Source: a virus. From it: DNA of 64,000 nt. The position numbers were made by a program, and so were the translations under genes. The stretch covers positions 14,394 through 78,393 of the IMG/VR virus record IMGVR_UViG_3300033155_000498; one strand, 5' to 3'. Below the pieces are notes generated by a model. The model was not told the origin of the DNA and did not search any database. It saw nothing but the letters and a program-made list of their open reading frames with translations. Of the stretch, positions 1 to 64,000 are shown piece by piece; the stretch's first letter is position 1; each line of letters opens with the position of its first letter.

Positions 1-758
1 GCATCACGCTGTTTTGTAACTTGCTCAACAGTTTTACCAAACCCGTCTGCAACTCGATTTAAATATTCGCTTGGAGACATGTTAACTAACTCTGATACTA
101 GGCCTTTTGCTCTTTCAAAGTATTCTGGATTTTGCATCATGTTATCGTAAAATGGCATTTCTGTTGTGTCTTTATGGAATGCATTTTGTATATCTTCGTT
201 AGTTGGATCGCCTTTGTCAACATCATCTTCAGCTGGTACTGGTGGCTTATTATGCCAAACTGATGTGTCGCTTATCCTACTCATGCTACCATAATCAATA
301 TAGCGATTGTTACGCTTCACCCAAAGCAAGCCGCCTGCACGTAACGCTGGTTCGTACTTGTCTGACCCAAACTCCCCGGAAACTGTGCCGAGGTCTTTCG
401 AACGTGGTTTACTTTTAAGTACTTCCCAAACGTGTTCTATTACAGATTCAACAGTTGGGAATAATGTTTTAATTGTTGAATATTTTCGTCCCAAGCGTCT
501 AAGATCACTATCGTTAACATAAAAATAACCAGGATCTTTATATCGAACGCCATCACCACGTGTCCAAACGCGCATGCCAGGATCTTTAACGTGTATTAGT
601 GCAAGGTTAACTTTTTGATCTTTGAGTGCTAACATTGTTCTACGCTTGCCAGTCATTTTTTCTAAAACTGTGCGACTAATCTCTTTGTTTAGAGCGTCAG
701 CAATAGCATTAACTTTACTAAACATACTGGCTTCTGTTATAAAATCATTTGCCTTCAT
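1..758 (-). CDS. Hypothetical protein, putative internal head protein (3' end outside window)
   Basis: Manual translation from ATG 758-756 (ATGA overlap with upstream stop) gives MKANDFITEASMFSKV..., open to the window edge; N-terminus resembles a T4 capsid-targeting sequence. Confidence 0.7.
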   Translation of the reverse strand, partial: MKANDFITEASMFSKVNAIADALNKEISRTVLEKMTGKRRTMLALKDQKVNLALIHVKDPGMRVWTRGDGVRYKDPGYFYVNDSDLRRLGRKYSTIKTLFPTVESVIEHVWEVLKSKPRSKDLGTVSGEFGSDKYEPALRAGGLLWVKRNNRYIDYGSMSRISDTSVWHNKPPVPAEDDVDKGDPTNEDIQNAFHKDTTEMPFYDNMMQNPEYFERAKGLVSELVNMSPSEYLNRVADGFGKTVEQVTKQRD

Positions 759-3700
759 TGTGGGTAGTGTCCTATATTTTTCATTAAGTTTTTAAATACT
801 TCTTCAGCGGCAGATGCCTCATTGCCGTGTATGTCACGCTCAACTTCCATTCCTTCCAACCAGCGCATGTTTGCATCCATATCTTCTACACTGTGCCTAT
901 CAGCAATCATTTGTATTGCGTCACGATGTGACTTTGGTATAGCCGGAGTGCCGTCGTCAACTGCTGGAGCGGCTTGTTTAGCACGTCTACTCTTTAGCTG
1001 ATTAATTAATTCTTCCTTGGTAATCATACCTGCGTTAAATGCTGCAAATAAAGTAAACGCTGGTTTGTCTGCTTCGCCCTGTCCTACATTGGATGCTAAC
1101 TTATATAACTTCTTAGCGTATTCTTTCTTGTACGCTGCTGGATCTGCTGCTACTGCATACGCAACAATAAAGCGGTTTATAGCTGCAAAGATAGCTTCAA
1201 TATCGTGGAAGTAGTCTTCGCCGCCTGCGGATCTAAACTCGATCCAGCCATCCCTAACACCCACTGACGCAAATTTACCAAAGCTAATATTGTTAAAGGA
1301 ATTACTAACTGCATGACTCAGATCACCTTTCATTTTAGACATTAGCATTGCAAGTGATTTTTCCTTGCCTGGTTTATCTCTTTCGAAACCTTGTCGTGCA
1401 TCCATCATATCACTTAGTTGTGTGAGTGAGTGTACTGCATATTCGTTAAACTCGCGCCCAAAATGTTTTAATATATGTGCGTCACCTAGCATAATAACTA
1501 ACTTCGCATAATCCAATTTAGATTGATCCACTTTAGCAAGGCTTACGTTAATATGTAAACCTGTTGATTCGTTTGCATACGCGCCCTTGCCCTTTAGATA
1601 TTCAATAACTGCTTCAACATTCTCAATACCATCTACATAATTCATTTTTGATGTGACTATTTCCAAACCACTATCACCATCGTTATTCGGCTTAATGGAC
1701 GCATCGCTTGTAACTGACCACGTTGTACTTGTATCAGTATCACCGTAACTGTCGCCGCCATCTACCGAAACACTTTCACCGGATATGTCTTCTAAGTCGC
1801 TTGCAACTTGATGTGCAAGTTCTTCGTCAAAATCTTCTTGGTACAATGGACCACCGGGCCAAGTTAAATCACCGGACCATTCGTTATATACATCGCCCAT
1901 GCTGTTTAAATGTACCTGGCGTAACCACGTACCAACAGAATAATCATAATCATTGACTGCTATTTCTGTCTCATAGAATTCTTGCTGATAAAATTCATTT
2001 AATGCTTCTATAGCTTCCACATTGTCAGCAACGAAAACTTCATAGTATAAAAGTAAGTACGGGTCGGTGGCTTCCTGCACAGGCCACTGTTCAGCATCGC
2101 CGTCTGTTTTATATGCATCGTGTGCCACACGTAACACTTCATTGGCAATCTCTTCTGTTATCTCAAGATCGTCTTCGTCTACTTTCTCACCTGCTTTATC
2201 AGCAAGATCGTTTTTAATTCTAATAATAGCATCGTCTGCATCACTTGAGTTAACATACAGGTCTGTCATTATTTCTACTTTCTTAGTGTCTTCAACAGTT
2301 GGATTATTAAGAGCATCGTCTACTTCACTTGTCTGCCAAGCTGATGCCCGTTCGTCTATCCATTCTTGATGCGCTGCCATCATAGTTTCAAACGCTTCGT
2401 CGTTGTCTGTGTCGTATGTAAAGAATTCGCGTATGTCGTCAAATGATGTGTGTTTAGTAATGTCCGGATTTGCTTCTGTGTCTCGCTGAATTATAACTTC
2501 AAACTCAAGTCCAATCATTGGATCAACTGATTGTATAATACTGTTTACATGCTTCTGCAATCCGCCCGGTGACATGTTAAGCTCGTTAACAAGCCCTTCG
2601 AATATATTATTAACTGTTTTAGTTTTGCCGTTTGTTTTTAGTATTGGCGGTACACCACCTACTGTTACCGTGTGCCCTAATTTTGCTGCTTCTATTTTAG
2701 TTTGGTTAACTCCAACATCGCATGTTGTGTTAACACCTTGAACAATGCGGCCTTGTTCATTAATCTGTGTGCCTACAACTTTATGTACTAATCGTTTCGC
2801 TTCTTTAGTTCTGTCTGCTGCTATTAAACGTGTAAGTAAATCAATCTGTGCTTTTGGTGCTATTTTATAAAATTGACTGATTTCGTTAGGGCCGGTATCT
2901 GTAGCGAACTTAGTAAGATTTGATGCTGCTTCGTAGATATAGTCATAATCAAAATCATCAAACAGGCTTTCTCTCGCTGCCATTAAACGTTTGACCATTC
3001 CTTCTGTTGCTTGTGTTGTTGTACCTGTTTCAAGCTCTGCACGTAGCTCTTGTGCTAATGTATCGGGTTCGTCTTTCTTTTGCTCAAGACTTAACTTACT
3101 GTCTTCGTGCCCGCGCCTCTTAGCCCAAAGTTTTGCAAAGTAACCATCTGTGCGTAGCATTTTAAATGCTAAGTTCTCAGGTCCAAACTCTCCAAACTCG
3201 TCTAGTCCAGCGGATCTGTACTTCTTAACTAGATCTAAAACACTGTTTAAATATTCTGAATCGTCGGAGGCCAATGCACGAATAGCAAGGTTCTTTAGTT
3301 TGTCGTATTTTAATAAGGTTGCAGTATCGTTAAGGTTTGCACGTTGCTTAGATGGAATCTTATTCCACTCATCCTTCATAACACTGTAGCTACCTAAGGA
3401 ATGATGTGGTTCTGCTGCATCTTGTACGTACAGCTCAACTTCATATCCTTTAATTTTAATATCGTGGTTGTGATTGTATTGATACTTCTTAGCATCAAAC
3501 ATTTCTTTATAAACTTCGTTATTTGGAAGTTTTGTAAAGTCTACTATAAGGTGTAAGTCAACATCTGAGTGTGGTGTATAACTATATGCTGCATTAGATC
3601 CACTTACTTCGATATCAACTAATGCGATGTTCTGTACGCCTAAGAACTCGCGGAAATGATCCGCAATCTCTATTAGTTTATTACGTACCAGCGGGCGCAT

Positions 3701-3790
3701 CTTGTCATTCATAAAGATTTGTGGATTCAAATCAGTATTAAAGTTTATGGCCTTCGTTAGTTGGAAGTTGTCGAGTTCTTCTAAATTCAT
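755..3790 (-). CDS. Fusion of Pol-beta-type nucleotidyltransferase (N-term) and COOH-NH2 amidoligase-2-like domain (C-term)
   Basis: GSNAAYSYTPHSDVDLH and VELYVQD (GS..DxD..E); GLEFEV, SDASI, GLEIVT, NESTGLHINVS, IEFRS amidoligase motifs. Confidence 0.8.
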   Translation of the reverse strand: MNLEELDNFQLTKAINFNTDLNPQIFMNDKMRPLVRNKLIEIADHFREFLGVQNIALVDIEVSGSNAAYSYTPHSDVDLHLIVDFTKLPNNEVYKEMFDAKKYQYNHNHDIKIKGYEVELYVQDAAEPHHSLGSYSVMKDEWNKIPSKQRANLNDTATLLKYDKLKNLAIRALASDDSEYLNSVLDLVKKYRSAGLDEFGEFGPENLAFKMLRTDGYFAKLWAKRRGHEDSKLSLEQKKDEPDTLAQELRAELETGTTTQATEGMVKRLMAARESLFDDFDYDYIYEAASNLTKFATDTGPNEISQFYKIAPKAQIDLLTRLIAADRTKEAKRLVHKVVGTQINEQGRIVQGVNTTCDVGVNQTKIEAAKLGHTVTVGGVPPILKTNGKTKTVNNIFEGLVNELNMSPGGLQKHVNSIIQSVDPMIGLEFEVIIQRDTEANPDITKHTSFDDIREFFTYDTDNDEAFETMMAAHQEWIDERASAWQTSEVDDALNNPTVEDTKKVEIMTDLYVNSSDADDAIIRIKNDLADKAGEKVDEDDLEITEEIANEVLRVAHDAYKTDGDAEQWPVQEATDPYLLLYYEVFVADNVEAIEALNEFYQQEFYETEIAVNDYDYSVGTWLRQVHLNSMGDVYNEWSGDLTWPGGPLYQEDFDEELAHQVASDLEDISGESVSVDGGDSYGDTDTSTTWSVTSDASIKPNNDGDSGLEIVTSKMNYVDGIENVEAVIEYLKGKGAYANESTGLHINVSLAKVDQSKLDYAKLVIMLGDAHILKHFGREFNEYAVHSLTQLSDMMDARQGFERDKPGKEKSLAMLMSKMKGDLSHAVSNSFNNISFGKFASVGVRDGWIEFRSAGGEDYFHDIEAIFAAINRFIVAYAVAADPAAYKKEYAKKLYKLASNVGQGEADKPAFTLFAAFNAGMITKEELINQLKSRRAKQAAPAVDDGTPAIPKSHRDAIQMIADRHSVEDMDANMRWLEGMEVERDIHGNEASAAEEVFKNLMKNIGHYPQ

Positions 3791-3808
3791 ATCAGTATTT
3801 ATGAAGAT

Positions 3809-4399
3809 CTACGAGCGTGTGATGTTTACGGACTTGTGTGACCATACGTGCCCGCCGATATCACGCCAGCGGTTGCAAAATTCCCAGGACTCATCCTGCT
3901 CTATATTTTTGCGTACTGTGGTTTCGAAATATGATCTTAGTAAGGAATCATCGCTAAATGCAGATACACGTGGGTGGTCTTTTAGGTGTTCAAATGCTTC
4001 GCGGCTTATCATCATAAATCCGCCATCAACGTTATCAACTTCTCTAGTGTCAACTTCGTCTAGCATTTTAGTGGTACAGTATTGATTGACTGGACCAATT
4101 ATATGTTTCTTAGCTGAAAGTAACGCTAATACTTGCCATGGTTCAAATCTAACATCTGCGTCAATGAATAACAAATGTGTTAGTTTAGGGAAGTTTAAGA
4201 ACGTTGATACTAGAGTATTTTTTAAGCCTGGAACGAGTACAGCGGCTTCAGCTGTATGTCCAATGCCAATTTGTGTTGCTGTTTCGCTCCACATAACATA
4301 ACTTTGAAATGTGTGAGTGGATATACCGGGTTGGGAGAATATGCAGGTGTGTACGTGTTGTTCTTTAAGGTAGTCAATGGGTGCTAAATTTATGTTCAT
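3809..4399 (-). CDS. GT-A-type glycosyltransferase-like protein
   Basis: THLLFIDAD (DxD), GGFMMISREAFE, FCNRWRDIGG. Confidence 0.65.
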   Translation of the reverse strand: MNINLAPIDYLKEQHVHTCIFSQPGISTHTFQSYVMWSETATQIGIGHTAEAAVLVPGLKNTLVSTFLNFPKLTHLLFIDADVRFEPWQVLALLSAKKHIIGPVNQYCTTKMLDEVDTREVDNVDGGFMMISREAFEHLKDHPRVSAFSDDSLLRSYFETTVRKNIEQDESWEFCNRWRDIGGHVWSHKSVNITRS

Positions 4400-4429
4400 A
4401 ACTGTATTTAATACAATTATGTACGTAGT

Positions 4430-5086
4430 TTAAAATTTCGTAATAAACTCTACAAATTCGCGTATTAGATCTTCTGTTTGTACTACGCCTAGTTTCTTAT
4501 CAAACAAGTTGCGTAGTCCTTGTGGTACATCACCATAAAGGTCTGCAAGGATTTTGCCACGATTCTTATCTGTTGCTGTAGCATACATGTCGCGTATTTG
4601 AGTTGCGCCTTTTACCTTCTTGCCTGCTACTGGAAACTCGATAGTTGGTGTTACATACGCATACATATGGCCTGATGAAACTGGCTGCGCGTCTTTGCGT
4701 AACCACTGTATGGCTGCGCGTTCTCCGTTCTTTTTAACGGCGTACCCTTCTGCGTCTGTATTTGCGCCAACTAAACGATCACCATCTTTTTGGCTTACTG
4801 CAAGAATTATAACAGTATCAGTATCACTAAATGGAATTGCATCTTTAATAAACTTTTCGACGTACGGACTCTTAACTTTAACGAACTTATTAGCTGGAAT
4901 GCCCATTGCCGTTGCAATACGTTTCTTTTCGTTCCATGAAAATGGATCTCTTGGACCAGTTGCTTTTTCAGCTGATGCCATGAATACGCTATTAGCACCA
5001 AACTTTTGAGCTAGGTGATCGTAGGATGATTTATGGCCTTTGTGTGGCGGTTGGAATCGGCCGCCATATACAACTAATGTCTTCAT
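4430..5086 (-). CDS. Cytidylyltransferase-like (HxGH) nucleotidyltransferase
   Basis: YGGRFQPPHKGH; GATQIR. Confidence 0.8.
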   Translation of the reverse strand: MKTLVVYGGRFQPPHKGHKSSYDHLAQKFGANSVFMASAEKATGPRDPFSWNEKKRIATAMGIPANKFVKVKSPYVEKFIKDAIPFSDTDTVIILAVSQKDGDRLVGANTDAEGYAVKKNGERAAIQWLRKDAQPVSSGHMYAYVTPTIEFPVAGKKVKGATQIRDMYATATDKNRGKILADLYGDVPQGLRNLFDKKLGVVQTEDLIREFVEFITKF

Positions 5087-5094
5087 AGCTGTAT

Positions 5095-5430
5095 TTATTT
5101 CTTTTTAGGGAATGTTAAGATATTTGCATTTTGGTGTGCTTCTTCAAGTACCGTTTGCATAGCTAATGATTTTTGGAATTCTTCTACTTGTTTGTAGAAT
5201 ATTGTAACCATTGCGTTATAACGTGCAACAGGGTCTTTATATTTGGATAGGTCTTGCTCTAAGCGCCACTGTACTCCCCTGAGTCTTTCTTCTTTCTTAG
5301 GATCGCCTTCGGAAATACGAATAATTTCTTTATCTAATAAGTCTTTGCGGTAGTCTTCAAATGCTTCAGGATCAATCTTGGCCATCTCTACTAGCTGTGC
5401 AAACTTAGTATCAAAATCGTCGCCAAACAT
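5095..5430 (-). CDS. DUF3135-like protein
   Basis: FAQLVEMAKIDPEAFEDYR...RLRGVQWRLE...KDP pattern. Confidence 0.6.
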   Translation of the reverse strand: MFGDDFDTKFAQLVEMAKIDPEAFEDYRKDLLDKEIIRISEGDPKKEERLRGVQWRLEQDLSKYKDPVARYNAMVTIFYKQVEEFQKSLAMQTVLEEAHQNANILTFPKKK

Positions 5431-5802
5431 TTAATACCCGACTGATACTTTGTTAATAGTTCCTGCTGTAAACTGAGTTACAGTGGCTCGAAGCCATGTG
5501 TAGTTGCCTTCAAGATTAGCGAAGTTATTTTCGGTTAAAGGATTAATACCATCGCCGATTGTTTGGATTGGAAAATAATTGGGTGTGGTGTTATCTGCAT
5601 CTAGTGTAGCTTCAATAGTAATAATAGCTATTACGCCGGTTAAATACCAGGACAATGTTTGAACGCTCTTATCCTTAGAATAATATGCTGCGGCTTTTTG
5701 TGGTGGGCCACTAAAGTCTCCGCTATCAACAAGCGGATCATAGTTTCCGTTGGCTGTGGCAAACGTTGTTGATGGGATTAAATTGTACGATGATGTTTTC
5801 AT
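5431..5802 (-). CDS. Hypothetical beta-rich protein, probably structural
   Basis: ORF directly behind a TAAATA box; GNYTWLRATV. Confidence 0.5.
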   Translation of the reverse strand: MKTSSYNLIPSTTFATANGNYDPLVDSGDFSGPPQKAAAYYSKDKSVQTLSWYLTGVIAIITIEATLDADNTTPNYFPIQTIGDGINPLTENNFANLEGNYTWLRATVTQFTAGTINKVSVGY

Positions 5803-5803
5803 A

Positions 5804-6253
5804 TCAGTATTTATCTGTTATTTCAAACAATGGTTCTTGATCTTCTAACCAGTCTTTTATCATTTGTAGCTCTGTACGTGTTTTGACTGGATTATTAGGA
5901 AAGACCAACCCATCTATAGTTAGATCATATATGATACCGTCTCCGCTATCCTTACCACTGGATATCGGCACCAGCTGAAGATCAGTTTCTTCAATTAATT
6001 GAGATGCAATCTTACCCATTGGCGTTGGAAGCATTTCTACATGAGCTACAACATAGTCACCCTCTATAGAAAGGATCGCTTTAGCTGCAATGCGATCCAT
6101 AGTAGACGACTTAGGCACCGGGTATTCATCAAACGTAACAATACCAAGACCTTTGTTGAATTCTTCAACTGCTTTAACTAGTTCGTCTCTGGGGTAGATT
6201 CTACCTCTGCCATTGCCTGATACGACATCGCATTTGTAAATCTTTGCTTTCAT
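5804..6253 (-). CDS. Degenerate T4 gp21-like prohead protease paralog
   Basis: NGRGRIYPRDEL and LPTPMGKIASQLI resemble gp21; the GELxHP His motif is absent. Confidence 0.6.
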   Translation of the reverse strand: MKAKIYKCDVVSGNGRGRIYPRDELVKAVEEFNKGLGIVTFDEYPVPKSSTMDRIAAKAILSIEGDYVVAHVEMLPTPMGKIASQLIEETDLQLVPISSGKDSGDGIIYDLTIDGLVFPNNPVKTRTELQMIKDWLEDQEPLFEITDKY

Positions 6254-8571
6254 TACTTGTCAGGTTTAAATTGATCTAAAATAATATACCCATCATCGTC
6301 TGTGCCGCCAGGCTCTGGAGTGCCAGCTAATGGCTTAGGCAATGCTGCTGGCTGGATACCTTGCTTATTAAGGAATATAATCTCATCATCTTTTAAGTCT
6401 GCTACTATGGAACAATGACTTAAACCTTCAAACAAGATGCGCTTGCTAAGTGGTTTCTTAAGCAATTCAGAAATTTCACGCTTAATAGGTCTAGCACCAA
6501 GAGCTGCATCATAACCAACTGATGCGATGTGTGTAATTACAGTCTCATTAACGTGCAAATCGATCTTCTTAGATTTAAGGTTGTCTTTAAGTTCTTTGAT
6601 AAACTTAATAACAATCTTCTTGATATCCATATCTTCAAGTTTCTTAAATTTAGCAATACCATCAAGTCTGTTACGGAACTCTGGGCGGAAGAACTCTTTA
6701 ACTGCTTTATCTTCTTCACCTGTGCGTTCCATATCTGTAAAGCCGATACGGTTCTTTTCATTCTCAGCGGCACCAAGGTTGGATGTTAGTATAATAATAC
6801 AGTTACGTAGACTAACTTCCTTACCACTACGACTAGTAATCTTGCCTTCGTCTAGTACCTGTAACATTACGTTCATAACGTCCGGGTGTGCCTTTTCTAC
6901 TTCGTCAAATAGTAGTACAGAGAATGGGTGTTTGCTAACATCTGAAATTAACTTACCACCACCGCCTGCATCTTCAAATCCAACATAGCCTGGTGGAGCA
7001 CCAATTAATGATGCCACTGTGTGCTTCTCCATGTATTCTGACATGTCGTAACGTAGCAGTTCCATATCCAAATTATCACTAATTAACTTAGCAAGTTCTG
7101 TTTTGCCTGTGCCTGTTGGGCCAAGGAATAAGAAACTTGCGACCGGTTTGTTCTCTTCTGAAAGTCCACTAAAGTTAACATAGATCTTATCTAGTACTTC
7201 ATCGACGGCTTGTTCCTGACCGTACAGCTTGTCATCTATGTTATGCCTAAGCGAGATGAGTGATGCACTCTTTTCGTTACTTAGACGCTCAACTGGAACA
7301 CCTGTTATTTTACTAACTTGAACAATAACTTTATCTTCCGTTATAATTGCGGCCTGGGTATCATTTGCGCGTTCCTTAGCACATGCGGCATCGAGAATGT
7401 CAATTGATTTATCAGGGTTCTTTCTATTGTGTATGTAACGACTGCTTAAATCAACCGATGCCTCGATGGCTTCTTTATTAATTCGCACCTTGTGGAATTC
7501 ACTTAATCGATCGGCAACACCTGTTAGTATCTTGATCGTAGTTTCGTGATCTGGTTCATCAATTGTTAAGTTGTAGAACCTACGCATTAATGCTTTATCT
7601 TTTTCAAAGGACTCGTAGTATTCGTCCCATGTAGTGTTCGCAACAACCTTAATCTTGCCGCGTGTGATTACTGGTTTTAACATGTTTGCAAAGTCTAAGT
7701 TAGAACCTCCTCCTGCACCAGCACCTTTCATTGTGTGCGCTTCGTCAATAAACAAAATGCCGTTACCAGATGCTTCAAGTGCATTAATAACTTTCTTAAA
7801 TTTATCTTCAAAGTCGCCCCTGTACTTACTACCGGCTAGCATATCGCTAATATTGAGTTCCCATACAGTGTGATCATGTAAGAACGCAGGAACTGTCTTG
7901 GCAATAATTTGTTGTGCTAGGCCTTCAACGATTGCAGTTTTACCTACGCCCGGATCGCCTATCATTAGCACATTAGACTTAAATTTCTTAGCAAGGATTT
8001 CAATTGCGTCTCTGACTTCTTCAGTACGACCAATAAGCGGTTCTAACTCGCCCTTCTCGGCTCTAGCTGATAAGTTAGTGCAATGTTCTTCAAGCAACTC
8101 TGCAGACTGTACATCTGACAAGCCGCCTGTTGCATTGTTATAATGTTCGTTCCAGTATTCAGCAAAGTTTTCTTTGTCGTCAATGCCGTACTTTAAAATA
8201 AAGTAGTGTGCATGGCTGTTAGTTTCGCTTGAGATACTTAGAAATAAATCAATTGTTGTAACATAACGTCTGCCGCTGAATAACACTTGTGTCACAGCAC
8301 GGTTAAATACGCGCTCTAGACTATTTGTTCTTTTTGGTGCTTCTTCAGTTGGCTGGCCCTGAGTTGTTGGCAATAATCCATCTAGATATTCTTCAATGTC
8401 TCCAATTAAATCATCTATTTTAACGCCGTAACCTTTAGCGCAAAAGTAGAATGGTTCATAGCTTAGAAGTGCGACAAGCAAGTGTTCGAGTAATACGTAT
8501 TCGTGTCCTCGTTTTTTTGCTAGGGCAATTGCATAGTCTGTGATTTGTTCGATTTCTGGATTAATTTGCAT
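6253..8571 (-). CDS. clpA: ATP-dependent Clp protease ATP-binding subunit ClpA
   Basis: Clp N-domain (HEYVLLEHLL), two AAA+ modules GDPGVGKT and GPTGTGKT, DMSEY, GAPPGYVG, IGF loop; likely start MQINPEIE. Confidence 0.92.
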   Translation of the reverse strand: MQINPEIEQITDYAIALAKKRGHEYVLLEHLLVALLSYEPFYFCAKGYGVKIDDLIGDIEEYLDGLLPTTQGQPTEEAPKRTNSLERVFNRAVTQVLFSGRRYVTTIDLFLSISSETNSHAHYFILKYGIDDKENFAEYWNEHYNNATGGLSDVQSAELLEEHCTNLSARAEKGELEPLIGRTEEVRDAIEILAKKFKSNVLMIGDPGVGKTAIVEGLAQQIIAKTVPAFLHDHTVWELNISDMLAGSKYRGDFEDKFKKVINALEASGNGILFIDEAHTMKGAGAGGGSNLDFANMLKPVITRGKIKVVANTTWDEYYESFEKDKALMRRFYNLTIDEPDHETTIKILTGVADRLSEFHKVRINKEAIEASVDLSSRYIHNRKNPDKSIDILDAACAKERANDTQAAIITEDKVIVQVSKITGVPVERLSNEKSASLISLRHNIDDKLYGQEQAVDEVLDKIYVNFSGLSEENKPVASFLFLGPTGTGKTELAKLISDNLDMELLRYDMSEYMEKHTVASLIGAPPGYVGFEDAGGGGKLISDVSKHPFSVLLFDEVEKAHPDVMNVMLQVLDEGKITSRSGKEVSLRNCIIILTSNLGAAENEKNRIGFTDMERTGEEDKAVKEFFRPEFRNRLDGIAKFKKLEDMDIKKIVIKFIKELKDNLKSKKIDLHVNETVITHIASVGYDAALGARPIKREISELLKKPLSKRILFEGLSHCSIVADLKDDEIIFLNKQGIQPAALPKPLAGTPEPGGTDDDGYIILDQFKPDK

Positions 8572-8572
8572 A

Positions 8573-8947
8573 TTATACCTTTTTCTTTCGTTTGGCACGT
8601 TTGATGCCGTTATGCAGACGATCAATGGCTTTTCCTATCTCGCCATCCTCGTCTGAGATTGTAATCTGCTTCTCATTACCTAAATAATTTGTATAACTTA
8701 TATGTATTGTACTGTCTTCTTGATCTTTTTGCAAGTCTTTTATAGATGGATTGAAGAAAAAATGCGGTTTTATTTTGGTTACAAGTATTTTGGCATCAAG
8801 CCCAACGTCCGGACCAGTCAATGCTGACCTAGGAGTTAGGTTAAGTGCAATTAGCATCTCAATCCCTTGTTTTTGATTTGTAGTAGGAGCACTATATGTT
8901 ACATCCTTGGCTGGTTTCTTCTGTGGTTTATCTTTTATTTTTAGCAT
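8573..8947 (-). CDS. Hypothetical protein
   Basis: ORF preceded by TAAATA-N6-ATG. Confidence 0.55.
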   Translation of the reverse strand: MLKIKDKPQKKPAKDVTYSAPTTNQKQGIEMLIALNLTPRSALTGPDVGLDAKILVTKIKPHFFFNPSIKDLQKDQEDSTIHISYTNYLGNEKQITISDEDGEIGKAIDRLHNGIKRAKRKKKV

Positions 8948-8956
8948 ATAAAATAT

Positions 8957-9697
8957 TTAGTCCTTATCCTTCCGAATCAGTGCTAAAAGTGACTCGGAAA
9001 TATCGTCTGGAATCTTCCCAACCAAGCGGACTAACAGGTCACCTTTTACTAAATGGTTTGATCTTGATTGTATTCCATTGCCCTTTACGCGCATATGAGT
9101 GCCAGGATTTGTTCTCGGTGGGACCTTCAATCTTATTGTGCTGCCGTCTATTGTCCTAACATCTAATTCTGTTCCAGTAATTAAGTCCCAGATGCTTATG
9201 TCCTCACCCTTAATTAAATCAAGATTTTGTACTTCCCATATAGTATCAGGTTGAATTCTAAATTTAATAACAACATCAATATTGTTTGCTAACTTTGGAT
9301 ATCTGATTGCTTCGCCATTACGTATACCAGGCGGAATAGTTATTTCAACATTCTCATTTTTGCCATGTACTGGAATTTGCATTAGATGGTCGCCACCGAG
9401 AACTGCATCTTTAAGTGATATTAGCATTGATAGACTAACTTGCATCTGATGGCGGAATCTTGCTTCTCGCAAGAAATCATTGATGTCGCCGGGTGTTTTA
9501 AAATTGAAACTTGCTGCTGTGAAGTCTGGTGGTCCGTCTTTAACTTGGTCGTATGCTGTTTGAAGTTCTTTAAACTTTTCGTCCCTGCCACCATTGCGGT
9601 CAGGATGAAGCTTCATAGCAAGACGTTTGTATGCTTTTTTAACTTCTTCTGTTGTGGCGTTTGATTCTAAACCAAGAACCTTATACGGATCACTCAT
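8957..9697 (-). CDS. DnaJ/CbpA-like co-chaperone
   Basis: J domain with HPD (LHPDRN), DnaJ C-terminal domain, no Zn finger. Confidence 0.9.
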   Translation of the reverse strand: MSDPYKVLGLESNATTEEVKKAYKRLAMKLHPDRNGGRDEKFKELQTAYDQVKDGPPDFTAASFNFKTPGDINDFLREARFRHQMQVSLSMLISLKDAVLGGDHLMQIPVHGKNENVEITIPPGIRNGEAIRYPKLANNIDVVIKFRIQPDTIWEVQNLDLIKGEDISIWDLITGTELDVRTIDGSTIRLKVPPRTNPGTHMRVKGNGIQSRSNHLVKGDLLVRLVGKIPDDISESLLALIRKDKD

Positions 9698-9707
9698 ACT
9701 AATATTT

Positions 9708-9727
9708 AAGCGGCCTTGCGACCGCTT
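9708..9727 (-). terminator. Hairpin (probable terminator) after tctC
   Basis: Minus strand AAGCGGTC-GCAA-GGCCGCTT stem with GNRA loop; weak U tract. Confidence 0.45.
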
Positions 9728-9742
9728 GCATATTTTTAGTTC

Positions 9743-10801
9743 TTATTTAACTAGTTCTGGTTTGTAAACTGAACGTAAGCCAAGTGCTTCTGTGTTGAAC
9801 TTAACAAGAGCTTTAAGTGCTGGCTCTGTAATAAGTCCATGTAAGATATCAACTGTCTTGTTACCATTCTGTCCAATTACCCAATCGTACTTGCCAATCT
9901 TCTTTTCTAAGATAGCAATTGATTCTGGATTCTTTGACATTTGCTCACATGCTGTACGGAACTTTTCAGTATTAGGATTGCCTTTGTTAACCCATAACGC
10001 TTTCTGAATACTATCGCGCCATGTTTTAATAAGTAGGTACGCATCGTATAACTCACCACTCGGATATACACCGTGCTTCGCTTTAAATACATCTCTGAAC
10101 AATTTACCAGGATAGTTAATATCGTCTTCAGTTTTACCTGTTGCAATATTAAGTACACCATGATGGAACCAAGTTTCAGCTGAATTCACGTCAATGAATG
10201 GAACTACCTTAGACTTATATGCTGCTGGATTTTCACGTGTGCCAAGTAGCTCACCTTTAGCAAATGCTAAACGTCTGCCTTTACCGTTTACCCATGTAAC
10301 TTTGTCTTTAAAGATTGCAATGTACTCATCAACAGTTTTACCTGGACCACCAATCATCATAGCAATAGATAATCCTTCCGGTACCATACCACTACCAGCT
10401 GAGAAACTAAATCCGTTATCTTCGTTAACGCCTGTGCGCTTTGCGACAATGATGTTTAAGTTTTGATGGCAAATTGAATCGTATTCTTTGTAGTCGTACT
10501 TTACTTTTTCTTGTACGTACGAAATACCGTTGCCGCCATGTGATACCATAATTGTGTTGTTATCAAAACGACTTGTTTTATGGAACTTGTTGAAACCTGC
10601 TTGATCACGTGCGCCAGGATTGTAAGAAATAATAACATTCTCATCCTTAAGTGCTGGTGTCTTGGCTAGTTCCGTTGCAATGATGCCTGCCCATTGACTT
10701 GTACCTTTACCTGGTTTCTGTGGTACCATTAAAGTAACATCTGCAAATGCTGATGTGGTAATTGCTAATAACATTACTGCTATTATAGTTTTAATTTTCA
10801 T
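9743..10801 (-). CDS. tctC: Tripartite tricarboxylate transporter substrate-binding protein (TctC/Bug-like)
   Basis: Signal peptide ending AFA; VTLMVPQKPGKGTS and PGA motifs; adjacent to TctA. Confidence 0.75.
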   Translation of the reverse strand: MKIKTIIAVMLLAITTSAFADVTLMVPQKPGKGTSQWAGIIATELAKTPALKDENVIISYNPGARDQAGFNKFHKTSRFDNNTIMVSHGGNGISYVQEKVKYDYKEYDSICHQNLNIIVAKRTGVNEDNGFSFSAGSGMVPEGLSIAMMIGGPGKTVDEYIAIFKDKVTWVNGKGRRLAFAKGELLGTRENPAAYKSKVVPFIDVNSAETWFHHGVLNIATGKTEDDINYPGKLFRDVFKAKHGVYPSGELYDAYLLIKTWRDSIQKALWVNKGNPNTEKFRTACEQMSKNPESIAILEKKIGKYDWVIGQNGNKTVDILHGLITEPALKALVKFNTEALGLRSVYKPELVK

Positions 10802-10858
10802 TCTAATTCTAATTTTCCTGGTGTTACGATCAAGTCCTTTAGCTAACTTGCCGGGTTA

Positions 10859-12430
10859 CTACGAGTAATCAACAATGCCCTTGTTCTTCCAGCCCCATAT
10901 AGAGACTACAACAATAACAAGTGCAATGCCAATAAATGTTGGGTGGTTAAGTAAGTCATTGCTCGGTAATGACGCAATAGCTAGTTGACCTTCACCAACG
11001 TGATACCCGAATATCTCTTTAAGCCTAAGTAAGGGATATCCAGCTATATTAAATAATTGAAAAGTTTGTATCGTTAACTCTTCAATTTTGTATCCTAATA
11101 TAAACCCGATCATCAATGCGGGCCTACTAAATTCGTATACCTTCGCCATGTAGCCTACTATTGTAAATACAATTAGTAGCACGACATTTTCTATACCGTA
11201 AGTTCCAAAGCCTGATGTGTATGTTGCCCATACTATTAAAGATAGTATTATGGGAAAGTAATATTTATATGGCACATAGACTATGCGGGAAATATATTTA
11301 ATTGTGAACAGGCAAATGATTCCTGTTAGTAAAGTTGCTGCCAAAAAGCCTAAACTCATAGCATTAAAGAAGAGCGGATCTTTAAGAACATTTTCACTGT
11401 CTAATGACAGGTCAAAACCGATAGCAGTAAACAATCCTATTATAACAGCGGCAAACGGTGCGCCAGGTATTCCAAATAATACTGTTGGGATCATACTTGT
11501 TGCTTTCTGTGCGTTGTTGCTACCTTCTGGCCCAATGACACCTTTAATATTGCCATTGCCGAATTCCTCTTTTGGGTTCGTTGCAACGGTTTGTCCGTAT
11601 GCTAACCAGTCACTTACTGTGCCGCCTATGCCTGGTAAAAATCCAACAACAGAACCAATCGCACCACCCTTTAACGATAGTTTCCATTCTTTAAAAGATA
11701 TTGTAAATCCATCTTTGACTTGTTGCCAATCGTCTACTTTATGATGCTTGGAGAATATCGATTCTTTTTGTAACGCAATTATCATTTCAGGCATTGCAAA
11801 TATACCTGCCATAAGTGGAATTAACGGAATACCTTGACCACCATCGCCTTCTAAGAATTCCCAGCCCATTGTAAAACGTGGCGCTGCCGTAATCGGATCT
11901 GTTCCTATTAGGCTTAAAAATATACCAACCCCAAGTGCAATTAATGAACGTAACCAAAACTTATTAGACACGAAGCTAACTGTTATAAATGCAAGTATAC
12001 AAAATGCAAAAAGTTCAGACTGTCCAATGCCGCCCTGACTAGCAGGTAGTAATAAGAAGTCTTTGTAATAAGGTAATAACAAGAATGTTAACGCGCCGAA
12101 CAATAGTCCGTTGATAGTTGATGTTGTAATGGCTGCTGATAGTGCATAACTTGCCTTGCCTTGTTGTGCAAGTGGAAAGCCGTCTACCATTGTTGCTGCT
12201 GAACTGTTCGAGCCAGGTATCCCTAGTAAAATAGCTGCGAATGTATCACCTGTTGTACTCGACGCGACTACTGCCATTATGAATACAACTGAAAGATAAG
12301 GGTCAACACTTTGTAACATAATTATAAAAGGAAATAGTGCAACTAATCCTGTAGTCGCGCCTGCTGCTGGCACAAGTCCTATAAACAATCCGTAAAATGT
12401 TCCTGCTAATAAAGCTAATAAGTATGTCAT
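10859..12430 (-). CDS. tctA: Tripartite tricarboxylate transporter large permease TctA
   Basis: Multi-TM; GIPGSNSSAATMVDGFPLAQQGKA, GFLPGIGG, PEGSNNA, second GIPG. Confidence 0.9.
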   Translation of the reverse strand: MTYLLALLAGTFYGLFIGLVPAAGATTGLVALFPFIIMLQSVDPYLSVVFIMAVVASSTTGDTFAAILLGIPGSNSSAATMVDGFPLAQQGKASYALSAAITTSTINGLLFGALTFLLLPYYKDFLLLPASQGGIGQSELFAFCILAFITVSFVSNKFWLRSLIALGVGIFLSLIGTDPITAAPRFTMGWEFLEGDGGQGIPLIPLMAGIFAMPEMIIALQKESIFSKHHKVDDWQQVKDGFTISFKEWKLSLKGGAIGSVVGFLPGIGGTVSDWLAYGQTVATNPKEEFGNGNIKGVIGPEGSNNAQKATSMIPTVLFGIPGAPFAAVIIGLFTAIGFDLSLDSENVLKDPLFFNAMSLGFLAATLLTGIICLFTIKYISRIVYVPYKYYFPIILSLIVWATYTSGFGTYGIENVVLLIVFTIVGYMAKVYEFSRPALMIGFILGYKIEELTIQTFQLFNIAGYPLLRLKEIFGYHVGEGQLAIASLPSNDLLNHPTFIGIALVIVVVSIWGWKNKGIVDYS

Positions 12431-13017
12431 GGTCTATATATTGTTACTAGCGTGTCTAAATTTGATCTTGGTAAAATTGCTCCTTTAATACCAAAGTTCT
12501 CATCTATCCACTTCGATGTAAAGTAGTCCCACTTAAGGTTTTTATAAAATGCAAAACGTAACATCGCTTCGTTCTGCTCACGTATGCAATATGTCATCCT
12601 AGAATTATCGATATAATGTTTATAATCAGGATATGTAATGCCAAAGCCGCCAGCCGCTTGCCACCATTCCATGCAAAGGTCATTCGGCCTATACACTAGC
12701 ATTGTCCATGCATTGTGCTTAACAGAGTGAGCTTCTAGATAACCCGGGATGCCGAACAACCACTCGTGACTCTTAGCAATCATTGTCCCTGCGGCAGGAT
12801 CTTTGTACGCTTGTGGAACTAGATAGGGGTCTGCTTCAAACTCCATCCCAGTACCGAAGTATGCTCCTGTGTGTCCTGAATACGAATGATGTGTGTATGT
12901 ACGTTCGGGGGTTCTATCTGTTGTATTAAATTGCGGATGTTCTTCTAACACCTGTGCGATCCCGCTCCACTTAGAGCCAGGTGCACCTGTAAAGAATATT
13001 TTCTTAGGTAATATCAC
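12427..13017 (-). CDS. Hypothetical, sulfotransferase/P-loop-like protein
   Basis: N-terminal IFFTGAPGSKWSGI; AKSH; LVYRP. Confidence 0.4.
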   Translation of the reverse strand: MILPKKIFFTGAPGSKWSGIAQVLEEHPQFNTTDRTPERTYTHHSYSGHTGAYFGTGMEFEADPYLVPQAYKDPAAGTMIAKSHEWLFGIPGYLEAHSVKHNAWTMLVYRPNDLCMEWWQAAGGFGITYPDYKHYIDNSRMTYCIREQNEAMLRFAFYKNLKWDYFTSKWIDENFGIKGAILPRSNLDTLVTIYRP

Positions 13018-13748
13018 TATACAAATTTCCCGTACACTCTGTGATTCATTTCAGTCCAGTGCATTAGTATATAATCTAGTGCTGCTTCGTGTGCTTTTTC
13101 TAGTGGGTGCCACATTGGGCTAATAGGATATTTGTAATCCTTACTCCACTGGTAAAATCCTCTACTCTCAAACCATTTAATATCATTTCCGTGTACGTTT
13201 TGCAAGGTTTGCATTAGCGGCGTTTTGTAGTGTGGATCAAAATAAATCATATCATCAATACACGTTGCAATATAATCTATGTCATTTAGTTTAAGGTAAT
13301 CTAGTACTAAGTTAATAGCTTTTAACGATTCAATCTGATCCCAAGTAGAATTGTGTAAGTGCTTATAATATAGCTCGTGGTAGTCTGAGTCTTCTGTACC
13401 AGAAGGGCGAACTGTATGCCATTGCTGTTCTTCATCATTGTAAAAATCATAACGGTCGCGCCATGTAAAATTAATACTAACTAGATCACCCGGTTGTATT
13501 CGTTGAACGTTTTCAAAGAAACGTCTAACAATCGATTGATTACTGCATCCTTGTTCAGCTAAACATACATAGTTCAATTCTAGTTTGTTTGCTAATAGTG
13601 CTTGCCAAGTGAAACGCGAATACAACGTGTCAAATGGTTTTTGCCTGCGTTCTTCTTTTGACAATTTGTTCCATTCAAAATCGCGCATGGTATCGGACAT
13701 ATCCGACCCCCATGTAAAGCTATCTCCAAACGCTATCATTTTAGCCAT
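13017..13748 (-). CDS. SGNH/GDSL hydrolase-like protein
   Basis: FGDSFTWG, GCSN, C-terminal HP..AH. Confidence 0.7.
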   Translation of the reverse strand: MAKMIAFGDSFTWGSDMSDTMRDFEWNKLSKEERRQKPFDTLYSRFTWQALLANKLELNYVCLAEQGCSNQSIVRRFFENVQRIQPGDLVSINFTWRDRYDFYNDEEQQWHTVRPSGTEDSDYHELYYKHLHNSTWDQIESLKAINLVLDYLKLNDIDYIATCIDDMIYFDPHYKTPLMQTLQNVHGNDIKWFESRGFYQWSKDYKYPISPMWHPLEKAHEAALDYILMHWTEMNHRVYGKFV

Positions 13749-13972
13749 AGATAAATTAATCCTGGTATGATAATAAAAAACTGTGGCAGGAAGTTCAGCA
13801 TCATTGCTTTCTCATTCCATCTATATGCAACATAGACCCAACCACTTGCACCTAGCAATTGAAGATAACTGTTGTATGGTGTGATTCCTAACACATGGAA
13901 GACCATAGCGATAAGTATAATAGTGGCAGACGTCCACTTAATAAAAACGGTTAATTTATCATCATCATGCAT
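13736..13972 (-). CDS. Small membrane protein (about 3 TM)
   Basis: Hydrophobic 78 aa; overlaps the next gene. Confidence 0.6.
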   Translation of the reverse strand: MHDDDKLTVFIKWTSATIILIAMVFHVLGITPYNSYLQLLGASGWVYVAYRWNEKAMMLNFLPQFFIIIPGLIYLWLK

Positions 13973-14503
13973 AATCAGAAATTCCTAAATAAGTACTTCG
14001 CCAACACGTGGTGTTCTAGCACAAGTAAGTATATTTACAGTGGCTACACCATCCTTGACAAATTATCCGACTCGGATAACGTCATTGACGTTGGGTGTGG
14101 ATCAAATCCGTTTAAGGGTAAAATCAAAAACTTAATTGGTATAGATCCCACGGATGTTGGTGCTGATGTTGTTACTACAATTGAAAACTTTACACCCAAT
14201 ACAAAGTTCAACGTAGCATTATGTCTTGGTTCCATCAACTTCGGCGATGAACACATTATAGCAAACCAAATTAAAAAAGTCAATGATTTATTATTACCTA
14301 GTGCCAGGGTCTTTTGGCGACTTAATCCAGGACAACACGATCACAATAACGAGTTATGCAACGACATAGATTTCTATCCATGGACTTTTGAAGAACTAAA
14401 TATGTACGCGATCAAATACAACTTTAAACAAATAAACTGTGCTTTTGACAGTAACGGACAACACATGCGTCTATACGCAGAATGGATAAGACATGACAAC
14501 TAA
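13967..14503 (+). CDS. Class I SAM-dependent methyltransferase
   Basis: VIDVGCGSN, GIDP, ALCLGSINFG. Confidence 0.8.
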   Translation: MHNQKFLNKYFANTWCSSTSKYIYSGYTILDKLSDSDNVIDVGCGSNPFKGKIKNLIGIDPTDVGADVVTTIENFTPNTKFNVALCLGSINFGDEHIIANQIKKVNDLLLPSARVFWRLNPGQHDHNNELCNDIDFYPWTFEELNMYAIKYNFKQINCAFDSNGQHMRLYAEWIRHDN

Positions 14504-15029
14504 AGGCTGGACTGGTGATAACACATGGAGACTAAAAATTTGGTCTCCCGAATGGACATACGAGTATAGCCATTATGCTATACTAGATAAAATAAATCCA
14601 GACACAGACTCGGTTGTGGATGTCGGTTGTGGAACTAACATGTTTCACGGTAAGATTAAACACTTAGTTGCATTTGATCCTACGCCTTGCAGTGATGATA
14701 GCATCGCTCCGTATATTATATCAACACTTGAAAATTTTGAAACAACTGAAAAGTTTGATGTTGCGTTATGCTTAGGGTCTATTCAATTCGGCACTGATGA
14801 TGATATGATTAGGCAAATTGAAAAAATAAACGGTATGCTAAAACCATCATGTAAAGTATTTTGGAGATTTAGACTCGAAGATGATAGTCCTGAAAAATAC
14901 CTGTATAATTGGACCTTATCTAGATTACAAGAGTTTGCCGATCAGTACGGATTCACGCAACAAGAAGAACACGTCGATACTAATATTAAAGGTGTCTTGC
15001 CTAGGCAATATGTTGAATGGGTTAGATAA
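14493..15029 (+). CDS. Class I SAM-dependent methyltransferase (tandem paralog)
   Basis: VVDVGCGTN, FDVALCLGSIQFG, YVEWVR; clear paralog of the previous ORF. Confidence 0.8.
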   Translation: MTTKGWTGDNTWRLKIWSPEWTYEYSHYAILDKINPDTDSVVDVGCGTNMFHGKIKHLVAFDPTPCSDDSIAPYIISTLENFETTEKFDVALCLGSIQFGTDDDMIRQIEKINGMLKPSCKVFWRFRLEDDSPEKYLYNWTLSRLQEFADQYGFTQQEEHVDTNIKGVLPRQYVEWVR

Positions 15030-15587
15030 TTATTTTTTAACTGGTAAGTGTGCTAACGTACGAAACGCATTCATTTCATCATCAGTACTTCTGTAAATAT
15101 TCTTATGTGGTAAGCCAGATGCTAAACGCATTTCATTTAATTCCATCTCGTGAGTTTCGCGATATGATTGCGGGCTTAGAATTAACTCTCTTGCTAGTAC
15201 TTCTTCATCAAATCCAAATTCATTACCATCGTATGTGACAGTCCAATCTGTTATTTCTAAATCAGTTAGTGTATTAAAATCTTCTAGCATCTCTTTCATT
15301 TGTGCAATTAATTGAGTCCTACGTTGAATTTCAACAAATACCAAATACCTGTTTGGTTCAATCTCGCCAGGTGAACGATCAGCATCAATTACCCATGTGT
15401 AGCCGGTTTCAAACCACTTAACTAAGTCTTCTGCTACAACAATATTATGTACGTAAAAGCTCAATACAACATAAGCATCATCGTCACCAACTTTGCTTTT
15501 AAACTCGTCAACATATACAGTAGGCTTAATCATGTCTACCATATCTTTGTATTCTAGGCCTTCGTTAAGCGAATGGGTTTTCTTCAT
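15030..15587 (-). CDS. Hypothetical phage protein
   Basis: ORF; N-terminal SLNE; overlaps upstream gene. Confidence 0.6.
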   Translation of the reverse strand: MKKTHSLNEGLEYKDMVDMIKPTVYVDEFKSKVGDDDAYVVLSFYVHNIVVAEDLVKWFETGYTWVIDADRSPGEIEPNRYLVFVEIQRRTQLIAQMKEMLEDFNTLTDLEITDWTVTYDGNEFGFDEEVLARELILSPQSYRETHEMELNEMRLASGLPHKNIYRSTDDEMNAFRTLAHLPVKK

Positions 15588-16158
15588 CTTCTAAGTCCTG
15601 TTGTTCTGCTGCTTCATCGGCAAACTCTTCTTCGTCGTTGTCAATATTAGCATCCTGATCGAGATCTTCCTCATAACCAAGATCCAAGTCTTCAAGATCA
15701 ATTTCTTGTCCTTCAAGCTCAATACTACCACTACGTATATCTGCGATAAGATCCTTTGGCATTGTAATCTCAACTAACCAAATTGGCATATCGTCTAAGA
15801 TAGGTTTCTTTGTACCGGACCTAAAGTCGTCTTTATCTTCAACTTTACGTGGTATTTTCATTGTGGTTTTCTTAAATTTAATCTTACAATCAAATGGAAG
15901 TAACCGTCTAGCACCCTTTGGGTCTGGCATTAAGTGCCCGGGCCACATAAATGTACACGCTACGGTATATCGAGTAACTTCTGGGCCTTCGACCAATTCA
16001 CCTAGTATCCAGTTTTTAAATGCATACAAGTCAATTTCGTCAAGCACACCTTCAAAGTCTAGTAAGGTAGTTAAGCTACCATCACTCATGTAAATGTCTT
16101 TGATAGTGTCGGCTATTGCCCAGTAATCGGTATCTTTTGAAAAGAGTTCATCATTCAT
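15565..16158 (-). CDS. Hypothetical phage protein with acidic C-terminus
   Basis: ORF with TAAATA-N5-ATG. Confidence 0.6.
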   Translation of the reverse strand: MNDELFSKDTDYWAIADTIKDIYMSDGSLTTLLDFEGVLDEIDLYAFKNWILGELVEGPEVTRYTVACTFMWPGHLMPDPKGARRLLPFDCKIKFKKTTMKIPRKVEDKDDFRSGTKKPILDDMPIWLVEITMPKDLIADIRSGSIELEGQEIDLEDLDLGYEEDLDQDANIDNDEEEFADEAAEQQDLEDEENPFA

Positions 16159-16306
16159 AGTGTTATTTATGACTATCTAATAGGATGGGAGTAATTGACT
16201 AGTTGTAAATCAACCGTGTTATTTATCTTAAAATAATCCAGAATATGTACATATACTCGTGCCTGGTTGTTGAAGTAAATATTATTGCAAAGAGGAGATT
16301 TTCGAT

Positions 16307-17035
16307 TTGACAAAGAAACAAAAAGCAAAACTTAAAAAGAAAGGCAGTGTAGTTAGTTTTAATGACGCATTGAAAGTAAAAGCAAAAACAAGAGATATAA
16401 AATTAATACCTAAATCAGTAAATCAAGAGAAGTACATTTTTAGTTTATTGGACGACCAGCAAGATATAGTCATTGCATACGGTCCAGCCGGAACTGGCAA
16501 AACTTACCTAGCGATGCAAGCCGCTATAAAGAACTTGCGAAACGGGCTATGCGAACGCATAGTTTTAACCAGACCAGCAGTGGGAGTAGAAGACGAAAAA
16601 CATGGATTCTTGCCAGGCACCCTAGAGGAGAAGATGGCACCATGGACGCGTCCATTACTTGATGTAATGAGAGAATATTATACACCACTCGAAATAACGA
16701 GAATGCTAGAAAACCAAATAGTCGAGATAGCACCCCTAGCGTTTATGCGTGGTCGTACGTTTAAAGACTCGTGGATTATTGGCGACGAGATGCAAAATGC
16801 AACTCCAGGCCAAATGAAGATGCTACTAACCCGCATTGGCGAAGGGAGCAAGATTATAATTACAGGCGATATCGAACAAACGGATAAGCGCAAGAAAGAC
16901 AACGGTCTTATTGACTTATGTAATCGACTAGAAGAATCAGTTGATGGTATTTCACAATGTGAACTAACTAAGAAGGATATCCAACGCCACAGAATTATTG
17001 AATCTGTGTTAGGAATGTATAACGACGTTACGTAA
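16307..17035 (+). CDS. phoH: PhoH-like ATPase
   Basis: GPAGTGKT, LTRPAV, GFLPG, FMRGRTF, DEMQN, TGD; TTG start with AGGAG. Confidence 0.95.
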   Translation: MTKKQKAKLKKKGSVVSFNDALKVKAKTRDIKLIPKSVNQEKYIFSLLDDQQDIVIAYGPAGTGKTYLAMQAAIKNLRNGLCERIVLTRPAVGVEDEKHGFLPGTLEEKMAPWTRPLLDVMREYYTPLEITRMLENQIVEIAPLAFMRGRTFKDSWIIGDEMQNATPGQMKMLLTRIGEGSKIIITGDIEQTDKRKKDNGLIDLCNRLEESVDGISQCELTKKDIQRHRIIESVLGMYNDVT

Positions 17036-17609
17036 GAATCTTATAGATTTCTTTCCAGTTTTTAACTAAAGGAATGTCTGGGTTTTTATAATTCATGTTA
17101 AACCCGTGCTCCATGAGTATTGGCTTAAGGCCAAATGTCAGGCCGTCTTCTGCGTTTTGAATATTGTCTTCAATCCAGTAGTCACCAGAGTTAACAAAAT
17201 CAATCAGATACTTCTTTTTAGGAGCGCCAATCGGCAGACATTCGATGTGTTCAAATGTGCTCTCACCGAACAGTTTGTTTAGATTCATTATACGTAGTCT
17301 AGCGACATTCTCATCTTCGCTAACACTTGTAATAACGTGGAATACATATCCGTGGTCTTCATGCAACATTCTAACATACTGCATTGCATCACGCAAGGGC
17401 GGTAGGAAACCTATTGAGGCAGACTCATTAAAGTTTTTAACAAGCCGTATTACTTTCTTATCCTCAAGACCATACTGATCAGCAACTTTATAAAACAATC
17501 CTTGATCCATTACAACAGGATCATGGCCGTGATGATCTAGCCATACATGGAAAGCAAATTCCCAATTCAACAAAACGCCATCAGCATCAACTAGAATTCG
17601 TTTGTTCAT
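17028..17609 (-). CDS. HAD-superfamily 5'(3')-deoxyribonucleotidase-like protein
   Basis: ILVDADGVL (DxDGV), WIEDN. Confidence 0.75.
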   Translation of the reverse strand: MNKRILVDADGVLLNWEFAFHVWLDHHGHDPVVMDQGLFYKVADQYGLEDKKVIRLVKNFNESASIGFLPPLRDAMQYVRMLHEDHGYVFHVITSVSEDENVARLRIMNLNKLFGESTFEHIECLPIGAPKKKYLIDFVNSGDYWIEDNIQNAEDGLTFGLKPILMEHGFNMNYKNPDIPLVKNWKEIYKILT

Positions 17610-17874
17610 TTTTCACCTTTTTTACGAAGAACTTCTTATGTAATAGTAAAGCACATATAAACCCAAGTGCTCCACCTGTGCCAATCCACAGTGCGGAAGC
17701 CCATCCTATCTTAACAACATACAAAATTAATGCTATGTCTGCAAATGCAATAGCATAACTCGTTACAGCACCCCAAACAAAAAGTCTATGTATGACGTTC
17801 TGCTGTTGAAGTACTCTTAACGTGACAAGGCAGAATGCTGCCAATGTCATTAATAGACCGCTAGTCAGATCCAT
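17587..17874 (-). CDS. Small membrane protein
   Basis: Three hydrophobic segments. Confidence 0.55.
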   Translation of the reverse strand: MDLTSGLLMTLAAFCLVTLRVLQQQNVIHRLFVWGAVTSYAIAFADIALILYVVKIGWASALWIGTGGALGFICALLLHKKFFVKKVKNEQTNSS

Positions 17875-18259
17875 CTTCAGTCTTGGCTTCTACTGCCGCA
17901 GCTACTTCTGCTTTTAACTCAGCTTCAACACCTTCAACAATTTCAGCAGGTACATCATCATTAATAATGGTGCTTGCCATTTCTGTTGCTGCTGTTAATA
18001 CCTCGTACTTCGCTTCTAACTGGCTAATAACCTGTGTGTAATGTGTCTTGTAAAAGTTATTGATAGTGGCAAAGTCTTTGCTATCCACTTCATCGCCAAG
18101 CTCACCTTGGAAGCGTGACTTAATAATTTTGCGATCCTTGTAATCAATAATAACAGATGCAGTATTTAAATACTTGTTTCTAATTTTATTATCAACTTTA
18201 ATTGTTTCGTTGTATTTCCCAAGTGGTGTCTGGTGATACGTTACTATAAAATATCTCAT
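17861..18259 (-). CDS. Hypothetical protein
   Basis: ORF in tight operon. Confidence 0.55.
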   Translation of the reverse strand: MRYFIVTYHQTPLGKYNETIKVDNKIRNKYLNTASVIIDYKDRKIIKSRFQGELGDEVDSKDFATINNFYKTHYTQVISQLEAKYEVLTAATEMASTIINDDVPAEIVEGVEAELKAEVAAAVEAKTEDGSD

Positions 18260-18549
18260 TATGTCTCCTTAAAATTTAATCCCCGTGTCCATAACTCTTT
18301 AATAATCTCCGAGCTTACATTATCTGGGTGTTCCGGGGAATAGTCCACGCCGTCGATAAATTTAGGTTCCCATGAGATTTCCCATAAGTTATAATTATTG
18401 CGAATTTCCCTACCAAGTGTATGATGGTATTGCGACAAAGCCCTATCATCCCATCCTGTCTTAAAGAACCAATCTCTATCGTCCTCAGTCCACTCTTCCT
18501 TAACAATTCGTTGCAGATCCTTAATTATTTTTTCGTGTTCTTCTCTCAT
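18259..18549 (-). CDS. Hypothetical protein
   Basis: ORF; HHTLGREIRNNYNLW...HPD. Confidence 0.55.
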   Translation of the reverse strand: MREEHEKIIKDLQRIVKEEWTEDDRDWFFKTGWDDRALSQYHHTLGREIRNNYNLWEISWEPKFIDGVDYSPEHPDNVSSEIIKELWTRGLNFKET

Positions 18550-19472
18550 TTAGCACCTTGCACCAACTCTATTAACGTTGCCGACAAGTTAATTTCTGGA
18601 TCAGCAACTAACGCATGGTTTACTAACCCTGTACGAATTGTTAAGATAGCTGCATCTTGTTCTTCTTCTGTATCGCCCCATAAGCCAATTGAATCATACA
18701 TCCAACGGTAAACACTTTCGATCTCTTCTGGTCTGATACTTGCACAAATAACTTCGCGCGCCTTTGTGTACTGTTGTTTCTTCATTAAGTCAATGACTGC
18801 CACCTTCCAATCATCACCTGCGCCGCTTTCATCACCGTGCGGTTGGACAAGTGTACCTGTGGTGCTGTTCATTTGCACAAGGTTTAAACACTTACGTAAA
18901 TCTGGATAGGTCGCTTTTACATAATTGTCAAGCGTATCGATATCAAACTCAACTTCTTCTGTGATTAATACTTCTGCTACTCTTGCAGTAAACTCAGTTG
19001 CATCAATCTTGTTAATGTGGAAACCCTGGCAACGTGAATGCAGTGGTCCGATAATCTTATTTGCAAGATTACATGTTAGAATAAAACGGGCAGACGTTGC
19101 GTATGTTTCCATAACACCACGTAACATACCTTGAGCATTAGGTGATAAGTAGTCTGCTTCATCTAACAACACAACTTTGAAATCACCAAATGGCATTGTT
19201 TGTACAAAACCTATAATCCTTTCACGTATATGGTCTACACCAGTCTCACGGCTTGCATTAACTTCCATTAAATCATAATCATCAACACCGCATTGGTTAA
19301 TTAAGATCTTCGCAAGCGTTGTTTTTCCTGTACCAGGTGGCCCACTGAATAATAAATGTGGAATAGATTTTTCTTCGATCCACGTTTGAATTTGTTTCTT
19401 TTGCGCTTCATCTCTAAATACGTAACCTTCAATTGAATCCGGTCTGTACTTCTCAGTCCATAGTTCTTGCAT
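18546..19472 (-). CDS. Sliding-clamp loader ATPase (T4 gp44 / RFC small subunit-like)
   Basis: LWTEKYRP, GPPGTGKTT, NAS, LDEAD, SRC. Confidence 0.93.
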   Translation of the reverse strand: MQELWTEKYRPDSIEGYVFRDEAQKKQIQTWIEEKSIPHLLFSGPPGTGKTTLAKILINQCGVDDYDLMEVNASRETGVDHIRERIIGFVQTMPFGDFKVVLLDEADYLSPNAQGMLRGVMETYATSARFILTCNLANKIIGPLHSRCQGFHINKIDATEFTARVAEVLITEEVEFDIDTLDNYVKATYPDLRKCLNLVQMNSTTGTLVQPHGDESGAGDDWKVAVIDLMKKQQYTKAREVICASIRPEEIESVYRWMYDSIGLWGDTEEEQDAAILTIRTGLVNHALVADPEINLSATLIELVQGAK

Positions 19473-19872
19473 TAACTGTTCTCTCTCTTAAATTGGTTGT
19501 GCTAAACGAGTGCTTTCTACTATTATACACAAGTTCAATGCCATTGTCTAGGCAAATCTGTTTTCCGGTGAAGTCCATATCTTTATATTCTTCACCTATA
19601 AATCGTTTATTAATATGATATGTGCGTAGGATATCTAAAACTTCAGCTTCAGTAGCATACGGAATAATCTCGTCTACGTATTTGCAGCCTTCTAACTGTA
19701 CATAACGCTCAAACACGGATTGAATTGGTTTGTTCTTTCCCGGTCTGTCTAACGTAGGATCCGTTTGTAAGCATACAATCATATGGTCGCATTGTGCATG
19801 AGCTTCTTTAAGCATCGCAACATGACCAGCATGGAACAGATCAAACGCAGAAAATACTATTCCTACTGTCAT
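19453..19872 (-). CDS. Glycerol-3-phosphate cytidylyltransferase (TagD-like)
   Basis: FDLFHAGH, RKHSFSTT. Confidence 0.85.
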   Translation of the reverse strand: MTVGIVFSAFDLFHAGHVAMLKEAHAQCDHMIVCLQTDPTLDRPGKNKPIQSVFERYVQLEGCKYVDEIIPYATEAEVLDILRTYHINKRFIGEEYKDMDFTGKQICLDNGIELVYNSRKHSFSTTNLRERTVNARTMD

Positions 19873-20051
19873 CGGTATATCACCCTTGTTACTCTCTTAT
19901 AAGGAAAATATGGCTTGACCAACGATTGTATGCTAACCTTAGGATTGTAATTATGTTGCTTTCCCCAAATATCGAATAGTCGTAATTGTTCTTCATCTCG
20001 GATACAAATAATGTTACTAGCAATTTCTTTATCTAATAACTCAGTGTTCAT
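19869..20051 (-). CDS. Hypothetical protein
   Basis: ATGA overlaps on both sides. Confidence 0.45.
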   Translation of the reverse strand: MNTELLDKEIASNIICIRDEEQLRLFDIWGKQHNYNPKVSIQSLVKPYFPYKRVTRVIYR

Positions 20052-20383
20052 TTGGTGCCTCTAGATCCGTCAAATATACATATGAAATACAGTTCAATTC
20101 TTTCGCTGTTGAATACTTTATGGAATACGCCGTCTTCGATTGTTACTATATCGCCGGGCCTAACTGAGAATGTTTCATCGTCTAACTGCATCATACCTTC
20201 ACCTCGTACAAAGATATATACTTCTTCTTGTCCTTCGTGTTTGTGGCCGGTTGTGCATTGATTTGGGTGTAGCATTGTGCTACTTAAAACTAGATTATTA
20301 AGTTCGGTATTGTCTTGGACAATGTAAGTATCGTTATCTCTAACTAGCTCACCGCCAATGTTTAGTGTTGTGTGTTTTGCCAT
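20048..20383 (-). CDS. Cupin-domain protein
   Basis: GHKHEGQEEVY...GVFHKV; start MAKHTT with GGAGG. Confidence 0.85.
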   Translation of the reverse strand: MAKHTTLNIGGELVRDNDTYIVQDNTELNNLVLSSTMLHPNQCTTGHKHEGQEEVYIFVRGEGMMQLDDETFSVRPGDIVTIEDGVFHKVFNSERIELYFICIFDGSRGTK

Positions 20384-20404
20384 TAAAAAACCTCCGCATG
20401 GATA

Positions 20405-20433
20405 ATTATACAATTATTCACGTCGAAGGTCAA
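20405..20433 (-). promoter_or_regulatory. Sigma70-like early promoter
   Basis: TTGACC-17-TATAAT. Confidence 0.7.
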
Positions 20434-20448
20434 GTGGGTTTGGTTATA

Positions 20449-20781
20449 TTATAATTCTTCTTGGTGGCCTGGTTGCCAAATTTCTGAGGCTGTGCCGCCT
20501 GTTGTGTGTACTCTAATTGGGCCCGGTGCTTCACGGTGATAGTAGCGTGTCCAGGTAGTGTCGTAATCGTCATAACCTGTTCTTTCGGTATGATAATCTT
20601 TAGTCATCCAACCCAAAGCTTCTACATCACCCATTGTGTAAATCGGGTCTGATGCGCTTGAAGCATTGTGTACAGTCGGCATCATGCCAGCTTCAATTTC
20701 TGCTTTTAAACGTGCTTGACGTTTTTTGGTATCGTGCATGTCGCTGTCGACATCTTCTGTAATAAACTCTGATGATTTCAT
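20449..20781 (-). CDS. Putative internal head protein
   Basis: N-terminus MKSSEFITE resembles T4 capsid-targeting sequence; TAAATA-N5-ATG. Confidence 0.6.
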   Translation of the reverse strand: MKSSEFITEDVDSDMHDTKKRQARLKAEIEAGMMPTVHNASSASDPIYTMGDVEALGWMTKDYHTERTGYDDYDTTWTRYYHREAPGPIRVHTTGGTASEIWQPGHQEEL

Positions 20782-20792
20782 AACGTTATTTA

Positions 20793-21206
20793 TTAAAAAT
20801 CGTCGCTACCATCTCTGTGCAATGAACCTTCAATCCTGTGTAGATCGGATTTACCTGTAATAGCTGTTGACCATGTCTCATCGCTCTGCGGTTCGTCACT
20901 AACTAATATAATGTCATTAACATCAACTCGTCTAAGAACAAGTTCTTCATCTGCAATTACCAGCTTCATACCGCGTGTCCAGCGACCGTGTTCAACAAGT
21001 ACCCATTCGCCTACTTCAATATCCGTTTGCTCTGGTCCAATTGCAACTACTTCGCCCCAGCGAGGTTTAATTCCCTCGGACTTACCATCGTTGCCCGGTA
21101 CAATAATGCCGCCGTTTGTGATCCTTTCGTGGAACTCCATGCCTTTAACTAAGACATGGTCTTTAATTGCTTCTATACCGTTAGCTTTATAGGTTAATGA
21201 TGACAT
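20793..21206 (-). CDS. Divergent GroES-like co-chaperonin
   Basis: AIKDHVLV, TNGGIIVP, GEVVAIGP, IEVGEWVLV. Confidence 0.8.
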   Translation of the reverse strand: MSSLTYKANGIEAIKDHVLVKGMEFHERITNGGIIVPGNDGKSEGIKPRWGEVVAIGPEQTDIEVGEWVLVEHGRWTRGMKLVIADEELVLRRVDVNDIILVSDEPQSDETWSTAITGKSDLHRIEGSLHRDGSDDF

Positions 21207-21652
21207 TAAATTTTCTTAACACCGTCAACCGCACGTTCTTCTTCACGTGCTGACTGCTGTGGTTCTTGTTTAACTTCTCTCGCCTTTGCAATTGCGGCAG
21301 CTAGACCACCTGTTGGTGCTTCTTCAGCTTGTGTTTCTACTGGAGCAATAGTTGGTGCTTCGTCAAGTCCTACAATCTCTGTAGAGCCTTCATTACGTGC
21401 TGCAATGTCCTTGGCTGCTTTCTTGCTAGTAGCAACAGGTAAATCTCTTGCAACATTACCAATTTGCTTACGATAATTTTTGTTAACTTGTGCTGAACGT
21501 GTGGCTGTAGTCTTGTTAGTGTTATCAAGTACATCTCCGCGAGCATTAACATTCATATTGCCAACGGCACGAACAGTTTCGTTCTTTAATATTAGTTTCT
21601 GAAAATCAATTTCTTGCCCAGACGCTGATCTATAAATTTTGTTTCCTGCCAT
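21206..21652 (-). CDS. Hypothetical phage protein
   Basis: AVGNMNVNARGD motif; ORF in operon. Confidence 0.6.
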   Translation of the reverse strand: MAGNKIYRSASGQEIDFQKLILKNETVRAVGNMNVNARGDVLDNTNKTTATRSAQVNKNYRKQIGNVARDLPVATSKKAAKDIAARNEGSTEIVGLDEAPTIAPVETQAEEAPTGGLAAAIAKAREVKQEPQQSAREEERAVDGVKKI

Positions 21653-21681
21653 AATTTATTCCTCTAGTTATATACGCATAT

Positions 21682-22206
21682 TTAGCGTAAAAATTCCTTG
21701 GGATCAAGTTTATAAAACATACTATCAATCCTATGTACTTTTAATTTGTACAATACATAGCTTGATACACTAGATCCTCGTCCAACGCCCCAAACTACGT
21801 TATTCAATTCCATAATATCTACTAAGTATTTCATATAACGCAACAGGTCAAACAGATCCCGGTCCATGTACAATAATAGTTCTTCGCCGCATCTTTGCAA
21901 TTCTGCTTCGGTATCACACAAACTTAGAATATATTCAGCAATGTCCATCTCTTTATAGCTATCGGGCATGTACCATTGTTCTTGATTTTGCTTATCAAAA
22001 TCTTCTACAGATAAATCGTTTTCTAAATGAATAACCAGTGCTTCGTACCCGGCAGCTTTATTTGTGTTGCTGACATCTATTGTCTGCCCATCCTCTATTT
22101 GGAACGGTCCAGGACGATAAGCAGGGTCAGGATTTATGTCATGCATGAGTATATCAAACACTTCGGCTTGATCATAAATCATTTGTCCAAATTTATCTGT
22201 TTTCAT
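21682..22206 (-). CDS. Stand-alone DNA polymerase III alpha (DnaE) fragment
   Basis: R..EEL, YLVD, WGVGRGSSVSSYVLY (DnaE GxGRGS motif); only 174 aa. Confidence 0.75.
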   Translation of the reverse strand: MKTDKFGQMIYDQAEVFDILMHDINPDPAYRPGPFQIEDGQTIDVSNTNKAAGYEALVIHLENDLSVEDFDKQNQEQWYMPDSYKEMDIAEYILSLCDTEAELQRCGEELLLYMDRDLFDLLRYMKYLVDIMELNNVVWGVGRGSSVSSYVLYKLKVHRIDSMFYKLDPKEFLR

Positions 22207-22904
22207 TTTTTAGGTTTTTTAGGCTTCTTTGATTTCTTGCCTGTGAAGTCAGCTTTAATAACTGTGCCCGCACCTTCCTTAGGTGCTTTCAATGAAGATG
22301 GAAGAATAAATTTATCTTCCTCTTCATCTGTCTCTTCATCTGCTAGCCAACCTAAGTTTAACAGATCCCAAGTCAAAGGAAAAGGTTTAGCTTCTTCGAT
22401 TTCTTCTACATCTGTGCCCGCTGGATATGATGCGAAGCGCGGAGCAGGTGATGCCCACCATTTTGTATCATCTTCATCATTTACTAATTCATGTACTTCG
22501 TCATCTTCGTCAGCGGAATCCCAAACGTATGTAAGCAATCCGCCCACTGCGCTCGTAATTTCGGCGTCAGATATAACAAGCGTATCTTCTAAGATGACAT
22601 TCATCTTTGTAACTAGTGTAGCTAATATTATTGGATCAAATGGGCCTGGTGCAGGAACCGATAATACAGGCACTCCCATTTTCATAAATGACTTCATGGT
22701 TGCATGATCATTTTCTTGAACAAAAATACTACGTTGAACTGTCTCGTATATAAAATACGATATGCGTTCTACGCCGGTATTCTGATCTTTCATTGCATCA
22801 CCTAAGGTGTAGAAATCTATTATTAACGAATATTTGTTAAAATACAACTCACCATCTAAGTATATGCCTGCCATAAAATCATATTGGTTCTTCATTCTTG
22901 CCAT
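22203..22904 (-). CDS. Hypothetical protein
   Basis: ORF; ATGA-coupled to the DnaE fragment. Confidence 0.6.
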   Translation of the reverse strand: MARMKNQYDFMAGIYLDGELYFNKYSLIIDFYTLGDAMKDQNTGVERISYFIYETVQRSIFVQENDHATMKSFMKMGVPVLSVPAPGPFDPIILATLVTKMNVILEDTLVISDAEITSAVGGLLTYVWDSADEDDEVHELVNDEDDTKWWASPAPRFASYPAGTDVEEIEEAKPFPLTWDLLNLGWLADEETDEEEDKFILPSSLKAPKEGAGTVIKADFTGKKSKKPKKPKK

Positions 22905-22919
22905 CTAAACTAAATTCCT

Positions 22920-23393
22920 CTAATGTAACTCTACTACAATACCCACGCTGACAGTTTCCTTAAACATAGCATAAACATTGAAGTGAGTGTCAGGCTGCCC
23001 ATCAAATATAACAAAAGATCTATATTCCACGGGCTTGAGATTCGTTAATGCATTTGGACTAAGCGGTACTATAGCATTGTTTATTCTGTCACGAAGTGCT
23101 TGATTTGAGGTGTAATCCCTAATCATATTTTGCATATCATCTTTGCGACTGTGCTTAGTTACAAATAACAATGCATCTGGGTGTTCGCATAATAATTGAA
23201 GAGCTGCTGTAGAATGTCCCGACCGCCTTGGTAGAAATATTCTTACTGTACCAAAATCTTCACGGAATGCCCGTCTTGGCATATTGCGCTTCATGCTTAC
23301 AATTTGCGGTGCCTTTAGATTCTCTAGTGCTTGCATACATAAATCAACTATCAACTGTGAGTTGACTTTCGCTGCGGTATCATCAACTATCAT
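22920..23393 (-). CDS. Hypothetical protein with degenerate P-loop-like motif
   Basis: LPRRSGHST and VIFD. Confidence 0.4.
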   Translation of the reverse strand: MIVDDTAAKVNSQLIVDLCMQALENLKAPQIVSMKRNMPRRAFREDFGTVRIFLPRRSGHSTAALQLLCEHPDALLFVTKHSRKDDMQNMIRDYTSNQALRDRINNAIVPLSPNALTNLKPVEYRSFVIFDGQPDTHFNVYAMFKETVSVGIVVELH

Positions 23394-23632
23394 GAAATAT
23401 CAATCTTCTCGTCTAAATCCGGACCATCTTTATTGCCATACATTTCTTCAAGCACCTCATATTGTGCCCTTCTATAAACTTCAATCACCATTTCAAGCTG
23501 ATTGATGAGAGATTGATTGCCTGTCCTGTACACAAATGTAATTCGTTTTTGGAGATCCATAATCTTTGCTTGAATCTCTTCAAGGTTTAAATCATTCTTT
23601 ATTTGATGTATATCTACGCCTGGGTGTTCCAT
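23390..23632 (-). CDS. Hypothetical protein
   Basis: ORF; TAAGTA-N5-ATG. Confidence 0.55.
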   Translation of the reverse strand: MEHPGVDIHQIKNDLNLEEIQAKIMDLQKRITFVYRTGNQSLINQLEMVIEVYRRAQYEVLEEMYGNKDGPDLDEKIDIS

Positions 23633-23644
23633 AATAGTACTTAG

Positions 23645-24055
23645 TTATAGATCGCCTTCTGCACGATTTTCTGATTCCTCAACTGTAAAGCCTTCCTTAT
23701 AACGACCGTCTAGCTTATCTCTGTTCATTTCGATAATTTCATCACCTGTAATGCCCAGTGCCACACATGCAACCATAACGTAAAACATTAAATCACCAAG
23801 CTCTTTTTGTAGATGGAGTTTGTTGGCTAGATCAAGTGGTTTGCCCTGAAAGATCATTTTCTTAACAATCTCATCAAACTCTCCTGCTTCCGCAGTAAGG
23901 CCAACTGCCGCTGTAAGTAACTCCGGAATTTGCACTCCGATACCATCGCCATCTTCTTTAAGAGCTACTAAGCTCTCAATCATTGTATCAAAGTCTTTAC
24001 TTTGCTTTGATAGTTTGCTTTGCACAAACATTTCGTAATCTTGTAAATCTGCCAT
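23645..24055 (-). CDS. mazG: MazG-like NTP pyrophosphohydrolase
   Basis: GLTAEAGEFDEIVKK, KELGDLMFY, NRDKL..RY. Confidence 0.9.
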   Translation of the reverse strand: MADLQDYEMFVQSKLSKQSKDFDTMIESLVALKEDGDGIGVQIPELLTAAVGLTAEAGEFDEIVKKMIFQGKPLDLANKLHLQKELGDLMFYVMVACVALGITGDEIIEMNRDKLDGRYKEGFTVEESENRAEGDL

Positions 24056-24432
24056 TATTCCTCCTCAGGAAACCATACGTTCATAGCTGCTTCAATAACA
24101 GCTTCGTTTAAATTTATTCTATGTGCAATTGCCGGCTCCGTTTCCGGACCTGGAATGTATCGGTAAATGAAGTATTCCCCTACACCATCATCGTAGAATA
24201 GTTTACAATCAACATCAGCAATTATTACATCTAGAAGTTTATGATTCTGGTCAAGTCTGTTGAGCGGATCCCACTGTACTGCGGGGTTATTGGATAACAT
24301 TACCTTGCCGTCGATAATTTCTACATCACAGGCACAATGCTTGGCAAATGTTACAAGCTGGATAGGGGTAGGTTCCCTAAGCTTCAACATCTCATTCCAA
24401 TCATCTATTTGTTCTTGGGTCATTTCTCGCAT
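24055..24432 (-). CDS. Hypothetical protein
   Basis: ORF behind TTGATT-17-TATACT promoter (24464-24492). Confidence 0.55.
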   Translation of the reverse strand: MREMTQEQIDDWNEMLKLREPTPIQLVTFAKHCACDVEIIDGKVMLSNNPAVQWDPLNRLDQNHKLLDVIIADVDCKLFYDDGVGEYFIYRYIPGPETEPAIAHRINLNEAVIEAAMNVWFPEEE

Positions 24433-24501
24433 GACTATCTCCACAATCGTTAGTTATGGTAGTAGTATAAACGAATCTTAGTGGAAAATCAAGCTATTCG
24501 G

Positions 24502-24804
24502 TTACCAAGTAGCGGCTGCTGTACGAACCCAAATATTAGCAATGCCATCATATTCGGCTGTACAAAGATACATATATGTTCCATCGTATGCAAGCTGACC
24601 TGGGAGATCACCTATTGCACCAATAGTGGTGGGCGGCACTGCAACTAAATTTTGTTTATCTTGTAACGCTTCGATTTCCGTCTTTGCTGCTTCAAAGTTA
24701 GTATTGATGTTCGTGAAATTATCACGAAATCCTTGACTGTCGTTGTCTTGTCCTGCAATTGGAAAATCTGTGTCGATATTAGTTGTGTTTATAGTGCTAG
24801 CCAT
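24502..24804 (-). CDS. Virion structural protein
   Basis: FPIAGQDNDSQGFRDNF; C-terminal module shared with 27201 and 28102 ORFs. Confidence 0.6.
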   Translation of the reverse strand: MASTINTTNIDTDFPIAGQDNDSQGFRDNFTNINTNFEAAKTEIEALQDKQNLVAVPPTTIGAIGDLPGQLAYDGTYMYLCTAEYDGIANIWVRTAAATW

Positions 24805-24836
24805 ATTATTTTAATCCTTAGTAACTGTATTTATTG

Positions 24837-27188
24837 TTATTGTTCGTTATTTATTATTAATGTCTTAGGGAACTTAACATATTGGTTATTCGTGTCAGTG
24901 CTGTCGTATACATCCACTGGTGATATAAATCGACAACTGCCACCATCAAACACTGTTTCAAGTTCGATGCCGTCGTCCCTATTAAACGTTGTCTGAACAC
25001 CGCGTTTCCATATATTAGAGTCCGATACTAACATCTCTGAATCAGCTGTTAAATTCACTGAATCAGCTGTAATACCCCAGTACTGCGACAACTTAGAATC
25101 TAATATGTATCTATCTATTTCAAAATCTATTAAGTTAAGTTGTGTTCCAAAGAACTCTGTAATGTTGTATTGTAATAATTTTGATTTGCTTGGTATAGTG
25201 TAAGCAATAACCCAAGCAGGTGTGAATCCTAGTACCTCACCGTCTTCTTGCTTTGAGAGCATCCATCGAGGTAATAATTTTGATTGTTGACCTATCTGAT
25301 CGACAATCTCTTCGCGCATATTTTCTAAGCTATTTGGATACACTGTATTTGTTAGTACGCCATCATCAATTGCTGGATACTTAATATTAACTTCCGGTGG
25401 AATACTTTCACCTGTGCTGCTAACAAGGTTATCAATAATCTGACTATAAACAACTTCATACAATATGTTATCATTATCGTCTAACGCCCTAGCTGTTTTA
25501 AACTCACCAAGTACTACTTGCCTATTATAATGGTTTAATTCTAATGCTGCAAAGTAATCTTCAAGTGTTGCTGGTGTTAGCCCAAATGCATGTTGGTATA
25601 TAACTTTCTTAGCTGATCCAAAATTTGGATCGTCAGCTCTATATAAAATAGCCGGATCAATAATTTGATTTAATAATAAACTATCCAACAACTCTCTATC
25701 TGCTAGTGGCGGCATAGCCTTACAATATATTGTATTGTGAGGTCCATTAAACCTCTTGTTAACTAAAATTGTAAATTCTTTAGTAACCGACACAATGCCA
25801 TTTGAGCTGTAAGCTTCAATTGTAAATGTATATGTTGAATCGAATGTAGTAGGGGTCACCTCTAATCTAGTGCTGAACTCTTCGTCAAACGTTGTGGTAT
25901 CACCATCCAAACTAAATGTCTTAAAACTAACCTGACCTACGATGTTACCGCTTGGTAACAATTTCAACCCTTGTGGTAACTTACTGTTTAGTCCACCTTC
26001 TTTAAATCTGTAGCTTAATATTGAATCTGTGTGTTCTGCTTCAACATATAATGTACTAATAGCACCGTTATTAATTGTGCCCAGTACTGGATCTGTTAAC
26101 CATAAAACATTTGTATCTATGTCGCCAACTAATGTCATTGACGTTAGATATAACACTGATTCAATTAATGGATCAACTGCTTTAAATACCTTAACACCAA
26201 AGTTATATTCTACTTCAGTTAATCCAACAGCTGGTAAGTTACCAGACAACCAGCCGGTAATAGGATCTAATGTAAGACCAGGTGGTAAACTTCCAGACGC
26301 AATATAGTATTGAACTTGGTCACCGTTTGGATCTTCGCCATTGAACTTATGTGCAAAATAGTTATCATGTCTGAAACGGCCTAAATCGGATACGTTGTTA
26401 GTAATGTAAGGTGAGCGTACTGCAATACTATCTGCTGTAATATTAATATGGTCTGCTGTAAATTCAATAGTGTCAGCCGTCATACTATTTCGACTGTATA
26501 TGAATATTTCAAATGTTCGCATGACGATATCTTTACCGTCTGTTACTTGTAATGTAAATTGAAGATTCTGACTAATGGAAGTAGTGCTAAAATCATATGG
26601 GAACTCATCGAACCCTGTGTCGTCCACATCAAACCCTGGTACTGCACCACCTATGCCAATAAGTGGTGTTGCAAATCCGCTTAGGAGACCGTCAGTTGTA
26701 AGTGTTAATCCTTCTGGCAGTGAGCCAGACACCAATGAAATTTCAATTTCGTCTGCTGGATCTATATCTACTGCTTCAAACTGAAAAGATACTTCACCAC
26801 CGTCAAACCATTTACCAATTAGGCCGCCGGGTGTAATCCATTCTGGTTTATCTTGACCGGTAACTGTAAGGGTGAATGTTCTATCCGCAATGCGGTCGGG
26901 GTCATCAAAATCTGTAACACGTATCGCAAATTTGGACGTTGTGTTCTCTGCTACGTCAGTTGGCACACCTTTAAAGTCTGCTACCGAAACTGGGATACCT
27001 TCGATAGTACCGTTTGTGCTTACTTGCACACCGGCAGGAAGTTCACCTGCTATAACTGAATAAGTTACTTTAGTTGGATCGCCAGGCCAGTCGGGATCAA
27101 ATGCTTCTAGGAATATCCTATAGAACCTTCCCTCGGGTACAACCCCTAAACTACCGGGCTCTGTTATCCAAATTGGTGCCTGCGACAT
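24837..27188 (-). CDS. Ig-like repeat (He_PIG-type) virion/baseplate protein
   Basis: Repeated GxLPxGLTL..GxLSG and P.WIT..G.LG units. Confidence 0.7.
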   Translation of the reverse strand: MSQAPIWITEPGSLGVVPEGRFYRIFLEAFDPDWPGDPTKVTYSVIAGELPAGVQVSTNGTIEGIPVSVADFKGVPTDVAENTTSKFAIRVTDFDDPDRIADRTFTLTVTGQDKPEWITPGGLIGKWFDGGEVSFQFEAVDIDPADEIEISLVSGSLPEGLTLTTDGLLSGFATPLIGIGGAVPGFDVDDTGFDEFPYDFSTTSISQNLQFTLQVTDGKDIVMRTFEIFIYSRNSMTADTIEFTADHINITADSIAVRSPYITNNVSDLGRFRHDNYFAHKFNGEDPNGDQVQYYIASGSLPPGLTLDPITGWLSGNLPAVGLTEVEYNFGVKVFKAVDPLIESVLYLTSMTLVGDIDTNVLWLTDPVLGTINNGAISTLYVEAEHTDSILSYRFKEGGLNSKLPQGLKLLPSGNIVGQVSFKTFSLDGDTTTFDEEFSTRLEVTPTTFDSTYTFTIEAYSSNGIVSVTKEFTILVNKRFNGPHNTIYCKAMPPLADRELLDSLLLNQIIDPAILYRADDPNFGSAKKVIYQHAFGLTPATLEDYFAALELNHYNRQVVLGEFKTARALDDNDNILYEVVYSQIIDNLVSSTGESIPPEVNIKYPAIDDGVLTNTVYPNSLENMREEIVDQIGQQSKLLPRWMLSKQEDGEVLGFTPAWVIAYTIPSKSKLLQYNITEFFGTQLNLIDFEIDRYILDSKLSQYWGITADSVNLTADSEMLVSDSNIWKRGVQTTFNRDDGIELETVFDGGSCRFISPVDVYDSTDTNNQYVKFPKTLIINNEQ

Positions 27189-27200
27189 TAATTATCTTCC

Positions 27201-28091
27201 TTAAATTTTCTTCCATTCATCGCCAGTCCAAACTAATCCAAAGTTATCATTGTTTGAAGTAACAACTAACGGGCCAGCTGATCCATTAATTGTCATACTA
27301 GCATCACCAATTGATATATTGTTTGCTGTAAACGAAGCTTCCTGGTCAGCAATATAAAAGTGATCGCCTTGTGTAAACGGACCAATTAAATTTATAGTGA
27401 AACTACCACCCGACGTATTAATAAGATACTTCCCACCGTTTAGTGCTGTAAAGTTTGCACTCTTTGAAACATATCTTGCGTCTGCTGGTGCATAGTCTGC
27501 ATCGTGATTATGTGATGTAGTAGAATACGTTCCGAGGTCGCTTATCTGACTCTCAGTTAACGATAAAGATGCTTGAAATTGTGTTACGTTAGTTTCTGCA
27601 AAACGAGCATCATCAAACGTACCGCTTATAATATGACTTGTATCGTGGTCATGAATAATTGGTGAATACGTTAAATCGTGATCGTGTGCTGTAGTAGAAT
27701 ACGCTCCGAGATCGCTAATTTGCGATTCGGTAATAACAATAGTTGCTTGATCATAATGCACATCTGTATCTGCAATATGCGTGTCAATTGCGGCATGATC
27801 GTTAGTACCGATATTGCTGAGCAATAAGTGATCTGCGCTTAATGTCCAAATATCAGTTACACCATCATAGTCTGCTGAGCAGACATATACTGTGCCATTA
27901 TCCATAGCAATCATACCAGCAATATCGCCTGTAGCACCTTTAAGTGTTGGGGGCGGAGTAGTTCTAACTACTGATGCAGTACCATTGTAAACTTCATCAA
28001 AATTATCATTAATTTTAGTGCCAGTGACTCGCAATGTGTCGCCGGTGCTGTCGTTTGGTTTTATACCAATATTGATTGTTTGTTTTGACAT
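27201..28091 (-). CDS. Baseplate wedge/fibre protein (T4 gp9/gp10-like N-terminus)
   Basis: QTINIGIKPNDSTGDTLR..GTKINDNFDEVY; His-rich ITESQISDL repeats. Confidence 0.7.
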   Translation of the reverse strand: MSKQTINIGIKPNDSTGDTLRVTGTKINDNFDEVYNGTASVVRTTPPPTLKGATGDIAGMIAMDNGTVYVCSADYDGVTDIWTLSADHLLLSNIGTNDHAAIDTHIADTDVHYDQATIVITESQISDLGAYSTTAHDHDLTYSPIIHDHDTSHIISGTFDDARFAETNVTQFQASLSLTESQISDLGTYSTTSHNHDADYAPADARYVSKSANFTALNGGKYLINTSGGSFTINLIGPFTQGDHFYIADQEASFTANNISIGDASMTINGSAGPLVVTSNNDNFGLVWTGDEWKKI

Positions 28092-28101
28092 TGGCTACAC
28101 C

Positions 28102-28377
28102 TTAAACCCAAGTAGCGGCTGCGGCTCTAGTCCAAATGTCTGTAATACCATCGTAGTCTATTGTGCAAACATAGATATAGCTTGCATCAAACGCAACCAT
28201 CCCAGCGACATCGCCAGTAGCACCAATAGATGCGGCTGGAGCCGTTGGACGCGCAACAGGTACAAGACCTGTGTAAGATTCGGTGGTGTTATCGTTTATT
28301 TTATCAAAAGCGTCACGAAGTTGATCGCCTGTGCCATCATTCGCTACTGCTCCGATATTAATTAATTGTTGAGACAT
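28102..28377 (-). CDS. Small gp9/gp10-like structural protein
   Basis: INIGAVANDGTGDQLRDAFDKINDN. Confidence 0.7.
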   Translation of the reverse strand: MSQQLINIGAVANDGTGDQLRDAFDKINDNTTESYTGLVPVARPTAPAASIGATGDVAGMVAFDASYIYVCTIDYDGITDIWTRAAAATWV

Positions 28378-28430
28378 ATACTGTTCCTCTGTAAGTTACA
28401 GTATATTTATCAACTTAGGAGGGTGTCTAA

Positions 28431-28727
28431 CTAAACAAGAATTCCTATGATCTCTTCTTCGTTTAAAATTAGCAGATCTTCATTATCGACATTAATTTCT
28501 TGTCCAACATATTGTCCAAATAGTACTTTATCACCTACTGTCACACCCATTGGCTGGATGTCACCGTTTGGTAGGGTTTTGCCACTTCCGATTGCAAGTA
28601 CAATACCTTCGTGTGGTTTCTCTGCTACGGCGCCCGGAATTACAATTCCACCCGCGGATGTTGTTTCTGCTTCTAACTGGCGTACAACGACGCGGTCGTG
28701 TAAGGGACGGATTCCTATTTCGCTCAT
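28431..28727 (-). CDS. groES: Co-chaperonin GroES (host-like)
   Basis: IRPLHDRVVV, TSAGGIVIPG, VGDKVLFGQY. Confidence 0.95.
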   Translation of the reverse strand: MSEIGIRPLHDRVVVRQLEAETTSAGGIVIPGAVAEKPHEGIVLAIGSGKTLPNGDIQPMGVTVGDKVLFGQYVGQEINVDNEDLLILNEEEIIGILV

Positions 28728-28748
28728 GTGTTTTTCCTATTTTAATTC

Positions 28749-29024
28749 TTATCCTAGAGCTATAAAAAAGCCTACGATGTTAATAACTACAAAATATGCA
28801 GTTAACACAATAGTCCATACCATCTCTCTACGATAATAAGCATACAGACCTGTCGCTGCCCCAACTAAAAACAGTGGGTAAACGATAAGCATGTTTGGAT
28901 CTTTTGCTGTAAGTGCTAATACTAATGAACCAGCAACTGTAAATAACATGCCAACCATTTCAAACATAAATGCGGTACGGTCATGTTCCCAGCTTCGCAC
29001 TAATGCGTTTTTTATTCGTTCCAT
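28749..29024 (-). CDS. Small membrane protein
   Basis: About 3 TM; TAAATA-N5-ATG. Confidence 0.6.
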   Translation of the reverse strand: MERIKNALVRSWEHDRTAFMFEMVGMLFTVAGSLVLALTAKDPNMLIVYPLFLVGAATGLYAYYRREMVWTIVLTAYFVVINIVGFFIALG

Positions 29025-29046
29025 ATATTTATTTACTGCTGGCGGG

Positions 29047-29376
29047 CTAATGTATCTTTCTGTCCGAATCTAAATCGCTGGAATCAGCAAAATCATCGGA
29101 ATCAACTAGTTCATCTAATTCGTCTAATTCATCTAACCCTTCGTCGTATTGCCGAACACGCTCTCTTTCTGCATCTTTAAAAGCTAGGTATTCAGTAATC
29201 CAGTCTGGGTCATCAAATAAAAACCCGGTTGTTTTGTCTCCGGGAAAATTGTCTGGTACCCCAAACAACCGTAATACATCGCCAAGTGCAACTTCTTCAA
29301 CCATTCCACTTTCGTAGAGTGCTGATAAAATTCTTAATATGGCGATGCGTACGGTTGGTTCGAGATTGTCAAGCAT
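29047..29376 (-). CDS. Hypothetical acidic protein
   Basis: ORF. Confidence 0.55.
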   Translation of the reverse strand: MLDNLEPTVRIAILRILSALYESGMVEEVALGDVLRLFGVPDNFPGDKTTGFLFDDPDWITEYLAFKDAERERVRQYDEGLDELDELDELVDSDDFADSSDLDSDRKIH

Positions 29377-29763
29377 TTACTCTGTTGCTTCAACTTCGCT
29401 ATTTGCTTCCACAAACTTTTCGACGCGTGGGTCAGTTGGTGCTTTGTCAGCAATGCGGGTTTTGACATTCTTAGTCAAAGTGGTCTTCATGTTTGCACGT
29501 TTTGAAGCTTTGCTCTTTTCAGCAATCTTAACTTCAAGAATTTCTTTTTGTGCGCCATCCAGGCCGTCTTTGTTGTCCAAGAAATACTGAGCTGCGTCAA
29601 GTTTTGTCATACCTTTAGACAGTTCAATAAGGTCAATGCCAGTACAGCCGGCCTTGTTCAAAATCTTGATGCGCGAAACAAGATCGTTCGCCCAACGGAC
29701 TTTGATAGTGCCGTTTGCATTAACCGCAGTACCTACGATTGTAAAAGTTTTCTCTTTACTCAT
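29377..29763 (-). CDS. Hypothetical phage protein
   Basis: KVRWANDL..RIKIL.K.G motif; strong SD GGAGG. Confidence 0.6.
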   Translation of the reverse strand: MSKEKTFTIVGTAVNANGTIKVRWANDLVSRIKILNKAGCTGIDLIELSKGMTKLDAAQYFLDNKDGLDGAQKEILEVKIAEKSKASKRANMKTTLTKNVKTRIADKAPTDPRVEKFVEANSEVEATE

Positions 29764-29801
29764 GTTTTAATCCTCCTCAGGATTGTTGTTTTAGGTTAGG
29801 T

Positions 29802-30020
29802 TTAGTTTAGCCGTTCAAGATTGGCTAGGTTGGAAGATTCCATGCAGTGTTTAAAATCAGACTTTCCATCAATTACATCAATAATTGATTCAAGGTGCTC
29901 GCACATATCATCAACTGATAATATTGCATCGCTTTCCCAAACATTGCCAACGAGTGTTAATGCACGTTCTACTTCAGCAGTTTGGATTTCATCTGTACGC
30001 TTGTTTGTCTGAGTATTCAT
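29802..30020 (-). CDS. Hypothetical protein
   Basis: ORF behind TTGACC-17-TATAAT (30051-30079). Confidence 0.5.
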   Translation of the reverse strand: MNTQTNKRTDEIQTAEVERALTLVGNVWESDAILSVDDMCEHLESIIDVIDGKSDFKHCMESSNLANLERLN

Positions 30021-30097
30021 TATATCCTCTCCAACCATTTTGCAGCGTTAATTATATTAGTTTGTTTAGGGTAGGTCAACCGATATTTGGTATCAAT

Positions 30098-30301
30098 TTA
30101 ACCGATTTTAATCATCCACGGTGAAGAACTTGTTGAATTTGATGCTCTTATTTCGGTTGGGACCGAAATAACGTTAGCGGAACCGTATTGTGCCGCGCAC
30201 ATCTGTTGAGCTGCAAAGCTAGACTCTGCATTAAATTGGACAGTATGTGGTACACGGGCGTTGCCGTTGCGTACATATACTTTGGCTTGAAAGGTTTTCA
30301 T
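30098..30301 (-). CDS. Hypothetical small protein
   Basis: ORF in early operon. Confidence 0.55.
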   Translation of the reverse strand: MKTFQAKVYVRNGNARVPHTVQFNAESSFAAQQMCAAQYGSANVISVPTEIRASNSTSSSPWMIKIG

Positions 30302-30305
30302 ATAC

Positions 30306-30527
30306 TTATTTATCGTAAACCAACCGGTCTACTGTGTCCTTTGTGAGCGTTGCAAATGTGCGTCTGGCTTTGTAAAAATATGCAGGTTTGGTAAACATTT
30401 TGATATCTGTTGTACCATCCTTGATATACCCAACCATATTCTCACCTTCAATTAAGTAGATGTGATTTGGAACCTTAGCTTCGCAATTCCAGGTTTTGGT
30501 TGTTTCTTTTAGAAAGACAATGCTCAT
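30306..30527 (-). CDS. Hypothetical small protein
   Basis: ORF; ATGA overlap. Confidence 0.55.
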   Translation of the reverse strand: MSIVFLKETTKTWNCEAKVPNHIYLIEGENMVGYIKDGTTDIKMFTKPAYFYKARRTFATLTKDTVDRLVYDK

Positions 30528-30859
30528 ACAATACCTTGTACTTCATTAAAACCAAATCCAGCTACACCGTATTGTACACCAGCGCCGTCAACAATAACAT
30601 CTCCAACGCTAATGGAATGCATTTTTGCAATACGGTTAATGTTTTCTTCTGGTCCCATGTTTCCCACGTGGAAAACATTTTCAAGGTCCGTAGCTTCAAT
30701 TTCTGCTACTTTTTCATAGAAGCCTTTAGCTTTATCAAATTCTTCTATTTTGCAATCGTGATATGCTTTAAACTTTGGATGGGTATATGGATCTTCCATA
30801 CCGTTAATTACATCACGTTCTAATTTAGTAAGTCTAATTTGGTAAATGCTGTATTTCAT
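30524..30859 (-). CDS. YodL-like protein
   Basis: YSIYQI, YEKVAEI..DLE.VF..N, HSISVGDVIV. Confidence 0.6.
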   Translation of the reverse strand: MKYSIYQIRLTKLERDVINGMEDPYTHPKFKAYHDCKIEEFDKAKGFYEKVAEIEATDLENVFHVGNMGPEENINRIAKMHSISVGDVIVDGAGVQYGVAGFGFNEVQGIV

Positions 30860-30880
30860 AATTTTGACCTTTCTTTAATT

Positions 30881-30920
30881 TATGTACTAATTATAGTTTC
30901 TTTTGCCCAAAAGGTCAACC
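30881..30920 (-). promoter_or_regulatory. Early promoter
   Basis: GGTTGACC-17-TATAATTAGTACATA. Confidence 0.75.
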
Positions 30921-30942
30921 AAAATGCTAAATTTATTTGCAT

Positions 30943-31128
30943 CTATATAAATCAATGACTTACATTAAACCGCCTGTTTAATGTGGTTTTAAGCTGTTTA
31001 AGCGGTACTGTTACACATTATATCATTATATGCGCCGTTTTTCAGCGTTTTACTATATAAATCAACGACTTAGCGGTTTAAGTGAATAGGTTTACAGTTG
31101 GTTTAACTCTATATAAATCAATGACTTA
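30943..31128 (+). repeat. Three direct repeats CTATATAAATCAAYGACTTA, each matching the IHF consensus
   Basis: AATCAANNNNTTA cores at 30950, 31060 and 31116. Confidence 0.75.
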
Positions 31129-31147
31129 GTAAGCCTCCCAGTAAAAC

Positions 31148-31405
31148 CTATGCTTTATTTAATAACTTGTGTGTCATTAAGAATGCTGTCATTTGCGCTG
31201 GGGGTATTACTACAAACTCGCTGGCGTTGTGTATCTGTGGACTTGTCCACAGATACGGATAGATAATATCTACTTTGATCCGAATAGAATTGTATCTGCC
31301 AGGTTTTGCCAGTGCTAACACTTTATGGAGTTTTTCGTTGCGATATACGTGATCACCAATACTAATCGGAACGCCCATAAAATCAACATAATTATTCATA
31401 TGCAA
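31148..31405 (-). CDS. Hypothetical protein
   Basis: ORF behind early promoter. Confidence 0.55.
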   Translation of the reverse strand: MHMNNYVDFMGVPISIGDHVYRNEKLHKVLALAKPGRYNSIRIKVDIIYPYLWTSPQIHNASEFVVIPPAQMTAFLMTHKLLNKA

Positions 31406-31420
31406 AACCTCGCGATAAGT

Positions 31421-31460
31421 TATGTACTAATTATAGCAGGTATTCGCCAAAGGTCTACCT
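31421..31460 (-). promoter_or_regulatory. Early promoter
   Basis: GGTAGACC-16-TATAATTAGTACATA, near copy of the 30881 promoter. Confidence 0.7.
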
Positions 31461-31473
31461 TTATTTGCACCCA

Positions 31474-31502
31474 ATAAAAAGCCCGCATTGCGCGGGCTTT
31501 TA
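31474..31502 (-). terminator. Rho-independent terminator, probably bidirectional
   Basis: AAAAGCCCGC-ATTGC-GCGGGCTTTT. Confidence 0.85.
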
Positions 31503-31558
31503 GTATTTCCTTATGCGCTTAGTAGATAAGCGATAATTCCATATTTTACCAGGGGTGT

Positions 31559-31792
31559 TTAGCCAAGCACTTTAGCACGGCTTCCAGCTACGTCACGTGA
31601 AGACACGGAATACTTTCCGGCCTTAACACTAACGTTCAAACCTAACTGACGCAAATCAAAAACGCGAGCGGTTAAGTTCAAAATACCATAACGGTTAGCT
31701 GCTTGTGAAGCTGTAAGAGTACGGCCGGTACCACGTAAGTGGGTTTCCAAGAAACGTGATTGTCCCTTTACTTTATAATATGCCATTTTCAT
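31559..31792 (-). CDS. Small winged-HTH protein
   Basis: LTASQAANRYGILNLTARVFDLRQLG. Confidence 0.6.
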   Translation of the reverse strand: MKMAYYKVKGQSRFLETHLRGTGRTLTASQAANRYGILNLTARVFDLRQLGLNVSVKAGKYSVSSRDVAGSRAKVLG

Positions 31793-31843
31793 TTCCTCTA
31801 ATTTTCACTGAGAAGGTCTTACTCTTCACAATGTATGCTGGCT

Positions 31844-31872
31844 ATTTTACACTCATCGTTATAGACTGTCAA
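31844..31872 (-). promoter_or_regulatory. Sigma70-like promoter
   Basis: TTGACA-17-TAAAAT. Confidence 0.65.
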
Positions 31873-31897
31873 TAGTCAGTTTTGCCAGAAAAGCTAG

Positions 31898-32485
31898 TTA
31901 AGCTCTCTTTAGGATAACCTCGTCTGCTAGACCGTATGCTACAGATTCATCTGCTGTCATAAAATTGTCACGATCTGTATCTGCGTAGATAGTTTTATAA
32001 GGCTTTCCGGTTACAGTAACGTACACATCATTTAATGCTTTCTTCCAACGCAAGGTTTCATTAGTATGAATTTCCATATCAGATGCTTGACCTTTATAGC
32101 CAGCTAGAACCTGATGTATCATATGCGTACTATGTTTCAACATCATGCGCTTGCCTTTGGTACCACTTGCTGCTAACAATGATCCCATGCTACATGCCTC
32201 GCCAGCAACAATAGTCCTAACATCACACTTGATGAAGTTCATAGTGTCGATTACTGACATACCTGCTGTAACTGAGCCGCCTGGGCTGTTAATGTAAAAA
32301 AGGATTTCTGCATCTGGCGCTTCACTTTCCAAAAACAACATTTGAGCGACAATAACATTACAGCTATTATCGTCAACTACACCGTTAAGCATGATAATTC
32401 GTTCTTTGAGCAAGCGACTGTAGATATCATAACTACGTTCGCCGTTTGGTGTCTTTTCGATCACCATTGGTATTAATCCAGACAT
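31898..32485 (-). CDS. clpP: ATP-dependent Clp protease proteolytic subunit ClpP
   Basis: [28 protein letters not shown] (Ser), MIHQ (His), DRDNF (Asp); start MSGLIP with AGGAG. Confidence 0.95.
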
Positions 32486-32559
32486 ATAAACTCCTCTTTT
32501 AAGTATGAACACATAATAGCATAAATAGTAGAAAGAAAGCAATAGCAATTGGACCAATT

Positions 32560-34077
32560 ATGAGATTTAGAGAGTTTAACATATTAACCGAAGCACGTGG
32601 ATTAGCAAGTCGTACAATCGGTGACAAGTTTGAATCAGACGGCGCTGAGGATATGTCCTTTGAAGGAATTGCCTTCTACCCACAATCAGGTAAGTTTGAA
32701 ACCCCAGAAGAACTTGCAGACGAAATAGAAAATGCTGAATATGAATACGGTGCAATTATATGGTTGAACCAAGTACCCAAATCAGGTGGGTTTGGTGTTG
32801 TTAGCTTTGAAACAAAAAATGGCGGGGTTGTACACTACGGGCGTTTCTTTAAAATTATTAAAGCTATGCATGATCAAATGGCATGGACCAATAAGGATAT
32901 TCCAGGGTACAGTCTTGCAACTAAGTCTGGCGCTAAAGAAACCGCCGGAATGCAACCATCAGATGTGTTAACACAAACCGATAACCTTACTCCAGCATCT
33001 ATTGTTAAACAGATTGCCGTTAAGTTCGGTAAGAATAATCCACTAACTAAAGTGGCTGCTTCTGTTGCACGTGGTAAGAAATTTCCAATTACAATACTAA
33101 AACAAGAAGGCTTGAGTTTTGAAGCGTTCCGTGATTACTTCTGCGAAATGTTACACCCAATTGCATTAATGAAACACACTACCACCGGTAATGCTGTTGA
33201 AGCTGAAAAGCAATTCCTTCCAGGTAGTAGCTTTGCTGAATGTTCTATTAGTTTCAGCACTTCCAAAACAGAAGGATTAAGCGATAGCATCCTTGTTAAC
33301 CCAACTGGACAGAACGTTAAAGTTAGCAGTAAAGGTAAATCAGGCGGTGCCCAAGCAGGCGTTAAGAACCTAACAGATGCAATACACGAATTAAAGGATC
33401 CAAAGCTAGTAAGAAAACACAAAGACATTATTGAGCTTATTGATCGTATCACAACCGCTGGCGCAAAAGAAGCACCATCTGAACTTGCAATGCATTATAA
33501 AATGATTAACCAAAAGGAAGCAGGTTTAGTTACTAGATTGCAAACAATGGTTAATTCAGGACTAACACACAAGCAGGTCCTTAAGGGTGGTTACCTAACA
33601 AAACGTTTACAAAAGATTTACGCGAACCGTAATGCAAAGGATCCATCTAAAGTAAATCCACATGCACACATGGTTGCTGCGCTTGCTTTCTTAGTAAGCG
33701 ATTATATTAACAGCAAGACTACATTTGGTAAGTCCGCTGCTAATATACTTAATAATGCTGGCTTAGTTACTGTTGATACTAAAGCTAAGGAAACAGCTAA
33801 AGAATGGATACTTGAAGATTTTGTATCTAAATTCCCAGGCGATTCTATTACAGGTGTGTTGTTATCAGCACAAAAGAACTACGCGAGTACTACGTTCCGC
33901 GGTAACTTTACATTTAAGATACTTAAGAACAATGCTGATCCAAAGGCGTTTGCTGATGTTAAAATGGATAAGGCTCCGGACGTTAAGAAGAAACCTAAAA
34001 AGAAAAAGTTATCTGCTGCTAGTGGTGGTACTAAGAAACCTGCTAAGAAAGGCACTACACAAAGAAGTAAACGTTAA
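32560..34077 (+). CDS. Putative head-packaged protein, possible PD-(D/E)xK-like fold
   Basis: MRFREFNILTEA N-terminus; YFCE..SDS..VSSKG pattern; Lys-rich tail; TAAATA upstream. Confidence 0.55.
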   Translation: MRFREFNILTEARGLASRTIGDKFESDGAEDMSFEGIAFYPQSGKFETPEELADEIENAEYEYGAIIWLNQVPKSGGFGVVSFETKNGGVVHYGRFFKIIKAMHDQMAWTNKDIPGYSLATKSGAKETAGMQPSDVLTQTDNLTPASIVKQIAVKFGKNNPLTKVAASVARGKKFPITILKQEGLSFEAFRDYFCEMLHPIALMKHTTTGNAVEAEKQFLPGSSFAECSISFSTSKTEGLSDSILVNPTGQNVKVSSKGKSGGAQAGVKNLTDAIHELKDPKLVRKHKDIIELIDRITTAGAKEAPSELAMHYKMINQKEAGLVTRLQTMVNSGLTHKQVLKGGYLTKRLQKIYANRNAKDPSKVNPHAHMVAALAFLVSDYINSKTTFGKSAANILNNAGLVTVDTKAKETAKEWILEDFVSKFPGDSITGVLLSAQKNYASTTFRGNFTFKILKNNADPKAFADVKMDKAPDVKKKPKKKKLSAASGGTKKPAKKGTTQRSKR

Positions 34078-34322
34078 CTACAATATTCGTGTGCTAATTC
34101 GTTTATTAGATCATCACACTGCTCGTTAAGCTCATCCATTTGTTCATCCGGCACAACCGTACCATCATTGAATTCTGCATACCCAATAAAAGCGTCACAG
34201 AAGTCTGGATAGTCGTTCATGTTAACATCTTCAATTTCAAAAGTGCTTTCATTGACATTGTTAATATCAAATGGAATTCTCTTTAATGCTTCGAATGTAT
34301 CTTCTGCTGTATAGTCTGTCAT
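34074..34322 (-). CDS. Hypothetical acidic protein
   Basis: DYPDFCDAFI motif; SD GGAG. Confidence 0.55.
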   Translation of the reverse strand: MTDYTAEDTFEALKRIPFDINNVNESTFEIEDVNMNDYPDFCDAFIGYAEFNDGTVVPDEQMDELNEQCDDLINELAHEYCS

Positions 34323-34583
34323 GGTATTCTCTCCAGTTGGAAAGGACCTTATCAGTCCTTTCCAGTGGGATTGTAAATCTCTATAGGGCTATTGTCATCC
34401 CCTCTTAGTTCTTAATGAGTATTTAAAGTTTTAGTTAGGGGAATCTCGAATATTTGGAATATTATTATTCATAGCATAACTCCTTTGTTGAGGGTAACCG
34501 TCATACCTTGCAGAGCGTACAAGGATGAGCGGGTTCTACTTTCTATTATCTCTTAGTTTATTGTTTTAAAGGCCTTTATCAGC

Positions 34584-34952
34584 TTATTGCATCTGTGCCT
34601 GCCGGCTCCTATCACACCCGTGAATTCTTTCGTACTGTTCAATATTACTTAGTGCCTGTTCATAATATGAACAAGTTTTTTCTTTGTTCTTTACGTACAT
34701 CTTTGAGATTAAGTATTGCTCCTCACGCAAGAGTTCGCTTTCGCCACAGTTTTCTAATGGCTCTACATTCAAAGTCGTAAAGTTAGGATCGACTAATCCT
34801 GATCTACTTTTATAGGTTGGATCTTTGAAGTTTAATATAAGCGATCCTGCTATATACGAGAAACTTCCGTTTTCGAGATGCTTTTTCATAATCGGAATAG
34901 AGAGCGTTGCTCGTTCAAGTCGACGAATTGGATCAATAAGTTCTTTACTCAT
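34584..34952 (-). CDS. Hypothetical protein
   Basis: ORF; likely start MSKELI. Confidence 0.5.
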   Translation of the reverse strand: MSKELIDPIRRLERATLSIPIMKKHLENGSFSYIAGSLILNFKDPTYKSRSGLVDPNFTTLNVEPLENCGESELLREEQYLISKMYVKNKEKTCSYYEQALSNIEQYERIHGCDRSRQAQMQ

Positions 34953-34956
34953 AATC

Positions 34957-35601
34957 TTATCTTCCTTTCCAACCCTTAAGGGCGGCAAATGTTAGTAATT
35001 GAACATGCTCATCGTTTGGCATTGTAAACGTTTCCGTTATACTGTCAAACTTAAATTCTTTAGATTTATCGGTTAGGTCATCGCCTGTGATTGCCCAAAC
35101 ATTATGATTGGTCCAGCGTGTAATACGACCGATGCCTAATCTTTTACCTGGCATAACACCAATAACCCAATCACCTTTTTGAAGTTCCTGCATGTACTTG
35201 TTAACAGGATTCGTAACTTCTACTTTCTCGTGCGTTTCAGTATTGCGAATGTATTCAGTTTGGTGCTGGCCAACAAGTGCTTTTGTATACGAAGCGTTAA
35301 TACGACCTTTTTGTTTGCGTCCATCCACTTTATATATAAAAGTGCCACCATATGTTATGATCTGGTTTGCTTTATGGTACTTAGTTTCATCATCGTACGT
35401 GTCAACTTCTATATCTACTACTCTAGCAATAGTGCCTTTAGTTGCAGTAGACGTGATTTCAATAAAAGTATCTTCTGGAACGACAATGTCGCCAACTTTA
35501 ATAAGTGTATCCACGAAGCCTTTTTTGCCCTGCCAATCTGTAGTCTCTCTTGTTCTAGCTTCAACACCAGAACAACTTTTTAAAATAGTACTTAATGACA
35601 T
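34957..35601 (-). CDS. Hypothetical protein
   Basis: ORF; likely start MSLSTIL with AAGGA. Confidence 0.55.
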   Translation of the reverse strand: MSLSTILKSCSGVEARTRETTDWQGKKGFVDTLIKVGDIVVPEDTFIEITSTATKGTIARVVDIEVDTYDDETKYHKANQIITYGGTFIYKVDGRKQKGRINASYTKALVGQHQTEYIRNTETHEKVEVTNPVNKYMQELQKGDWVIGVMPGKRLGIGRITRWTNHNVWAITGDDLTDKSKEFKFDSITETFTMPNDEHVQLLTFAALKGWKGR

Positions 35602-35843
35602 TATGTTTTCCTTGTTAATCCTAATACTGTTTGGTATTTGTCCCACGCATCTTTAAGAGTAGGGTTTCTATCGCGGAGACGAAGTTCTTCAAGTTCTAGA
35701 TGTATTGCATCTTTTTCAGCATCCGCTACCTTCTTCCTTAATTTAAGAATTGTTTGGCCAATATCATTAAGGGCGCCGCCTGTGATAGTATACGTCTTTT
35801 CGTCGTATACTCTTTTTGGATCAAAAGTGGAGTCCTTAGGCAT
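35601..35843 (-). CDS. Hypothetical protein
   Basis: ELRLRDRNPTLKDAWDKY. Confidence 0.55.
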   Translation of the reverse strand: MPKDSTFDPKRVYDEKTYTITGGALNDIGQTILKLRKKVADAEKDAIHLELEELRLRDRNPTLKDAWDKYQTVLGLTRKT

Positions 35844-36271
35844 TAGTCTTTAACCGCCTTCAAGAAAGCGTATGCCTTGTGATACTTCGTAATACGATCG
35901 TGATCCTTAGGACGGAGACCCTTAAGACGATGTGCATCACTGTTATGACGTAAGTCAGCCATCTTAATTGCACGGGCAATTGGACTAACTGAAATCCGCA
36001 TAATGTAATCATCGTAACTTTCACCCTTTCGATGTGTAAGTAGAACAATTATATTAACCGTATGCGGATTAAAGCCTGTTTCGATTAGCTTCTCTGCTGT
36101 CCAGGTTGTGTCTTCAATTAGGTCGTGTAGCACCGCGGCAATCATTGCTTCAACGCCAAGATGCCTTACCTTATACATCACATGTAAGCAATGCATAATA
36201 TATGGAGTGCCACCCTTATCAAACACATTTGTGAATGCTGTGGCTGCGATTGCGATTGCTTTATCTAACAT
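35843..36271 (-). CDS. HD-domain (p)ppGpp hydrolase-like protein (Mesh1/SpoT-type small alarmone hydrolase)
   Basis: DKGGTPYIMH, AVLHDLIEDT, IKMADLRHN. Confidence 0.8.
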   Translation of the reverse strand: MLDKAIAIAATAFTNVFDKGGTPYIMHCLHVMYKVRHLGVEAMIAAVLHDLIEDTTWTAEKLIETGFNPHTVNIIVLLTHRKGESYDDYIMRISVSPIARAIKMADLRHNSDAHRLKGLRPKDHDRITKYHKAYAFLKAVKD

Positions 36272-36518
36272 TTTCTGTTTCCTTAATTTTGTTCACTGTC
36301 ATTATCTTAATAGCTTCCCTAACTTCATCAATATCTAAATTGAATGCTGTCGCTAGGGTTGCGGCATAGGTATGAAAACTAATACTTTCCATTGGTTTCT
36401 CTTTACCCATTGACGTATTTCTTTGAATCTCTTGAGCTGCTGCTTCAGCAATACGTTCAGCTGCAAATGTAAAATTCACATACGTGTCTGCACCAATTAT
36501 TAACTTATTCGATGTCAT
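36261..36518 (-). CDS. Hypothetical protein
   Basis: ORF in operon. Confidence 0.5.
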   Translation of the reverse strand: MTSNKLIIGADTYVNFTFAAERIAEAAAQEIQRNTSMGKEKPMESISFHTYAATLATAFNLDIDEVREAIKIMTVNKIKETENVR

Positions 36519-37170
36519 GGATCATTTTCCTCATCTGTTTTCTGCTGCGCTTTGTTTTAATACGGTCATCGTCCGTTTGCATCATGCTTAATACTTTGCG
36601 GCACAACTCGTAATTTGATTTAACACGTGGATCACTTATAAGATCTACGTTCGGATCTTTCCTGTCAGGATCATCATAGCATCCATAATACCCATTTACA
36701 AGTGGCAGGTACCAATGTATTAACTCTCGTATTCCAGCGCGCCAATCTGGATGAATGCTTTCTGGGTTGTCTGCTGCCTTGCCCATCGCACAATAATCCC
36801 AGCTTAATGGATACATGGAGGTAAATGACATTCTACAATTTGTGTGGTGAATGTCCTGGCACAGATAATCAATATGCTTCTCTGTAAAGTCACGCACAAC
36901 ACCTTCGTACTCCAGTCGGATCTTTTCGCTCTCTTCCATTACGTCAGAACATTTAGCAAAATTGTATGGCTCGGGCGGATCAATGTGTTCTGGCATTACT
37001 TCGTCTGCTTCCCACGGGTTAACAAGTTTACCATCTACCCATGTGCAAGCGTTACCATTAACTGCAAACAGGTGATGTAGACATTCTAAACGCGAAGGGA
37101 AAATGCTTGGATGGGCAAGCATCATACGCTTAACCTCTAGATCCAAACTGTTTAGTTCTTCACTTTGCAT
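36505..37170 (-). CDS. Hypothetical protein
   Basis: ORF in operon. Confidence 0.55.
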   Translation of the reverse strand: MQSEELNSLDLEVKRMMLAHPSIFPSRLECLHHLFAVNGNACTWVDGKLVNPWEADEVMPEHIDPPEPYNFAKCSDVMEESEKIRLEYEGVVRDFTEKHIDYLCQDIHHTNCRMSFTSMYPLSWDYCAMGKAADNPESIHPDWRAGIRELIHWYLPLVNGYYGCYDDPDRKDPNVDLISDPRVKSNYELCRKVLSMMQTDDDRIKTKRSRKQMRKMIHDIE

Positions 37171-37603
37171 TACTTGATCCTTGCTTAAGGTTTTTCAGTA
37201 CCAAGTTCTTTGGAATGTCGCGGAGTTCTTTTCCTACAAATATTGATATTATATAAAAGAACGCTAGTACATAATGACCAAACCAAATAAACACACATGT
37301 CACGCATAAATCATACATTAAGTCGATTGGAAATGGTATCACTGATTTTGGCATTTCCCTAGCCAACTTTTCCTTTATCTTACCTTTATCTTCATTAGCT
37401 TCAGCACCATCAACCATTAAAGCGACCATAAACAAAAGACTAATTACTGCCGTAACCCAACCCATAAACAAGGCAATGTTCTTTGCGCCTTCTATAGGCT
37501 CTTCAACTATAAAGCCATAATACAGAGCGGCTGCAAAGATGCTATTAATTACAATATATCTTAGACCGCGATATACTGGATGATTTGATATAGTTTTCCA
37601 CAT
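37160..37603 (-). CDS. Membrane protein
   Basis: Several TM segments; likely start MWKTIS. Confidence 0.55.
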   Translation of the reverse strand: MWKTISNHPVYRGLRYIVINSIFAAALYYGFIVEEPIEGAKNIALFMGWVTAVISLLFMVALMVDGAEANEDKGKIKEKLAREMPKSVIPFPIDLMYDLCVTCVFIWFGHYVLAFFYIISIFVGKELRDIPKNLVLKNLKQGSSNAK

Positions 37604-37806
37604 TATACGAATACTCCTAACTTGTCTGCCCAAAAATAAACTTGGAACAGAGCTGATGGATACCAAATTAAAAAGTGGCCCGGAGAGCAGATGCCCGGAA
37701 TGAGATACGGTAAGGTCATGTCGTTACCAAGTATCAAACCCATGAACTTGATCGTTGCTGTAATAACCATTACGGCTGTAAAAATAAATAGTATTTCAAT
37801 TATCAT
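37603..37806 (-). CDS. Small membrane protein
   Basis: Hydrophobic ORF. Confidence 0.5.
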   Translation of the reverse strand: MIIEILFIFTAVMVITATIKFMGLILGNDMTLPYLIPGICSPGHFLIWYPSALFQVYFWADKLGVFV

Positions 37807-38264
37807 GCTGCTTGCTCCATATCTGTTGTGTCATTATACACATATTCTTGGATTAAATCATCCACTGTTTTACCAATTTGCATCGCATATCGGGCAACAA
37901 TAAAACCGTTCTTTATTAAGTTCGCTTTCTTTTTAGCTGCATCACGTGCCGGCTTCTCAAGAAGGTTTTGCAGTAATTCATCGTAGTGTTCGAAAAACTC
38001 TTCTAGCGACAGATCTGCTTTTAATGTATTGCACCTGCTACATGCACAAACACCATTTTCCATTGTAACTTTACCGCCCTGGCAATCCGGTACAACATGA
38101 TCGAATGTTGCCATTAAAGGCCTGTGCGCTATATAGAATCCTTTTGATACTTCGCTACGTAAAAACATGTCTGGTGTTCCGCAGTATCCACATAGACCAT
38201 TTTGGCGTTGATACAGGCGGATTACCCTTTCTTGTGTGTAACCCGCTATCCATTCCTTTCTCAT
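37803..38264 (-). CDS. HNH endonuclease
   Basis: CGYC...ATFDHVVP..GG...NGVCACSRCNTLK. Confidence 0.85.
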   Translation of the reverse strand: MRKEWIAGYTQERVIRLYQRQNGLCGYCGTPDMFLRSEVSKGFYIAHRPLMATFDHVVPDCQGGKVTMENGVCACSRCNTLKADLSLEEFFEHYDELLQNLLEKPARDAAKKKANLIKNGFIVARYAMQIGKTVDDLIQEYVYNDTTDMEQAA

Positions 38265-38581
38265 TATATCGATTCTCCGGCTGCGTCTTCATGCATACCT
38301 TCAATTTCGTTTCGTAAGCGTTCAATCTCTTTTGCTGCTTCGTTGCTCAGATTTTTTTCAATAATTTGAACGGTGAGCGGATCAGTATCGGCAGCGTCTT
38401 TTATGCAGTGCAAAAGATATTCGCGTGATTCCAATTGTGCCCGGAGGCGCTCAATTTCTTTTGCTGCTTCTTCGCAATAAGAAGGGTGCCAATGGTCGCC
38501 ACAGATGTTGGTTTTACCGTCGGCAATATCCCTAAGAATTTCTGTAATGTCAGGATTGTATATTTTCTGTTTCATTTGCAT
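38264..38581 (-). CDS. Hypothetical protein with duplicated EAAKEIERLR
   Basis: Internal repeat. Confidence 0.55.
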   Translation of the reverse strand: MQMKQKIYNPDITEILRDIADGKTNICGDHWHPSYCEEAAKEIERLRAQLESREYLLHCIKDAADTDPLTVQIIEKNLSNEAAKEIERLRNEIEGMHEDAAGESI

Positions 38582-38867
38582 CTTCCTGGGCCATCTCCGT
38601 TGTCAGCTGTATTAGATCTTCGTCTGTTACACCTTCAAACATAGTCGGTGAAAACTTTTTGTAGTACACAATAGCCGAACCAATTGTATGATTAAGAAGT
38701 TTGCTTGCTACACGTTGTTTGACATACTTCTTAATTTTATTAATCCGTTTTGTTTTTGCTGCCTTACGTGCTGCATGTAGTTTTGGCAGACGGAATATAT
38801 AATAACACGACATCCATCCTGCGCCAAATCCAAACAGTGCGCCAATTATAAGTGGTGTGTGATCCAT
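38550..38867 (-). CDS. Hypothetical protein with N-terminal TM
   Basis: ORF. Confidence 0.5.
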   Translation of the reverse strand: MDHTPLIIGALFGFGAGWMSCYYIFRLPKLHAARKAAKTKRINKIKKYVKQRVASKLLNHTIGSAIVYYKKFSPTMFEGVTDEDLIQLTTEMAQEDANETENIQS

Positions 38868-39358
38868 TATATCGTATCCTTCTTGCCATTAATGATAACG
38901 AAACGGTGCGCGCCTTCTGCGCTCGATGAGTTATCGTAATAATAATTTACTGTGCCTGTGTTGGTTGCCACACCTTCAATTAACACGTCAGCACCAAGCA
39001 CAATGTCTTCATGATAACGAGTATAAACATATTTGTACACGAACGTCATCTTGCCCCAGTACACTTTCTCGCCTATCTTCTCTTCAATGTCACGCATTGC
39101 ATTAGCAATCGTCCTGCGACGCTGTGGCATGAACTTATGTAATTCTTCTATACCATCTTCCCACTTACTATATGTTTTGCCTGGACCTGCCCTAACGGCT
39201 TTTACAGGTTGGAATGATGCCCGCGGTAGATTCAGTGCGCGTTGTATCCTAAGATACTTTGCTTGGTTTGTTTTGCCATCGGCATATACTCTAACAGTAG
39301 GATCAGTAATACCTTTAAGTGTATCCCATGTATCTTGCTGTTCTGCTACTAGGCTCAT
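38867..39358 (-). CDS. Hypothetical protein
   Basis: ORF in operon. Confidence 0.55.
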   Translation of the reverse strand: MSLVAEQQDTWDTLKGITDPTVRVYADGKTNQAKYLRIQRALNLPRASFQPVKAVRAGPGKTYSKWEDGIEELHKFMPQRRRTIANAMRDIEEKIGEKVYWGKMTFVYKYVYTRYHEDIVLGADVLIEGVATNTGTVNYYYDNSSSAEGAHRFVIINGKKDTI

Positions 39359-39597
39359 TTCACTTCCTCTGCGCTAACCAGGACACGTTCCTGCTCGCCC
39401 GGTTTAAGTGTATCGTTAAAATAGTCAATTACCATCTGAGCATATTCTCTAGCGGGTAAACCTTTTGGCGCGCCAGCTATGCAACCACAACTGGTATCAA
39501 ACTCTTCTTCCCAGGTGTCTTTCCACGTTTTATCATTTTGTAAACGTTTGAAAGTTATGTATGCATCACAGAACTGTACTGTCATTTTAACTAGCAT
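39355..39597 (-). CDS. Hypothetical protein
   Basis: ORF in operon. Confidence 0.5.
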   Translation of the reverse strand: MLVKMTVQFCDAYITFKRLQNDKTWKDTWEEEFDTSCGCIAGAPKGLPAREYAQMVIDYFNDTLKPGEQERVLVSAEEVK

Positions 39598-39799
39598 TTG
39601 ATAACCTCTTAAATACTTTCTGGTAATTTAATCCTTCATCAAATCCTTCAAACCAAGCCTTGGATTCTGCTGCATCACGCTCCACGGTAGCTGGGTAACG
39701 AATTCGGTCTGTACAACGATATGGTCCACCCGGACGATAATTCTCGTTCCAGGTCTTACCAGTCATGTATCCGTCTTTGAAAGAGTTACGTTTGTCCAT
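39587..39799 (-). CDS. Hypothetical protein
   Basis: ORF in operon. Confidence 0.5.
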   Translation of the reverse strand: MDKRNSFKDGYMTGKTWNENYRPGGPYRCTDRIRYPATVERDAAESKAWFEGFDEGLNYQKVFKRLSNAS

Positions 39800-40071
39800 T
39801 ATTCGTTCCAGTGAAAACCTTTAAAATATGAAACCTGGATTTCAGCAGTTGAGCTTCCAGGATAGTAACCAGACTGTACGTTAAAACCTTCGCGTACTAA
39901 AAAGCGTTCTGTGGTTTGACGTTCCTCTGGTGTTTTCAAACTAATGTAAACCATGCTACGTCTACCATATGTTTCATCTGAGACGTTGCTATGCTTCAAT
40001 CCTTTAGCTGACCACAATGTGGTTTTGAAATGTGTGTCAAGTGCTGCAAACAATTTTTTCTTGGATTTCAT
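39799..40071 (-). CDS. Hypothetical protein
   Basis: ORF in operon. Confidence 0.5.
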   Translation of the reverse strand: MKSKKKLFAALDTHFKTTLWSAKGLKHSNVSDETYGRRSMVYISLKTPEERQTTERFLVREGFNVQSGYYPGSSTAEIQVSYFKGFHWNE

Positions 40072-40383
40072 TTAGCTGCTCCAGTAGTTTTCGGAAGCTG
40101 GTGAAGTGCTAAAATTTGCATTTACACTTTCTTCGAAATCTTCGCCTGTCATTGCATTTTTACGTGTAACTGTTTTTTCAATGTTAGCGTGGAAGTCACT
40201 GGACTCAGCAACTGCAAAGTCTGCTTTAACTAAGTTGTCACCCAACTTACCTTTATTGTCCTGGCGTGTCAATGCTGCTTTAGCTGCGCCTTCGCTTTTA
40301 AATGATTCTTTATAACAACCTACTGAACGAGCTGGTATGCTCAAAATCTGTGTAGTTGCTTTGTTGTATATTACATGTGACAT
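40072..40383 (-). CDS. Hypothetical early protein
   Basis: AAKAALTR, RKNAMTG, SPASENYWS. Confidence 0.6.
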   Translation of the reverse strand: MSHVIYNKATTQILSIPARSVGCYKESFKSEGAAKAALTRQDNKGKLGDNLVKADFAVAESSDFHANIEKTVTRKNAMTGEDFEESVNANFSTSPASENYWSS

Positions 40384-40412
40384 AGTTGAATTCCTGTTTA
40401 GTTTTATATTTT

Positions 40413-40455
40413 GTATACTGTAAGTATAGCAGATATGCTCAAAAGGTCTACCTTT
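40413..40455 (-). promoter_or_regulatory. Early promoter
   Basis: GGTAGACC-16-TATACT. Confidence 0.65.
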
Positions 40456-40478
40456 TGGTAAAATTCGTTATCTAATAA

Positions 40479-40551
40479 AATCAATGACTTACAAAATAGT
40501 TGTACGTGTTGTAAAATCAATGACTTAGCACCTATATGAATCAATGACTTA
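40479..40551 (+). repeat. Three AATCAATGACTTA direct repeats (IHF consensus)
   Basis: Identical copies at 40479, 40515 and 40539. Confidence 0.75.
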
Positions 40552-40594
40552 GCTTAACTAGTGTTTACGCGGGTCTTAGACATAAATATTATTA

Positions 40595-41377
40595 ATGAAT
40601 AGAGAAATAGCACAATACATCAGAGCCTCTATTAGAGACAACTCAATGAATATAAAGTACCAGCCACAGTTTTGTACTGAGGGTGACTATTTTAAGATTA
40701 CTGGAGTCGAGGCGTTGCTTCGGCCTGACACATCTGTATGTCATATTGACAAACTAATCAGGGTTGCTGTTGATACCGACCAGATGATCGATTTAGGTTA
40801 CTGGGTAATGAGGCGGGCGTGTCATCAGCTTAGATCATGGGTAGATGAGAATCTAGTTACTAGCACATTTTCAATGTCGGTTAACGTATCAGCAGAACAA
40901 CTGCAAGATAAACATTTCTGCACCAGAGTACTAGAAGTAATTCAAGACACAGAAATTAAAGCGCACCAGCTCACACTTGAGCTTACTGAAACATCAATGA
41001 TTAACGATTTGAACATCGCAAAGATATACCAGCTATCAACTAACGGTGTTAATATATCAATTGATGACTTTGGTACTGGATATAGTTCATTGGGCCGACT
41101 AAAATTACTGCCAATTCACGAAATTAAAATAGACAAGACATTTGTAGATGACGTCACAAAGACGGAGCAGGATATCGCTCTGATCACAGCGATGTATCAA
41201 CTAACTAAGGCGTTAAATAAATTTACTATTGTTGAAGGTGTAGAGAATACATGTCAGTATAATATTCTACGTGATATTGGATTTACTTGTTTTCAGGGTT
41301 ATTATTTTTGTAAAGCAGAAACTGCTGAAGAGATTGAAGAAACTATTACCCTAATAAATTCTTTACACTGCCAATAG
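40595..41377 (+). CDS. Stand-alone EAL-domain c-di-GMP phosphodiesterase
   Basis: YQPQ, VEALLR, SVNVS, LELTE, DDFGTGYSSL, KIDKTFV, EGVE, QGYYF. Confidence 0.92.
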   Translation: MNREIAQYIRASIRDNSMNIKYQPQFCTEGDYFKITGVEALLRPDTSVCHIDKLIRVAVDTDQMIDLGYWVMRRACHQLRSWVDENLVTSTFSMSVNVSAEQLQDKHFCTRVLEVIQDTEIKAHQLTLELTETSMINDLNIAKIYQLSTNGVNISIDDFGTGYSSLGRLKLLPIHEIKIDKTFVDDVTKTEQDIALITAMYQLTKALNKFTIVEGVENTCQYNILRDIGFTCFQGYYFCKAETAEEIEETITLINSLHCQ

Positions 41378-41885
41378 TATCCAACGTTAAATTATCAAGG
41401 TCCCGTGTCCAGCTTGCCAACTCGTGTGTGTAATCAACTAATACAAATTGTGTTGTATCATTGGCTTTAATTAACTCGCGTATATTGAAATAATATTCTT
41501 CTTGTGATGGATTTGTTTCTGTAATAGGACTAAAATTAAATCCTGTCATTAGCACAATATCAGATTGCGGTACTGCAAGGTTCAAGGCGACAATATCGTC
41601 TTTGTTACCAACTGAACTATTTTTGAATTGCCCGTTGAATAGTTTGACCCCAGATGGGTTGCCAACTACGGAATAACTTTCTTGCATGATATATAAAGTA
41701 CAAACGGCATGGAAAGCACGTTGGATTAAATTCTTAGCTTCGTTGGTGTCGGAACAAACACAATTGTCTGGGCGAAATTCTTTCCACGTTTTCCAACTGC
41801 CCCAAGATACTGCTGTATTCTTAATGTCTTTTGGATCTATTAAACCTGATGGGATATCTTCACTAATTATCCAGCATACTTTCAT
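41346..41885 (-). CDS. Hypothetical protein
   Basis: ORF. Confidence 0.55.
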   Translation of the reverse strand: MKVCWIISEDIPSGLIDPKDIKNTAVSWGSWKTWKEFRPDNCVCSDTNEAKNLIQRAFHAVCTLYIMQESYSVVGNPSGVKLFNGQFKNSSVGNKDDIVALNLAVPQSDIVLMTGFNFSPITETNPSQEEYYFNIRELIKANDTTQFVLVDYTHELASWTRDLDNLTLDTIGSVKNLLG

Positions 41886-43423
41886 ATTGTAGCCTTAAGT
41901 GCTATCCAGCTATAGTCATGCAAACAATACCATGCAAAGATTGGATTGTCTTCTGTTAATGTTGTATTCAGTACTAAATCACCTGACGCACCTGCATATC
42001 CAGGCACACTGTTACCATGCTTAATTGTGTGATTACCTAGTTTAAGTTTTCGAATTGTTACTACGCCATCAGTGTCAATAGATATATCATCACGACGTTT
42101 AACACCAATTGCTAAGTCCTGTGATCTATTAGTACCAATGAATGCAGTTTGTTCTTTAAGTTTGCCTATAATAATTTCAATTTCGTCGTCCCAAACAGCT
42201 AATGCTGAGTTCGGTGTTTTAGTATTAATGCCAACTCTCTTATCTACCGAGTGTATTGCATCTACAGTAGATGTTCCGATTACCTTTAATCCTTTTAATG
42301 TACCAACTGTGTTTAACGTTGAATTGGTTATTTGGCTGCCTAGTGTGTTACCTGATAATGCTGGTTTTCCATTAATAGATATCTGTGTAAAGTCTAAATC
42401 ATTAGATTGTGATATTACTGCGTCAATCATATCTTGCTTAACTGCAATTATAACTTCATCTACTACTGCAATTTTAATATTCGACGATAACTCATCCCAT
42501 GCACCTGTTGTAATATCTATTGATCCATTAACTAGTAGGTCACCACTAATGGTTGCATTCTTAACGGCTAGTTGTTCATATACACTGACATTTGTTGCTG
42601 CTATTGTGTTTTCAACAACAACGGTATCTTCCATTATTGTCATTTCGCGTTTAGTCGCATTACAGTGGAGGCCCATGCCATCAAATTGTTCTGCAAATTG
42701 TTCTGCGATCTTGTCAGTTATAATTTTTTCAATATCGCTTTCTGCGCTGAGTTGACGTATGAATGATGAAATTGCTTGTGTCTTAAGAGATCCTAACATC
42801 TTTGGATCATTTTTAATAAGCAATCCGATTTGAGTTGCTGCTCCATCAGCGACGTTTTTTGCAACTGTAGAATTAATAATAGCAGGATCAAATAACCCGG
42901 TATCTTCAGTAACTAAGAGTTTAGCTATTTCTGCTGCTACTTCTCCAGTCATGCTTTGTTTAACTAGTGTGTCAAGATTAAAGTTACGCACTAGAAGAGA
43001 TACGGCCTGACTTTGAAGATTCAGTAGTAACTCTTTGTCGTTCTTAAAGAGACCTGCAACTTGCTTGCTGACCGCATCGCTAACATTACCAGTAAGAGAT
43101 TCTATCATTGTTGGATCATTTTTAATAATCGATCCAAGTTGTGTTGCTGTTGCATCACCTATTGCAGAATTAATAATAGCAGGATCAAGTAAATCGGTAT
43201 TTTTAGTTACTATAAGTTTAGCCACTTCTGCTGCTACCAGACCGGATATGTTTTGTTTAACTATTGTGTCAAGGTTAAAGTTACGTACCAGAAGAGATAC
43301 GGCTTGGCTTCTAAGATTTTCTATTAATTTTGTGTCAGTTTTAAAAAGATTAGCAACTTGCTCTGTTACTGCCTCATTGACTTTAGCTGTTATTGCGGCA
43401 TTAATTTCATCTTGGTTAATCAT
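41882..43423 (-). CDS. Virion/fibre-like structural protein with internal tandem duplication
   Basis: SQAVSLLVRNFNLDT twice; LNTVGTLKGL and RVGINT.TP fibre-type motifs. Confidence 0.6.
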   Translation of the reverse strand: MINQDEINAAITAKVNEAVTEQVANLFKTDTKLIENLRSQAVSLLVRNFNLDTIVKQNISGLVAAEVAKLIVTKNTDLLDPAIINSAIGDATATQLGSIIKNDPTMIESLTGNVSDAVSKQVAGLFKNDKELLLNLQSQAVSLLVRNFNLDTLVKQSMTGEVAAEIAKLLVTEDTGLFDPAIINSTVAKNVADGAATQIGLLIKNDPKMLGSLKTQAISSFIRQLSAESDIEKIITDKIAEQFAEQFDGMGLHCNATKREMTIMEDTVVVENTIAATNVSVYEQLAVKNATISGDLLVNGSIDITTGAWDELSSNIKIAVVDEVIIAVKQDMIDAVISQSNDLDFTQISINGKPALSGNTLGSQITNSTLNTVGTLKGLKVIGTSTVDAIHSVDKRVGINTKTPNSALAVWDDEIEIIIGKLKEQTAFIGTNRSQDLAIGVKRRDDISIDTDGVVTIRKLKLGNHTIKHGNSVPGYAGASGDLVLNTTLTEDNPIFAWYCLHDYSWIALKATI

Positions 43424-43461
43424 AGTATCTCCGGGTTAGACTCAGTGTATTTACCACTGCA

Positions 43462-44454
43462 TCAAGTCGCCCGTAGCAAATCAAGAGTTGCACAATGAAA
43501 CCCACCGCCCAATGTACGTGCGTGACGCAACTCAAGTGGTATCACATCAAACCCGTGCTTCTTTAATTCAGCATGTATCAGCGGCTGATTAGCATCACAG
43601 ATTACTGTCTTGTTGCCTACAGATAACATGTTAATAGCTATCCATTTACTTGCATATGGATAGCCTGTAAACGATTGCGGATTAATCATATCCTCTGTAA
43701 TATATATTTTATTGTAGTCTTGTAAGAATTCTGGTAAATTGTCATCAGTAACGCGATTGGCATTTAACAATATATCGTTTTCACCAATGGGTATAATAGT
43801 GCTGTCTATGTGCGCTGCATCATAAACATCTGTTGTATGTACCGTGAACATATCACCTAGTACAGTTTGCAGCCATTCGGCTCCACGCTCGTTGGCGGAG
43901 TCACTAACAAGATACAATATATCAAATCCGAACCTTGCTATGTTTGCAGCATCAAAGATAGGTTCCATATTTGTTAAACTAAAACTGCCAGTGGGCAATA
44001 CGTTTTCGCTATATATTAAATCTGGGTGTGGGGCCGCTATCCACTCAACACCTGTGCGTATAGCCCAACGCTTTACTTCTCTATAACATTGTACTTCATG
44101 CTGCCTAGCTCGTACTGACATTGGTGCTTCGATTACCCTGTCGCCAATAACTAGTAAATTGTCGCGTGGGCAATATGCGTACTGCCCATCAGTAAATTGA
44201 AAATTAATTGGCTCGGGCCTATATACAGTAATACCAAGATCATCAAACGTTTCGCACAGGGTATCCAAGTCACGATTGGTTTCGTCTATTATTTGTTGTG
44301 CGACTGGTCCGGCAGGCGGAGGTGTTTCGGCCCAGCCTGCATCGGCCATTTGTAATTGAAATAGTTTATCTGCGGTTGGAAAATTAGCGTGTGTTGCTGT
44401 TCCTACAAGGACAGTCTTGAGTGGATCGTATTCGTTAAAACTAGAAATTATCAT
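43462..44454 (-). CDS. Amidinotransferase (glycine/inosamine-phosphate amidinotransferase family)
   Basis: NEYDPLK.V.VG, CPRD, FDAAN, HIDST, GGGFHCATLDL. Confidence 0.9.
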   Translation of the reverse strand: MIISSFNEYDPLKTVLVGTATHANFPTADKLFQLQMADAGWAETPPPAGPVAQQIIDETNRDLDTLCETFDDLGITVYRPEPINFQFTDGQYAYCPRDNLLVIGDRVIEAPMSVRARQHEVQCYREVKRWAIRTGVEWIAAPHPDLIYSENVLPTGSFSLTNMEPIFDAANIARFGFDILYLVSDSANERGAEWLQTVLGDMFTVHTTDVYDAAHIDSTIIPIGENDILLNANRVTDDNLPEFLQDYNKIYITEDMINPQSFTGYPYASKWIAINMLSVGNKTVICDANQPLIHAELKKHGFDVIPLELRHARTLGGGFHCATLDLLRAT

Positions 44455-44986
44455 CTATCATAAACCCTGTTAACTGTAATGTGTATCTATCTTCTAAGCC
44501 TAAGTTTGCTGCCATGTGTGGCACGTCATGTCTGAATCGCACAAAGTCGCCCGCCTTCCATTGCGGGAATTGTTTGTCTGCAACTGTTAATACATGACCA
44601 GGCGCCCAGTCTTCAAGCATTATAACCGCACGATAAATTGGGCTATGGTAATCAGCATGAAGTTCCTTAAAGCGTCTAAATGTGTCTACGTGTTCGGGTA
44701 GGATTGTTCCTGTGGACATCTTGTAGAATGACCAACTTAACTGATACCACGGAAATTCTTTTAAATATGGGTCCATATTAAGCCATGCAGGCCACGGGTG
44801 TTGCATGTCATACATTTCACCTGTGTAGTGTGTATGTGTGTGACCTTGGGCTTGCCATTTATCTATGTCATCCTGATTATTAAATGGTTCACGTCTATAT
44901 GAAAGCAATCGATGACCGTAATTAGTCCACGGTAGATCTATATGCCCAAACTCATAATAGAAATCAGTCACTGCGGGTATCACCAT
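44441..44986 (-). CDS. 2OG-Fe(II)/Asp-beta-hydroxylase-like oxygenase
   Basis: ILPEHVD, WKAGD, PHMAANLG..DRYTLQLTG; start uncertain. Confidence 0.7.
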   Translation of the reverse strand: MVIPAVTDFYYEFGHIDLPWTNYGHRLLSYRREPFNNQDDIDKWQAQGHTHTHYTGEMYDMQHPWPAWLNMDPYLKEFPWYQLSWSFYKMSTGTILPEHVDTFRRFKELHADYHSPIYRAVIMLEDWAPGHVLTVADKQFPQWKAGDFVRFRHDVPHMAANLGLEDRYTLQLTGFMIDDNF

Positions 44987-46196
44987 AATGTATAATTGTA
45001 TACATGTCGTTCTCTTTATTAATTCTGCGCCATGGGTCAATAATAACACAACCAGGTAACATTTCAAAATATGTATTGTCGTCTTGCATGTTGCCTGTGT
45101 AGCCGTAAGTGATGTTCCTGTTGTGTGCCCAAAGAACAACTGCCTGCATGGGTTCTAGTTCGTCGCCTGTAAGCGGATCAGCATAGGATACGCTGTGACC
45201 CGTTCCTTCGATGTAATGTCCAATAAGTGTACTATAGCTGCCTATTGTGTAAGGAACATCAGGCTTGTATGCTTTGCCGTGTATTACAATCGGAAGCTGT
45301 TCTTTTTCTGCTACGTCAACAATAAACTTAGCAAGGTTCTCTGCTTGTACTTCACGTGCGCCCATAATGGTCTGGAACATGTCGTAACCAATTTCATATT
45401 CTTGCGCGAGCCAACGCAATGCAATATTATCACGTGGGTGACATGCTCCCGAGTCGCCCATGCCAGGTACCATGTACTGTGGACTTTGCAGACGCATAGT
45501 GCTTCGTGCTAATGCACTAGCTACAACGTCTGAATTCATGTTGCCAATCTTCATTGCAAAATCTTGTATCATATTAACAATGCCAATCTTTGCGCTTATG
45601 TACGTATTGTAGAAAATCTTAATACCTTCAGCTTCTTCCCACGTGCCTATTTCTGCACGGGTTTTGTTTCGCATGTGCATTCTACTATAAATTTTAACTA
45701 ACTCGTCTACACGAGGATCGTTGCCATCCTTGCTGCCAATTATTAGCATCTCAGGATTAACCATATCCCACTTAGTGGTGCCCATTGCAATTAAATATGG
45801 ATTGTAAATTAATGTGTGACTGTCTAGTAAGTCATCAAACTCCCTGCGGGTGGTGCCTGGCAATACTGTACTGATTAGTACAATGTTCTTTTCTACTGAT
45901 GCACATCTGTTGATTTCTTTTAGCACATCTTTAACAATAGTGTAATCAAAATCTTTTGGCTCTAAATGGCATGACGGGATGCCGCCACCGTATTCTTCAT
46001 CATGTGGCGTAGGTACTGCAATAAAAATCCATTCACTGTTATCACATACATCTTTAATACTGTCTTTTACATCTACTAGATCAGACTCCACTGGTGCGAC
46101 ATCATATCCAACTGTTGGAAATGTCTCTGCAAATACTTCTGCACAATCCATGCCCAATTTGCCTAAGCCAATGAACCCTATTTTTTCTTCTCGCAT
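44964..46196 (-). CDS. UDP-glucose/GDP-mannose dehydrogenase family
   Basis: IGFIGLGKLG, IAVPTP, STVLPGTT, KIFYNTY, GACHPRD, AYKPD; start MREEK with GGAG. Confidence 0.9.
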   Translation of the reverse strand: MREEKIGFIGLGKLGMDCAEVFAETFPTVGYDVAPVESDLVDVKDSIKDVCDNSEWIFIAVPTPHDEEYGGGIPSCHLEPKDFDYTIVKDVLKEINRCASVEKNIVLISTVLPGTTRREFDDLLDSHTLIYNPYLIAMGTTKWDMVNPEMLIIGSKDGNDPRVDELVKIYSRMHMRNKTRAEIGTWEEAEGIKIFYNTYISAKIGIVNMIQDFAMKIGNMNSDVVASALARSTMRLQSPQYMVPGMGDSGACHPRDNIALRWLAQEYEIGYDMFQTIMGAREVQAENLAKFIVDVAEKEQLPIVIHGKAYKPDVPYTIGSYSTLIGHYIEGTGHSVSYADPLTGDELEPMQAVVLWAHNRNITYGYTGNMQDDNTYFEMLPGCVIIDPWRRINKENDMYTIIHYGDTRSD

Positions 46197-46218
46197 GTTC
46201 TCTCCACTAAGTAGTATT

Positions 46219-47508
46219 ATGTTTTCAGTCGACAACTTTTACAACTATTTAAACCAGTATCTCCAGACCAATAAAAAAGATGCAAATATGAAATCGTTTA
46301 ACGTACACGGTTCTCGGTTACTTAAAGATATTATTATACCTTCTTTTAACATTGGTGAATCCAAACCATTCCGGTTTAACGGACAAGTCGCAATGTTTGA
46401 TCAGGAACCAATTGAGCTTTCATATTATGAAGATTGGATTAATTTCGATCCTGAATCTTTTCCCGAGCATTATGAATATAATCAAACTGGCGACTTATAC
46501 AAAAATCTTACACCCCAGGAGTTTATCTTTAGACACTTTTCTGGTGTGTATAATCCTATACTTTGCCATTCAGAACGCAATAGCCCAGAAGTAGAATTGT
46601 TTAAAGCTAATCATTTTCATCCTGTACATTATTTCTATCACGGGTTAATTGCACGTGATTGGTTTAGGCATTGGAAACATTATAACATGAAACCAGGTAC
46701 AGAGTCAAAACGTCTGGGCATGTATTGCCGTGATGCTACTGGTAGTAGGACATACCGTTTAGATTTACTTAACAAGTTAATTCCGTTAAAAGATGAGTTA
46801 TATTATAATCTGCAGGATCCAATCTTTCAACTTGATCCACAGCTTAACATACATTATCAAAGTGGTGATACTCAATACGATAGTCATGCAAGTGCAACTA
46901 TTGTACCTGAGGATTGTCAAGAATTTGATATACAAATTGTGCCCGAAACATTGTTTGATACACAAAAAACACATTTAACCGAAAAGGTATTTAAACCTAT
47001 TGTAATGGAACAGCCGTTTATAATCGTTGGTTGTCCGAACAGTCTTGAGTACTTACAGAGTTATGGTTTCCAAACGTTTGGAAGTATTTGGGATGAATCG
47101 TATGATAAAGAAACTGATCCTGCAATCCGCATGGACAAAATAATAAACGTTGTGAAGTCTATAACTTCGCTTAACGAGCGGGAATATAAAAATGCAATGG
47201 GCAAAGCCCGTAGCATCGCAAAGTATAATCGCCAGCGTTTTTTCTCTGGTGTCTTTGAAGATATACTACTTAATGAATTGCACACTAACCTAGATGCTGC
47301 AATTGAAAATCGCAATAAAGAATATGAATCTATGCCTGGTGGCACATGGTTTATGTATTTAGATAAACTAGTTGAAAGTGGTTATACCATTCCAGAATAT
47401 ATCTCAGAACGCAATCATGAAATTATAAAATATCTATTAACTAACGACCCAATAATGGGCCGCAAGTTAATGATAAAATATAAACACTTATTAAATAGGT
47501 GTAATTAG
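46219..47508 (+). CDS. Glycosyltransferase-like protein
   Basis: VPET..HLTEKVFKPI..QPFIIVG..L.YL..YGFQTF..WDESYD; start MFSVDN at TAAGTA-N5-ATG. Confidence 0.55.
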   Translation: MFSVDNFYNYLNQYLQTNKKDANMKSFNVHGSRLLKDIIIPSFNIGESKPFRFNGQVAMFDQEPIELSYYEDWINFDPESFPEHYEYNQTGDLYKNLTPQEFIFRHFSGVYNPILCHSERNSPEVELFKANHFHPVHYFYHGLIARDWFRHWKHYNMKPGTESKRLGMYCRDATGSRTYRLDLLNKLIPLKDELYYNLQDPIFQLDPQLNIHYQSGDTQYDSHASATIVPEDCQEFDIQIVPETLFDTQKTHLTEKVFKPIVMEQPFIIVGCPNSLEYLQSYGFQTFGSIWDESYDKETDPAIRMDKIINVVKSITSLNEREYKNAMGKARSIAKYNRQRFFSGVFEDILLNELHTNLDAAIENRNKEYESMPGGTWFMYLDKLVESGYTIPEYISERNHEIIKYLLTNDPIMGRKLMIKYKHLLNRCN

Positions 47509-47820
47509 TCCGAAGTGTGTTGCTGCTACAATAGCACCAATAATCAAAGCCATAACAATCAAGGAAACATCGCGTTTCTTTTTCTTCTTAGCTGCTACTT
47601 GAACTGGAGTATCTAGCTCGATTACTTCCGCTTCAGGTTTCTTAGCTTGTTCAGGCATAGCCTTCTTCTTAGCTACTGTTTTCTTTTTAGCTACTGCTTT
47701 TTTAGCAGGTGCTTTCTTTTTAGCAACTGCTTTTTTAGCTGGTGCTTTCTTCGCTACTTTTTTCTTGACCGTTGATTTCTTCTTGGACGGTGTTTTCTTT
47801 TTGTCGTCTGACATTGTCAT
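47491..47820 (-). CDS. Lys/Ala-rich histone-H1-like protein with C-terminal TM anchor
   Basis: AKKAPAKKAV repeats; hydrophobic tail. Confidence 0.6.
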   Translation of the reverse strand: MTMSDDKKKTPSKKKSTVKKKVAKKAPAKKAVAKKKAPAKKAVAKKKTVAKKKAMPEQAKKPEAEVIELDTPVQVAAKKKKKRDVSLIVMALIIGAIVAATHFGLITPI

Positions 47821-47826
47821 CTCCTT

Positions 47827-48207
47827 TTAATCATGAATTGAGTTCTTGCCAATTTTCTGTAAGAACCAACCCCACGACGTAACTGATGCAATTAATAACA
47901 TCTTACGCCATTTTTTAATGTCCAATACATCAATTTCTTTTTTAAATTGATAATTGGCTTTAGCCCAATCATGTTCTGTTACTATTATATAGTCATGAAC
48001 TATGGCCGCACCAAAATATCTTCCTGTTGGCGAAAACCACATACGAGCGTAAAATGGTATGCTCGCGCCGTCAGTAATGAATCCTATCGGAACATTAACT
48101 TCTTCATTATTAGAAGTATAAACTTCCATTAATTCCCACTTGGCACGTTTGTACCATTTCACTGCTGGGATAAACTTTACTACTACTGTATCTCTCACTG
48201 AACACAT
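47827..48207 (-). CDS. DUF1353-like protein
   Basis: VPIGFITDGASIP, AAIVHDY. Confidence 0.75.
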   Translation of the reverse strand: MCSVRDTVVVKFIPAVKWYKRAKWELMEVYTSNNEEVNVPIGFITDGASIPFYARMWFSPTGRYFGAAIVHDYIIVTEHDWAKANYQFKKEIDVLDIKKWRKMLLIASVTSWGWFLQKIGKNSIHD

Positions 48208-48259
48208 TCCTCTATAGGCTATTATTTATTTAAATTTAGTGGGAAATAGTGTGGTTAGA

Positions 48260-49102
48260 TTACCAAGTTATAGCATCAACTGCGGCTTCGTCTGCTGCGG
48301 CTAATACTTGCGCTTTCTTAACATTGAACTTCTGTAAGACTGTAAGTTTAACATCCTTACCATCGTTAATGACTACTAACAATTCGGTGTTAGTGTGTAA
48401 CTTGTATATTTTTTCTGACGTGCCCGCTGCTGTTACACCAACAGATGCATCACCAATTGCAACATACCCTGTAATACTACTAAACAATGTAGTATCAACA
48501 ATGTTGATAGATGATGTAACATCATACACACCGCTACCCAACGTTAAGTTACCACCCGACAATACTACGCTTGCGGGATTAGTACCAAGGTCTAAATCAC
48601 CTTGTATTTGTGTAACTAAATCATCAATTGTTTGTGCTGTAGCACCTTCAATACTAACGAAAGTACTCACTCCATCAATAACAATTTCTGCATCATATGT
48701 TGTTGCATCATTTGCAAATCCTGTAGCATCTGTGCCTACTTTCGTTCCGTTGACATCTATTACTATGGCACTATTAATACCCGGACGACACGAATACGGC
48801 ATAGTTGATTGTGTTGCAACCGCGCCTATTAGGTTCAATTGATCATCACGCTCAGAATCATACCAGTGCGGGGAACCTAGTGCTTCTGATTCGAAACCGT
48901 CAATTATTTCGGCTTCTGCGTTGGCACCGAATGCCACTAGTTTTATTGTCATGTAATCAAGTAATTGTTTACCGTTTAATTCAGCTTCTGGAATTGGTGT
49001 TGTAATCCAATTAATGTTTGCATACACAGTTGGATTACCACTTGACCATGCTTCAGCTGCTGGATAATATTGACCTATTAGGTTCATGTAGTTCGTTGCC
49101 AT
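48260..49102 (-). CDS. Tail-fibre-associated protein, DUF4376-like with insertion
   Basis: GFESEALGSPHWYDS..DQLNL and HT..EL..V..DG, AVDAITW. Confidence 0.6.
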   Translation of the reverse strand: MATNYMNLIGQYYPAAEAWSSGNPTVYANINWITTPIPEAELNGKQLLDYMTIKLVAFGANAEAEIIDGFESEALGSPHWYDSERDDQLNLIGAVATQSTMPYSCRPGINSAIVIDVNGTKVGTDATGFANDATTYDAEIVIDGVSTFVSIEGATAQTIDDLVTQIQGDLDLGTNPASVVLSGGNLTLGSGVYDVTSSINIVDTTLFSSITGYVAIGDASVGVTAAGTSEKIYKLHTNTELLVVINDGKDVKLTVLQKFNVKKAQVLAAADEAAVDAITW

Positions 49103-51831
49103 TATAGTGTTACCACCTCTTCAATTACGTATGCATTGTTTGTTAATACACTACCAAACACTGTTAGAATGCTATCGTGTTCATTTATATACCATGTTGC
49201 ATTACCACTCTCTTTACCTACACGAACTGAGTATGTAATTGGTGTGGCTGCTACGCCAGCTACTGGATCTTTTACAATGAATGAAATTACCTGGAATGCA
49301 CCACCATTTGTAGCAGAGTCATTCATAACGCCGATACATACGTTATCTCTAAACAATGCCACAATAATTGCTGATGATGCGTTTGTAACTAAGAATGCAA
49401 ATGACTGTGATATTTTCAATGATCCGCCTGTTTGGCTTGGCGTAAACACCTGTGACCAAAGTTCAGTGCCTTCTGTAATTAGTGGTGCTGTTGTTGTCTG
49501 TACGATAATCGTTGTACCTGACAAAGCCGGAACTGTGCCAGAAACTTGTTGAATTGATTGTTCTGTACCTGGCGTAAACAACTGTGTATTCTGCCATTCA
49601 CCTGCGCCGCCATCGTAATATACAACATCACCAGAGGCTGGTGCGGTTGTGTTAACATCTGTTAAGTTATTAAGTACTAATCCATCAGCATTAACAGATA
49701 ATGTTTCGTTTCCAGCATCGTTATTCTCTACTAGTGACACGCCTGTGCCAGCTACTAACTTACCATTTAAGTAACCACTTGTTGTATCGTTTGCAGACAC
49801 TTTGACTAATACGTCTGAGCCTGCTCCTGCTGGTTGGTTAACCCAGTCGCCGCCTGCGTATGTTAATACTTCACCGTTACTTGGCGTTGTTATTATAACG
49901 TCTGATAAATCACCAATTGCAGATACGCCAGCGCCTGGTGCTTCCCATACTGAATTGCCTAACCCATCAGCTGTTAATACAAAACCATCTGTAATTGCGC
50001 TTGCATCGATTTCTGTACCTTCGTGTACGTGAGTTGTTAATGAATAACTACCAAGGTCACTAATTTGACTTTCAGTAATACTAATTGATGCCTGCGTATA
50101 ATGTATAGTACCATCTACGATATGAGCATCTATAGCTGCATGAGAGTTGGTACCGATATTGCTAAACAATGTGTGATCTGTTGTGTCAGTTAATGAGTAC
50201 GCCTGCAAGTCACTAATTTGACTTTCAGTAATTACAATGTTGGCCTGATTAACATCAATATCAACCTCAGAGTTTGCAACATCATCAGTAATACTAATTA
50301 AGTTACTACCTGCATTGATATTCTTAAATTGTAATCCTACACCGACCTTCTGAAGATATAAACCTGTGCCTCCCACGCCAACATTAGATGCTGTATTAGC
50401 TTCGCCGCCACCTGCTCCTGGAGGCGCTGCTGCCTGCCATTCTGTGCCGCTCCATGTTAAAACATCGTTAGCTATTGGTGTTGCATTAACATCATTTAAA
50501 TTATTAATTGGTGTTGCTGTTAAGCTGCCATCCACCGCAACTGCGAATACAGTAGTTGCGCCATCGTCAATACCCTCGATTAAGTTACCGCCAACTGCGG
50601 CACCTTCTGTAATAGTAACAGCACCGCGAGTTGCGTCTGTTAATATTTCTGGATTAACACTGTTATCGTATGCTTGTTGCAAAGTAGTTACTGATCCAGA
50701 GAACTGGCCGCCACCACCTTGTCCAAACTTGGCTGCTTCAATGAATTCAGCCTGTGCTGGATCACTTAAATCTGTTGCGCCTGCAGATACTAGTAAGTAT
50801 GCTCTAATAACGCCTTCTGCGAACGCTGCGTTATGAACGTGCTGTGCATCTGGCAATACGTCTAATGCGGCGGCTTTAGTTGAGAATGTTTGTTGTCCGT
50901 ATTCAATACGTGTTGTTGCTGCGCCGGAAATTCCTGAGAAGTATTTAATAATTTGTATCTGCCAGCGTCCATTTGGCATTGATGAAAGTGTACCGGTTCC
51001 ATCATCATAGTTGCTTGAGTCAACAGACGTAGCTGGTGGTGTTACTAATGTGTGACCACCACCACCATTTTGGTAGCTGTAAATAAATGGTACAATCGTT
51101 CCTGACGCGTCAGTATTTGAATCTGTGTCTCTCTTATTGTTTGCAAAGTTATTACCAAGTCTATATGTAGTACCTGAGCTCTTATTAAGTAATATGTTAT
51201 TACCGTTTGGTCCGAAAATGTTACCTTCAATATTCAACGAACCAATAGCTCTTGCTAGGTCAGCTAAACGTGCTGTGGCATCAATTGCCGGGTCTGGGTT
51301 ATTACGCAAACCAACAATACTAGTAAGATTAGCGTGTCCTAGGTTACCAAGCACGATGTTATCTTTGTGTTCGGTGTTCGTCCATGATGCGCCTGACTGT
51401 ACAATACTGCCTACAGAATTGATTGCAATAAATGAACGTGTTGTTATTGCAAGGTTTGTTACTACAACCGCTGCGGAAGCCCCCCATGTTACTAAGGCCG
51501 CTGTAGGGTTTAGTGTGTCTGTGTAGTTGTCAACAATAAGGCCAATGCCTGCTGCTACATCAAATTTAGTAGGGTCTACATTAATGCTTAGTTCGCCGCC
51601 GTCTAATAAACCAGTTGATGCCATTTGGTCTACACCAATTTGCGTGCCTGATTTAATTAGGTCCCAGTCTGTATCTGTTGCTCCAACCTTAATCCAAAGT
51701 TGGCCTGTGGTTCGTAATAGAACTGAACCAATTGGTGCTGTATATCCTGCACTCGACGGGTCAACAGAAGTTTGTGCGATATCAACTAAGTCGTCTAATG
51801 TTAAACTGCTGATTGGAAAATTAGCTGCCAA
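49102..51831 (-). CDS. Tail fibre-like protein
   Basis: LxDLxDV and Gly/Thr-rich repeats; modules shared with other fibre genes. Confidence 0.7.
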   Translation of the reverse strand: MAANFPISSLTLDDLVDIAQTSVDPSSAGYTAPIGSVLLRTTGQLWIKVGATDTDWDLIKSGTQIGVDQMASTGLLDGGELSINVDPTKFDVAAGIGLIVDNYTDTLNPTAALVTWGASAAVVVTNLAITTRSFIAINSVGSIVQSGASWTNTEHKDNIVLGNLGHANLTSIVGLRNNPDPAIDATARLADLARAIGSLNIEGNIFGPNGNNILLNKSSGTTYRLGNNFANNKRDTDSNTDASGTIVPFIYSYQNGGGGHTLVTPPATSVDSSNYDDGTGTLSSMPNGRWQIQIIKYFSGISGAATTRIEYGQQTFSTKAAALDVLPDAQHVHNAAFAEGVIRAYLLVSAGATDLSDPAQAEFIEAAKFGQGGGGQFSGSVTTLQQAYDNSVNPEILTDATRGAVTITEGAAVGGNLIEGIDDGATTVFAVAVDGSLTATPINNLNDVNATPIANDVLTWSGTEWQAAAPPGAGGGEANTASNVGVGGTGLYLQKVGVGLQFKNINAGSNLISITDDVANSEVDIDVNQANIVITESQISDLQAYSLTDTTDHTLFSNIGTNSHAAIDAHIVDGTIHYTQASISITESQISDLGSYSLTTHVHEGTEIDASAITDGFVLTADGLGNSVWEAPGAGVSAIGDLSDVIITTPSNGEVLTYAGGDWVNQPAGAGSDVLVKVSANDTTSGYLNGKLVAGTGVSLVENNDAGNETLSVNADGLVLNNLTDVNTTAPASGDVVYYDGGAGEWQNTQLFTPGTEQSIQQVSGTVPALSGTTIIVQTTTAPLITEGTELWSQVFTPSQTGGSLKISQSFAFLVTNASSAIIVALFRDNVCIGVMNDSATNGGAFQVISFIVKDPVAGVAATPITYSVRVGKESGNATWYINEHDSILTVFGSVLTNNAYVIEEVVTL

Positions 51832-51847
51832 TGTGTTTCTCCTTCAT

Positions 51848-53086
51848 TTAAAATACCGCCACTTGTTTAATTTGTACATCAACGCCAGGCGTTGATGTGA
51901 CTGTTACGTTTAATGTGTTGCCACCGGTTAAAGTAACATCAATGCTTAATCCTGTAATGTTGCTACCCATTTTTAAAATTGCGTACTCTGTAAATTTTGG
52001 GTTTGTTCCATCATGCGTAGCTAAAATTTCTTCCGTTAACACATTTGTAGGCGTTGCTGTTTCGATTACCCTAATAATCCATTTACCCATTTCAGCAACT
52101 ACTGAATCTACTGTTGTTACTGTTGTGATGTTTGTGTAAGTATTATATATCTGGGCATCATCATTGGTAATAGTTAATGTATCGCCCGATACTGCTGTAG
52201 TTATACCGGCACCACCAGCAATAGTTAATGTATCTGTTATGGTGTTAGCTACTGCTGAACCCGAATCGCCGCTGACTGTTTCCCATAAGTTTTGATCTGG
52301 ATCTCCGCCAGCGCCGCCTGTTGCGTTAATTGTAATTTCATCAGTGCCGGCGTTTGTTGTGATTGTTACATTTGTGCCGGCTACTAAAGTTAATGTGTCT
52401 GCTGCTGTGTCAGCTACGATATTGCTCTGCGTTGCAACTGCAATAGTTGAGAATAGATTCTGATCTGATGCTGCGCTATCATATGCAATAGTTAATGTTT
52501 CGTTGGCGCCATCATTATTTTCTGTTAATGTTATGCCGGTACCGGATACTAATTTACCATTTAGGAAACCAGCTGTTGTATCATTTACAGATATTTTACT
52601 AAGTTCGTCGGACCCTACTCCGCCTGTTGCTGAAATGGTAAGCACATCGCCTACGATGGCTGTATTAATTCCAGTACCACCAGTAACTGTTAGTGTATCT
52701 GTTAGTGAGTTAGCAACTGTGGAACCTGAATCGGAACTGATCGTTTCCCACAGGTTTTGATCTGGGTCACCAGCACCACCACCGGATGAAGCAATAGTAA
52801 TTTCATCTGTGCCTGCATTTGTTGTAATTGTTATATTTGCACCGGCAACTAAAGTTAGCGTGTCGATGGCCGACGTGGCAACAACATCACTCTGTCCACT
52901 TACTGCAATTGTGCTAAATGATGAGGTAGATGTAAGTCCTTCAATACACGCTGGCATGCCACCAGGCGTACCATCGGCTATTCTAATGCAACCTGTAATA
53001 ATGTCATAGAAAAGATACGAGCTTTCGCATAGATAATCATCTATCTCGACCTTAACTAACGATCCTTTGATTTTTCTAATCGTCAT
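51848..53086 (-). CDS. Fibre-like structural protein with tandem repeats
   Basis: DTLTLVAGxNITITT and DQNLWET repeats. Confidence 0.7.
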   Translation of the reverse strand: MTIRKIKGSLVKVEIDDYLCESSYLFYDIITGCIRIADGTPGGMPACIEGLTSTSSFSTIAVSGQSDVVATSAIDTLTLVAGANITITTNAGTDEITIASSGGGAGDPDQNLWETISSDSGSTVANSLTDTLTVTGGTGINTAIVGDVLTISATGGVGSDELSKISVNDTTAGFLNGKLVSGTGITLTENNDGANETLTIAYDSAASDQNLFSTIAVATQSNIVADTAADTLTLVAGTNVTITTNAGTDEITINATGGAGGDPDQNLWETVSGDSGSAVANTITDTLTIAGGAGITTAVSGDTLTITNDDAQIYNTYTNITTVTTVDSVVAEMGKWIIRVIETATPTNVLTEEILATHDGTNPKFTEYAILKMGSNITGLSIDVTLTGGNTLNVTVTSTPGVDVQIKQVAVF

Positions 53087-53099
53087 CGACTAACGTTCC

Positions 53100-53708
53100 T
53101 TATTCGGATCTATTTGTTGATTTGTGAAAAGCTAATGCAGCATTCCTTTTTGGGTTAACAGACGCTGGCTTAGAATCTTCTGCATAATTATGTGGCCCTT
53201 GTTTTTCGCCAATGCCTGCCATTTTACGCATACGTGATAAATCATTGCCTTCATCAACTTCGTCTTCGTTGTCGCTTGTTGGTGTGCTGTCTCTTTCTGA
53301 GCTTGCCCACTGGCCATTATCTTCTGGTTCCCTCTGAAGAGGTGATCCATCTTTTTCAGTGCTTGCCCATGGCTGTTCTTCTTCTGAGTTTAATTCTGTT
53401 GGCACCATTTGCTCGTCGCCGTCATCGCCGGCAAATTCAGCAACATTGTTATCAACACCTTGTGACTTTTTAAGTAACTCGTGTTCTTGTTGCAATGGTG
53501 ATATCATTGTTGCAGGTTCTGAACCATCATCGCTGCTTACTTCCACTGGCTCCAAATGTGTTACTGTAACTTCAGCACCCTGTTCGCCTGGTTGATCGCA
53601 CGGTTGTTCAGCTTGTACAGGCATTTGCCCAGTAGCATCTTGAACTGCCGCATCTTCAGTCTGGTCCACTAGATCTGCCAAATTTCGTAATATTTCGCTT
53701 ACTCGCAT
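53100..53708 (-). CDS. Acidic putative head/scaffold-associated protein
   Basis: MRVSEIL; SPLQQEHELLKK; LSRMRKMAGI. Confidence 0.55.
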   Translation of the reverse strand: MRVSEILRNLADLVDQTEDAAVQDATGQMPVQAEQPCDQPGEQGAEVTVTHLEPVEVSSDDGSEPATMISPLQQEHELLKKSQGVDNNVAEFAGDDGDEQMVPTELNSEEEQPWASTEKDGSPLQREPEDNGQWASSERDSTPTSDNEDEVDEGNDLSRMRKMAGIGEKQGPHNYAEDSKPASVNPKRNAALAFHKSTNRSE

Positions 53709-53739
53709 ATTATAATCCTTAGTTGTTCTTTATATTTAT

Positions 53740-54117
53740 TCAGAATGATTCTGTTTGTTCAGTTAGAATGTTACCTGTCCAATCATCTGCTAGTGGTATA
53801 TCTTCAAGGACCTTGATACGTTTTGATAATTCTTCATAAAACGTATCTAGTTCGCCCTTGAAACTACCCATTAAATGGTCCATAGCTTGTGTACAGTAAT
53901 CCCAGTTCTTTAAACGATAGTTCTTAATAAGATTTTCGTGTAAGTCAGTTAAATTTTCAAGCATTGGTATTTCTTGAAAGACTATATGGTCGTTATCTAC
54001 CACCGCGAACGTTCTTACTGTTTTTCCATTAGAAAACTCTACGGTATCCAATTCCAGAACTAAATATTTAGAACGGAGAGAATCAATTTCATTGTTGGTT
54101 TCATAAACTATGTACAT
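53740..54117 (-). CDS. Hypothetical protein resembling the C-terminal extension of class III nucleotide cyclases
   Basis: LELDTV...YRLKNWD...W.G. Confidence 0.4.
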   Translation of the reverse strand: MYIVYETNNEIDSLRSKYLVLELDTVEFSNGKTVRTFAVVDNDHIVFQEIPMLENLTDLHENLIKNYRLKNWDYCTQAMDHLMGSFKGELDTFYEELSKRIKVLEDIPLADDWTGNILTEQTESF

Positions 54118-54152
54118 ACTGTCTCCTATACTATAATTATAAGAATTTTACA

Positions 54153-54923
54153 ATGACAATAAATTTTGACTTAATAAGCGACCTATATCTACATTCAATA
54201 GATAAGTTCTCATGGGAAGGAAAGGCGACCAGCCTCTTCTGTATAGTAGCAGGAAATATTTCTTCCGATCATGATGTGTTATTTGAATTCTTAGAGAATA
54301 TATCTCAGTACTACGAAGCTGTATTTTTTATAGATGGCGATCTCGAGCATTACCATTACAATGGAGATTTTGATAAGAGTTATGCTTCAATAAGAGAGAA
54401 TCTTTTTGAGATGGAAAAGGTATTTTTTCTACATGAGAATATTGTTATCCTACCTAATGTAACATTATTAGCGACAAACGGTTGGACAACATTTGATTTT
54501 ACAAGTAATCGACCTGTGGAAGAGATACTAGACTTTATGGACGATCGTGGAAGTGTTCCACTAGATATATCCGATAAAATTCTTAAACTTGCCGTGACGG
54601 ATCAACACTATATGCTTAACAGTGTTGAAGCCTGTCAGGATATGGAAGATGTTACGAATGTTATTGTTATATCAAACTCAGTACCCAAGTCGGAGTTTAT
54701 AGTACACGATGATGATTACGATGGTACAATACTTGGCGACATGGCCGGAAACAAAGGCATTGTCGCTTGTCTAGAGAACGACACCAAAAAGAAAATAACA
54801 ACCTGGCTCTTTGGAAAATATCCTGGAGACGTTGATTATACAGTTGATGGTGTTCGCTTTGTAAATAACTCAGGGCAGAGTAAAGACCTAAGTATCTACT
54901 ATCCGAAAATAATTAAACCTTAA
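54153..54923 (+). CDS. Calcineurin-like metallophosphoesterase, degenerate
   Basis: ISDLY, VAGNIS, DGDLEH, WLFG in place of DxH, GD, GNHE, GH. Confidence 0.65.
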   Translation: MTINFDLISDLYLHSIDKFSWEGKATSLFCIVAGNISSDHDVLFEFLENISQYYEAVFFIDGDLEHYHYNGDFDKSYASIRENLFEMEKVFFLHENIVILPNVTLLATNGWTTFDFTSNRPVEEILDFMDDRGSVPLDISDKILKLAVTDQHYMLNSVEACQDMEDVTNVIVISNSVPKSEFIVHDDDYDGTILGDMAGNKGIVACLENDTKKKITTWLFGKYPGDVDYTVDGVRFVNNSGQSKDLSIYYPKIIKP

Positions 54924-55237
54924 TCTTTTTCTTTTTCAATTCGTATTTGGAGTGGGTAGCCTTGCTTACGTGCATCTACTGTTACTTCGATACCTTTCTG
55001 CTCTGCTACTTCAAATGGCAAGACTGCTGCCACCGCCGCGCCGTCAGTGTGAATAGTGTTTGCTATTCTTTCGGCGGTGTCTTCCACATAGCTGAAGTGT
55101 TCAACAAGACTATCTATTACAAACTTCATACTGGTCTTGTTATCGTTAACATAGATAACCTTAAACATTGGTGGCTCTTTAAGGTCTAAGTTAGTTTTAA
55201 TTGCGACTTGTGTGTTAGTCATTTTATTATCCTTCAT
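54920..55237 (-). CDS. clpS: ATP-dependent Clp protease adaptor ClpS
   Basis: PPMFKVIYVNDNKT..FV..L, IHTDG, EVAEQK, GYPL. Confidence 0.9.
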   Translation of the reverse strand: MKDNKMTNTQVAIKTNLDLKEPPMFKVIYVNDNKTSMKFVIDSLVEHFSYVEDTAERIANTIHTDGAAVAAVLPFEVAEQKGIEVTVDARKQGYPLQIRIEKEKD

Positions 55238-55250
55238 GTAATTATTTAGC

Positions 55251-55282
55251 TATTGTACACGGTCTGATAACCGTGTACAATA
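55251..55282. terminator. Perfect 13-bp inverted repeat after hsp20
   Basis: TATTGTACACGGT-CTGATA-ACCGTGTACAATA. Confidence 0.6.
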
Positions 55283-55295
55283 TTATTGGCTAAAT

Positions 55296-55742
55296 TTATT
55301 TAACTTCAATTGTCTTCGGCTTTAAACTTTCTGGAATGTTACGTTCCAGTTCAACTTTAAGTACGCCGTTAACTACTTCTGCACCAATGACTTCAACGTG
55401 ATCAGATAATGTAAACTGACGCTGAAAGTGTCTTGCGCTAATACCTTTATGAAGGTAAGTTTCGCTATCTATTTCCTTAGCTTCGTCAACATCAACGATA
55501 TGGCTGGCAATTAACAACTGTCCGTTGTCAACTGTTACAATAATTTCGTCCTTGTTGAAACCTGCTACTGCAACTTCAAGACGATAATGATCATCGTCTA
55601 CTTCAATAATGTTATACGGAGGATAATTTCCGCTGTTTGAATGTTCTACTCTGTGCATCATATTTTCAAAAATACGATCCATACCAATTGCGTTACGCAA
55701 GAATGGTTCCAGATTTATAGTGGTGAGGTGTTTGTTTTGCAT
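55296..55742 (-). CDS. Small heat-shock protein (Hsp20/IbpA-like)
   Basis: NYPPYNII, AVAGF, YLHKGIS.R.F...F.L, NGVL. Confidence 0.95.
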   Translation of the reverse strand: MQNKHLTTINLEPFLRNAIGMDRIFENMMHRVEHSNSGNYPPYNIIEVDDDHYRLEVAVAGFNKDEIIVTVDNGQLLIASHIVDVDEAKEIDSETYLHKGISARHFQRQFTLSDHVEVIGAEVVNGVLKVELERNIPESLKPKTIEVK

Positions 55743-55806
55743 GATATGTTCTCCTTATCTAAAGCAAGATCAAAATATAAGACCCGCCTTATGCAGCATC
55801 TTATAC
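55743..55806 (-). promoter_or_regulatory. ROSE-like RNA thermometer in hsp20 5' UTR
   Basis: UCUUGCU-uuagaua-AGGAGA SD-occluding hairpin plus an upstream hairpin. Confidence 0.6.
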
Positions 55807-55828
55807 ATTTATTTAGCTTATATAAATA

Positions 55829-56041
55829 TTACCGTCTACGTGGTGGGACTGGCAGTTCAAGACGAAGTTTCTTACGGTGACGTGCCTTTGCTGCCGCTTT
55901 CTTACGTTGGCGAACTGTGCATGGCTTTTCATATGTTTGACGTCTCCTAACTTCTTCTAGAACTCCTGCGTTGGATACTTTCTTTTTAAATTTTCTAAGG
56001 GCTTTATCAAACTGTCCCTCATATACTCGTACGCTTGGCAT
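55829..56041 (-). CDS. rpsU: Ribosomal protein bS21
   Basis: [28 protein letters not shown]...KKAAA. Confidence 0.92.
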
Positions 56042-57205
56042 TTATTTTTTCTTCACCTCCACTGGGTTGTTAACTAGCGATTTTGTAATTCGTACTTTAT
56101 TTATATTATTATGTGCATACTTATTAATATTGAACATGTGCGGCAATAAAGCCTTCTCCATAATTGAACGTAGGCTACGTGCCCCGGTCTTCTTGCCAAT
56201 TGCAATATTTACAACTTGGCGCAATGCTTCCTTATCAAATGTTAACCGTACATCGTTATATTTAAATAAGTGTTTGTACTGTGATACTAAATTATTTTCC
56301 ACACCTGCTAACACATTAAGCATATCGTCCTGTGTTAGCTCTTGAACTTCTGCAACAATAGGAAATCTACTAACAAACTCAGGTATTAAGCCAAACTCAA
56401 TAAGATCGGTTGCTTCTGCGTCTTTGATGTACCTATTGTCAACATCAGCAGTAAAACCAATTTGTGATGGTTGCTGCTTTCTTTTCTTAATCTTGTCTAG
56501 TCCTACAAATGCACCACTAGCAATAAACAAAATGTTACTTGTGTCAATTTCAACTGTTGTTTCTGACTTCCTACTAATCTCAACTGTAAACACTGTGCCT
56601 TCAACTAGCTTTAATAGTGCTTGCTGTACACCTTCACCACCTGGTTCTTTGCCAGCTGATAATGTGCCACGAGTCTTAGCAATCTTGTCGATTTCATCTA
56701 TAAAGACGATGCCACGTTCAGCTTCAGCAATGTCGCCGCCAGCTGCATTTAATAACTTAACTAGTACCGATTCAACATCTTCACCAACATAACCTGACTC
56801 AGTTAGGGTAGTTGCATCTGCTATTACAAACGGTACTTCTAAGTATCCGGCTATCGTTTTTGCAAGTAGTGTCTTGCCAGAGCCTGTTGGGCCTAATAAC
56901 ATTACATTACTCTTATCTAATGTGACATCGCGTGTATTCAACCGTTTGACATGATTTGCAACTGCTACGCTTAATACAGTTTTCGCATCGTCTTGACTTG
57001 TTACATACATGTCAAGATAATCCTTTAATTCCATTGGATCAATATCATCAAGTTTATCTAATTCGTCTGTTTCTTCGAAATGCTCGTTATCGAGTATTTT
57101 TAGACATAAATTAATGCAGGAATCACAGATGCCTACTTTTTCACCTAATACTAATTTCTTAACCTCGTGTTGGGTTTTATTACAAAAGTTACATGACTTA
57201 GTCAT
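56042..57205 (-). CDS. clpX: ATP-dependent Clp protease ATP-binding subunit ClpX
   Basis: CNFC...CDSC zinc domain, KSNV.L.GPTGSGKT, GYVGEDVE, GEGVQQALLK, IGF, TGARSLR. Confidence 0.95.
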   Translation of the reverse strand: MTKSCNFCNKTQHEVKKLVLGEKVGICDSCINLCLKILDNEHFEETDELDKLDDIDPMELKDYLDMYVTSQDDAKTVLSVAVANHVKRLNTRDVTLDKSNVMLLGPTGSGKTLLAKTIAGYLEVPFVIADATTLTESGYVGEDVESVLVKLLNAAGGDIAEAERGIVFIDEIDKIAKTRGTLSAGKEPGGEGVQQALLKLVEGTVFTVEISRKSETTVEIDTSNILFIASGAFVGLDKIKKRKQQPSQIGFTADVDNRYIKDAEATDLIEFGLIPEFVSRFPIVAEVQELTQDDMLNVLAGVENNLVSQYKHLFKYNDVRLTFDKEALRQVVNIAIGKKTGARSLRSIMEKALLPHMFNINKYAHNNINKVRITKSLVNNPVEVKKK

Positions 57206-57220
57206 TGTACTACCCTCTTC

Positions 57221-59095
57221 TTATTCTCGACCTAGCAGTTCCTCGATGTGCTTCTTCTCTGCTTCGTTCAATAGCTCTGGATTATAATTGCTATTGCCGA
57301 CCCGTTTAATTAACGTCTTAATGTACTCGTGACTATAAGCGTTAAAATTTAAAATATTCTTATCAATCCTGTCCCAACTAGCGCCATTGAAAATATACAA
57401 TTGCGTTGGCTCACCATCAGTACGCAAGAACATCATACCAACTCTAGCAGGTGGCGGAAACACTATTCCTGATTTAACTTCTTTATCAAAATCAAACCCG
57501 AGTTCCGGAAATGCCTGAATCAATGCTTCAACTCTATAGACTTTTCCATTAAAATTAATGTAATGTTCGCTCGTTTTAGTTAAGGAAATCTTACCTTTGC
57601 TATTATAGTTTGGAAGATGTAACTCCTTTGCAATCTCGCCTAACTCATTTAGATCCTTCCACGGCTCTTGTATCCCATTAACTTTCTCAAAATCAAATGT
57701 GTCGCCATCTTCGGTAGGTGGATCATTATCATCCAACTCACCATGTGTAGGTTGATACCCGCCATTGTCACTAGTAAACTCAGGAATGTCATCCGGTACT
57801 TCAGACTCGTTGCTTGTCCATTGTTGTTCAACATATTCTTTTGTTACTGCATCTTCGGCGGACGTCGGATTGCCGAGTACCTTTTTAAAGAGTTCTGGGT
57901 TGTCGGCTCGGTGTCTATCAAATGAGTGTTGCGCTGCAATCAATAAGAATACAGCAAACGGGTCAAACACAAATATGATTAATATAATAAGCCACTTAAC
58001 AGCCTTCTCTAATAGGTTTGCGTCTGCTTCTCTATCGTAAACAAACTCAGCGATATATTTAATAGGTCCTACTTCAGCTTCTAACTTACGAACGTTGGCT
58101 TCGCGTGTGAACTTGTCTTGTGTTAACGTATCAAGTAGAGCATTTGATTCTTTAATCTTTGCACGTTCGTCTGTAATTAATGTTTCAATGTCATTAGCAT
58201 TGGACTGGCCCATACGTGACCGTAAGCGTTTAATGGTTGCATTACTTTCGTTAATCTCGCTTTGGACTGAGGCGCGGATACGTTTAATCTCCGCTTGAGC
58301 TTCAACTTGCGCTGAAGTTGGCTTGCCTAGTATGCCGTCAATCTTTTTAAGTAGCTCATCGCGCCTTGCTTCTTTACGTGTGCGGAAGGCTTTAATTGCA
58401 GCCTGTGTCTTTTCCCTGTACGAACCATCTGGCCTTGTGCCAACTATTCCCTGTGCTACTCTAATTTTCTTATCGCTAAGTGCGGTTTGCAACTCAGTCA
58501 ATGTCTGATTAATTTCTGTAAGTTCTTTCTTATACGGTGCAGAACGTCCTTCGGAATTAGTCTGTCCGTCTTTTATAATTTGTAATTGGACTTGGATAAC
58601 AGGCTTTACACGATCGTAAGCAGAATCAATACGTCCTTGTTCTTTATCTATTTGTGCATTAAGACTTGCATCTACGCCGGAGCCATTGCTTTCGTAACCA
58701 TCGATCTTTTCTTCGGAACGGATGATAATGGATTTGTGTCTACCTATCTCTGAATCTATACGTTTAACTTGTTCTACGCTCTCTGCTGATTCAGCAGTTT
58801 GTTCAACATGTGATTTTGATAGGTATCCGAAGATACCCATTGACGTGATAAACATAACACCCACTACGAAAAACGATAGGCCACCTTTAAGTAATATATT
58901 GGGATCGCGCCAATTATAGTGTAACCAGGTAACTGCTACCAGTTTACCAAGCTCGATTGATGTGCCCATTATTATAATTGAAATAGCATACGCGCTGAAA
59001 ATCGCAGCAAGACCAGCTACGCTAAAATAAATTGCAATGCTACTAATAAATAGAGCTGAAAATAGGGCTATGTACCCAAGTCTGTTATTCAACAT
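57221..59095 (-). CDS. Membrane-anchored coiled-coil protein
   Basis: N-terminal TMs, ITSMGIFGYLSK, EVGPIKYIAE, VFDP. Confidence 0.65.
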   Translation of the reverse strand: MLNNRLGYIALFSALFISSIAIYFSVAGLAAIFSAYAISIIIMGTSIELGKLVAVTWLHYNWRDPNILLKGGLSFFVVGVMFITSMGIFGYLSKSHVEQTAESAESVEQVKRIDSEIGRHKSIIIRSEEKIDGYESNGSGVDASLNAQIDKEQGRIDSAYDRVKPVIQVQLQIIKDGQTNSEGRSAPYKKELTEINQTLTELQTALSDKKIRVAQGIVGTRPDGSYREKTQAAIKAFRTRKEARRDELLKKIDGILGKPTSAQVEAQAEIKRIRASVQSEINESNATIKRLRSRMGQSNANDIETLITDERAKIKESNALLDTLTQDKFTREANVRKLEAEVGPIKYIAEFVYDREADANLLEKAVKWLIILIIFVFDPFAVFLLIAAQHSFDRHRADNPELFKKVLGNPTSAEDAVTKEYVEQQWTSNESEVPDDIPEFTSDNGGYQPTHGELDDNDPPTEDGDTFDFEKVNGIQEPWKDLNELGEIAKELHLPNYNSKGKISLTKTSEHYINFNGKVYRVEALIQAFPELGFDFDKEVKSGIVFPPPARVGMMFLRTDGEPTQLYIFNGASWDRIDKNILNFNAYSHEYIKTLIKRVGNSNYNPELLNEAEKKHIEELLGRE

Positions 59096-59104
59096 ATAGT
59101 GTAT

Positions 59105-59815
59105 TTATGGTTCTACCGTTTCGTGTCGTGGATTGTTCTTTGGGTCCATCTCCTGCATTTGTTTATAGTACTCAATAAATGCATCATCAGCTGCTTTAAC
59201 TGTAGGATCTTCCCACTTAAATCTGTGAGACACTGCAAAGGATGAATTAAAATTACGACCTTTAAGTAAATCCCACTCAGCTTCCTGATTAAACTCATCT
59301 AGCAATCTGTTAAATTCTTCTTCATACCCTGGAAAGTCTGTTAGGAATAAGCGATAATCCCAACTGAATAATCTAAGTTCTGGATAACTCTCACCTCTAT
59401 TATGGCCATCTGTTTGGTATGCTGCATGTGCAATAGGTTGCCAAAGTCCGTCATACGCGCCATAGCCACCGCTGCCAGGCCATGTTAACGTTTTTGCAAA
59501 ATTGCCCGATTCACCAAATGAATCATTGCAATGATCAGCATATCGAATCCATACGCGGCCAAAAAAGCCTGGATAACTCCGCACACCTTTTGCTGCTGGG
59601 TTTCTGCCTCCCCAATTTGTGTGGCCTGCAATTGGTGCATAATGTGAATTACCGACCTCAGGTGAATACTTTAGTTCCCATGCAAAACCAACGACCGGAT
59701 CGGTTCTGTTAATTACCGCAATACAAGCCTCTGCAATTTCCGCTAAGGTCTCTGGCACTTTGCCGTATGCATCTTTTATGAGTTGTTGTTTTGGGTGTAA
59801 CATGGATGTCTCCAA
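59105..59815 (-). CDS. Hypothetical protein
   Basis: ORF. Confidence 0.55.
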   Translation of the reverse strand: METSMLHPKQQLIKDAYGKVPETLAEIAEACIAVINRTDPVVGFAWELKYSPEVGNSHYAPIAGHTNWGGRNPAAKGVRSYPGFFGRVWIRYADHCNDSFGESGNFAKTLTWPGSGGYGAYDGLWQPIAHAAYQTDGHNRGESYPELRLFSWDYRLFLTDFPGYEEEFNRLLDEFNQEAEWDLLKGRNFNSSFAVSHRFKWEDPTVKAADDAFIEYYKQMQEMDPKNNPRHETVEP

Positions 59816-59827
59816 TTTGGTTATGCA

Positions 59828-60673
59828 TTAGTAAACTGTTGATGCAATCGCTTCCTTTACGGATTTCATTATTATGTCATGTACTTCTTTTGTATCTGTT
59901 GGATAAGAATCAGGGTCGTTTAAAAGATCACACTCGTAAACATTATACATCCTTCCTAATTGTACATTTAGATATGCATGTATTTTCCATTCATTTGGTA
60001 TCTCATCTGATTCACCTAAAGCAATCTTATTTAATAACCGATCAGCTACACTATACAATGTGTATCCTTGATTCTGTGCCATAAAATCTTCCCAGAGGAC
60101 AATCAATGATTCATCATATTGAAAACTTCTATTTAGAAATTTTGCCACTCTCCTAAGTTCAATCATAAATTTAGGTAAACTAAAAAATGTTCGATAATCG
60201 AAATTATAAATTTCGCCCGGAAAGGAACAACTAGTACCCCCTTGGCGACTTTTAAAACTAACAGCAAGTCGATCTTCCCACGCTGTTCTTAAATCTGTTA
60301 CTTCGAGTACATTGGATATATGTTCGTGTGTAGTATCTTGAAAATTATTTGTAACGAATCCCGCTTTGTGAAATGCGTTTACCATTAAGATAAACTCGTG
60401 TCCAAGATCGTCGGGTTGCTTAATATAAATTATTTGATCTACCTTAGGGTAGGGGTGTTCCCCTGTGTGATAATAAAATGAAAAATGACCGCAACGAACC
60501 GATCTATTTTTCCTGTATTCAATATCAAGATTAAAGCCGTCACACGATCCAACAGCATCAAACAATTCACTAAGTGGGACTGGGCGTTGATTAAAAATAT
60601 AAGTACTAATTACATATTCAAGAAAATGCCCGTGTTGCCCGCTATCAAAATCTATTAGAGTATGAGCTATCAA
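59828..60673 (-). CDS. Hypothetical protein
   Basis: ORF; IDFDSGQHGHFLE. Confidence 0.55.
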   Translation of the reverse strand: MIAHTLIDFDSGQHGHFLEYVISTYIFNQRPVPLSELFDAVGSCDGFNLDIEYRKNRSVRCGHFSFYYHTGEHPYPKVDQIIYIKQPDDLGHEFILMVNAFHKAGFVTNNFQDTTHEHISNVLEVTDLRTAWEDRLAVSFKSRQGGTSCSFPGEIYNFDYRTFFSLPKFMIELRRVAKFLNRSFQYDESLIVLWEDFMAQNQGYTLYSVADRLLNKIALGESDEIPNEWKIHAYLNVQLGRMYNVYECDLLNDPDSYPTDTKEVHDIIMKSVKEAIASTVY

Positions 60674-62046
60674 ATCTTTTCATCAACTTCGAAGCCTCGG
60701 AAGCGTTTGAATCGCGGAAAACGTAAGCTATATACATCGTCTGAGTTTTCACTTAGTGTTAAACAATCAGCTTCAATTTCTACAATGTGACCCAGTAAGT
60801 CATCTTGTTGTTCCCAGAAATCATCGCGTTGTTTATCAGTGTACCCACCGCCTGCATTAACTTGGATGAACTTGCCACCATCAATGCCTTCACATACAAG
60901 TGCGCCAAGTCTATGTTCGTTCTTGCCACCTTCCTTGCCAAGCTCAAATCCAACAATTTTTAAATCTACGGTAATAGTTGGTTTCCATTTCATCCAATCT
61001 GTGCGGCGCTTGCATGTATAAGGCGCATCAACGCTTTTAATCATAATGCCTTCATAACCCATTGCAACTTGATCTTCGCCAAAGCGTTGCATAATGTCGC
61101 GGCCCTCGGCTGTGTCAAGGTCAACGTCGATCCCGCTGATTATATGTAAGCTAGGACAATTTGTATTTACACGATCCTTAATGGTACCGAGCCAATCCTT
61201 GCTACGTTTTTCTTGTGGCATGCTCCATTTGCCCTTGTTAAAATTAACAAGTGGAATAACATCAAAAATAGTAAACACGGAATCGCTAGTGTCAATATCT
61301 GTTTTGCGTTGTGCTTGCTTCATTAGTGCTTGAAAGTTTTCACTTACAATTTCACCATCAAACACAAATTGTTCCATTCTGTTTTCGTTCCACGGTGCGG
61401 ATGCTTCATGTACTTTTAAACATTCTCTGAGTTGGTCTTCAATGTGTGGAAAGTTATTAAGTGGTTTGCCATTGCGGCTGTAAATGGTAACTTTTGTTTG
61501 TTCAGGAAATGATCTATCAACTATTGCCAGAGCACGAACACCATCTAACTTAGGCTCAAGTATTTTCTTACCTACAAGTTTCTTTGGGTGCTTCTTAGAG
61601 TCAACTGCAAGCTGACAATCAAATACTGGAATTTCGTATTTCGTTCCTTTGAGAACTTTGTTAAATGATTTTATTGTTGCGCCAATGCGAAGGTCTTTAA
61701 GTATGACTGGACGAAGTAAACTGTTCCATAAATCACTATTGAAATTCATGCTCACCCTTTCAATATATGCTGCGGCTTTATTACCTGTTACTTTGCGACT
61801 TTTTAAATCGCCCAACATCTGGATAAACAATGAAATATCATTATCTTCACTTGTTATACCATTTGTGTGTTGGATCTTTTTTACGTTGAACACTTCGAAG
61901 GGATTGTAAGCAAACCAGGCAAGTGTTAAAAACTGCTTGGCATCCTCAGCACCTATATTAGCGGCTTCGAGTGCTTGTTCAATTACATCAAGTTTGTGTA
62001 ATTTGCTGTTTGATTCGTTAAGTTTGTGTATCCAATTCTGTGGCAT
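60670..62046 (-). CDS. ATP-dependent DNA ligase
   Basis: EPKLDGVR, SRNGK, FDGE, EGIMIK, WMKWK, SLRFPRF. Confidence 0.95.
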   Translation of the reverse strand: MPQNWIHKLNESNSKLHKLDVIEQALEAANIGAEDAKQFLTLAWFAYNPFEVFNVKKIQHTNGITSEDNDISLFIQMLGDLKSRKVTGNKAAAYIERVSMNFNSDLWNSLLRPVILKDLRIGATIKSFNKVLKGTKYEIPVFDCQLAVDSKKHPKKLVGKKILEPKLDGVRALAIVDRSFPEQTKVTIYSRNGKPLNNFPHIEDQLRECLKVHEASAPWNENRMEQFVFDGEIVSENFQALMKQAQRKTDIDTSDSVFTIFDVIPLVNFNKGKWSMPQEKRSKDWLGTIKDRVNTNCPSLHIISGIDVDLDTAEGRDIMQRFGEDQVAMGYEGIMIKSVDAPYTCKRRTDWMKWKPTITVDLKIVGFELGKEGGKNEHRLGALVCEGIDGGKFIQVNAGGGYTDKQRDDFWEQQDDLLGHIVEIEADCLTLSENSDDVYSLRFPRFKRFRGFEVDEKI

Positions 62047-62419
62047 CTAGCTCATACTCCGGTTTGAAATTGTTTATATGCTCACTATTATATACTACTG
62101 CGATCAAAAGAACAACCTCTTCCAGACTCTTACCACGCATATACTCGCCATTTTCGTCTTCTGCCCACCAGAATTTGCCTGATTTGTCGAATCCCACACT
62201 TAATCCAAGTAAATGGATTAATTTGTTAGCTTCTGAAAGACCCGGCTTTAGGTAAGTTAATTTGCCCGATGCTACGTCTACTCTGTAGTCAAAAATCTCG
62301 TCATTTGTTAGTGGCATGTTTTTTGCCAGGCGAACTACGACATATTGGTACGCTGTTATTGCTCCTGTGATTGCCACATGATAGGCCGCCAAGAGTTTCT
62401 TCATGTATTTCTTAAACAT
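62018..62419 (-). CDS. Hypothetical protein
   Basis: Likely start MFKKYM with AGGAG. Confidence 0.55.
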   Translation of the reverse strand: MFKKYMKKLLAAYHVAITGAITAYQYVVVRLAKNMPLTNDEIFDYRVDVASGKLTYLKPGLSEANKLIHLLGLSVGFDKSGKFWWAEDENGEYMRGKSLEEVVLLIAVVYNSEHINNFKPEYELDATELDTQT

Positions 62420-62429
62420 TGTTTTCTCC

Positions 62430-64000
62430 TTAGGATATATTACCTGGTTCGATAACTGAATTCTGATCGTCAATAAGATTATCAGATGATACTCCAGCTT
62501 CAGATAGTTTTGATAAATTTCTGCCTTCGCGCATGGCCGCAATTATTGCATTGCCAGATTGTGTATCTGTTGCCATTGCTTCTAATATTTCTACAATATC
62601 ACCTTTGCTTGTTTTCTTTCCATGTGAATGTAAGTTTTCTGCAAAGCCCAAGATGGTCTTTTTGTTTCTTGGCATACCGTTCTGTAACGGATCGTTTGTT
62701 TCAAACTCTGGAAGATACGTGGTTTGAAATTTTAATTCAGCATCCCAAAGTTGTTCTAGTTCTATTATGATACCATTAACTGAACCGGTAAATGCTGCGG
62801 TAGCATTTTCTGTTTCTGTTGGATATGCTGCTATTAAATCTTCACTAGCTGTTGTTAATTCACGCATCAGTGCGCTCAATGCTGCATTTTTATTTCGATG
62901 CGTTCCTTCAGCAGGCAACGGATTAGGAATAACAATAGAGAACGTTGCGTCATATTCTTCTGGTGGATCCATTGGAGGATCATCTTGCACAGTGTAAACA
63001 CCAGCTATAACGTTACGCATAACAAGAAATATCTCTGCTATATCATCTAGGTCGCCGTTATTTTGAAACTGTTCAATAACATCATTCATGGTTGTAATAT
63101 TATTAACATGAGGAATGCCCGCCGGCGAACCTGCAAGGTCGGTTAGGTAAAATGTAGTGTCGGGACCTGTGCCACCGCCCATTGAGCTTTTAAAGAACGC
63201 TGTTGTCGCGGCTGGTAGTGCCTCTGCTAAACTACCTGTTGCTGATAGTCCATCATTCCCTTCGATAGTAGATGCTTGTGTTCCAATATTTTCTGGCGTT
63301 GAATTAATAATGCCTTTTATTTGGCCCAGTGCAATCGTAAACACATAGTTTGTTCTGGCTAAGTCTCCAGGCATGTAAACTGTTGCAGGTGTGTTTAGTT
63401 TCAGCACCCACAATGCAATTTCACCCTCGGGGGTAATATAAATGTTTTCTGGTGTACCGTGGTTTGGTGATGTAATTGTAAAGAAACTATTTGGAAACAC
63501 TTTAGTTAAATCTAATAAGTCTGACAATGCTGTGATACCAATTGTTTCTACTCCTAAGACAAATAGAATTTCTTCTAACTGTTCTCCGGTGACTTGTGTA
63601 AATGCATCATAACAACGTTTCTGTGCGGTTGGTTGCAATGTTATATCAGGCTCGTTGTTAATTGCTTTCTTTATGTCAAATACATCAACGCCCTGTGCTT
63701 CTAATTCGTCTGCTATTGTTGATAGCATGTTTGTTCTCATTAGTGCTTCTACTAATGATTGTGGTGTGCCAATATTATCTATTTTTGCAAAGTCAAACAA
63801 ACTACCTGTCTTAAGTAGGTCCAAGCCCCACGTATTTACATCTCTGCTAACTGCTGTAAGATTGCCAGTCATCAATGCATCCATAGTGGTAAAGGTTTGT
63901 TTGGATAAATTAGCACCGTTGACTGCGCTATTTATATATTGGTTTGCTGTGTCTTTTTGCCCCATTGCAATTTGTAGATACTGTACGTATCGTCCACTAG
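62430..64000 (-). CDS. Large putative structural protein (5' end outside window)
   Basis: Frame stays open to the window edge; AMREGRN motif. Confidence 0.6.
   Translation of the reverse strand, partial: SGRYVQYLQIAMGQKDTANQYINSAVNGANLSKQTFTTMDALMTGNLTAVSRDVNTWGLDLLKTGSLFDFAKIDNIGTPQSLVEALMRTNMLSTIADELEAQGVDVFDIKKAINNEPDITLQPTAQKRCYDAFTQVTGEQLEEILFVLGVETIGITALSDLLDLTKVFPNSFFTITSPNHGTPENIYITPEGEIALWVLKLNTPATVYMPGDLARTNYVFTIALGQIKGIINSTPENIGTQASTIEGNDGLSATGSLAEALPAATTAFFKSSMGGGTGPDTTFYLTDLAGSPAGIPHVNNITTMNDVIEQFQNNGDLDDIAEIFLVMRNVIAGVYTVQDDPPMDPPEEYDATFSIVIPNPLPAEGTHRNKNAALSALMRELTTASEDLIAAYPTETENATAAFTGSVNGIIIELEQLWDAELKFQTTYLPEFETNDPLQNGMPRNKKTILGFAENLHSHGKKTSKGDIVEILEAMATDTQSGNAIIAAMREGRNLSKLSEAGVSSDNLIDDQNSVIEPGNIS

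Follow-up and report, generated by a model that had tools for sequence, protein, structure and literature searches.

We report here that a segment of a jumbo phage genome encodes both Clp unfoldases (ClpA and ClpX), the peptidase ClpP and the adaptor ClpS with intact motifs and in a gene order shared with related phages, and that all four proteins fall into phage-only clades. In our judgement, these genes and those of the accompanying chaperones probably represent an old, vertically inherited proteostasis module of jumbo phages, which would work as ClpAP and ClpXP with ClpS. The stretch of DNA analysed (the window; 64,000 nucleotides) is part of the IMG/VR virus record IMGVR_UViG_3300033155_000498 (78,393 bp), along which GC content is even (36-43%). 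Matches to 75 of its 120 ORFs were found, with order nearly all kept, across 104.7-176 kb of G001, a genome of 344,483 bp with terminal repeats that CheckV rates as 100% complete. G001 carries all four Clp genes at positions matching those in the window, and three further large viral contigs (G003, G004 and G005) also carry the four. Between the Clp genes lie genes for T4 gp9/10, a baseplate connector, a tail fibre, a clamp loader, PhoH and DNA ligase. By clamp loader, the nearest cultured relative is Pseudomonas phage PA5oct (56% identity). The window probably comes from a jumbo phage genome of roughly 344 kb that is distantly related to the PA5oct group.

The genes originally predicted, namely those for ClpA, DnaJ, ClpP, ClpX, bS21, Hsp20, ClpS and two GroES proteins, were all found intact at the coordinates given for them, using Pfam or, for bS21, identity to the S21 of PA5oct; these genes and the two further ORFs described below lie on the minus strand. 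The product of clpA (6253-8571) is a two-ring AAA+ unfoldase, recognised by Pfam (AAA_2 2.5e-54, AAA, AAA_lid_9, ClpB_D2-small and a weak Clp_N) and by one full-length alignment to residues 2-729 of E. coli ClpA (1KSF; E 2.6e-170). This alignment begins at the ATG at 8571, and the ORF itself extends to a TTG at 8625. The protein has an N-domain and two AAA+ modules without a ClpB-type middle domain, D1 having Walker motifs GVGKT and FIDE with pore loop KYRG, and D2 having GTGKT and FDEVEKAH with pore loop GYVG. It is 82% identical to the G001 copy and groups with ClpA, not ClpC, in a rooted tree. Its ClpP-docking loop reads IGF where E. coli ClpA has IGL, and none of the three residues varies in the clade alignment (n=7 sequences). 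The gene had been described as next to dnaJ; the two are indeed close neighbours but are separated by a conserved 124-aa ORF (orf124; 8573-8947), whose stop codon lies 1 nt ahead of the clpA ATG. This ORF gave no Pfam match and no usable Atlas match, and is found at the same place in four relatives (L028, L029, L034 and L035; 37-75% identity). The dnaJ-like gene (8957-9697) encodes a J-protein with a J domain and a DnaJ C-terminal domain (Pfam DnaJ 4.4e-17 and DnaJ_C 1.1e-25; HPD at residues 31-33) and no zinc-finger region.

The clpP gene (31898-32485), with a Shine-Dalgarno sequence ahead of its ATG at 32485, encodes an S14 serine peptidase (Pfam CLP_protease 9.4e-71; 237.9 bits against a cut-off of 20.2) that aligns to the Francisella and E. 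coli ClpP structures (E 2e-72). Its triad is intact, as had been predicted, with Ser in CSMGS, His in MIHQ and Asp in DRDNF all aligned to the triad positions of solved ClpPs. Identity between the window ClpP and some bacterial ClpPs reaches 60%, so that mixed phage-host Clp complexes are possible. The product of clpX (56042-57205) comprises a C4 zinc-finger N-domain and one AAA+ ring (Pfam zf-C4_ClpX 1.1e-11 and AAA_2 6.5e-32; alignment to ClpX structures, E 1.2e-100). All four zinc-finger cysteines (CxxC...CxxC) are present, and the GYVG pore-1 loop and the IGF docking loop both align with E. coli ClpX; the IGF loops predicted for the two unfoldases are thus borne out by the structure alignments. 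Directly downstream lies rpsU (55829-56041), encoding a 70-aa bS21 homologue; identity is 54-86% to the gene that relatives have at this position and to the protein annotated as S21 in PA5oct (54% for PA5oct). Upstream of clpX is orf624 (57221-59095; 624 aa), with predicted membrane segments and a coiled coil and no Pfam or PHROG match. It occupies this place in most relatives (L010-L012 and L014-L020; 28-74% identity), and its membership of the Clp/chaperone module is uncertain.

The N-degron adaptor gene clpS (54920-55237) was identified by Pfam (2.7e-20; 72.4 bits, gathering cut-off 23) and by alignment to E. coli ClpS structures (E 3.6e-14), and its product has an N-terminal extension of 23 aa. 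The pocket reads N-D-N-K-T-S-M...H, in agreement with the prediction that the N, D and H are kept and that NDN stands for NDD: N-D-N replaces N34-D35-D36 of E. coli, and T38, M40 and H66 are retained. Across the ClpS clade (n=16), N34, D35 and T38 are present in 16/16, H66 in 13/16 and M40 in 9/16. The predicted ClpA-binding helix, E-V-A-E-x-K, is also retained, with the positions of E. coli E79, A81, E82 and K84 invariant in all 16 members; E79 and K84 are presumably ClpA-contact residues. The neighbouring hsp20 (55296-55742; alpha-crystallin domain, Pfam 1.2e-17) adjoins clpS in 18/18 related IMG/VR loci and in PA5oct, with one gene between them in Phosso. Two Cpn10 matches exceed the Pfam cut-off, a canonical groES (28431-28727; 98 aa; 1.5e-30; mobile loop SAGGIVIPG) and a second, divergent GroES-like gene (20793-21206; 1e-8; 35.5 bits against 21.1; mobile loop NGGIIVPG) whose product is longer by about 40 aa at the C-terminus.

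Some partners of these proteins are missing from the phage. No Hsp70/DnaK (PF00012) was found in G000, G001, G003-G005 or PA5oct, and no GroEL/Cpn60 (PF00118) in G000, G001 or G003-G005; DnaJ and GroES must therefore use host partners, and of the system originally called autonomous only the Clp proteases could be so. Likewise, a search for Aat (PF03588) found none in G000, the complete G001 or G003-G005, with control genomes scoring. Aat is the Leu/Phe-tRNA-protein transferase, which creates secondary degrons. The prediction of a complete Clp proteolysis and N-degron set thus stands for the Clp proteases but not for the N-degron machinery, which is incomplete because Aat is missing.

Gene order is conserved within the lineage: orf624-ClpX-bS21-Hsp20-ClpS recurs in 10 related loci and ClpX-bS21-Hsp20-ClpS in an eleventh (L013), and DnaJ-(orf124)-ClpA in 8, DnaJ being upstream of ClpA in 8/8 IMG/VR loci as well as in Atu_ph07 and PA5oct. 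Phylogenies had been proposed as a check on whether the Clp genes form phage clades, and all four do. Support for the clade of window and IMG/VR sequences was 97/95 for ClpS and 100 for each of ClpP, ClpX and ClpA, and the bacterial sequences lay on one side of a branch supported at 90 (ClpP), 95 (ClpX) and 99 (ClpA, rooted on ClpC). The phage clades have long stems and lie outside the sampled bacteria, the best bacterial ClpA match in 301 Pseudomonadota genomes being 38-45% identical. ClpS proteins of cultured phages sat on very long branches and had no placeable position. Three of the four trees were quick searches. The bacteria in them comprised Pseudomonadota selected for similar ClpA proteins and a small number of other taxa, which leaves room for a donor in a phylum that was not sampled. 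Nevertheless, the phage-only clades argue that the Clp genes have long resided in phages and speak against their recent acquisition from a host.

From these features we infer how the complexes may assemble, act, select substrates and serve infection. Phage ClpP would form the proteolytic chamber, on which ClpA and ClpX hexamers would dock through their IGF loops to give ClpAP and ClpXP. ClpS would bind the ClpA N-domain via the E-V-A-E-x-K helix and hand over proteins with a bulky hydrophobic N-terminal residue, and DnaJ, Hsp20 and the two GroES proteins may be helper or specificity subunits working with host DnaK and host GroEL. The main role would be protein quality control and regulated turnover through a long infection as host gene expression declines.

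The elements that recognise substrates have diverged. Compared to E. coli, the window ClpS has the substitutions D36N, Y37K, P39S and E41K, giving a charge of +2 at the pocket rim (E. coli positions 36, 37 and 41) versus -2 in 34/35 bacteria. The acidic D36 and E41, the role of which at the rim is covered in bioRxiv 10.1101/2025.05.22.655665, are invariant or nearly so in bacterial ClpS and both are replaced in the window. In ClpX, the loop GGRKHPQQEF is invariant in 30/30 bacteria, but the window version has 4 fewer residues and reads SRK-S (RKS). The loop is shortened and without RKH in the window's subclade and in PA5oct, and deeper members of the phage clade retain it. In proteobacterial ClpX, the RKH loop contributes to recognition of the ssrA tag, but it is not universal among ClpX proteins; ClpX family membership therefore stands, and ssrA-tag recognition by the phage ClpX is in doubt. 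Because the ClpS rim and the ClpX loop have both diverged from invariant bacterial forms, which hints at phage-specific substrate choice, the substrates are probably in part phage-chosen.

A stronger version of this idea, which we put forward only tentatively, is that the PA5oct-related lineage has rewired Clp recognition, such that ClpAPS might take N-degrons that precede acidic residues, a context disfavoured by host ClpS, and ClpXP might ignore ssrA-tagged host products. If true, this would amount to a private degron code parallel to the host system, which the conserved Hsp20-ClpS and DnaJ-(orf124)-ClpA pairs would feed. Conversely, the genes may be spare parts captured from a host which, much as auxiliary metabolic genes do, would add Clp capacity with the substrate rules unchanged. 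The canonical catalytic and docking motifs, the 50-60% identity of ClpP to bacterial ClpPs and the retention of N34, D35, T38, M40 and H66 in ClpS would fit such a role, but the long-stemmed phage-only clades, the reversed rim charge and the loss of RKH from a loop that does not vary among 30 bacteria make it unlikely.

The proteostasis reading must also be weighed against a role in counter-defence or host takeover, in which the proteases would act on defence or regulatory proteins of the host. The destruction of host defence proteins was one of two roles originally proposed; the other, clearance of peptides made during head maturation, is neither favoured nor disfavoured by the features found here. 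Iyer et al. suggest that the peptidases and ClpS of jumbo phages, patchy in their distribution, may act on host proteins (PMC7824862). The diverged recognition elements are compatible with new targets; however, no defence-related neighbour was seen and the module, far from being patchy within the lineage, is stably inherited with fixed synteny, so a housekeeping role fits better than an arms-race role and we regard this explanation, too, as unlikely. Iyer et al. further proposed that jumbo-phage ClpA and ClpX are assembly factors, in which case both would mainly be chaperones or translocases for virion proteins and independent of ClpP (PMC7824862). In keeping with this, structural genes lie near clpA in GAP32, Vibrio phage 2.275.O and PA5oct, and upstream of dnaJ, orf124, clpS and orf624 there are TAAATA boxes like those of T4 late promoters. 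Yet the tripeptide that docks onto ClpP (IGF, IGY or MGF) is conserved in ClpA and ClpX throughout the clade, and G001, G003, G004, G005, PA5oct, Atu_ph07 and Phosso have inherited, together with the unfoldases, a ClpP whose triad is intact, which renders this proposal slightly less credible still. Finally, bacterial clpS-clpA or clpX fragments do occur in some GenBank 'phage' records (Acinetobacter phage MD-2021a, Ralstonia phage YO084_1 and short Listeria or Enterococcus records), but a misjoined bacterial fragment, the chimera named beforehand as what could overturn the prediction, can be set aside here because the record is collinear with the complete, terminally repeated G001 and has phage structural and replication genes between its Clp genes, and the four-gene set in three further contigs, the even GC content and the identity of only 35-60% to bacterial homologues also speak against it.

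Judged by gene content, the Clp/chaperone gene set is a fresh example of a known module and not a new one, because PA5oct, Atu_ph07 and Phosso already carry the Clp genes; the original description of the set as unusual was therefore overstated. Relative to E. coli ClpAPS and ClpXP (PDB 1KSF, 7UIV, 1TYF, 8E91 and 2W9R), the window proteins are about 40-55% identical and share the domain architecture, Walker motifs, pore loops, docking loop, ClpP triad, ClpS N-terminal extension and the ClpS residues that bind the substrate alpha-amino group. They differ in the IGL-to-IGF change of ClpA, the reversed ClpS rim charge and the shortened ClpX RKH loop, and the clpS-clpA and clpP-clpX operon arrangement of E. 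coli is not found in the window. RaK2-like jumbo phages (GAP32, Serratia BF and Vibrio phage 2.275.O) also have ClpA, ClpP and a ClpS-domain protein, but no ClpX was found in them, their ClpP is only 36-39% identical, and their ClpS-domain proteins are very divergent, with long branches and in some cases without H66 or N34/D35.

Closer in content are Agrobacterium phage Atu_ph07 and Sinorhizobium phage Phosso, both of which have ClpX, ClpA, ClpP and ClpS. The 2018 paper on Atu_ph07 lists and discusses ClpX, ClpA, ClpP, ClpS and DnaJ as well as ClpB, an addition relative to the window (PMC6102473). As in the window, DnaJ lies near ClpA in Atu_ph07, where the two are adjacent, and Hsp20 lies near ClpS in Phosso. 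In contrast to the window, the genes of both phages are scattered over genomes of 470-490 kb, their ClpX loop is full length in an RK-N version, and the ClpS motif is the bacterial N-D-D in Phosso and D-D-Q in Atu_ph07.

The closest parallel is PA5oct itself (vB_PaeM_PA5oct, NC_071039.1; Wroclawvirus, Arenbergviridae), in which ClpS is annotated and the preprint on which does not mention the Clp genes. In PA5oct, unlike in the window, two additional genes separate bS21 from Hsp20, DnaJ and ClpA have no orf124 between them, and there is an FtsH-type protease, which was not found in the window's lineage; the ClpA and ClpX of PA5oct are only 38-42% identical to those described here. PA5oct nevertheless shares with the window the ClpS signature N-D-N-K-T-[ST]-M, the loss of the ClpX RKH motif, and ClpX, bS21, Hsp20, ClpS, ClpP, clamp loader, DnaJ and ClpA in the same order.

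Every gene of the Clp and chaperone set named in the original prediction was borne out by Pfam, and an open reading frame for bS21 and two Cpn10 proteins complete the inventory. The minus strand carries clpA (6253-8571), a J-protein gene, dnaJ, with an intact HPD motif (8957-9697), clpP (31898-32485), clpX (56042-57205), hsp20 (55296-55742) and clpS (54920-55237). The 70-residue bS21 (55829-56041, minus strand) lies between clpX and hsp20, a position kept from the window's clade to Pseudomonas phage PA5oct. The two Cpn10 (GroES) proteins, at 28431-28727 and 20793-21206, each have the mobile-loop motif. ClpA had been placed next to DnaJ; both genes are present, but a conserved 124-residue ORF (orf124) separates them. 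Alignment to solved structures confirmed the motifs. The ClpP catalytic triad is intact, each of the two ClpA rings has its Walker motifs and pore loop, the ClpA docking loop reads IGF where E. coli has IGL, and ClpX has its zinc finger, GYVG and IGF. ClpS carries N-D-N at the positions of E. coli N34-D35-D36 and retains T38, M40 and H66; its similarity in sequence to ClpS proteins of solved structure is decisive for the assignment.

We then considered whether the contig could be a host-phage chimera. CheckV rates the source record, an IMG/VR virus of 78,393 bp whose bases 14394-78393 make up the window, as 22% complete, implying a genome of about 350 kb, and searching the phage collection with the DNA gave no close relative. 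At the protein level, a 344,483-bp viral contig with direct terminal repeats, rated 100% complete (G001), matches 75 of the record's 120 ORFs in an ORF-by-ORF comparison, with nearly all of the order kept across 104.7-176 kb. It encodes ClpA, ClpX and ClpS at 82%, 84% and 86% identity to those of the window, as well as ClpP, and three more viral contigs, 213-293 kb long, likewise encode ClpX and ClpP. GC content is even across the window (36-43%), one strand carries nearly all genes, and the Clp genes are interspersed with those for a T4 gp9/10-like baseplate protein, a baseplate wedge connector, a tail fibre, a clamp loader, PhoH, MazG and a DNA ligase. A chimera is therefore excluded.

Phylogenies had been proposed as a check on whether the four genes form phage clades, and all four Clp proteins fall in supported clades of window and IMG/VR sequences. 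Bacterial references came from a search of 301 Pseudomonadota genomes with ClpA: the 30 top matches, each at 38-45% identity, and the clpS, clpX and clpP neighbours from those same ClpA-selected genomes. In the careful search for ClpS, whose cultured-phage sequences sit on very long branches, the window groups with 15 sequences on a long stem (support 97/95) with no bacteria inside the clade. In quick searches, ClpP groups with those of G001 and a second large viral contig, G003 (support 100), and a branch (90) sets 23 bacterial sequences apart; ClpX groups with 11 sequences (100), the bacteria all lying on one side (95); and ClpA, rooted with ClpC, groups with seven sequences (100), while the bacteria form a clade (99) that excludes every phage ClpA. 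These trees, three of them quick and all with narrow bacterial sampling, indicate that the Clp genes are long-resident in phage genomes.

The original prediction called the machinery complete and autonomous; its observation is confirmed and its interpretation partly supported. Of the N-degron pathway, ClpA, ClpS and ClpP are present, but its degron-making Leu/Phe-transferase, Aat, was not found in searches of the record, the complete G001 and three other large related viral contigs (G003-G005). Neither GroEL nor DnaK was found in the same set, so DnaJ and GroES, judged from gene content, must work with the host's DnaK and GroEL. T4 gp31 likewise works with host GroEL. Since Aat, GroEL and DnaK were not found, it is the Clp proteases alone that could be self-sufficient. 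FtsH was not found in the record, G001 or G003-G005 either, whereas PA5oct has it. No tRNA or tmRNA was found in the window; G001 has 39 tRNAs and no tmRNA was found there. Most of these tRNA genes lie in one 16-kb array at 33.4-49.2 kb, and ARAGORN also predicts a lone tRNA at 93267-93340 whose anticodon is CTA, a possible amber suppressor.

The substrate-recognition elements of the set, in ClpS and ClpX, have diverged. The ClpS pocket reads N-D-D-[YF]-T-P-M in 35 bacterial sequences and N-D-N-x-T-[ST]-x in the phage clade, where 13 of 16 members have N at position 36; PA5oct ClpS has N-D-N-K-T-T-M. This sharing of N at position 36 marks the predicted NDN pocket as a lineage signature and not a peculiarity of the contig. 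Adding up the charges at E. coli positions 36, 37 and 41 gives -2 for 34 of the 35 bacteria, compared to +2 for the window and +1 for its nearest relatives. At E. coli E79, A81, E82 and K84, the phage clade shows no variation. N-degrons followed by acidic residues are degraded poorly, which has been ascribed to rim residues D36 and E41 (bioRxiv 10.1101/2025.05.22.655665). Because rim charge differs at these positions, the phage ClpS may tolerate N-degrons with acidic residues next. In all of 30 bacteria the ClpX loop reads GGRKHPQQEF; it is retained with its RKH in deeper members of the phage clade, and is four residues shorter and without RKH in the window's subclade and PA5oct. The RKH loop of E. 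coli ClpX has a part in recognising the ssrA tag, and its loss makes ssrA recognition by the phage enzyme doubtful. The alignments thus show two predicted recognition elements that have drifted from strictly conserved bacterial forms, and if this drift reflects changed specificity, these phages would offer naturally occurring N-degron readers and ClpX variants that follow altered rules.

Gene order was compared by tblastn of window proteins against related loci. The block orf624-ClpX-bS21-Hsp20-ClpS-(reverse orf256) is found at ten loci, at identities down to 46-60%; an eleventh (L013) has ClpX-bS21-Hsp20-ClpS-orf256 without a match to orf624, and more distant contigs retain (bS21)-Hsp20-ClpS. 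The order DnaJ-(orf124)-ClpA is kept at all eight ClpA loci. The find is of comparative value in showing the arrangement ClpX-bS21-Hsp20-ClpS / ClpP / DnaJ-ClpA to be ancient and widespread. The 624-residue orf624 (57221-59095, minus strand), immediately upstream of clpX in most related loci, has hydrophobic segments at its N terminus and centre and long stretches resembling coiled coil, without a Pfam or PHROG match. The stop codon of orf124 (8573-8947, minus strand) lies 1 nt before the clpA start; four related viral contigs have the ORF at the corresponding site (37-75% identity), and it is absent from PA5oct and Atu_ph07. It gave no Pfam family and no usable Atlas feature match, and its structure matches score under TM 0.5; its product could act as a partner of ClpA or DnaJ that is specific to this lineage.

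A TAA(A/G)TA box stands within 20 nt upstream of the ATG in 15 of the 120 record ORFs, including dnaJ, orf124, clpS and orf624 (regions 9698-9717, 8948-8967, 55238-55257 and 59096-59115), whereas clpA, clpP, clpX and hsp20 have ordinary Shine-Dalgarno sequences instead. The box resembles a T4-type late promoter, which we regard as a lead only. Sigma-70 promoters and terminators around both blocks were not above shuffled expectation.

Several other genes in the window deserve mention. A gene for TctA, a membrane subunit of a tricarboxylate transporter (10859-12430, Pfam 6.7e-92; within 9743-13748, minus strand), with unannotated neighbours on both sides, is an unusual auxiliary gene in a phage genome. 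A stand-alone EAL-domain protein of the c-di-GMP phosphodiesterase type (40595-41377, plus strand, Pfam 1.7e-53) lies on the strand opposite to its neighbours, with a TAAATA box 6 nt before its ATG. A 1011-residue protein (755-3790, minus strand) matches phrog_36119 over its N-terminal 235 residues and has an amidoligase-like domain at about 660-850. A UDP-glucose/GDP-mannose dehydrogenase-like gene (44964-46235, minus strand) sits in a small cluster (43462-47508) between fibre genes, and an HNH endonuclease gene (37803-38264, minus strand), poorly conserved in G001, may be a mobile insertion.

The combination had been called unusual, and it is rare among phages generally, but it is documented in PA5oct and Atu_ph07 (PMC6102473). 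Among 50,697 phage records, a ClpA search recovered GAP32, PA5oct, Agrobacterium phage Atu_ph07, Sinorhizobium phage Phosso and Vibrio phage 2.275.O, among others; ClpS was found in only 17 phage records, and ClpX in 134. When whole records were searched, Phosso, Serratia BF, Vibrio 2.275.O, Atu_ph07 and GAP32 each gave ClpP and a ClpS domain, and Phosso and Atu_ph07 gave ClpX. Among 5.8 billion proteins, 882 ClpS clusters were found at E <= 1e-10; identity is 60% or higher for each of the best 120, nearly all of them metagenomic, and a member of one cluster is present on 125 contigs reaching 342 kb. The Atu_ph07 paper lists ClpX, ClpA, ClpB, ClpP, ClpS and DnaJ and discusses their roles speculatively (PMC6102473), and Iyer et al. 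mention ClpP, ClpS, ClpA and ClpX for jumbo phages (PMC7824862). The PA5oct preprint and its supplements contain nothing on phage Clp genes, and the PhageExpressionAtlas preprint mentions clpP and clpX only as host genes. Among genome papers, only that of Atu_ph07 discusses the module, which is already annotated in cultured jumbo phages. By clamp loader, which shares 56% identity with the window's, the PA5oct group is the nearest cultured relative. PA5oct has the full set in matching order (ClpX, bS21, Hsp20, an annotated ClpS, ClpP, clamp loader, DnaJ, ClpA), differing by two genes inserted between bS21 and Hsp20. PA5oct gp227, which lies there, was rejected as a ClpS (hmmsearch, 0.6 bits); the true ClpS sits after Hsp20. 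To conclude, the window is a further uncultured example of a module known from cultured jumbo phages, and PA5oct would be a tractable system for studying why giant phages carry their own proteases.

Follow-up and report, generated by a model that had tools for sequence, protein, structure and literature searches.

Virus glycosylation machineries include those for chlorovirus capsid glycans, the mimivirus L230 hydroxylase/glucosyltransferase and mycobacteriophage virion glycosylation. The cassette described here is similar in that a large virus carries its own glycosyltransferases and sugar enzymes beside structural genes, and its family also contains oxygenase-glycosyltransferase fusions, as in L230 and LH3. 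It differs from these systems in that its glycosyltransferase has no sequence family assignment, and we know of none of them with an amidinotransferase. In Pseudomonas, the UDP-2,3-diacetamido-uronic acid route uses the 6-dehydrogenase WbpA, the 3-oxidase WbpB and the DegT aminotransferase WbpE. The logic of that route, in which 6-oxidation gives a uronic acid, oxidation of the ring gives a keto sugar and DegT transamination follows, matches the one proposed below, where an Fe/2OG oxygenase would take the part of the NAD enzyme, a half-size aminotransferase that of WbpE, and amidination of the amine that of acetylation. StrB1 of Streptomyces griseus (PDB 1bwd), the L-arginine:inosamine-phosphate amidinotransferase of the streptidine branch of streptomycin biosynthesis, has the same Asp/His/Cys set as the amidinotransferase of the cassette, whereas the viral amidinotransferases form their own clades in a different genetic context, and complete relatives of the phage are without inositol genes.

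In the cultured Synechococcus phage S-SCSM2R (PQ898602), a module (ORF305-310) carries the name 'antibiotic synthesis genes' by annotation only (PMC12801897). One co-oriented run there encodes a half-size DegT/AHBA-synthase-like protein, a radical SAM enzyme, a glycosyltransferase, a 2OG oxygenase, an amidinotransferase and a GT2. The 2OG oxygenase is 27% and the amidinotransferase 36% identical to those of the present cassette, and the mini-DegT gene lies three genes upstream of this pair. In contrast to the present cassette, no dehydrogenase is annotated in the stretch examined, the glycosyltransferases belong to other families, and the module sits in a T4-like cyanophage island. A previous reading of the DNA alone (the sequence-only reading) knew of no phage pathway with this make-up that has been characterised, and the literature searched likewise yielded neither such a pathway nor bench work on the cassette.

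The window is the whole stretch of 64,000 nucleotides that was analysed. The cassette is on a 78-kb fragment from an uncultured giant phage, inside a tail-fibre gene block, with the following features.

41346-41885, minus strand: conserved partner of 179 aa, whose gene overlaps the 513-aa gene at its end
41882-43423, minus strand: 513-aa protein, fibre-like by sequence appearance only
43462-44454, minus strand: StrB1-type L-arginine amidinotransferase, 330 aa
44441-44986, minus strand: small Fe(II)/2-oxoglutarate oxygenase (AspH/P4H-like cupin), 181 aa
44964-46196, minus strand: nucleotide-sugar 6-dehydrogenase (UDP-Glc/GDP-Man dehydrogenase family), 410 aa
46197-46218, 22 bp: spacer from the dehydrogenase ATG to the divergent glycosyltransferase ATG, read from the sequence
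46219-47508, plus strand: GT-B fold glycosyltransferase of a virus-only family, GT10-like, 429 aa
47827-51831, minus strand: upstream context of a DUF1353 gene and two tail-fibre genes (PF07087 6.2e-16; phrog_1158, phrog_1348, phrog_16641), namely
47827-48207, minus strand: DUF1353/tail-assembly-chaperone family gene (Pfam/PHROG)
48260-49102, minus strand: first tail-fibre family gene (PHROG)
49102-51831, minus strand: second tail-fibre family gene (PHROG)

The amidinotransferase, oxygenase and dehydrogenase genes, all on the minus strand, overlap by 14 nt and 23 nt, and the coordinates agree with the previously described layout of three overlapping genes and a divergent glycosyltransferase-like gene with the two ATGs 22 bp apart. 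A Shine-Dalgarno sequence (GGAGAG) precedes the dehydrogenase ATG, and the oxygenase begins at the ATG giving MVIPAVTDF, the same start point as in its homologues. For the glycosyltransferase, the start at 46219 was preferred over the shorter gene call of the database because M1, F2, S3, F7 and Y8 are conserved in 40 homologues. The cassette had also been placed between fibre genes. This was verified for the high-coordinate side, where the genes belong to PHROG tail-fibre families; on the low-coordinate side the 513-aa gene found no match in Pfam, PHROG or PDB. That gene lies 38 bp downstream of the amidinotransferase gene on the same strand, and its product has an internal repeat within the N-terminal half. 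The 179-aa protein had no match to Pfam or PDB profiles; its sole lead was MptE-like (Atlas score 0.88).

All four enzyme assignments were borne out. The amidinotransferase showed full-length homology to StrB1 (residues 2-328, E 3.8e-80), with 272 bits against 140-151 for the glycine, polyamine and saxitoxin amidinotransferases; HsvA, AGAT and SxtG matched at about 1e-40 (1e-39 to 1e-43). Its D98, H215, D217 and C321 align with D108, H227, D229 and C332 of StrB1 and are invariant across 22 homologues, so that the Cys/His/Asp set noted earlier is indeed intact. The Pfam PF02274 score was below the cut-off (16.5 vs 22.8), and the protein was placed in a viral clade with a support of 0.98. The dehydrogenase scored above the cut-off for both PF00984 (1.1e-13, 51.5 bits) and PF03721 (4.2e-13, 49.7 bits), and matched phrog_9148, 'UDP-glucose dehydrogenase', at 1e-81. 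Its match to TIGR03026 (1.3e-34, 119.7 bits) fell under the NCBIfam cut-off of 189.8, and for the C-terminal nucleotide-binding domain there was no PF03720 match at E 0.01. The catalytic Cys (GDSGACHPRD) aligns with that in GYGGYCLPKD of PDB 7kws.

The oxygenase was filed at superfamily level only, because its PF05118 score was under the gathering threshold (17.2 vs 22.6 bits); 15 of 42 homologues matched this family at E <=0.01, the best at 1.7e-5. The iron triad H99-x-D101...H157 and R167-x-T169, which supplies the basic residue expected for 2OG binding, are invariant in the 42 homologues. The model (pLDDT 92) showed the double-stranded beta-helix fold with both Foldseek and VIA. Foldseek gave P4H (E 2e-5), AsqJ and AspH as the best matches, and nearly all of the 50 matches listed by VIA were 2OG oxygenases. 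The VIA match to P4H (with EF-Tu) had a Z of 12.5 and an rmsd of 4.5 over 153 aligned residues. PHDs were also among the best folds, and further Z values were 11.4 for PolD, 11.3 for EvdO2 and 11.0 for PasI, which are sugar- or nucleoside-modifying oxygenases, 11.2 for AspH and 9.5 for the mimivirus lysyl hydroxylase.

The glycosyltransferase had no match in Pfam, PHROG or NCBIfam; the 40 homologues likewise had none in Pfam, and none of 788 homologues carries a functional name. Its model (pLDDT 92) has the two Rossmann-like domains of the GT-B fold. The matches listed by Foldseek were nearly all GT-B at weak E values of about 1e-3, and VIA found 37 chains with Z >=8, most of the matches listed being GT-B glycosyltransferases. 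Alpha-1,3-fucosyltransferase 5zoi (Z 10.4, rmsd 4.8, 259 aligned) was matched, as were T4 beta-glucosyltransferase (1c3j, Z 10.2) and T4 alpha-glucosyltransferase (Z 9.1). An Atlas lead pointed to GT10 (PF00852) at a low score of 0.80-0.81. The invariant E243-T244...H252-x-T254-E255-K256 resembles the fucosyltransferase 'TEK' motif, which we use as a lead only. Complete relatives carry 5-8 paralogues of this family each.

The co-occurrence of the four genes was examined in 80 viral loci, which were collected by the oxygenase alone and then checked for partner genes. The dehydrogenase and the amidinotransferase were both present in 78 of these loci and the glycosyltransferase in 63, at identities of 27-86%. 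The set was maintained in at least five gene orders and recurs across hundreds of diverged phage contigs. Most of the 80 loci have the dehydrogenase and glycosyltransferase genes in a head-to-head arrangement, and the nearest relatives (L016 and L017) keep the same spacing, their matched coding ends lying about 23 bases apart. Homologues of the 513-aa gene come after the amidinotransferase gene in at least 19 of the loci, and in at least 35 the 179-aa gene comes immediately after one of these two genes. Moreover, fusions were observed: oxygenase-glycosyltransferase in eight cluster representatives (uninterrupted frame in 10 of 12 loci), dehydrogenase-glycosyltransferase-methyltransferase as a single ORF of 1039 aa, and mini-DegT-oxygenase. 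Much of the co-occurrence is within related large phages, and the synteny may partly reflect common descent. The four genes are strongly co-conserved, recurring together in several orders and as fusions, and the lack of co-conservation that the sequence-only reading had named as a refuting outcome clearly did not occur. The amidinotransferase subfamily is common in bacteria. Homologues of the oxygenase, dehydrogenase and glycosyltransferase were absent within 10 kb of the bacterial amidinotransferase genes, the S. griseus locus (L124) included, and partner genes adjoined bacterial amidinotransferases only on four short MAG contigs, all falling in viral clades.

An aminotransferase was not found anywhere on the 78-kb fragment. 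All four large relatives (G001-G004) have a half-size protein, mini-DegT (212 aa), which matched PF01041 in two stretches (2e-16, 60.5 bits vs a cut-off of 19.8). It is a member of the DegT/DnrJ/EryC1 sugar aminotransferase family with a corresponding predicted activity; all 12 sequences compared share the PLP lysine K124 (SF..K124) and D95, and WbpE is among its few PDB matches. In G001, G003 and G004 its gene adjoins that of a GalE-like epimerase (PDB 4twr 5e-76, G001 copy), and in the complete relatives the two lie about 60 kb from the cassette. The relative used to extrapolate the amine source has cassette proteins 61-74% identical to those here. In about 17 loci the mini-DegT gene is flanked directly by the oxygenase gene on one side and the amidinotransferase gene on the other, and one locus (L070) is a single run of SDR, GalE, dehydrogenase, oxygenase, mini-DegT and amidinotransferase. 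Some cassette variants gain a B12 radical SAM enzyme and a carbamoyltransferase, and in three loci GTP cyclohydrolase I is inside the cassette.

On balance, we think it slightly more likely than not that these four genes form the centre of a virus-specific pathway which tailors a nucleotide-sugar and then transfers the sugar. The computations show the enzyme families with their folds and intact catalytic residues, as well as the co-occurrence of the genes, their rearrangements and their fusions, and from these we infer the substrate, step order, product and acceptor as follows. The dehydrogenase would turn a host NDP-hexose, probably a UDP-hexose, into a uronic acid. The Fe(II)/2-oxoglutarate oxygenase would then make a keto group at a ring position or hydroxylate there; a keto-forming or hydroxylating step on the sugar ring is its putative role. 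The half-size DegT aminotransferase, presumably encoded elsewhere in the genome of this lineage, would convert keto to amine, and the StrB1-type amidinotransferase would move the amidino group of L-arginine onto this amine, yielding a guanidino sugar and ornithine. Finally, the GT-B transferase would put on an acceptor either the finished sugar or the uronic acid, the latter being tailored in place afterwards. The co-conservation, the fusions and the placement of mini-DegT support this order of uronic acid, keto, amine, guanidine and transfer. Formation of a keto group on a sugar by a 2OG oxygenase is unusual and counts against the pathway, as does the observation that the closest folds of the oxygenase are protein prolyl and aspartyl hydroxylases. 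Further points against it are the missing aminotransferase on the fragment, whose product the chemistry would need, the dehydrogenase score under the NCBIfam cut-off with a C-terminal domain that Pfam does not recognise, the possible share of common descent in the co-occurrence, and the neighbouring 513-aa gene that is fibre-like by appearance. The sequence-only reading had proposed a guanidinylated or hydroxylated sugar for virion fibres, host surface or DNA. A guanidinylated, positively charged sugar is the product class with the best support, because DegT-type aminotransferases, GalE-like/SDR enzymes and glycosyltransferases join the cassette elsewhere; DNA as the decorated target found no support. 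Since the cassette is in a tail-fibre gene block and runs in the same orientation as a fibre-like gene, a virion surface protein is the most likely acceptor, with a glycan of the host envelope as the alternative.

The oxygenase could instead act on protein. Collagen lysyl hydroxylase/glycosyltransferase logic (LH3, mimivirus L230) provides the model: the oxygenase would hydroxylate a fibre or virion residue, the glycosyltransferase would add a uronic acid, and the amidinotransferase would have either a protein lysine or the added sugar as its substrate. The top oxygenase folds, which are protein hydroxylases (P4H, PHDs, AspH, mimivirus lysyl hydroxylase), the LH3-type look of the oxygenase-glycosyltransferase fusions and the location in the fibre module are in line with this. 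However, PolD, EvdO2 and PasI are within about 1.5 Z of the top match, so the fold does not discriminate between targets; neither a collagen-like nor another recognisable target motif was found; and a DegT wedged between oxygenase and amidinotransferase, or fused to the oxygenase, points to keto-to-amine-to-guanidine chemistry on a small molecule or sugar. We therefore regard direct protein modification as unlikely.

A diffusible guanidino metabolite (aminoglycoside-, aminocyclitol- or nucleoside-like), which would inhibit competitors or manipulate the host during infection, seems less likely still. StrB1, the closest solved relative, belongs to streptomycin biosynthesis, partner enzymes such as the B12 radical SAM enzyme and the carbamoyltransferase typically take part in tailoring aminoglycosides, and the S-SCSM2R module was published under an antibiotic name (PMC12801897). 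On the other hand, the complete relatives have neither inositol-phosphate synthase (PF07994) nor a Gfo/Idh/MocA dehydrogenase (PF01408), leaving the aminocyclitol route unsupported. Neither an exporter nor a resistance gene was seen in the cassette, which is placed among structural genes, and the glycosyltransferase fusions and paralogues suit a glycan better.

Very improbable is DNA hypermodification, in which the glycosyltransferase and the amidinotransferase would decorate a modified base. The T4 glucosyltransferases among the fold matches, the distant amidinotransferases (25-27% identity) of Campylobacter phages with unusual DNA and the GTP cyclohydrolase I genes are consistent with it, but the fold matches are generic GT-B and the cassette is in the tail-fibre module, not in a nucleotide-metabolism module. 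A DNA target is unsupported because the complete relatives have no conserved thymidylate-synthase-family gene (one of three has such a gene, scoring as the canonical enzyme) and none has a TGT/DpdA gene. It is hardly credible that unrelated accessory genes without a common function are kept together by inherited synteny alone: many loci belong to large phages related to one another, in which the flanking 179-aa and fibre-like genes are shared as well, but the set persists through at least five orders, insertions of further enzymes and gene fusions, and is found again, at 27-39% identity, in a T4-like cyanophage.

Virus-encoded glycosylation is known, but no case is known with an arginine-dependent amidinotransferase wired into it. 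In its full form, the sugar-tailoring pathway would mean that the fibres or virion surfaces of large aquatic phages, or the envelope of the infected cell, bear a guanidino-uronic glycan made by a virus-only oxygenase/mini-aminotransferase/amidinotransferase pathway, which we put forward tentatively, at well short of even chances. If true, guanidino sugars would for the first time be known outside aminoglycoside antibiotics, and viral glycans would gain a new class. The half-size PLP aminotransferase, the small, putatively sugar-active 2OG oxygenase and the unclassified glycosyltransferase family would be new tools for guanidino sugars, and S-SCSM2R, as a cultured carrier of a related module, makes the question testable. 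The oxygenase family has more than 1000 cluster representatives, and in a scan based on the oxygenase, more than 540 viral stretches were confirmed to encode a relative; therefore the product of the cassette is likely common in lakes and oceans. The charge of a guanidino glycan may tune adsorption, and if virions or infected cells carried a cationic or zwitterionic sugar, this would matter for the recognition of hosts, for withstanding the enzymes of hosts or grazers, and for how arginine and nitrogen are used during infection.

The four enzyme genes and a recurrent neighbouring gene were found in the following arrangement:

43462-44454, minus strand, amidinotransferase, one of the four cassette genes
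44441-44986, minus strand, oxygenase of 181 aa, one of the four cassette genes
44964-46196, minus strand, nucleotide-sugar dehydrogenase, one of the four cassette genes
46219-47508, plus strand, 429-aa gene divergent from the other three, one of the four cassette genes
41346-41885, minus strand, 179-aa protein, whose gene comes after the amidinotransferase or a fibre-like gene at 35 or more of the 80 viral loci

The overlapping minus-strand trio described in the sequence-only reading was confirmed, with overlaps of 14 and 23 nt, and 22 bp were read from the sequence between the divergent ATGs of the dehydrogenase and the 429-aa gene. For the latter, a longer start was favoured because residues within its first eight are conserved in 40 homologues. 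The description of the cassette as lying between fibre genes held on the upstream side, where two PHROG tail-fibre genes and a DUF1353 tail-assembly-chaperone-like gene lie on the minus strand; downstream, the 513-aa gene found 38 bp after the amidinotransferase is fibre-like by appearance only, and its product had no match in Pfam, PHROGs or PDB. It is followed by the overlapping 179-aa gene, whose product matched Pfam in 0 of 18 members and had no PDB-profile match, and which could be a further pathway member. An MptE-like/WaaZ identity for this protein was a lead from the Atlas only (0.85-0.88) and was unsupported. The signal from a promoter and terminator scan was indistinguishable from shuffles.

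Two other neighbours were noted. A 109-aa Lys/Ala-rich protein without a family match (47491-47820, minus strand) carries KKxAKK repeats and a hydrophobic C-terminal anchor; its gene has a 33-nt tandem period at 47669-47751, and its 3′ end overlaps that of the glycosyltransferase (GT) gene by 18 nt. A stand-alone EAL domain protein (40595-41377, plus strand; PF00563, E 1.7e-53), encoded in the opposite direction to the genes around it, is kept beside the cassette in relatives with 60-74% identity.

The four enzyme assignments were upheld by sequence and fold evidence. The amidinotransferase matches StrB1, the streptomycin-biosynthesis enzyme, closely and over its full length (PDB 1bwd, E 3.8e-80); HsvA, glycine amidinotransferase and SxtG are clearly more distant from it. 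The Cys/His/Asp set was indeed intact: D98, H215, D217 and C321 correspond in the alignment to the catalytic residues of StrB1, and none of them varies among homologues. In the oxygenase, the HxD...H triad and the RxT motif are invariant, and nearly all listed fold matches of its predicted model (pLDDT 92) were Fe(II)/2OG oxygenases, with TET/JBP-type DNA oxygenases absent among them. The top matches were prolyl and aspartyl hydroxylases (Z 12.5, rmsd 4.5, 153 aligned). Since the sugar- or nucleoside-modifying PolD, EvdO2 and PasI fell within about 1.5 Z units of the top match, the fold is uninformative on substrate class. The dehydrogenase is divergent; its NAD-binding and central domains are those of the UDP-Glc/GDP-Man dehydrogenase family, and the catalytic cysteine is present. 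The 429-aa protein belongs to a large family, viral according to the protein atlas, to which no source gives a functional name, and no sequence family assignment was found. Its predicted model (pLDDT 92) is that of a GT-B glycosyltransferase; most matches listed were GT-B enzymes, including alpha-1,3-fucosyltransferase (Z 10.4, rmsd 4.8, 259 aligned) and T4 beta-glucosyltransferase (Z 10.2).

The co-occurrence of these genes was then measured in 80 viral loci fetched with the oxygenase alone as query; at least 542 candidate stretches were confirmed to encode a relative of it. Both the dehydrogenase and the amidinotransferase were present in 78 of the 80 loci, and a GT homologue was located within 10 kb in 63, with identities down to 27-40%. 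Five or more different gene orders of the set were found. Oxygenase-GT fusion proteins were represented by eight cluster representatives, and in further loci the two parts formed an uninterrupted frame of 568-592 aa (10/12) or two adjacent genes (2/12). Locus L195 encodes a single 1039-aa dehydrogenase-GT-methyltransferase protein; next come genes for a B12 radical SAM enzyme, an aminotransferase, the amidinotransferase, an oxygenase-GT fusion and a carbamoyltransferase. These counts, orders and fusions bear out the co-conservation of the four genes, and its absence, which the sequence-only reading had named as refuting it, was rejected. The cassette is genuine, its genes are intact, and it is found conserved in many phages.

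Cassette variants are joined by a large radical SAM enzyme and a NodU/CmcH-type carbamoyltransferase (L018, 10510-12540; L195, 4183-6447 and 9907-11394), the radical SAM enzyme of L195 carrying a B12-binding domain. Both enzyme types are typical of sugar tailoring.

The amidinotransferase reaction requires an amine acceptor. No aminotransferase gene is encoded in the window. A half-size DegT aminotransferase (mini-DegT; about 200 aa, PF01041 2e-16, PLP lysine and aspartate invariant) occupies the position directly between the oxygenase and the amidinotransferase at roughly 17 of the 80 loci, and in the cultured Synechococcus phage S-SCSM2R it lies three genes upstream of this pair. A mini-DegT-oxygenase fusion, P0471, was not located when searched for in viral contigs and thus rests on one predicted protein. 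Mini-DegT was present in all four large relatives of the window phage (G001-G004, of which three are complete), adjoining a GalE-like UDP-hexose 4-epimerase in G001, G003 and G004. In the closest complete relative, G001, about 60 kb separate it from the cassette, and it shares this operon with a second SDR enzyme:

L179 174-2698 (about 95-98 kb of G001), GalE-like epimerase of 326 aa, mini-DegT of 212 aa and extended SDR of 310 aa

In locus L070, one run of genes encodes SDR, GalE, dehydrogenase, oxygenase, mini-DegT and amidinotransferase. The locus also carries GTP cyclohydrolase I (11154-11837; PF01227, 5e-39) between mini-DegT and the amidinotransferase, where L081 and L082 have a like-sized gap, and a PnrA/Bmp-like binding protein downstream. 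The cyclohydrolase may have been inserted there by chance, or it may point to a purine- or pterin-linked variant.

The gene order oxygenase, aminotransferase, amidinotransferase suggests a route in which the oxygenase would generate a keto group, the aminotransferase would convert it to an amine by transamination, and the amidinotransferase would amidinate this amine. Association with GalE/SDR, the dehydrogenase and GTs would make a sugar the substrate of this chemistry. On balance, we favour guanidino-sugar tailoring and transfer as the function of the cassette, with a predicted product and a putative acceptor. The sequence-only reading, a guanidinylated or hydroxylated sugar decorating fibres, host surface or DNA, was partly supported: its enzyme identities and the co-conservation held, a guanidino sugar is the likeliest product class, and DNA as the target found no support.

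As the acceptor, a virion protein is the leading candidate, given the position in the fibre module and the co-orientation with the fibre-like and conserved 179-aa genes; a host envelope glycan may be the acceptor instead, or an LH3-type scheme of protein hydroxylation and glycosylation may apply. The 429-aa GT family has 5-8 paralogues in each of G001-G004 (for example, G003 224-229 kb and G004 42-47 kb), some adjoining full-length DegT aminotransferase genes, which fits glycan construction. An aminocyclitol (streptidine-like) route found no support, as no inositol enzymes are encoded in the complete phage relatives. DNA decoration was unsupported, with a thymidylate-synthase-family gene in one of three complete relatives and TGT/DpdA in none.

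The source contig of the window, an IMG/VR virus of 78 kb, is estimated to be 22% complete, indicating a phage of roughly 350 kb; the nearest closed-genome relative measures 344 kb and has terminal repeats. When the 4-kb cassette stretch was searched as DNA against 50,697 phage records, no near match was obtained, and the sole distant match, 143 bp long, was to the dehydrogenase of Pelagibacter phage HTVC008M. Among bacteria, amidinotransferases of the StrB1-like type are common, with 456 loci from groups that include Streptomyces, cyanobacteria and Acidobacteriota. Within 10 kb of the bacterial genes, in neighbourhoods including those of S. griseus, Streptomyces bluensis and cyanobacteria, no oxygenase, dehydrogenase or GT partners were found except on four short MAG contigs (L101, L122, L126 and L165; MAG labels Haliscomenobacter, Terrimicrobiaceae, Legionella and Pseudobdellovibrionaceae). 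All four fall in viral amidinotransferase clades and one also holds the phage 179-aa gene; they are probably phage DNA mis-binned into MAGs. Because partners occur beside bacterial genes only on these phage-like contigs, the cassette is a viral assembly and was not taken over as a unit from a known bacterial cluster. The amidinotransferase tree was midpoint-rooted and its root is uncertain, so its two viral clades carry no claim of independent acquisitions.

The literature searched yielded no characterised phage pathway with such a set of enzymes. In S-SCSM2R, the amidinotransferase, mini-DegT and radical SAM genes were described as "antibiotic synthesis genes" and the GTs as cell-wall modification genes, in both cases by annotation only (PMC12801897). 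The proposed guanidino-sugar cassette would be a variant of virus-encoded glycosylation, a known kind of system, and its chemistry would be new for viruses; S-SCSM2R, as a cultured carrier, makes the question testable. The GT paralogue expansion implies a large virus-encoded glycan-building capacity in these relatives.
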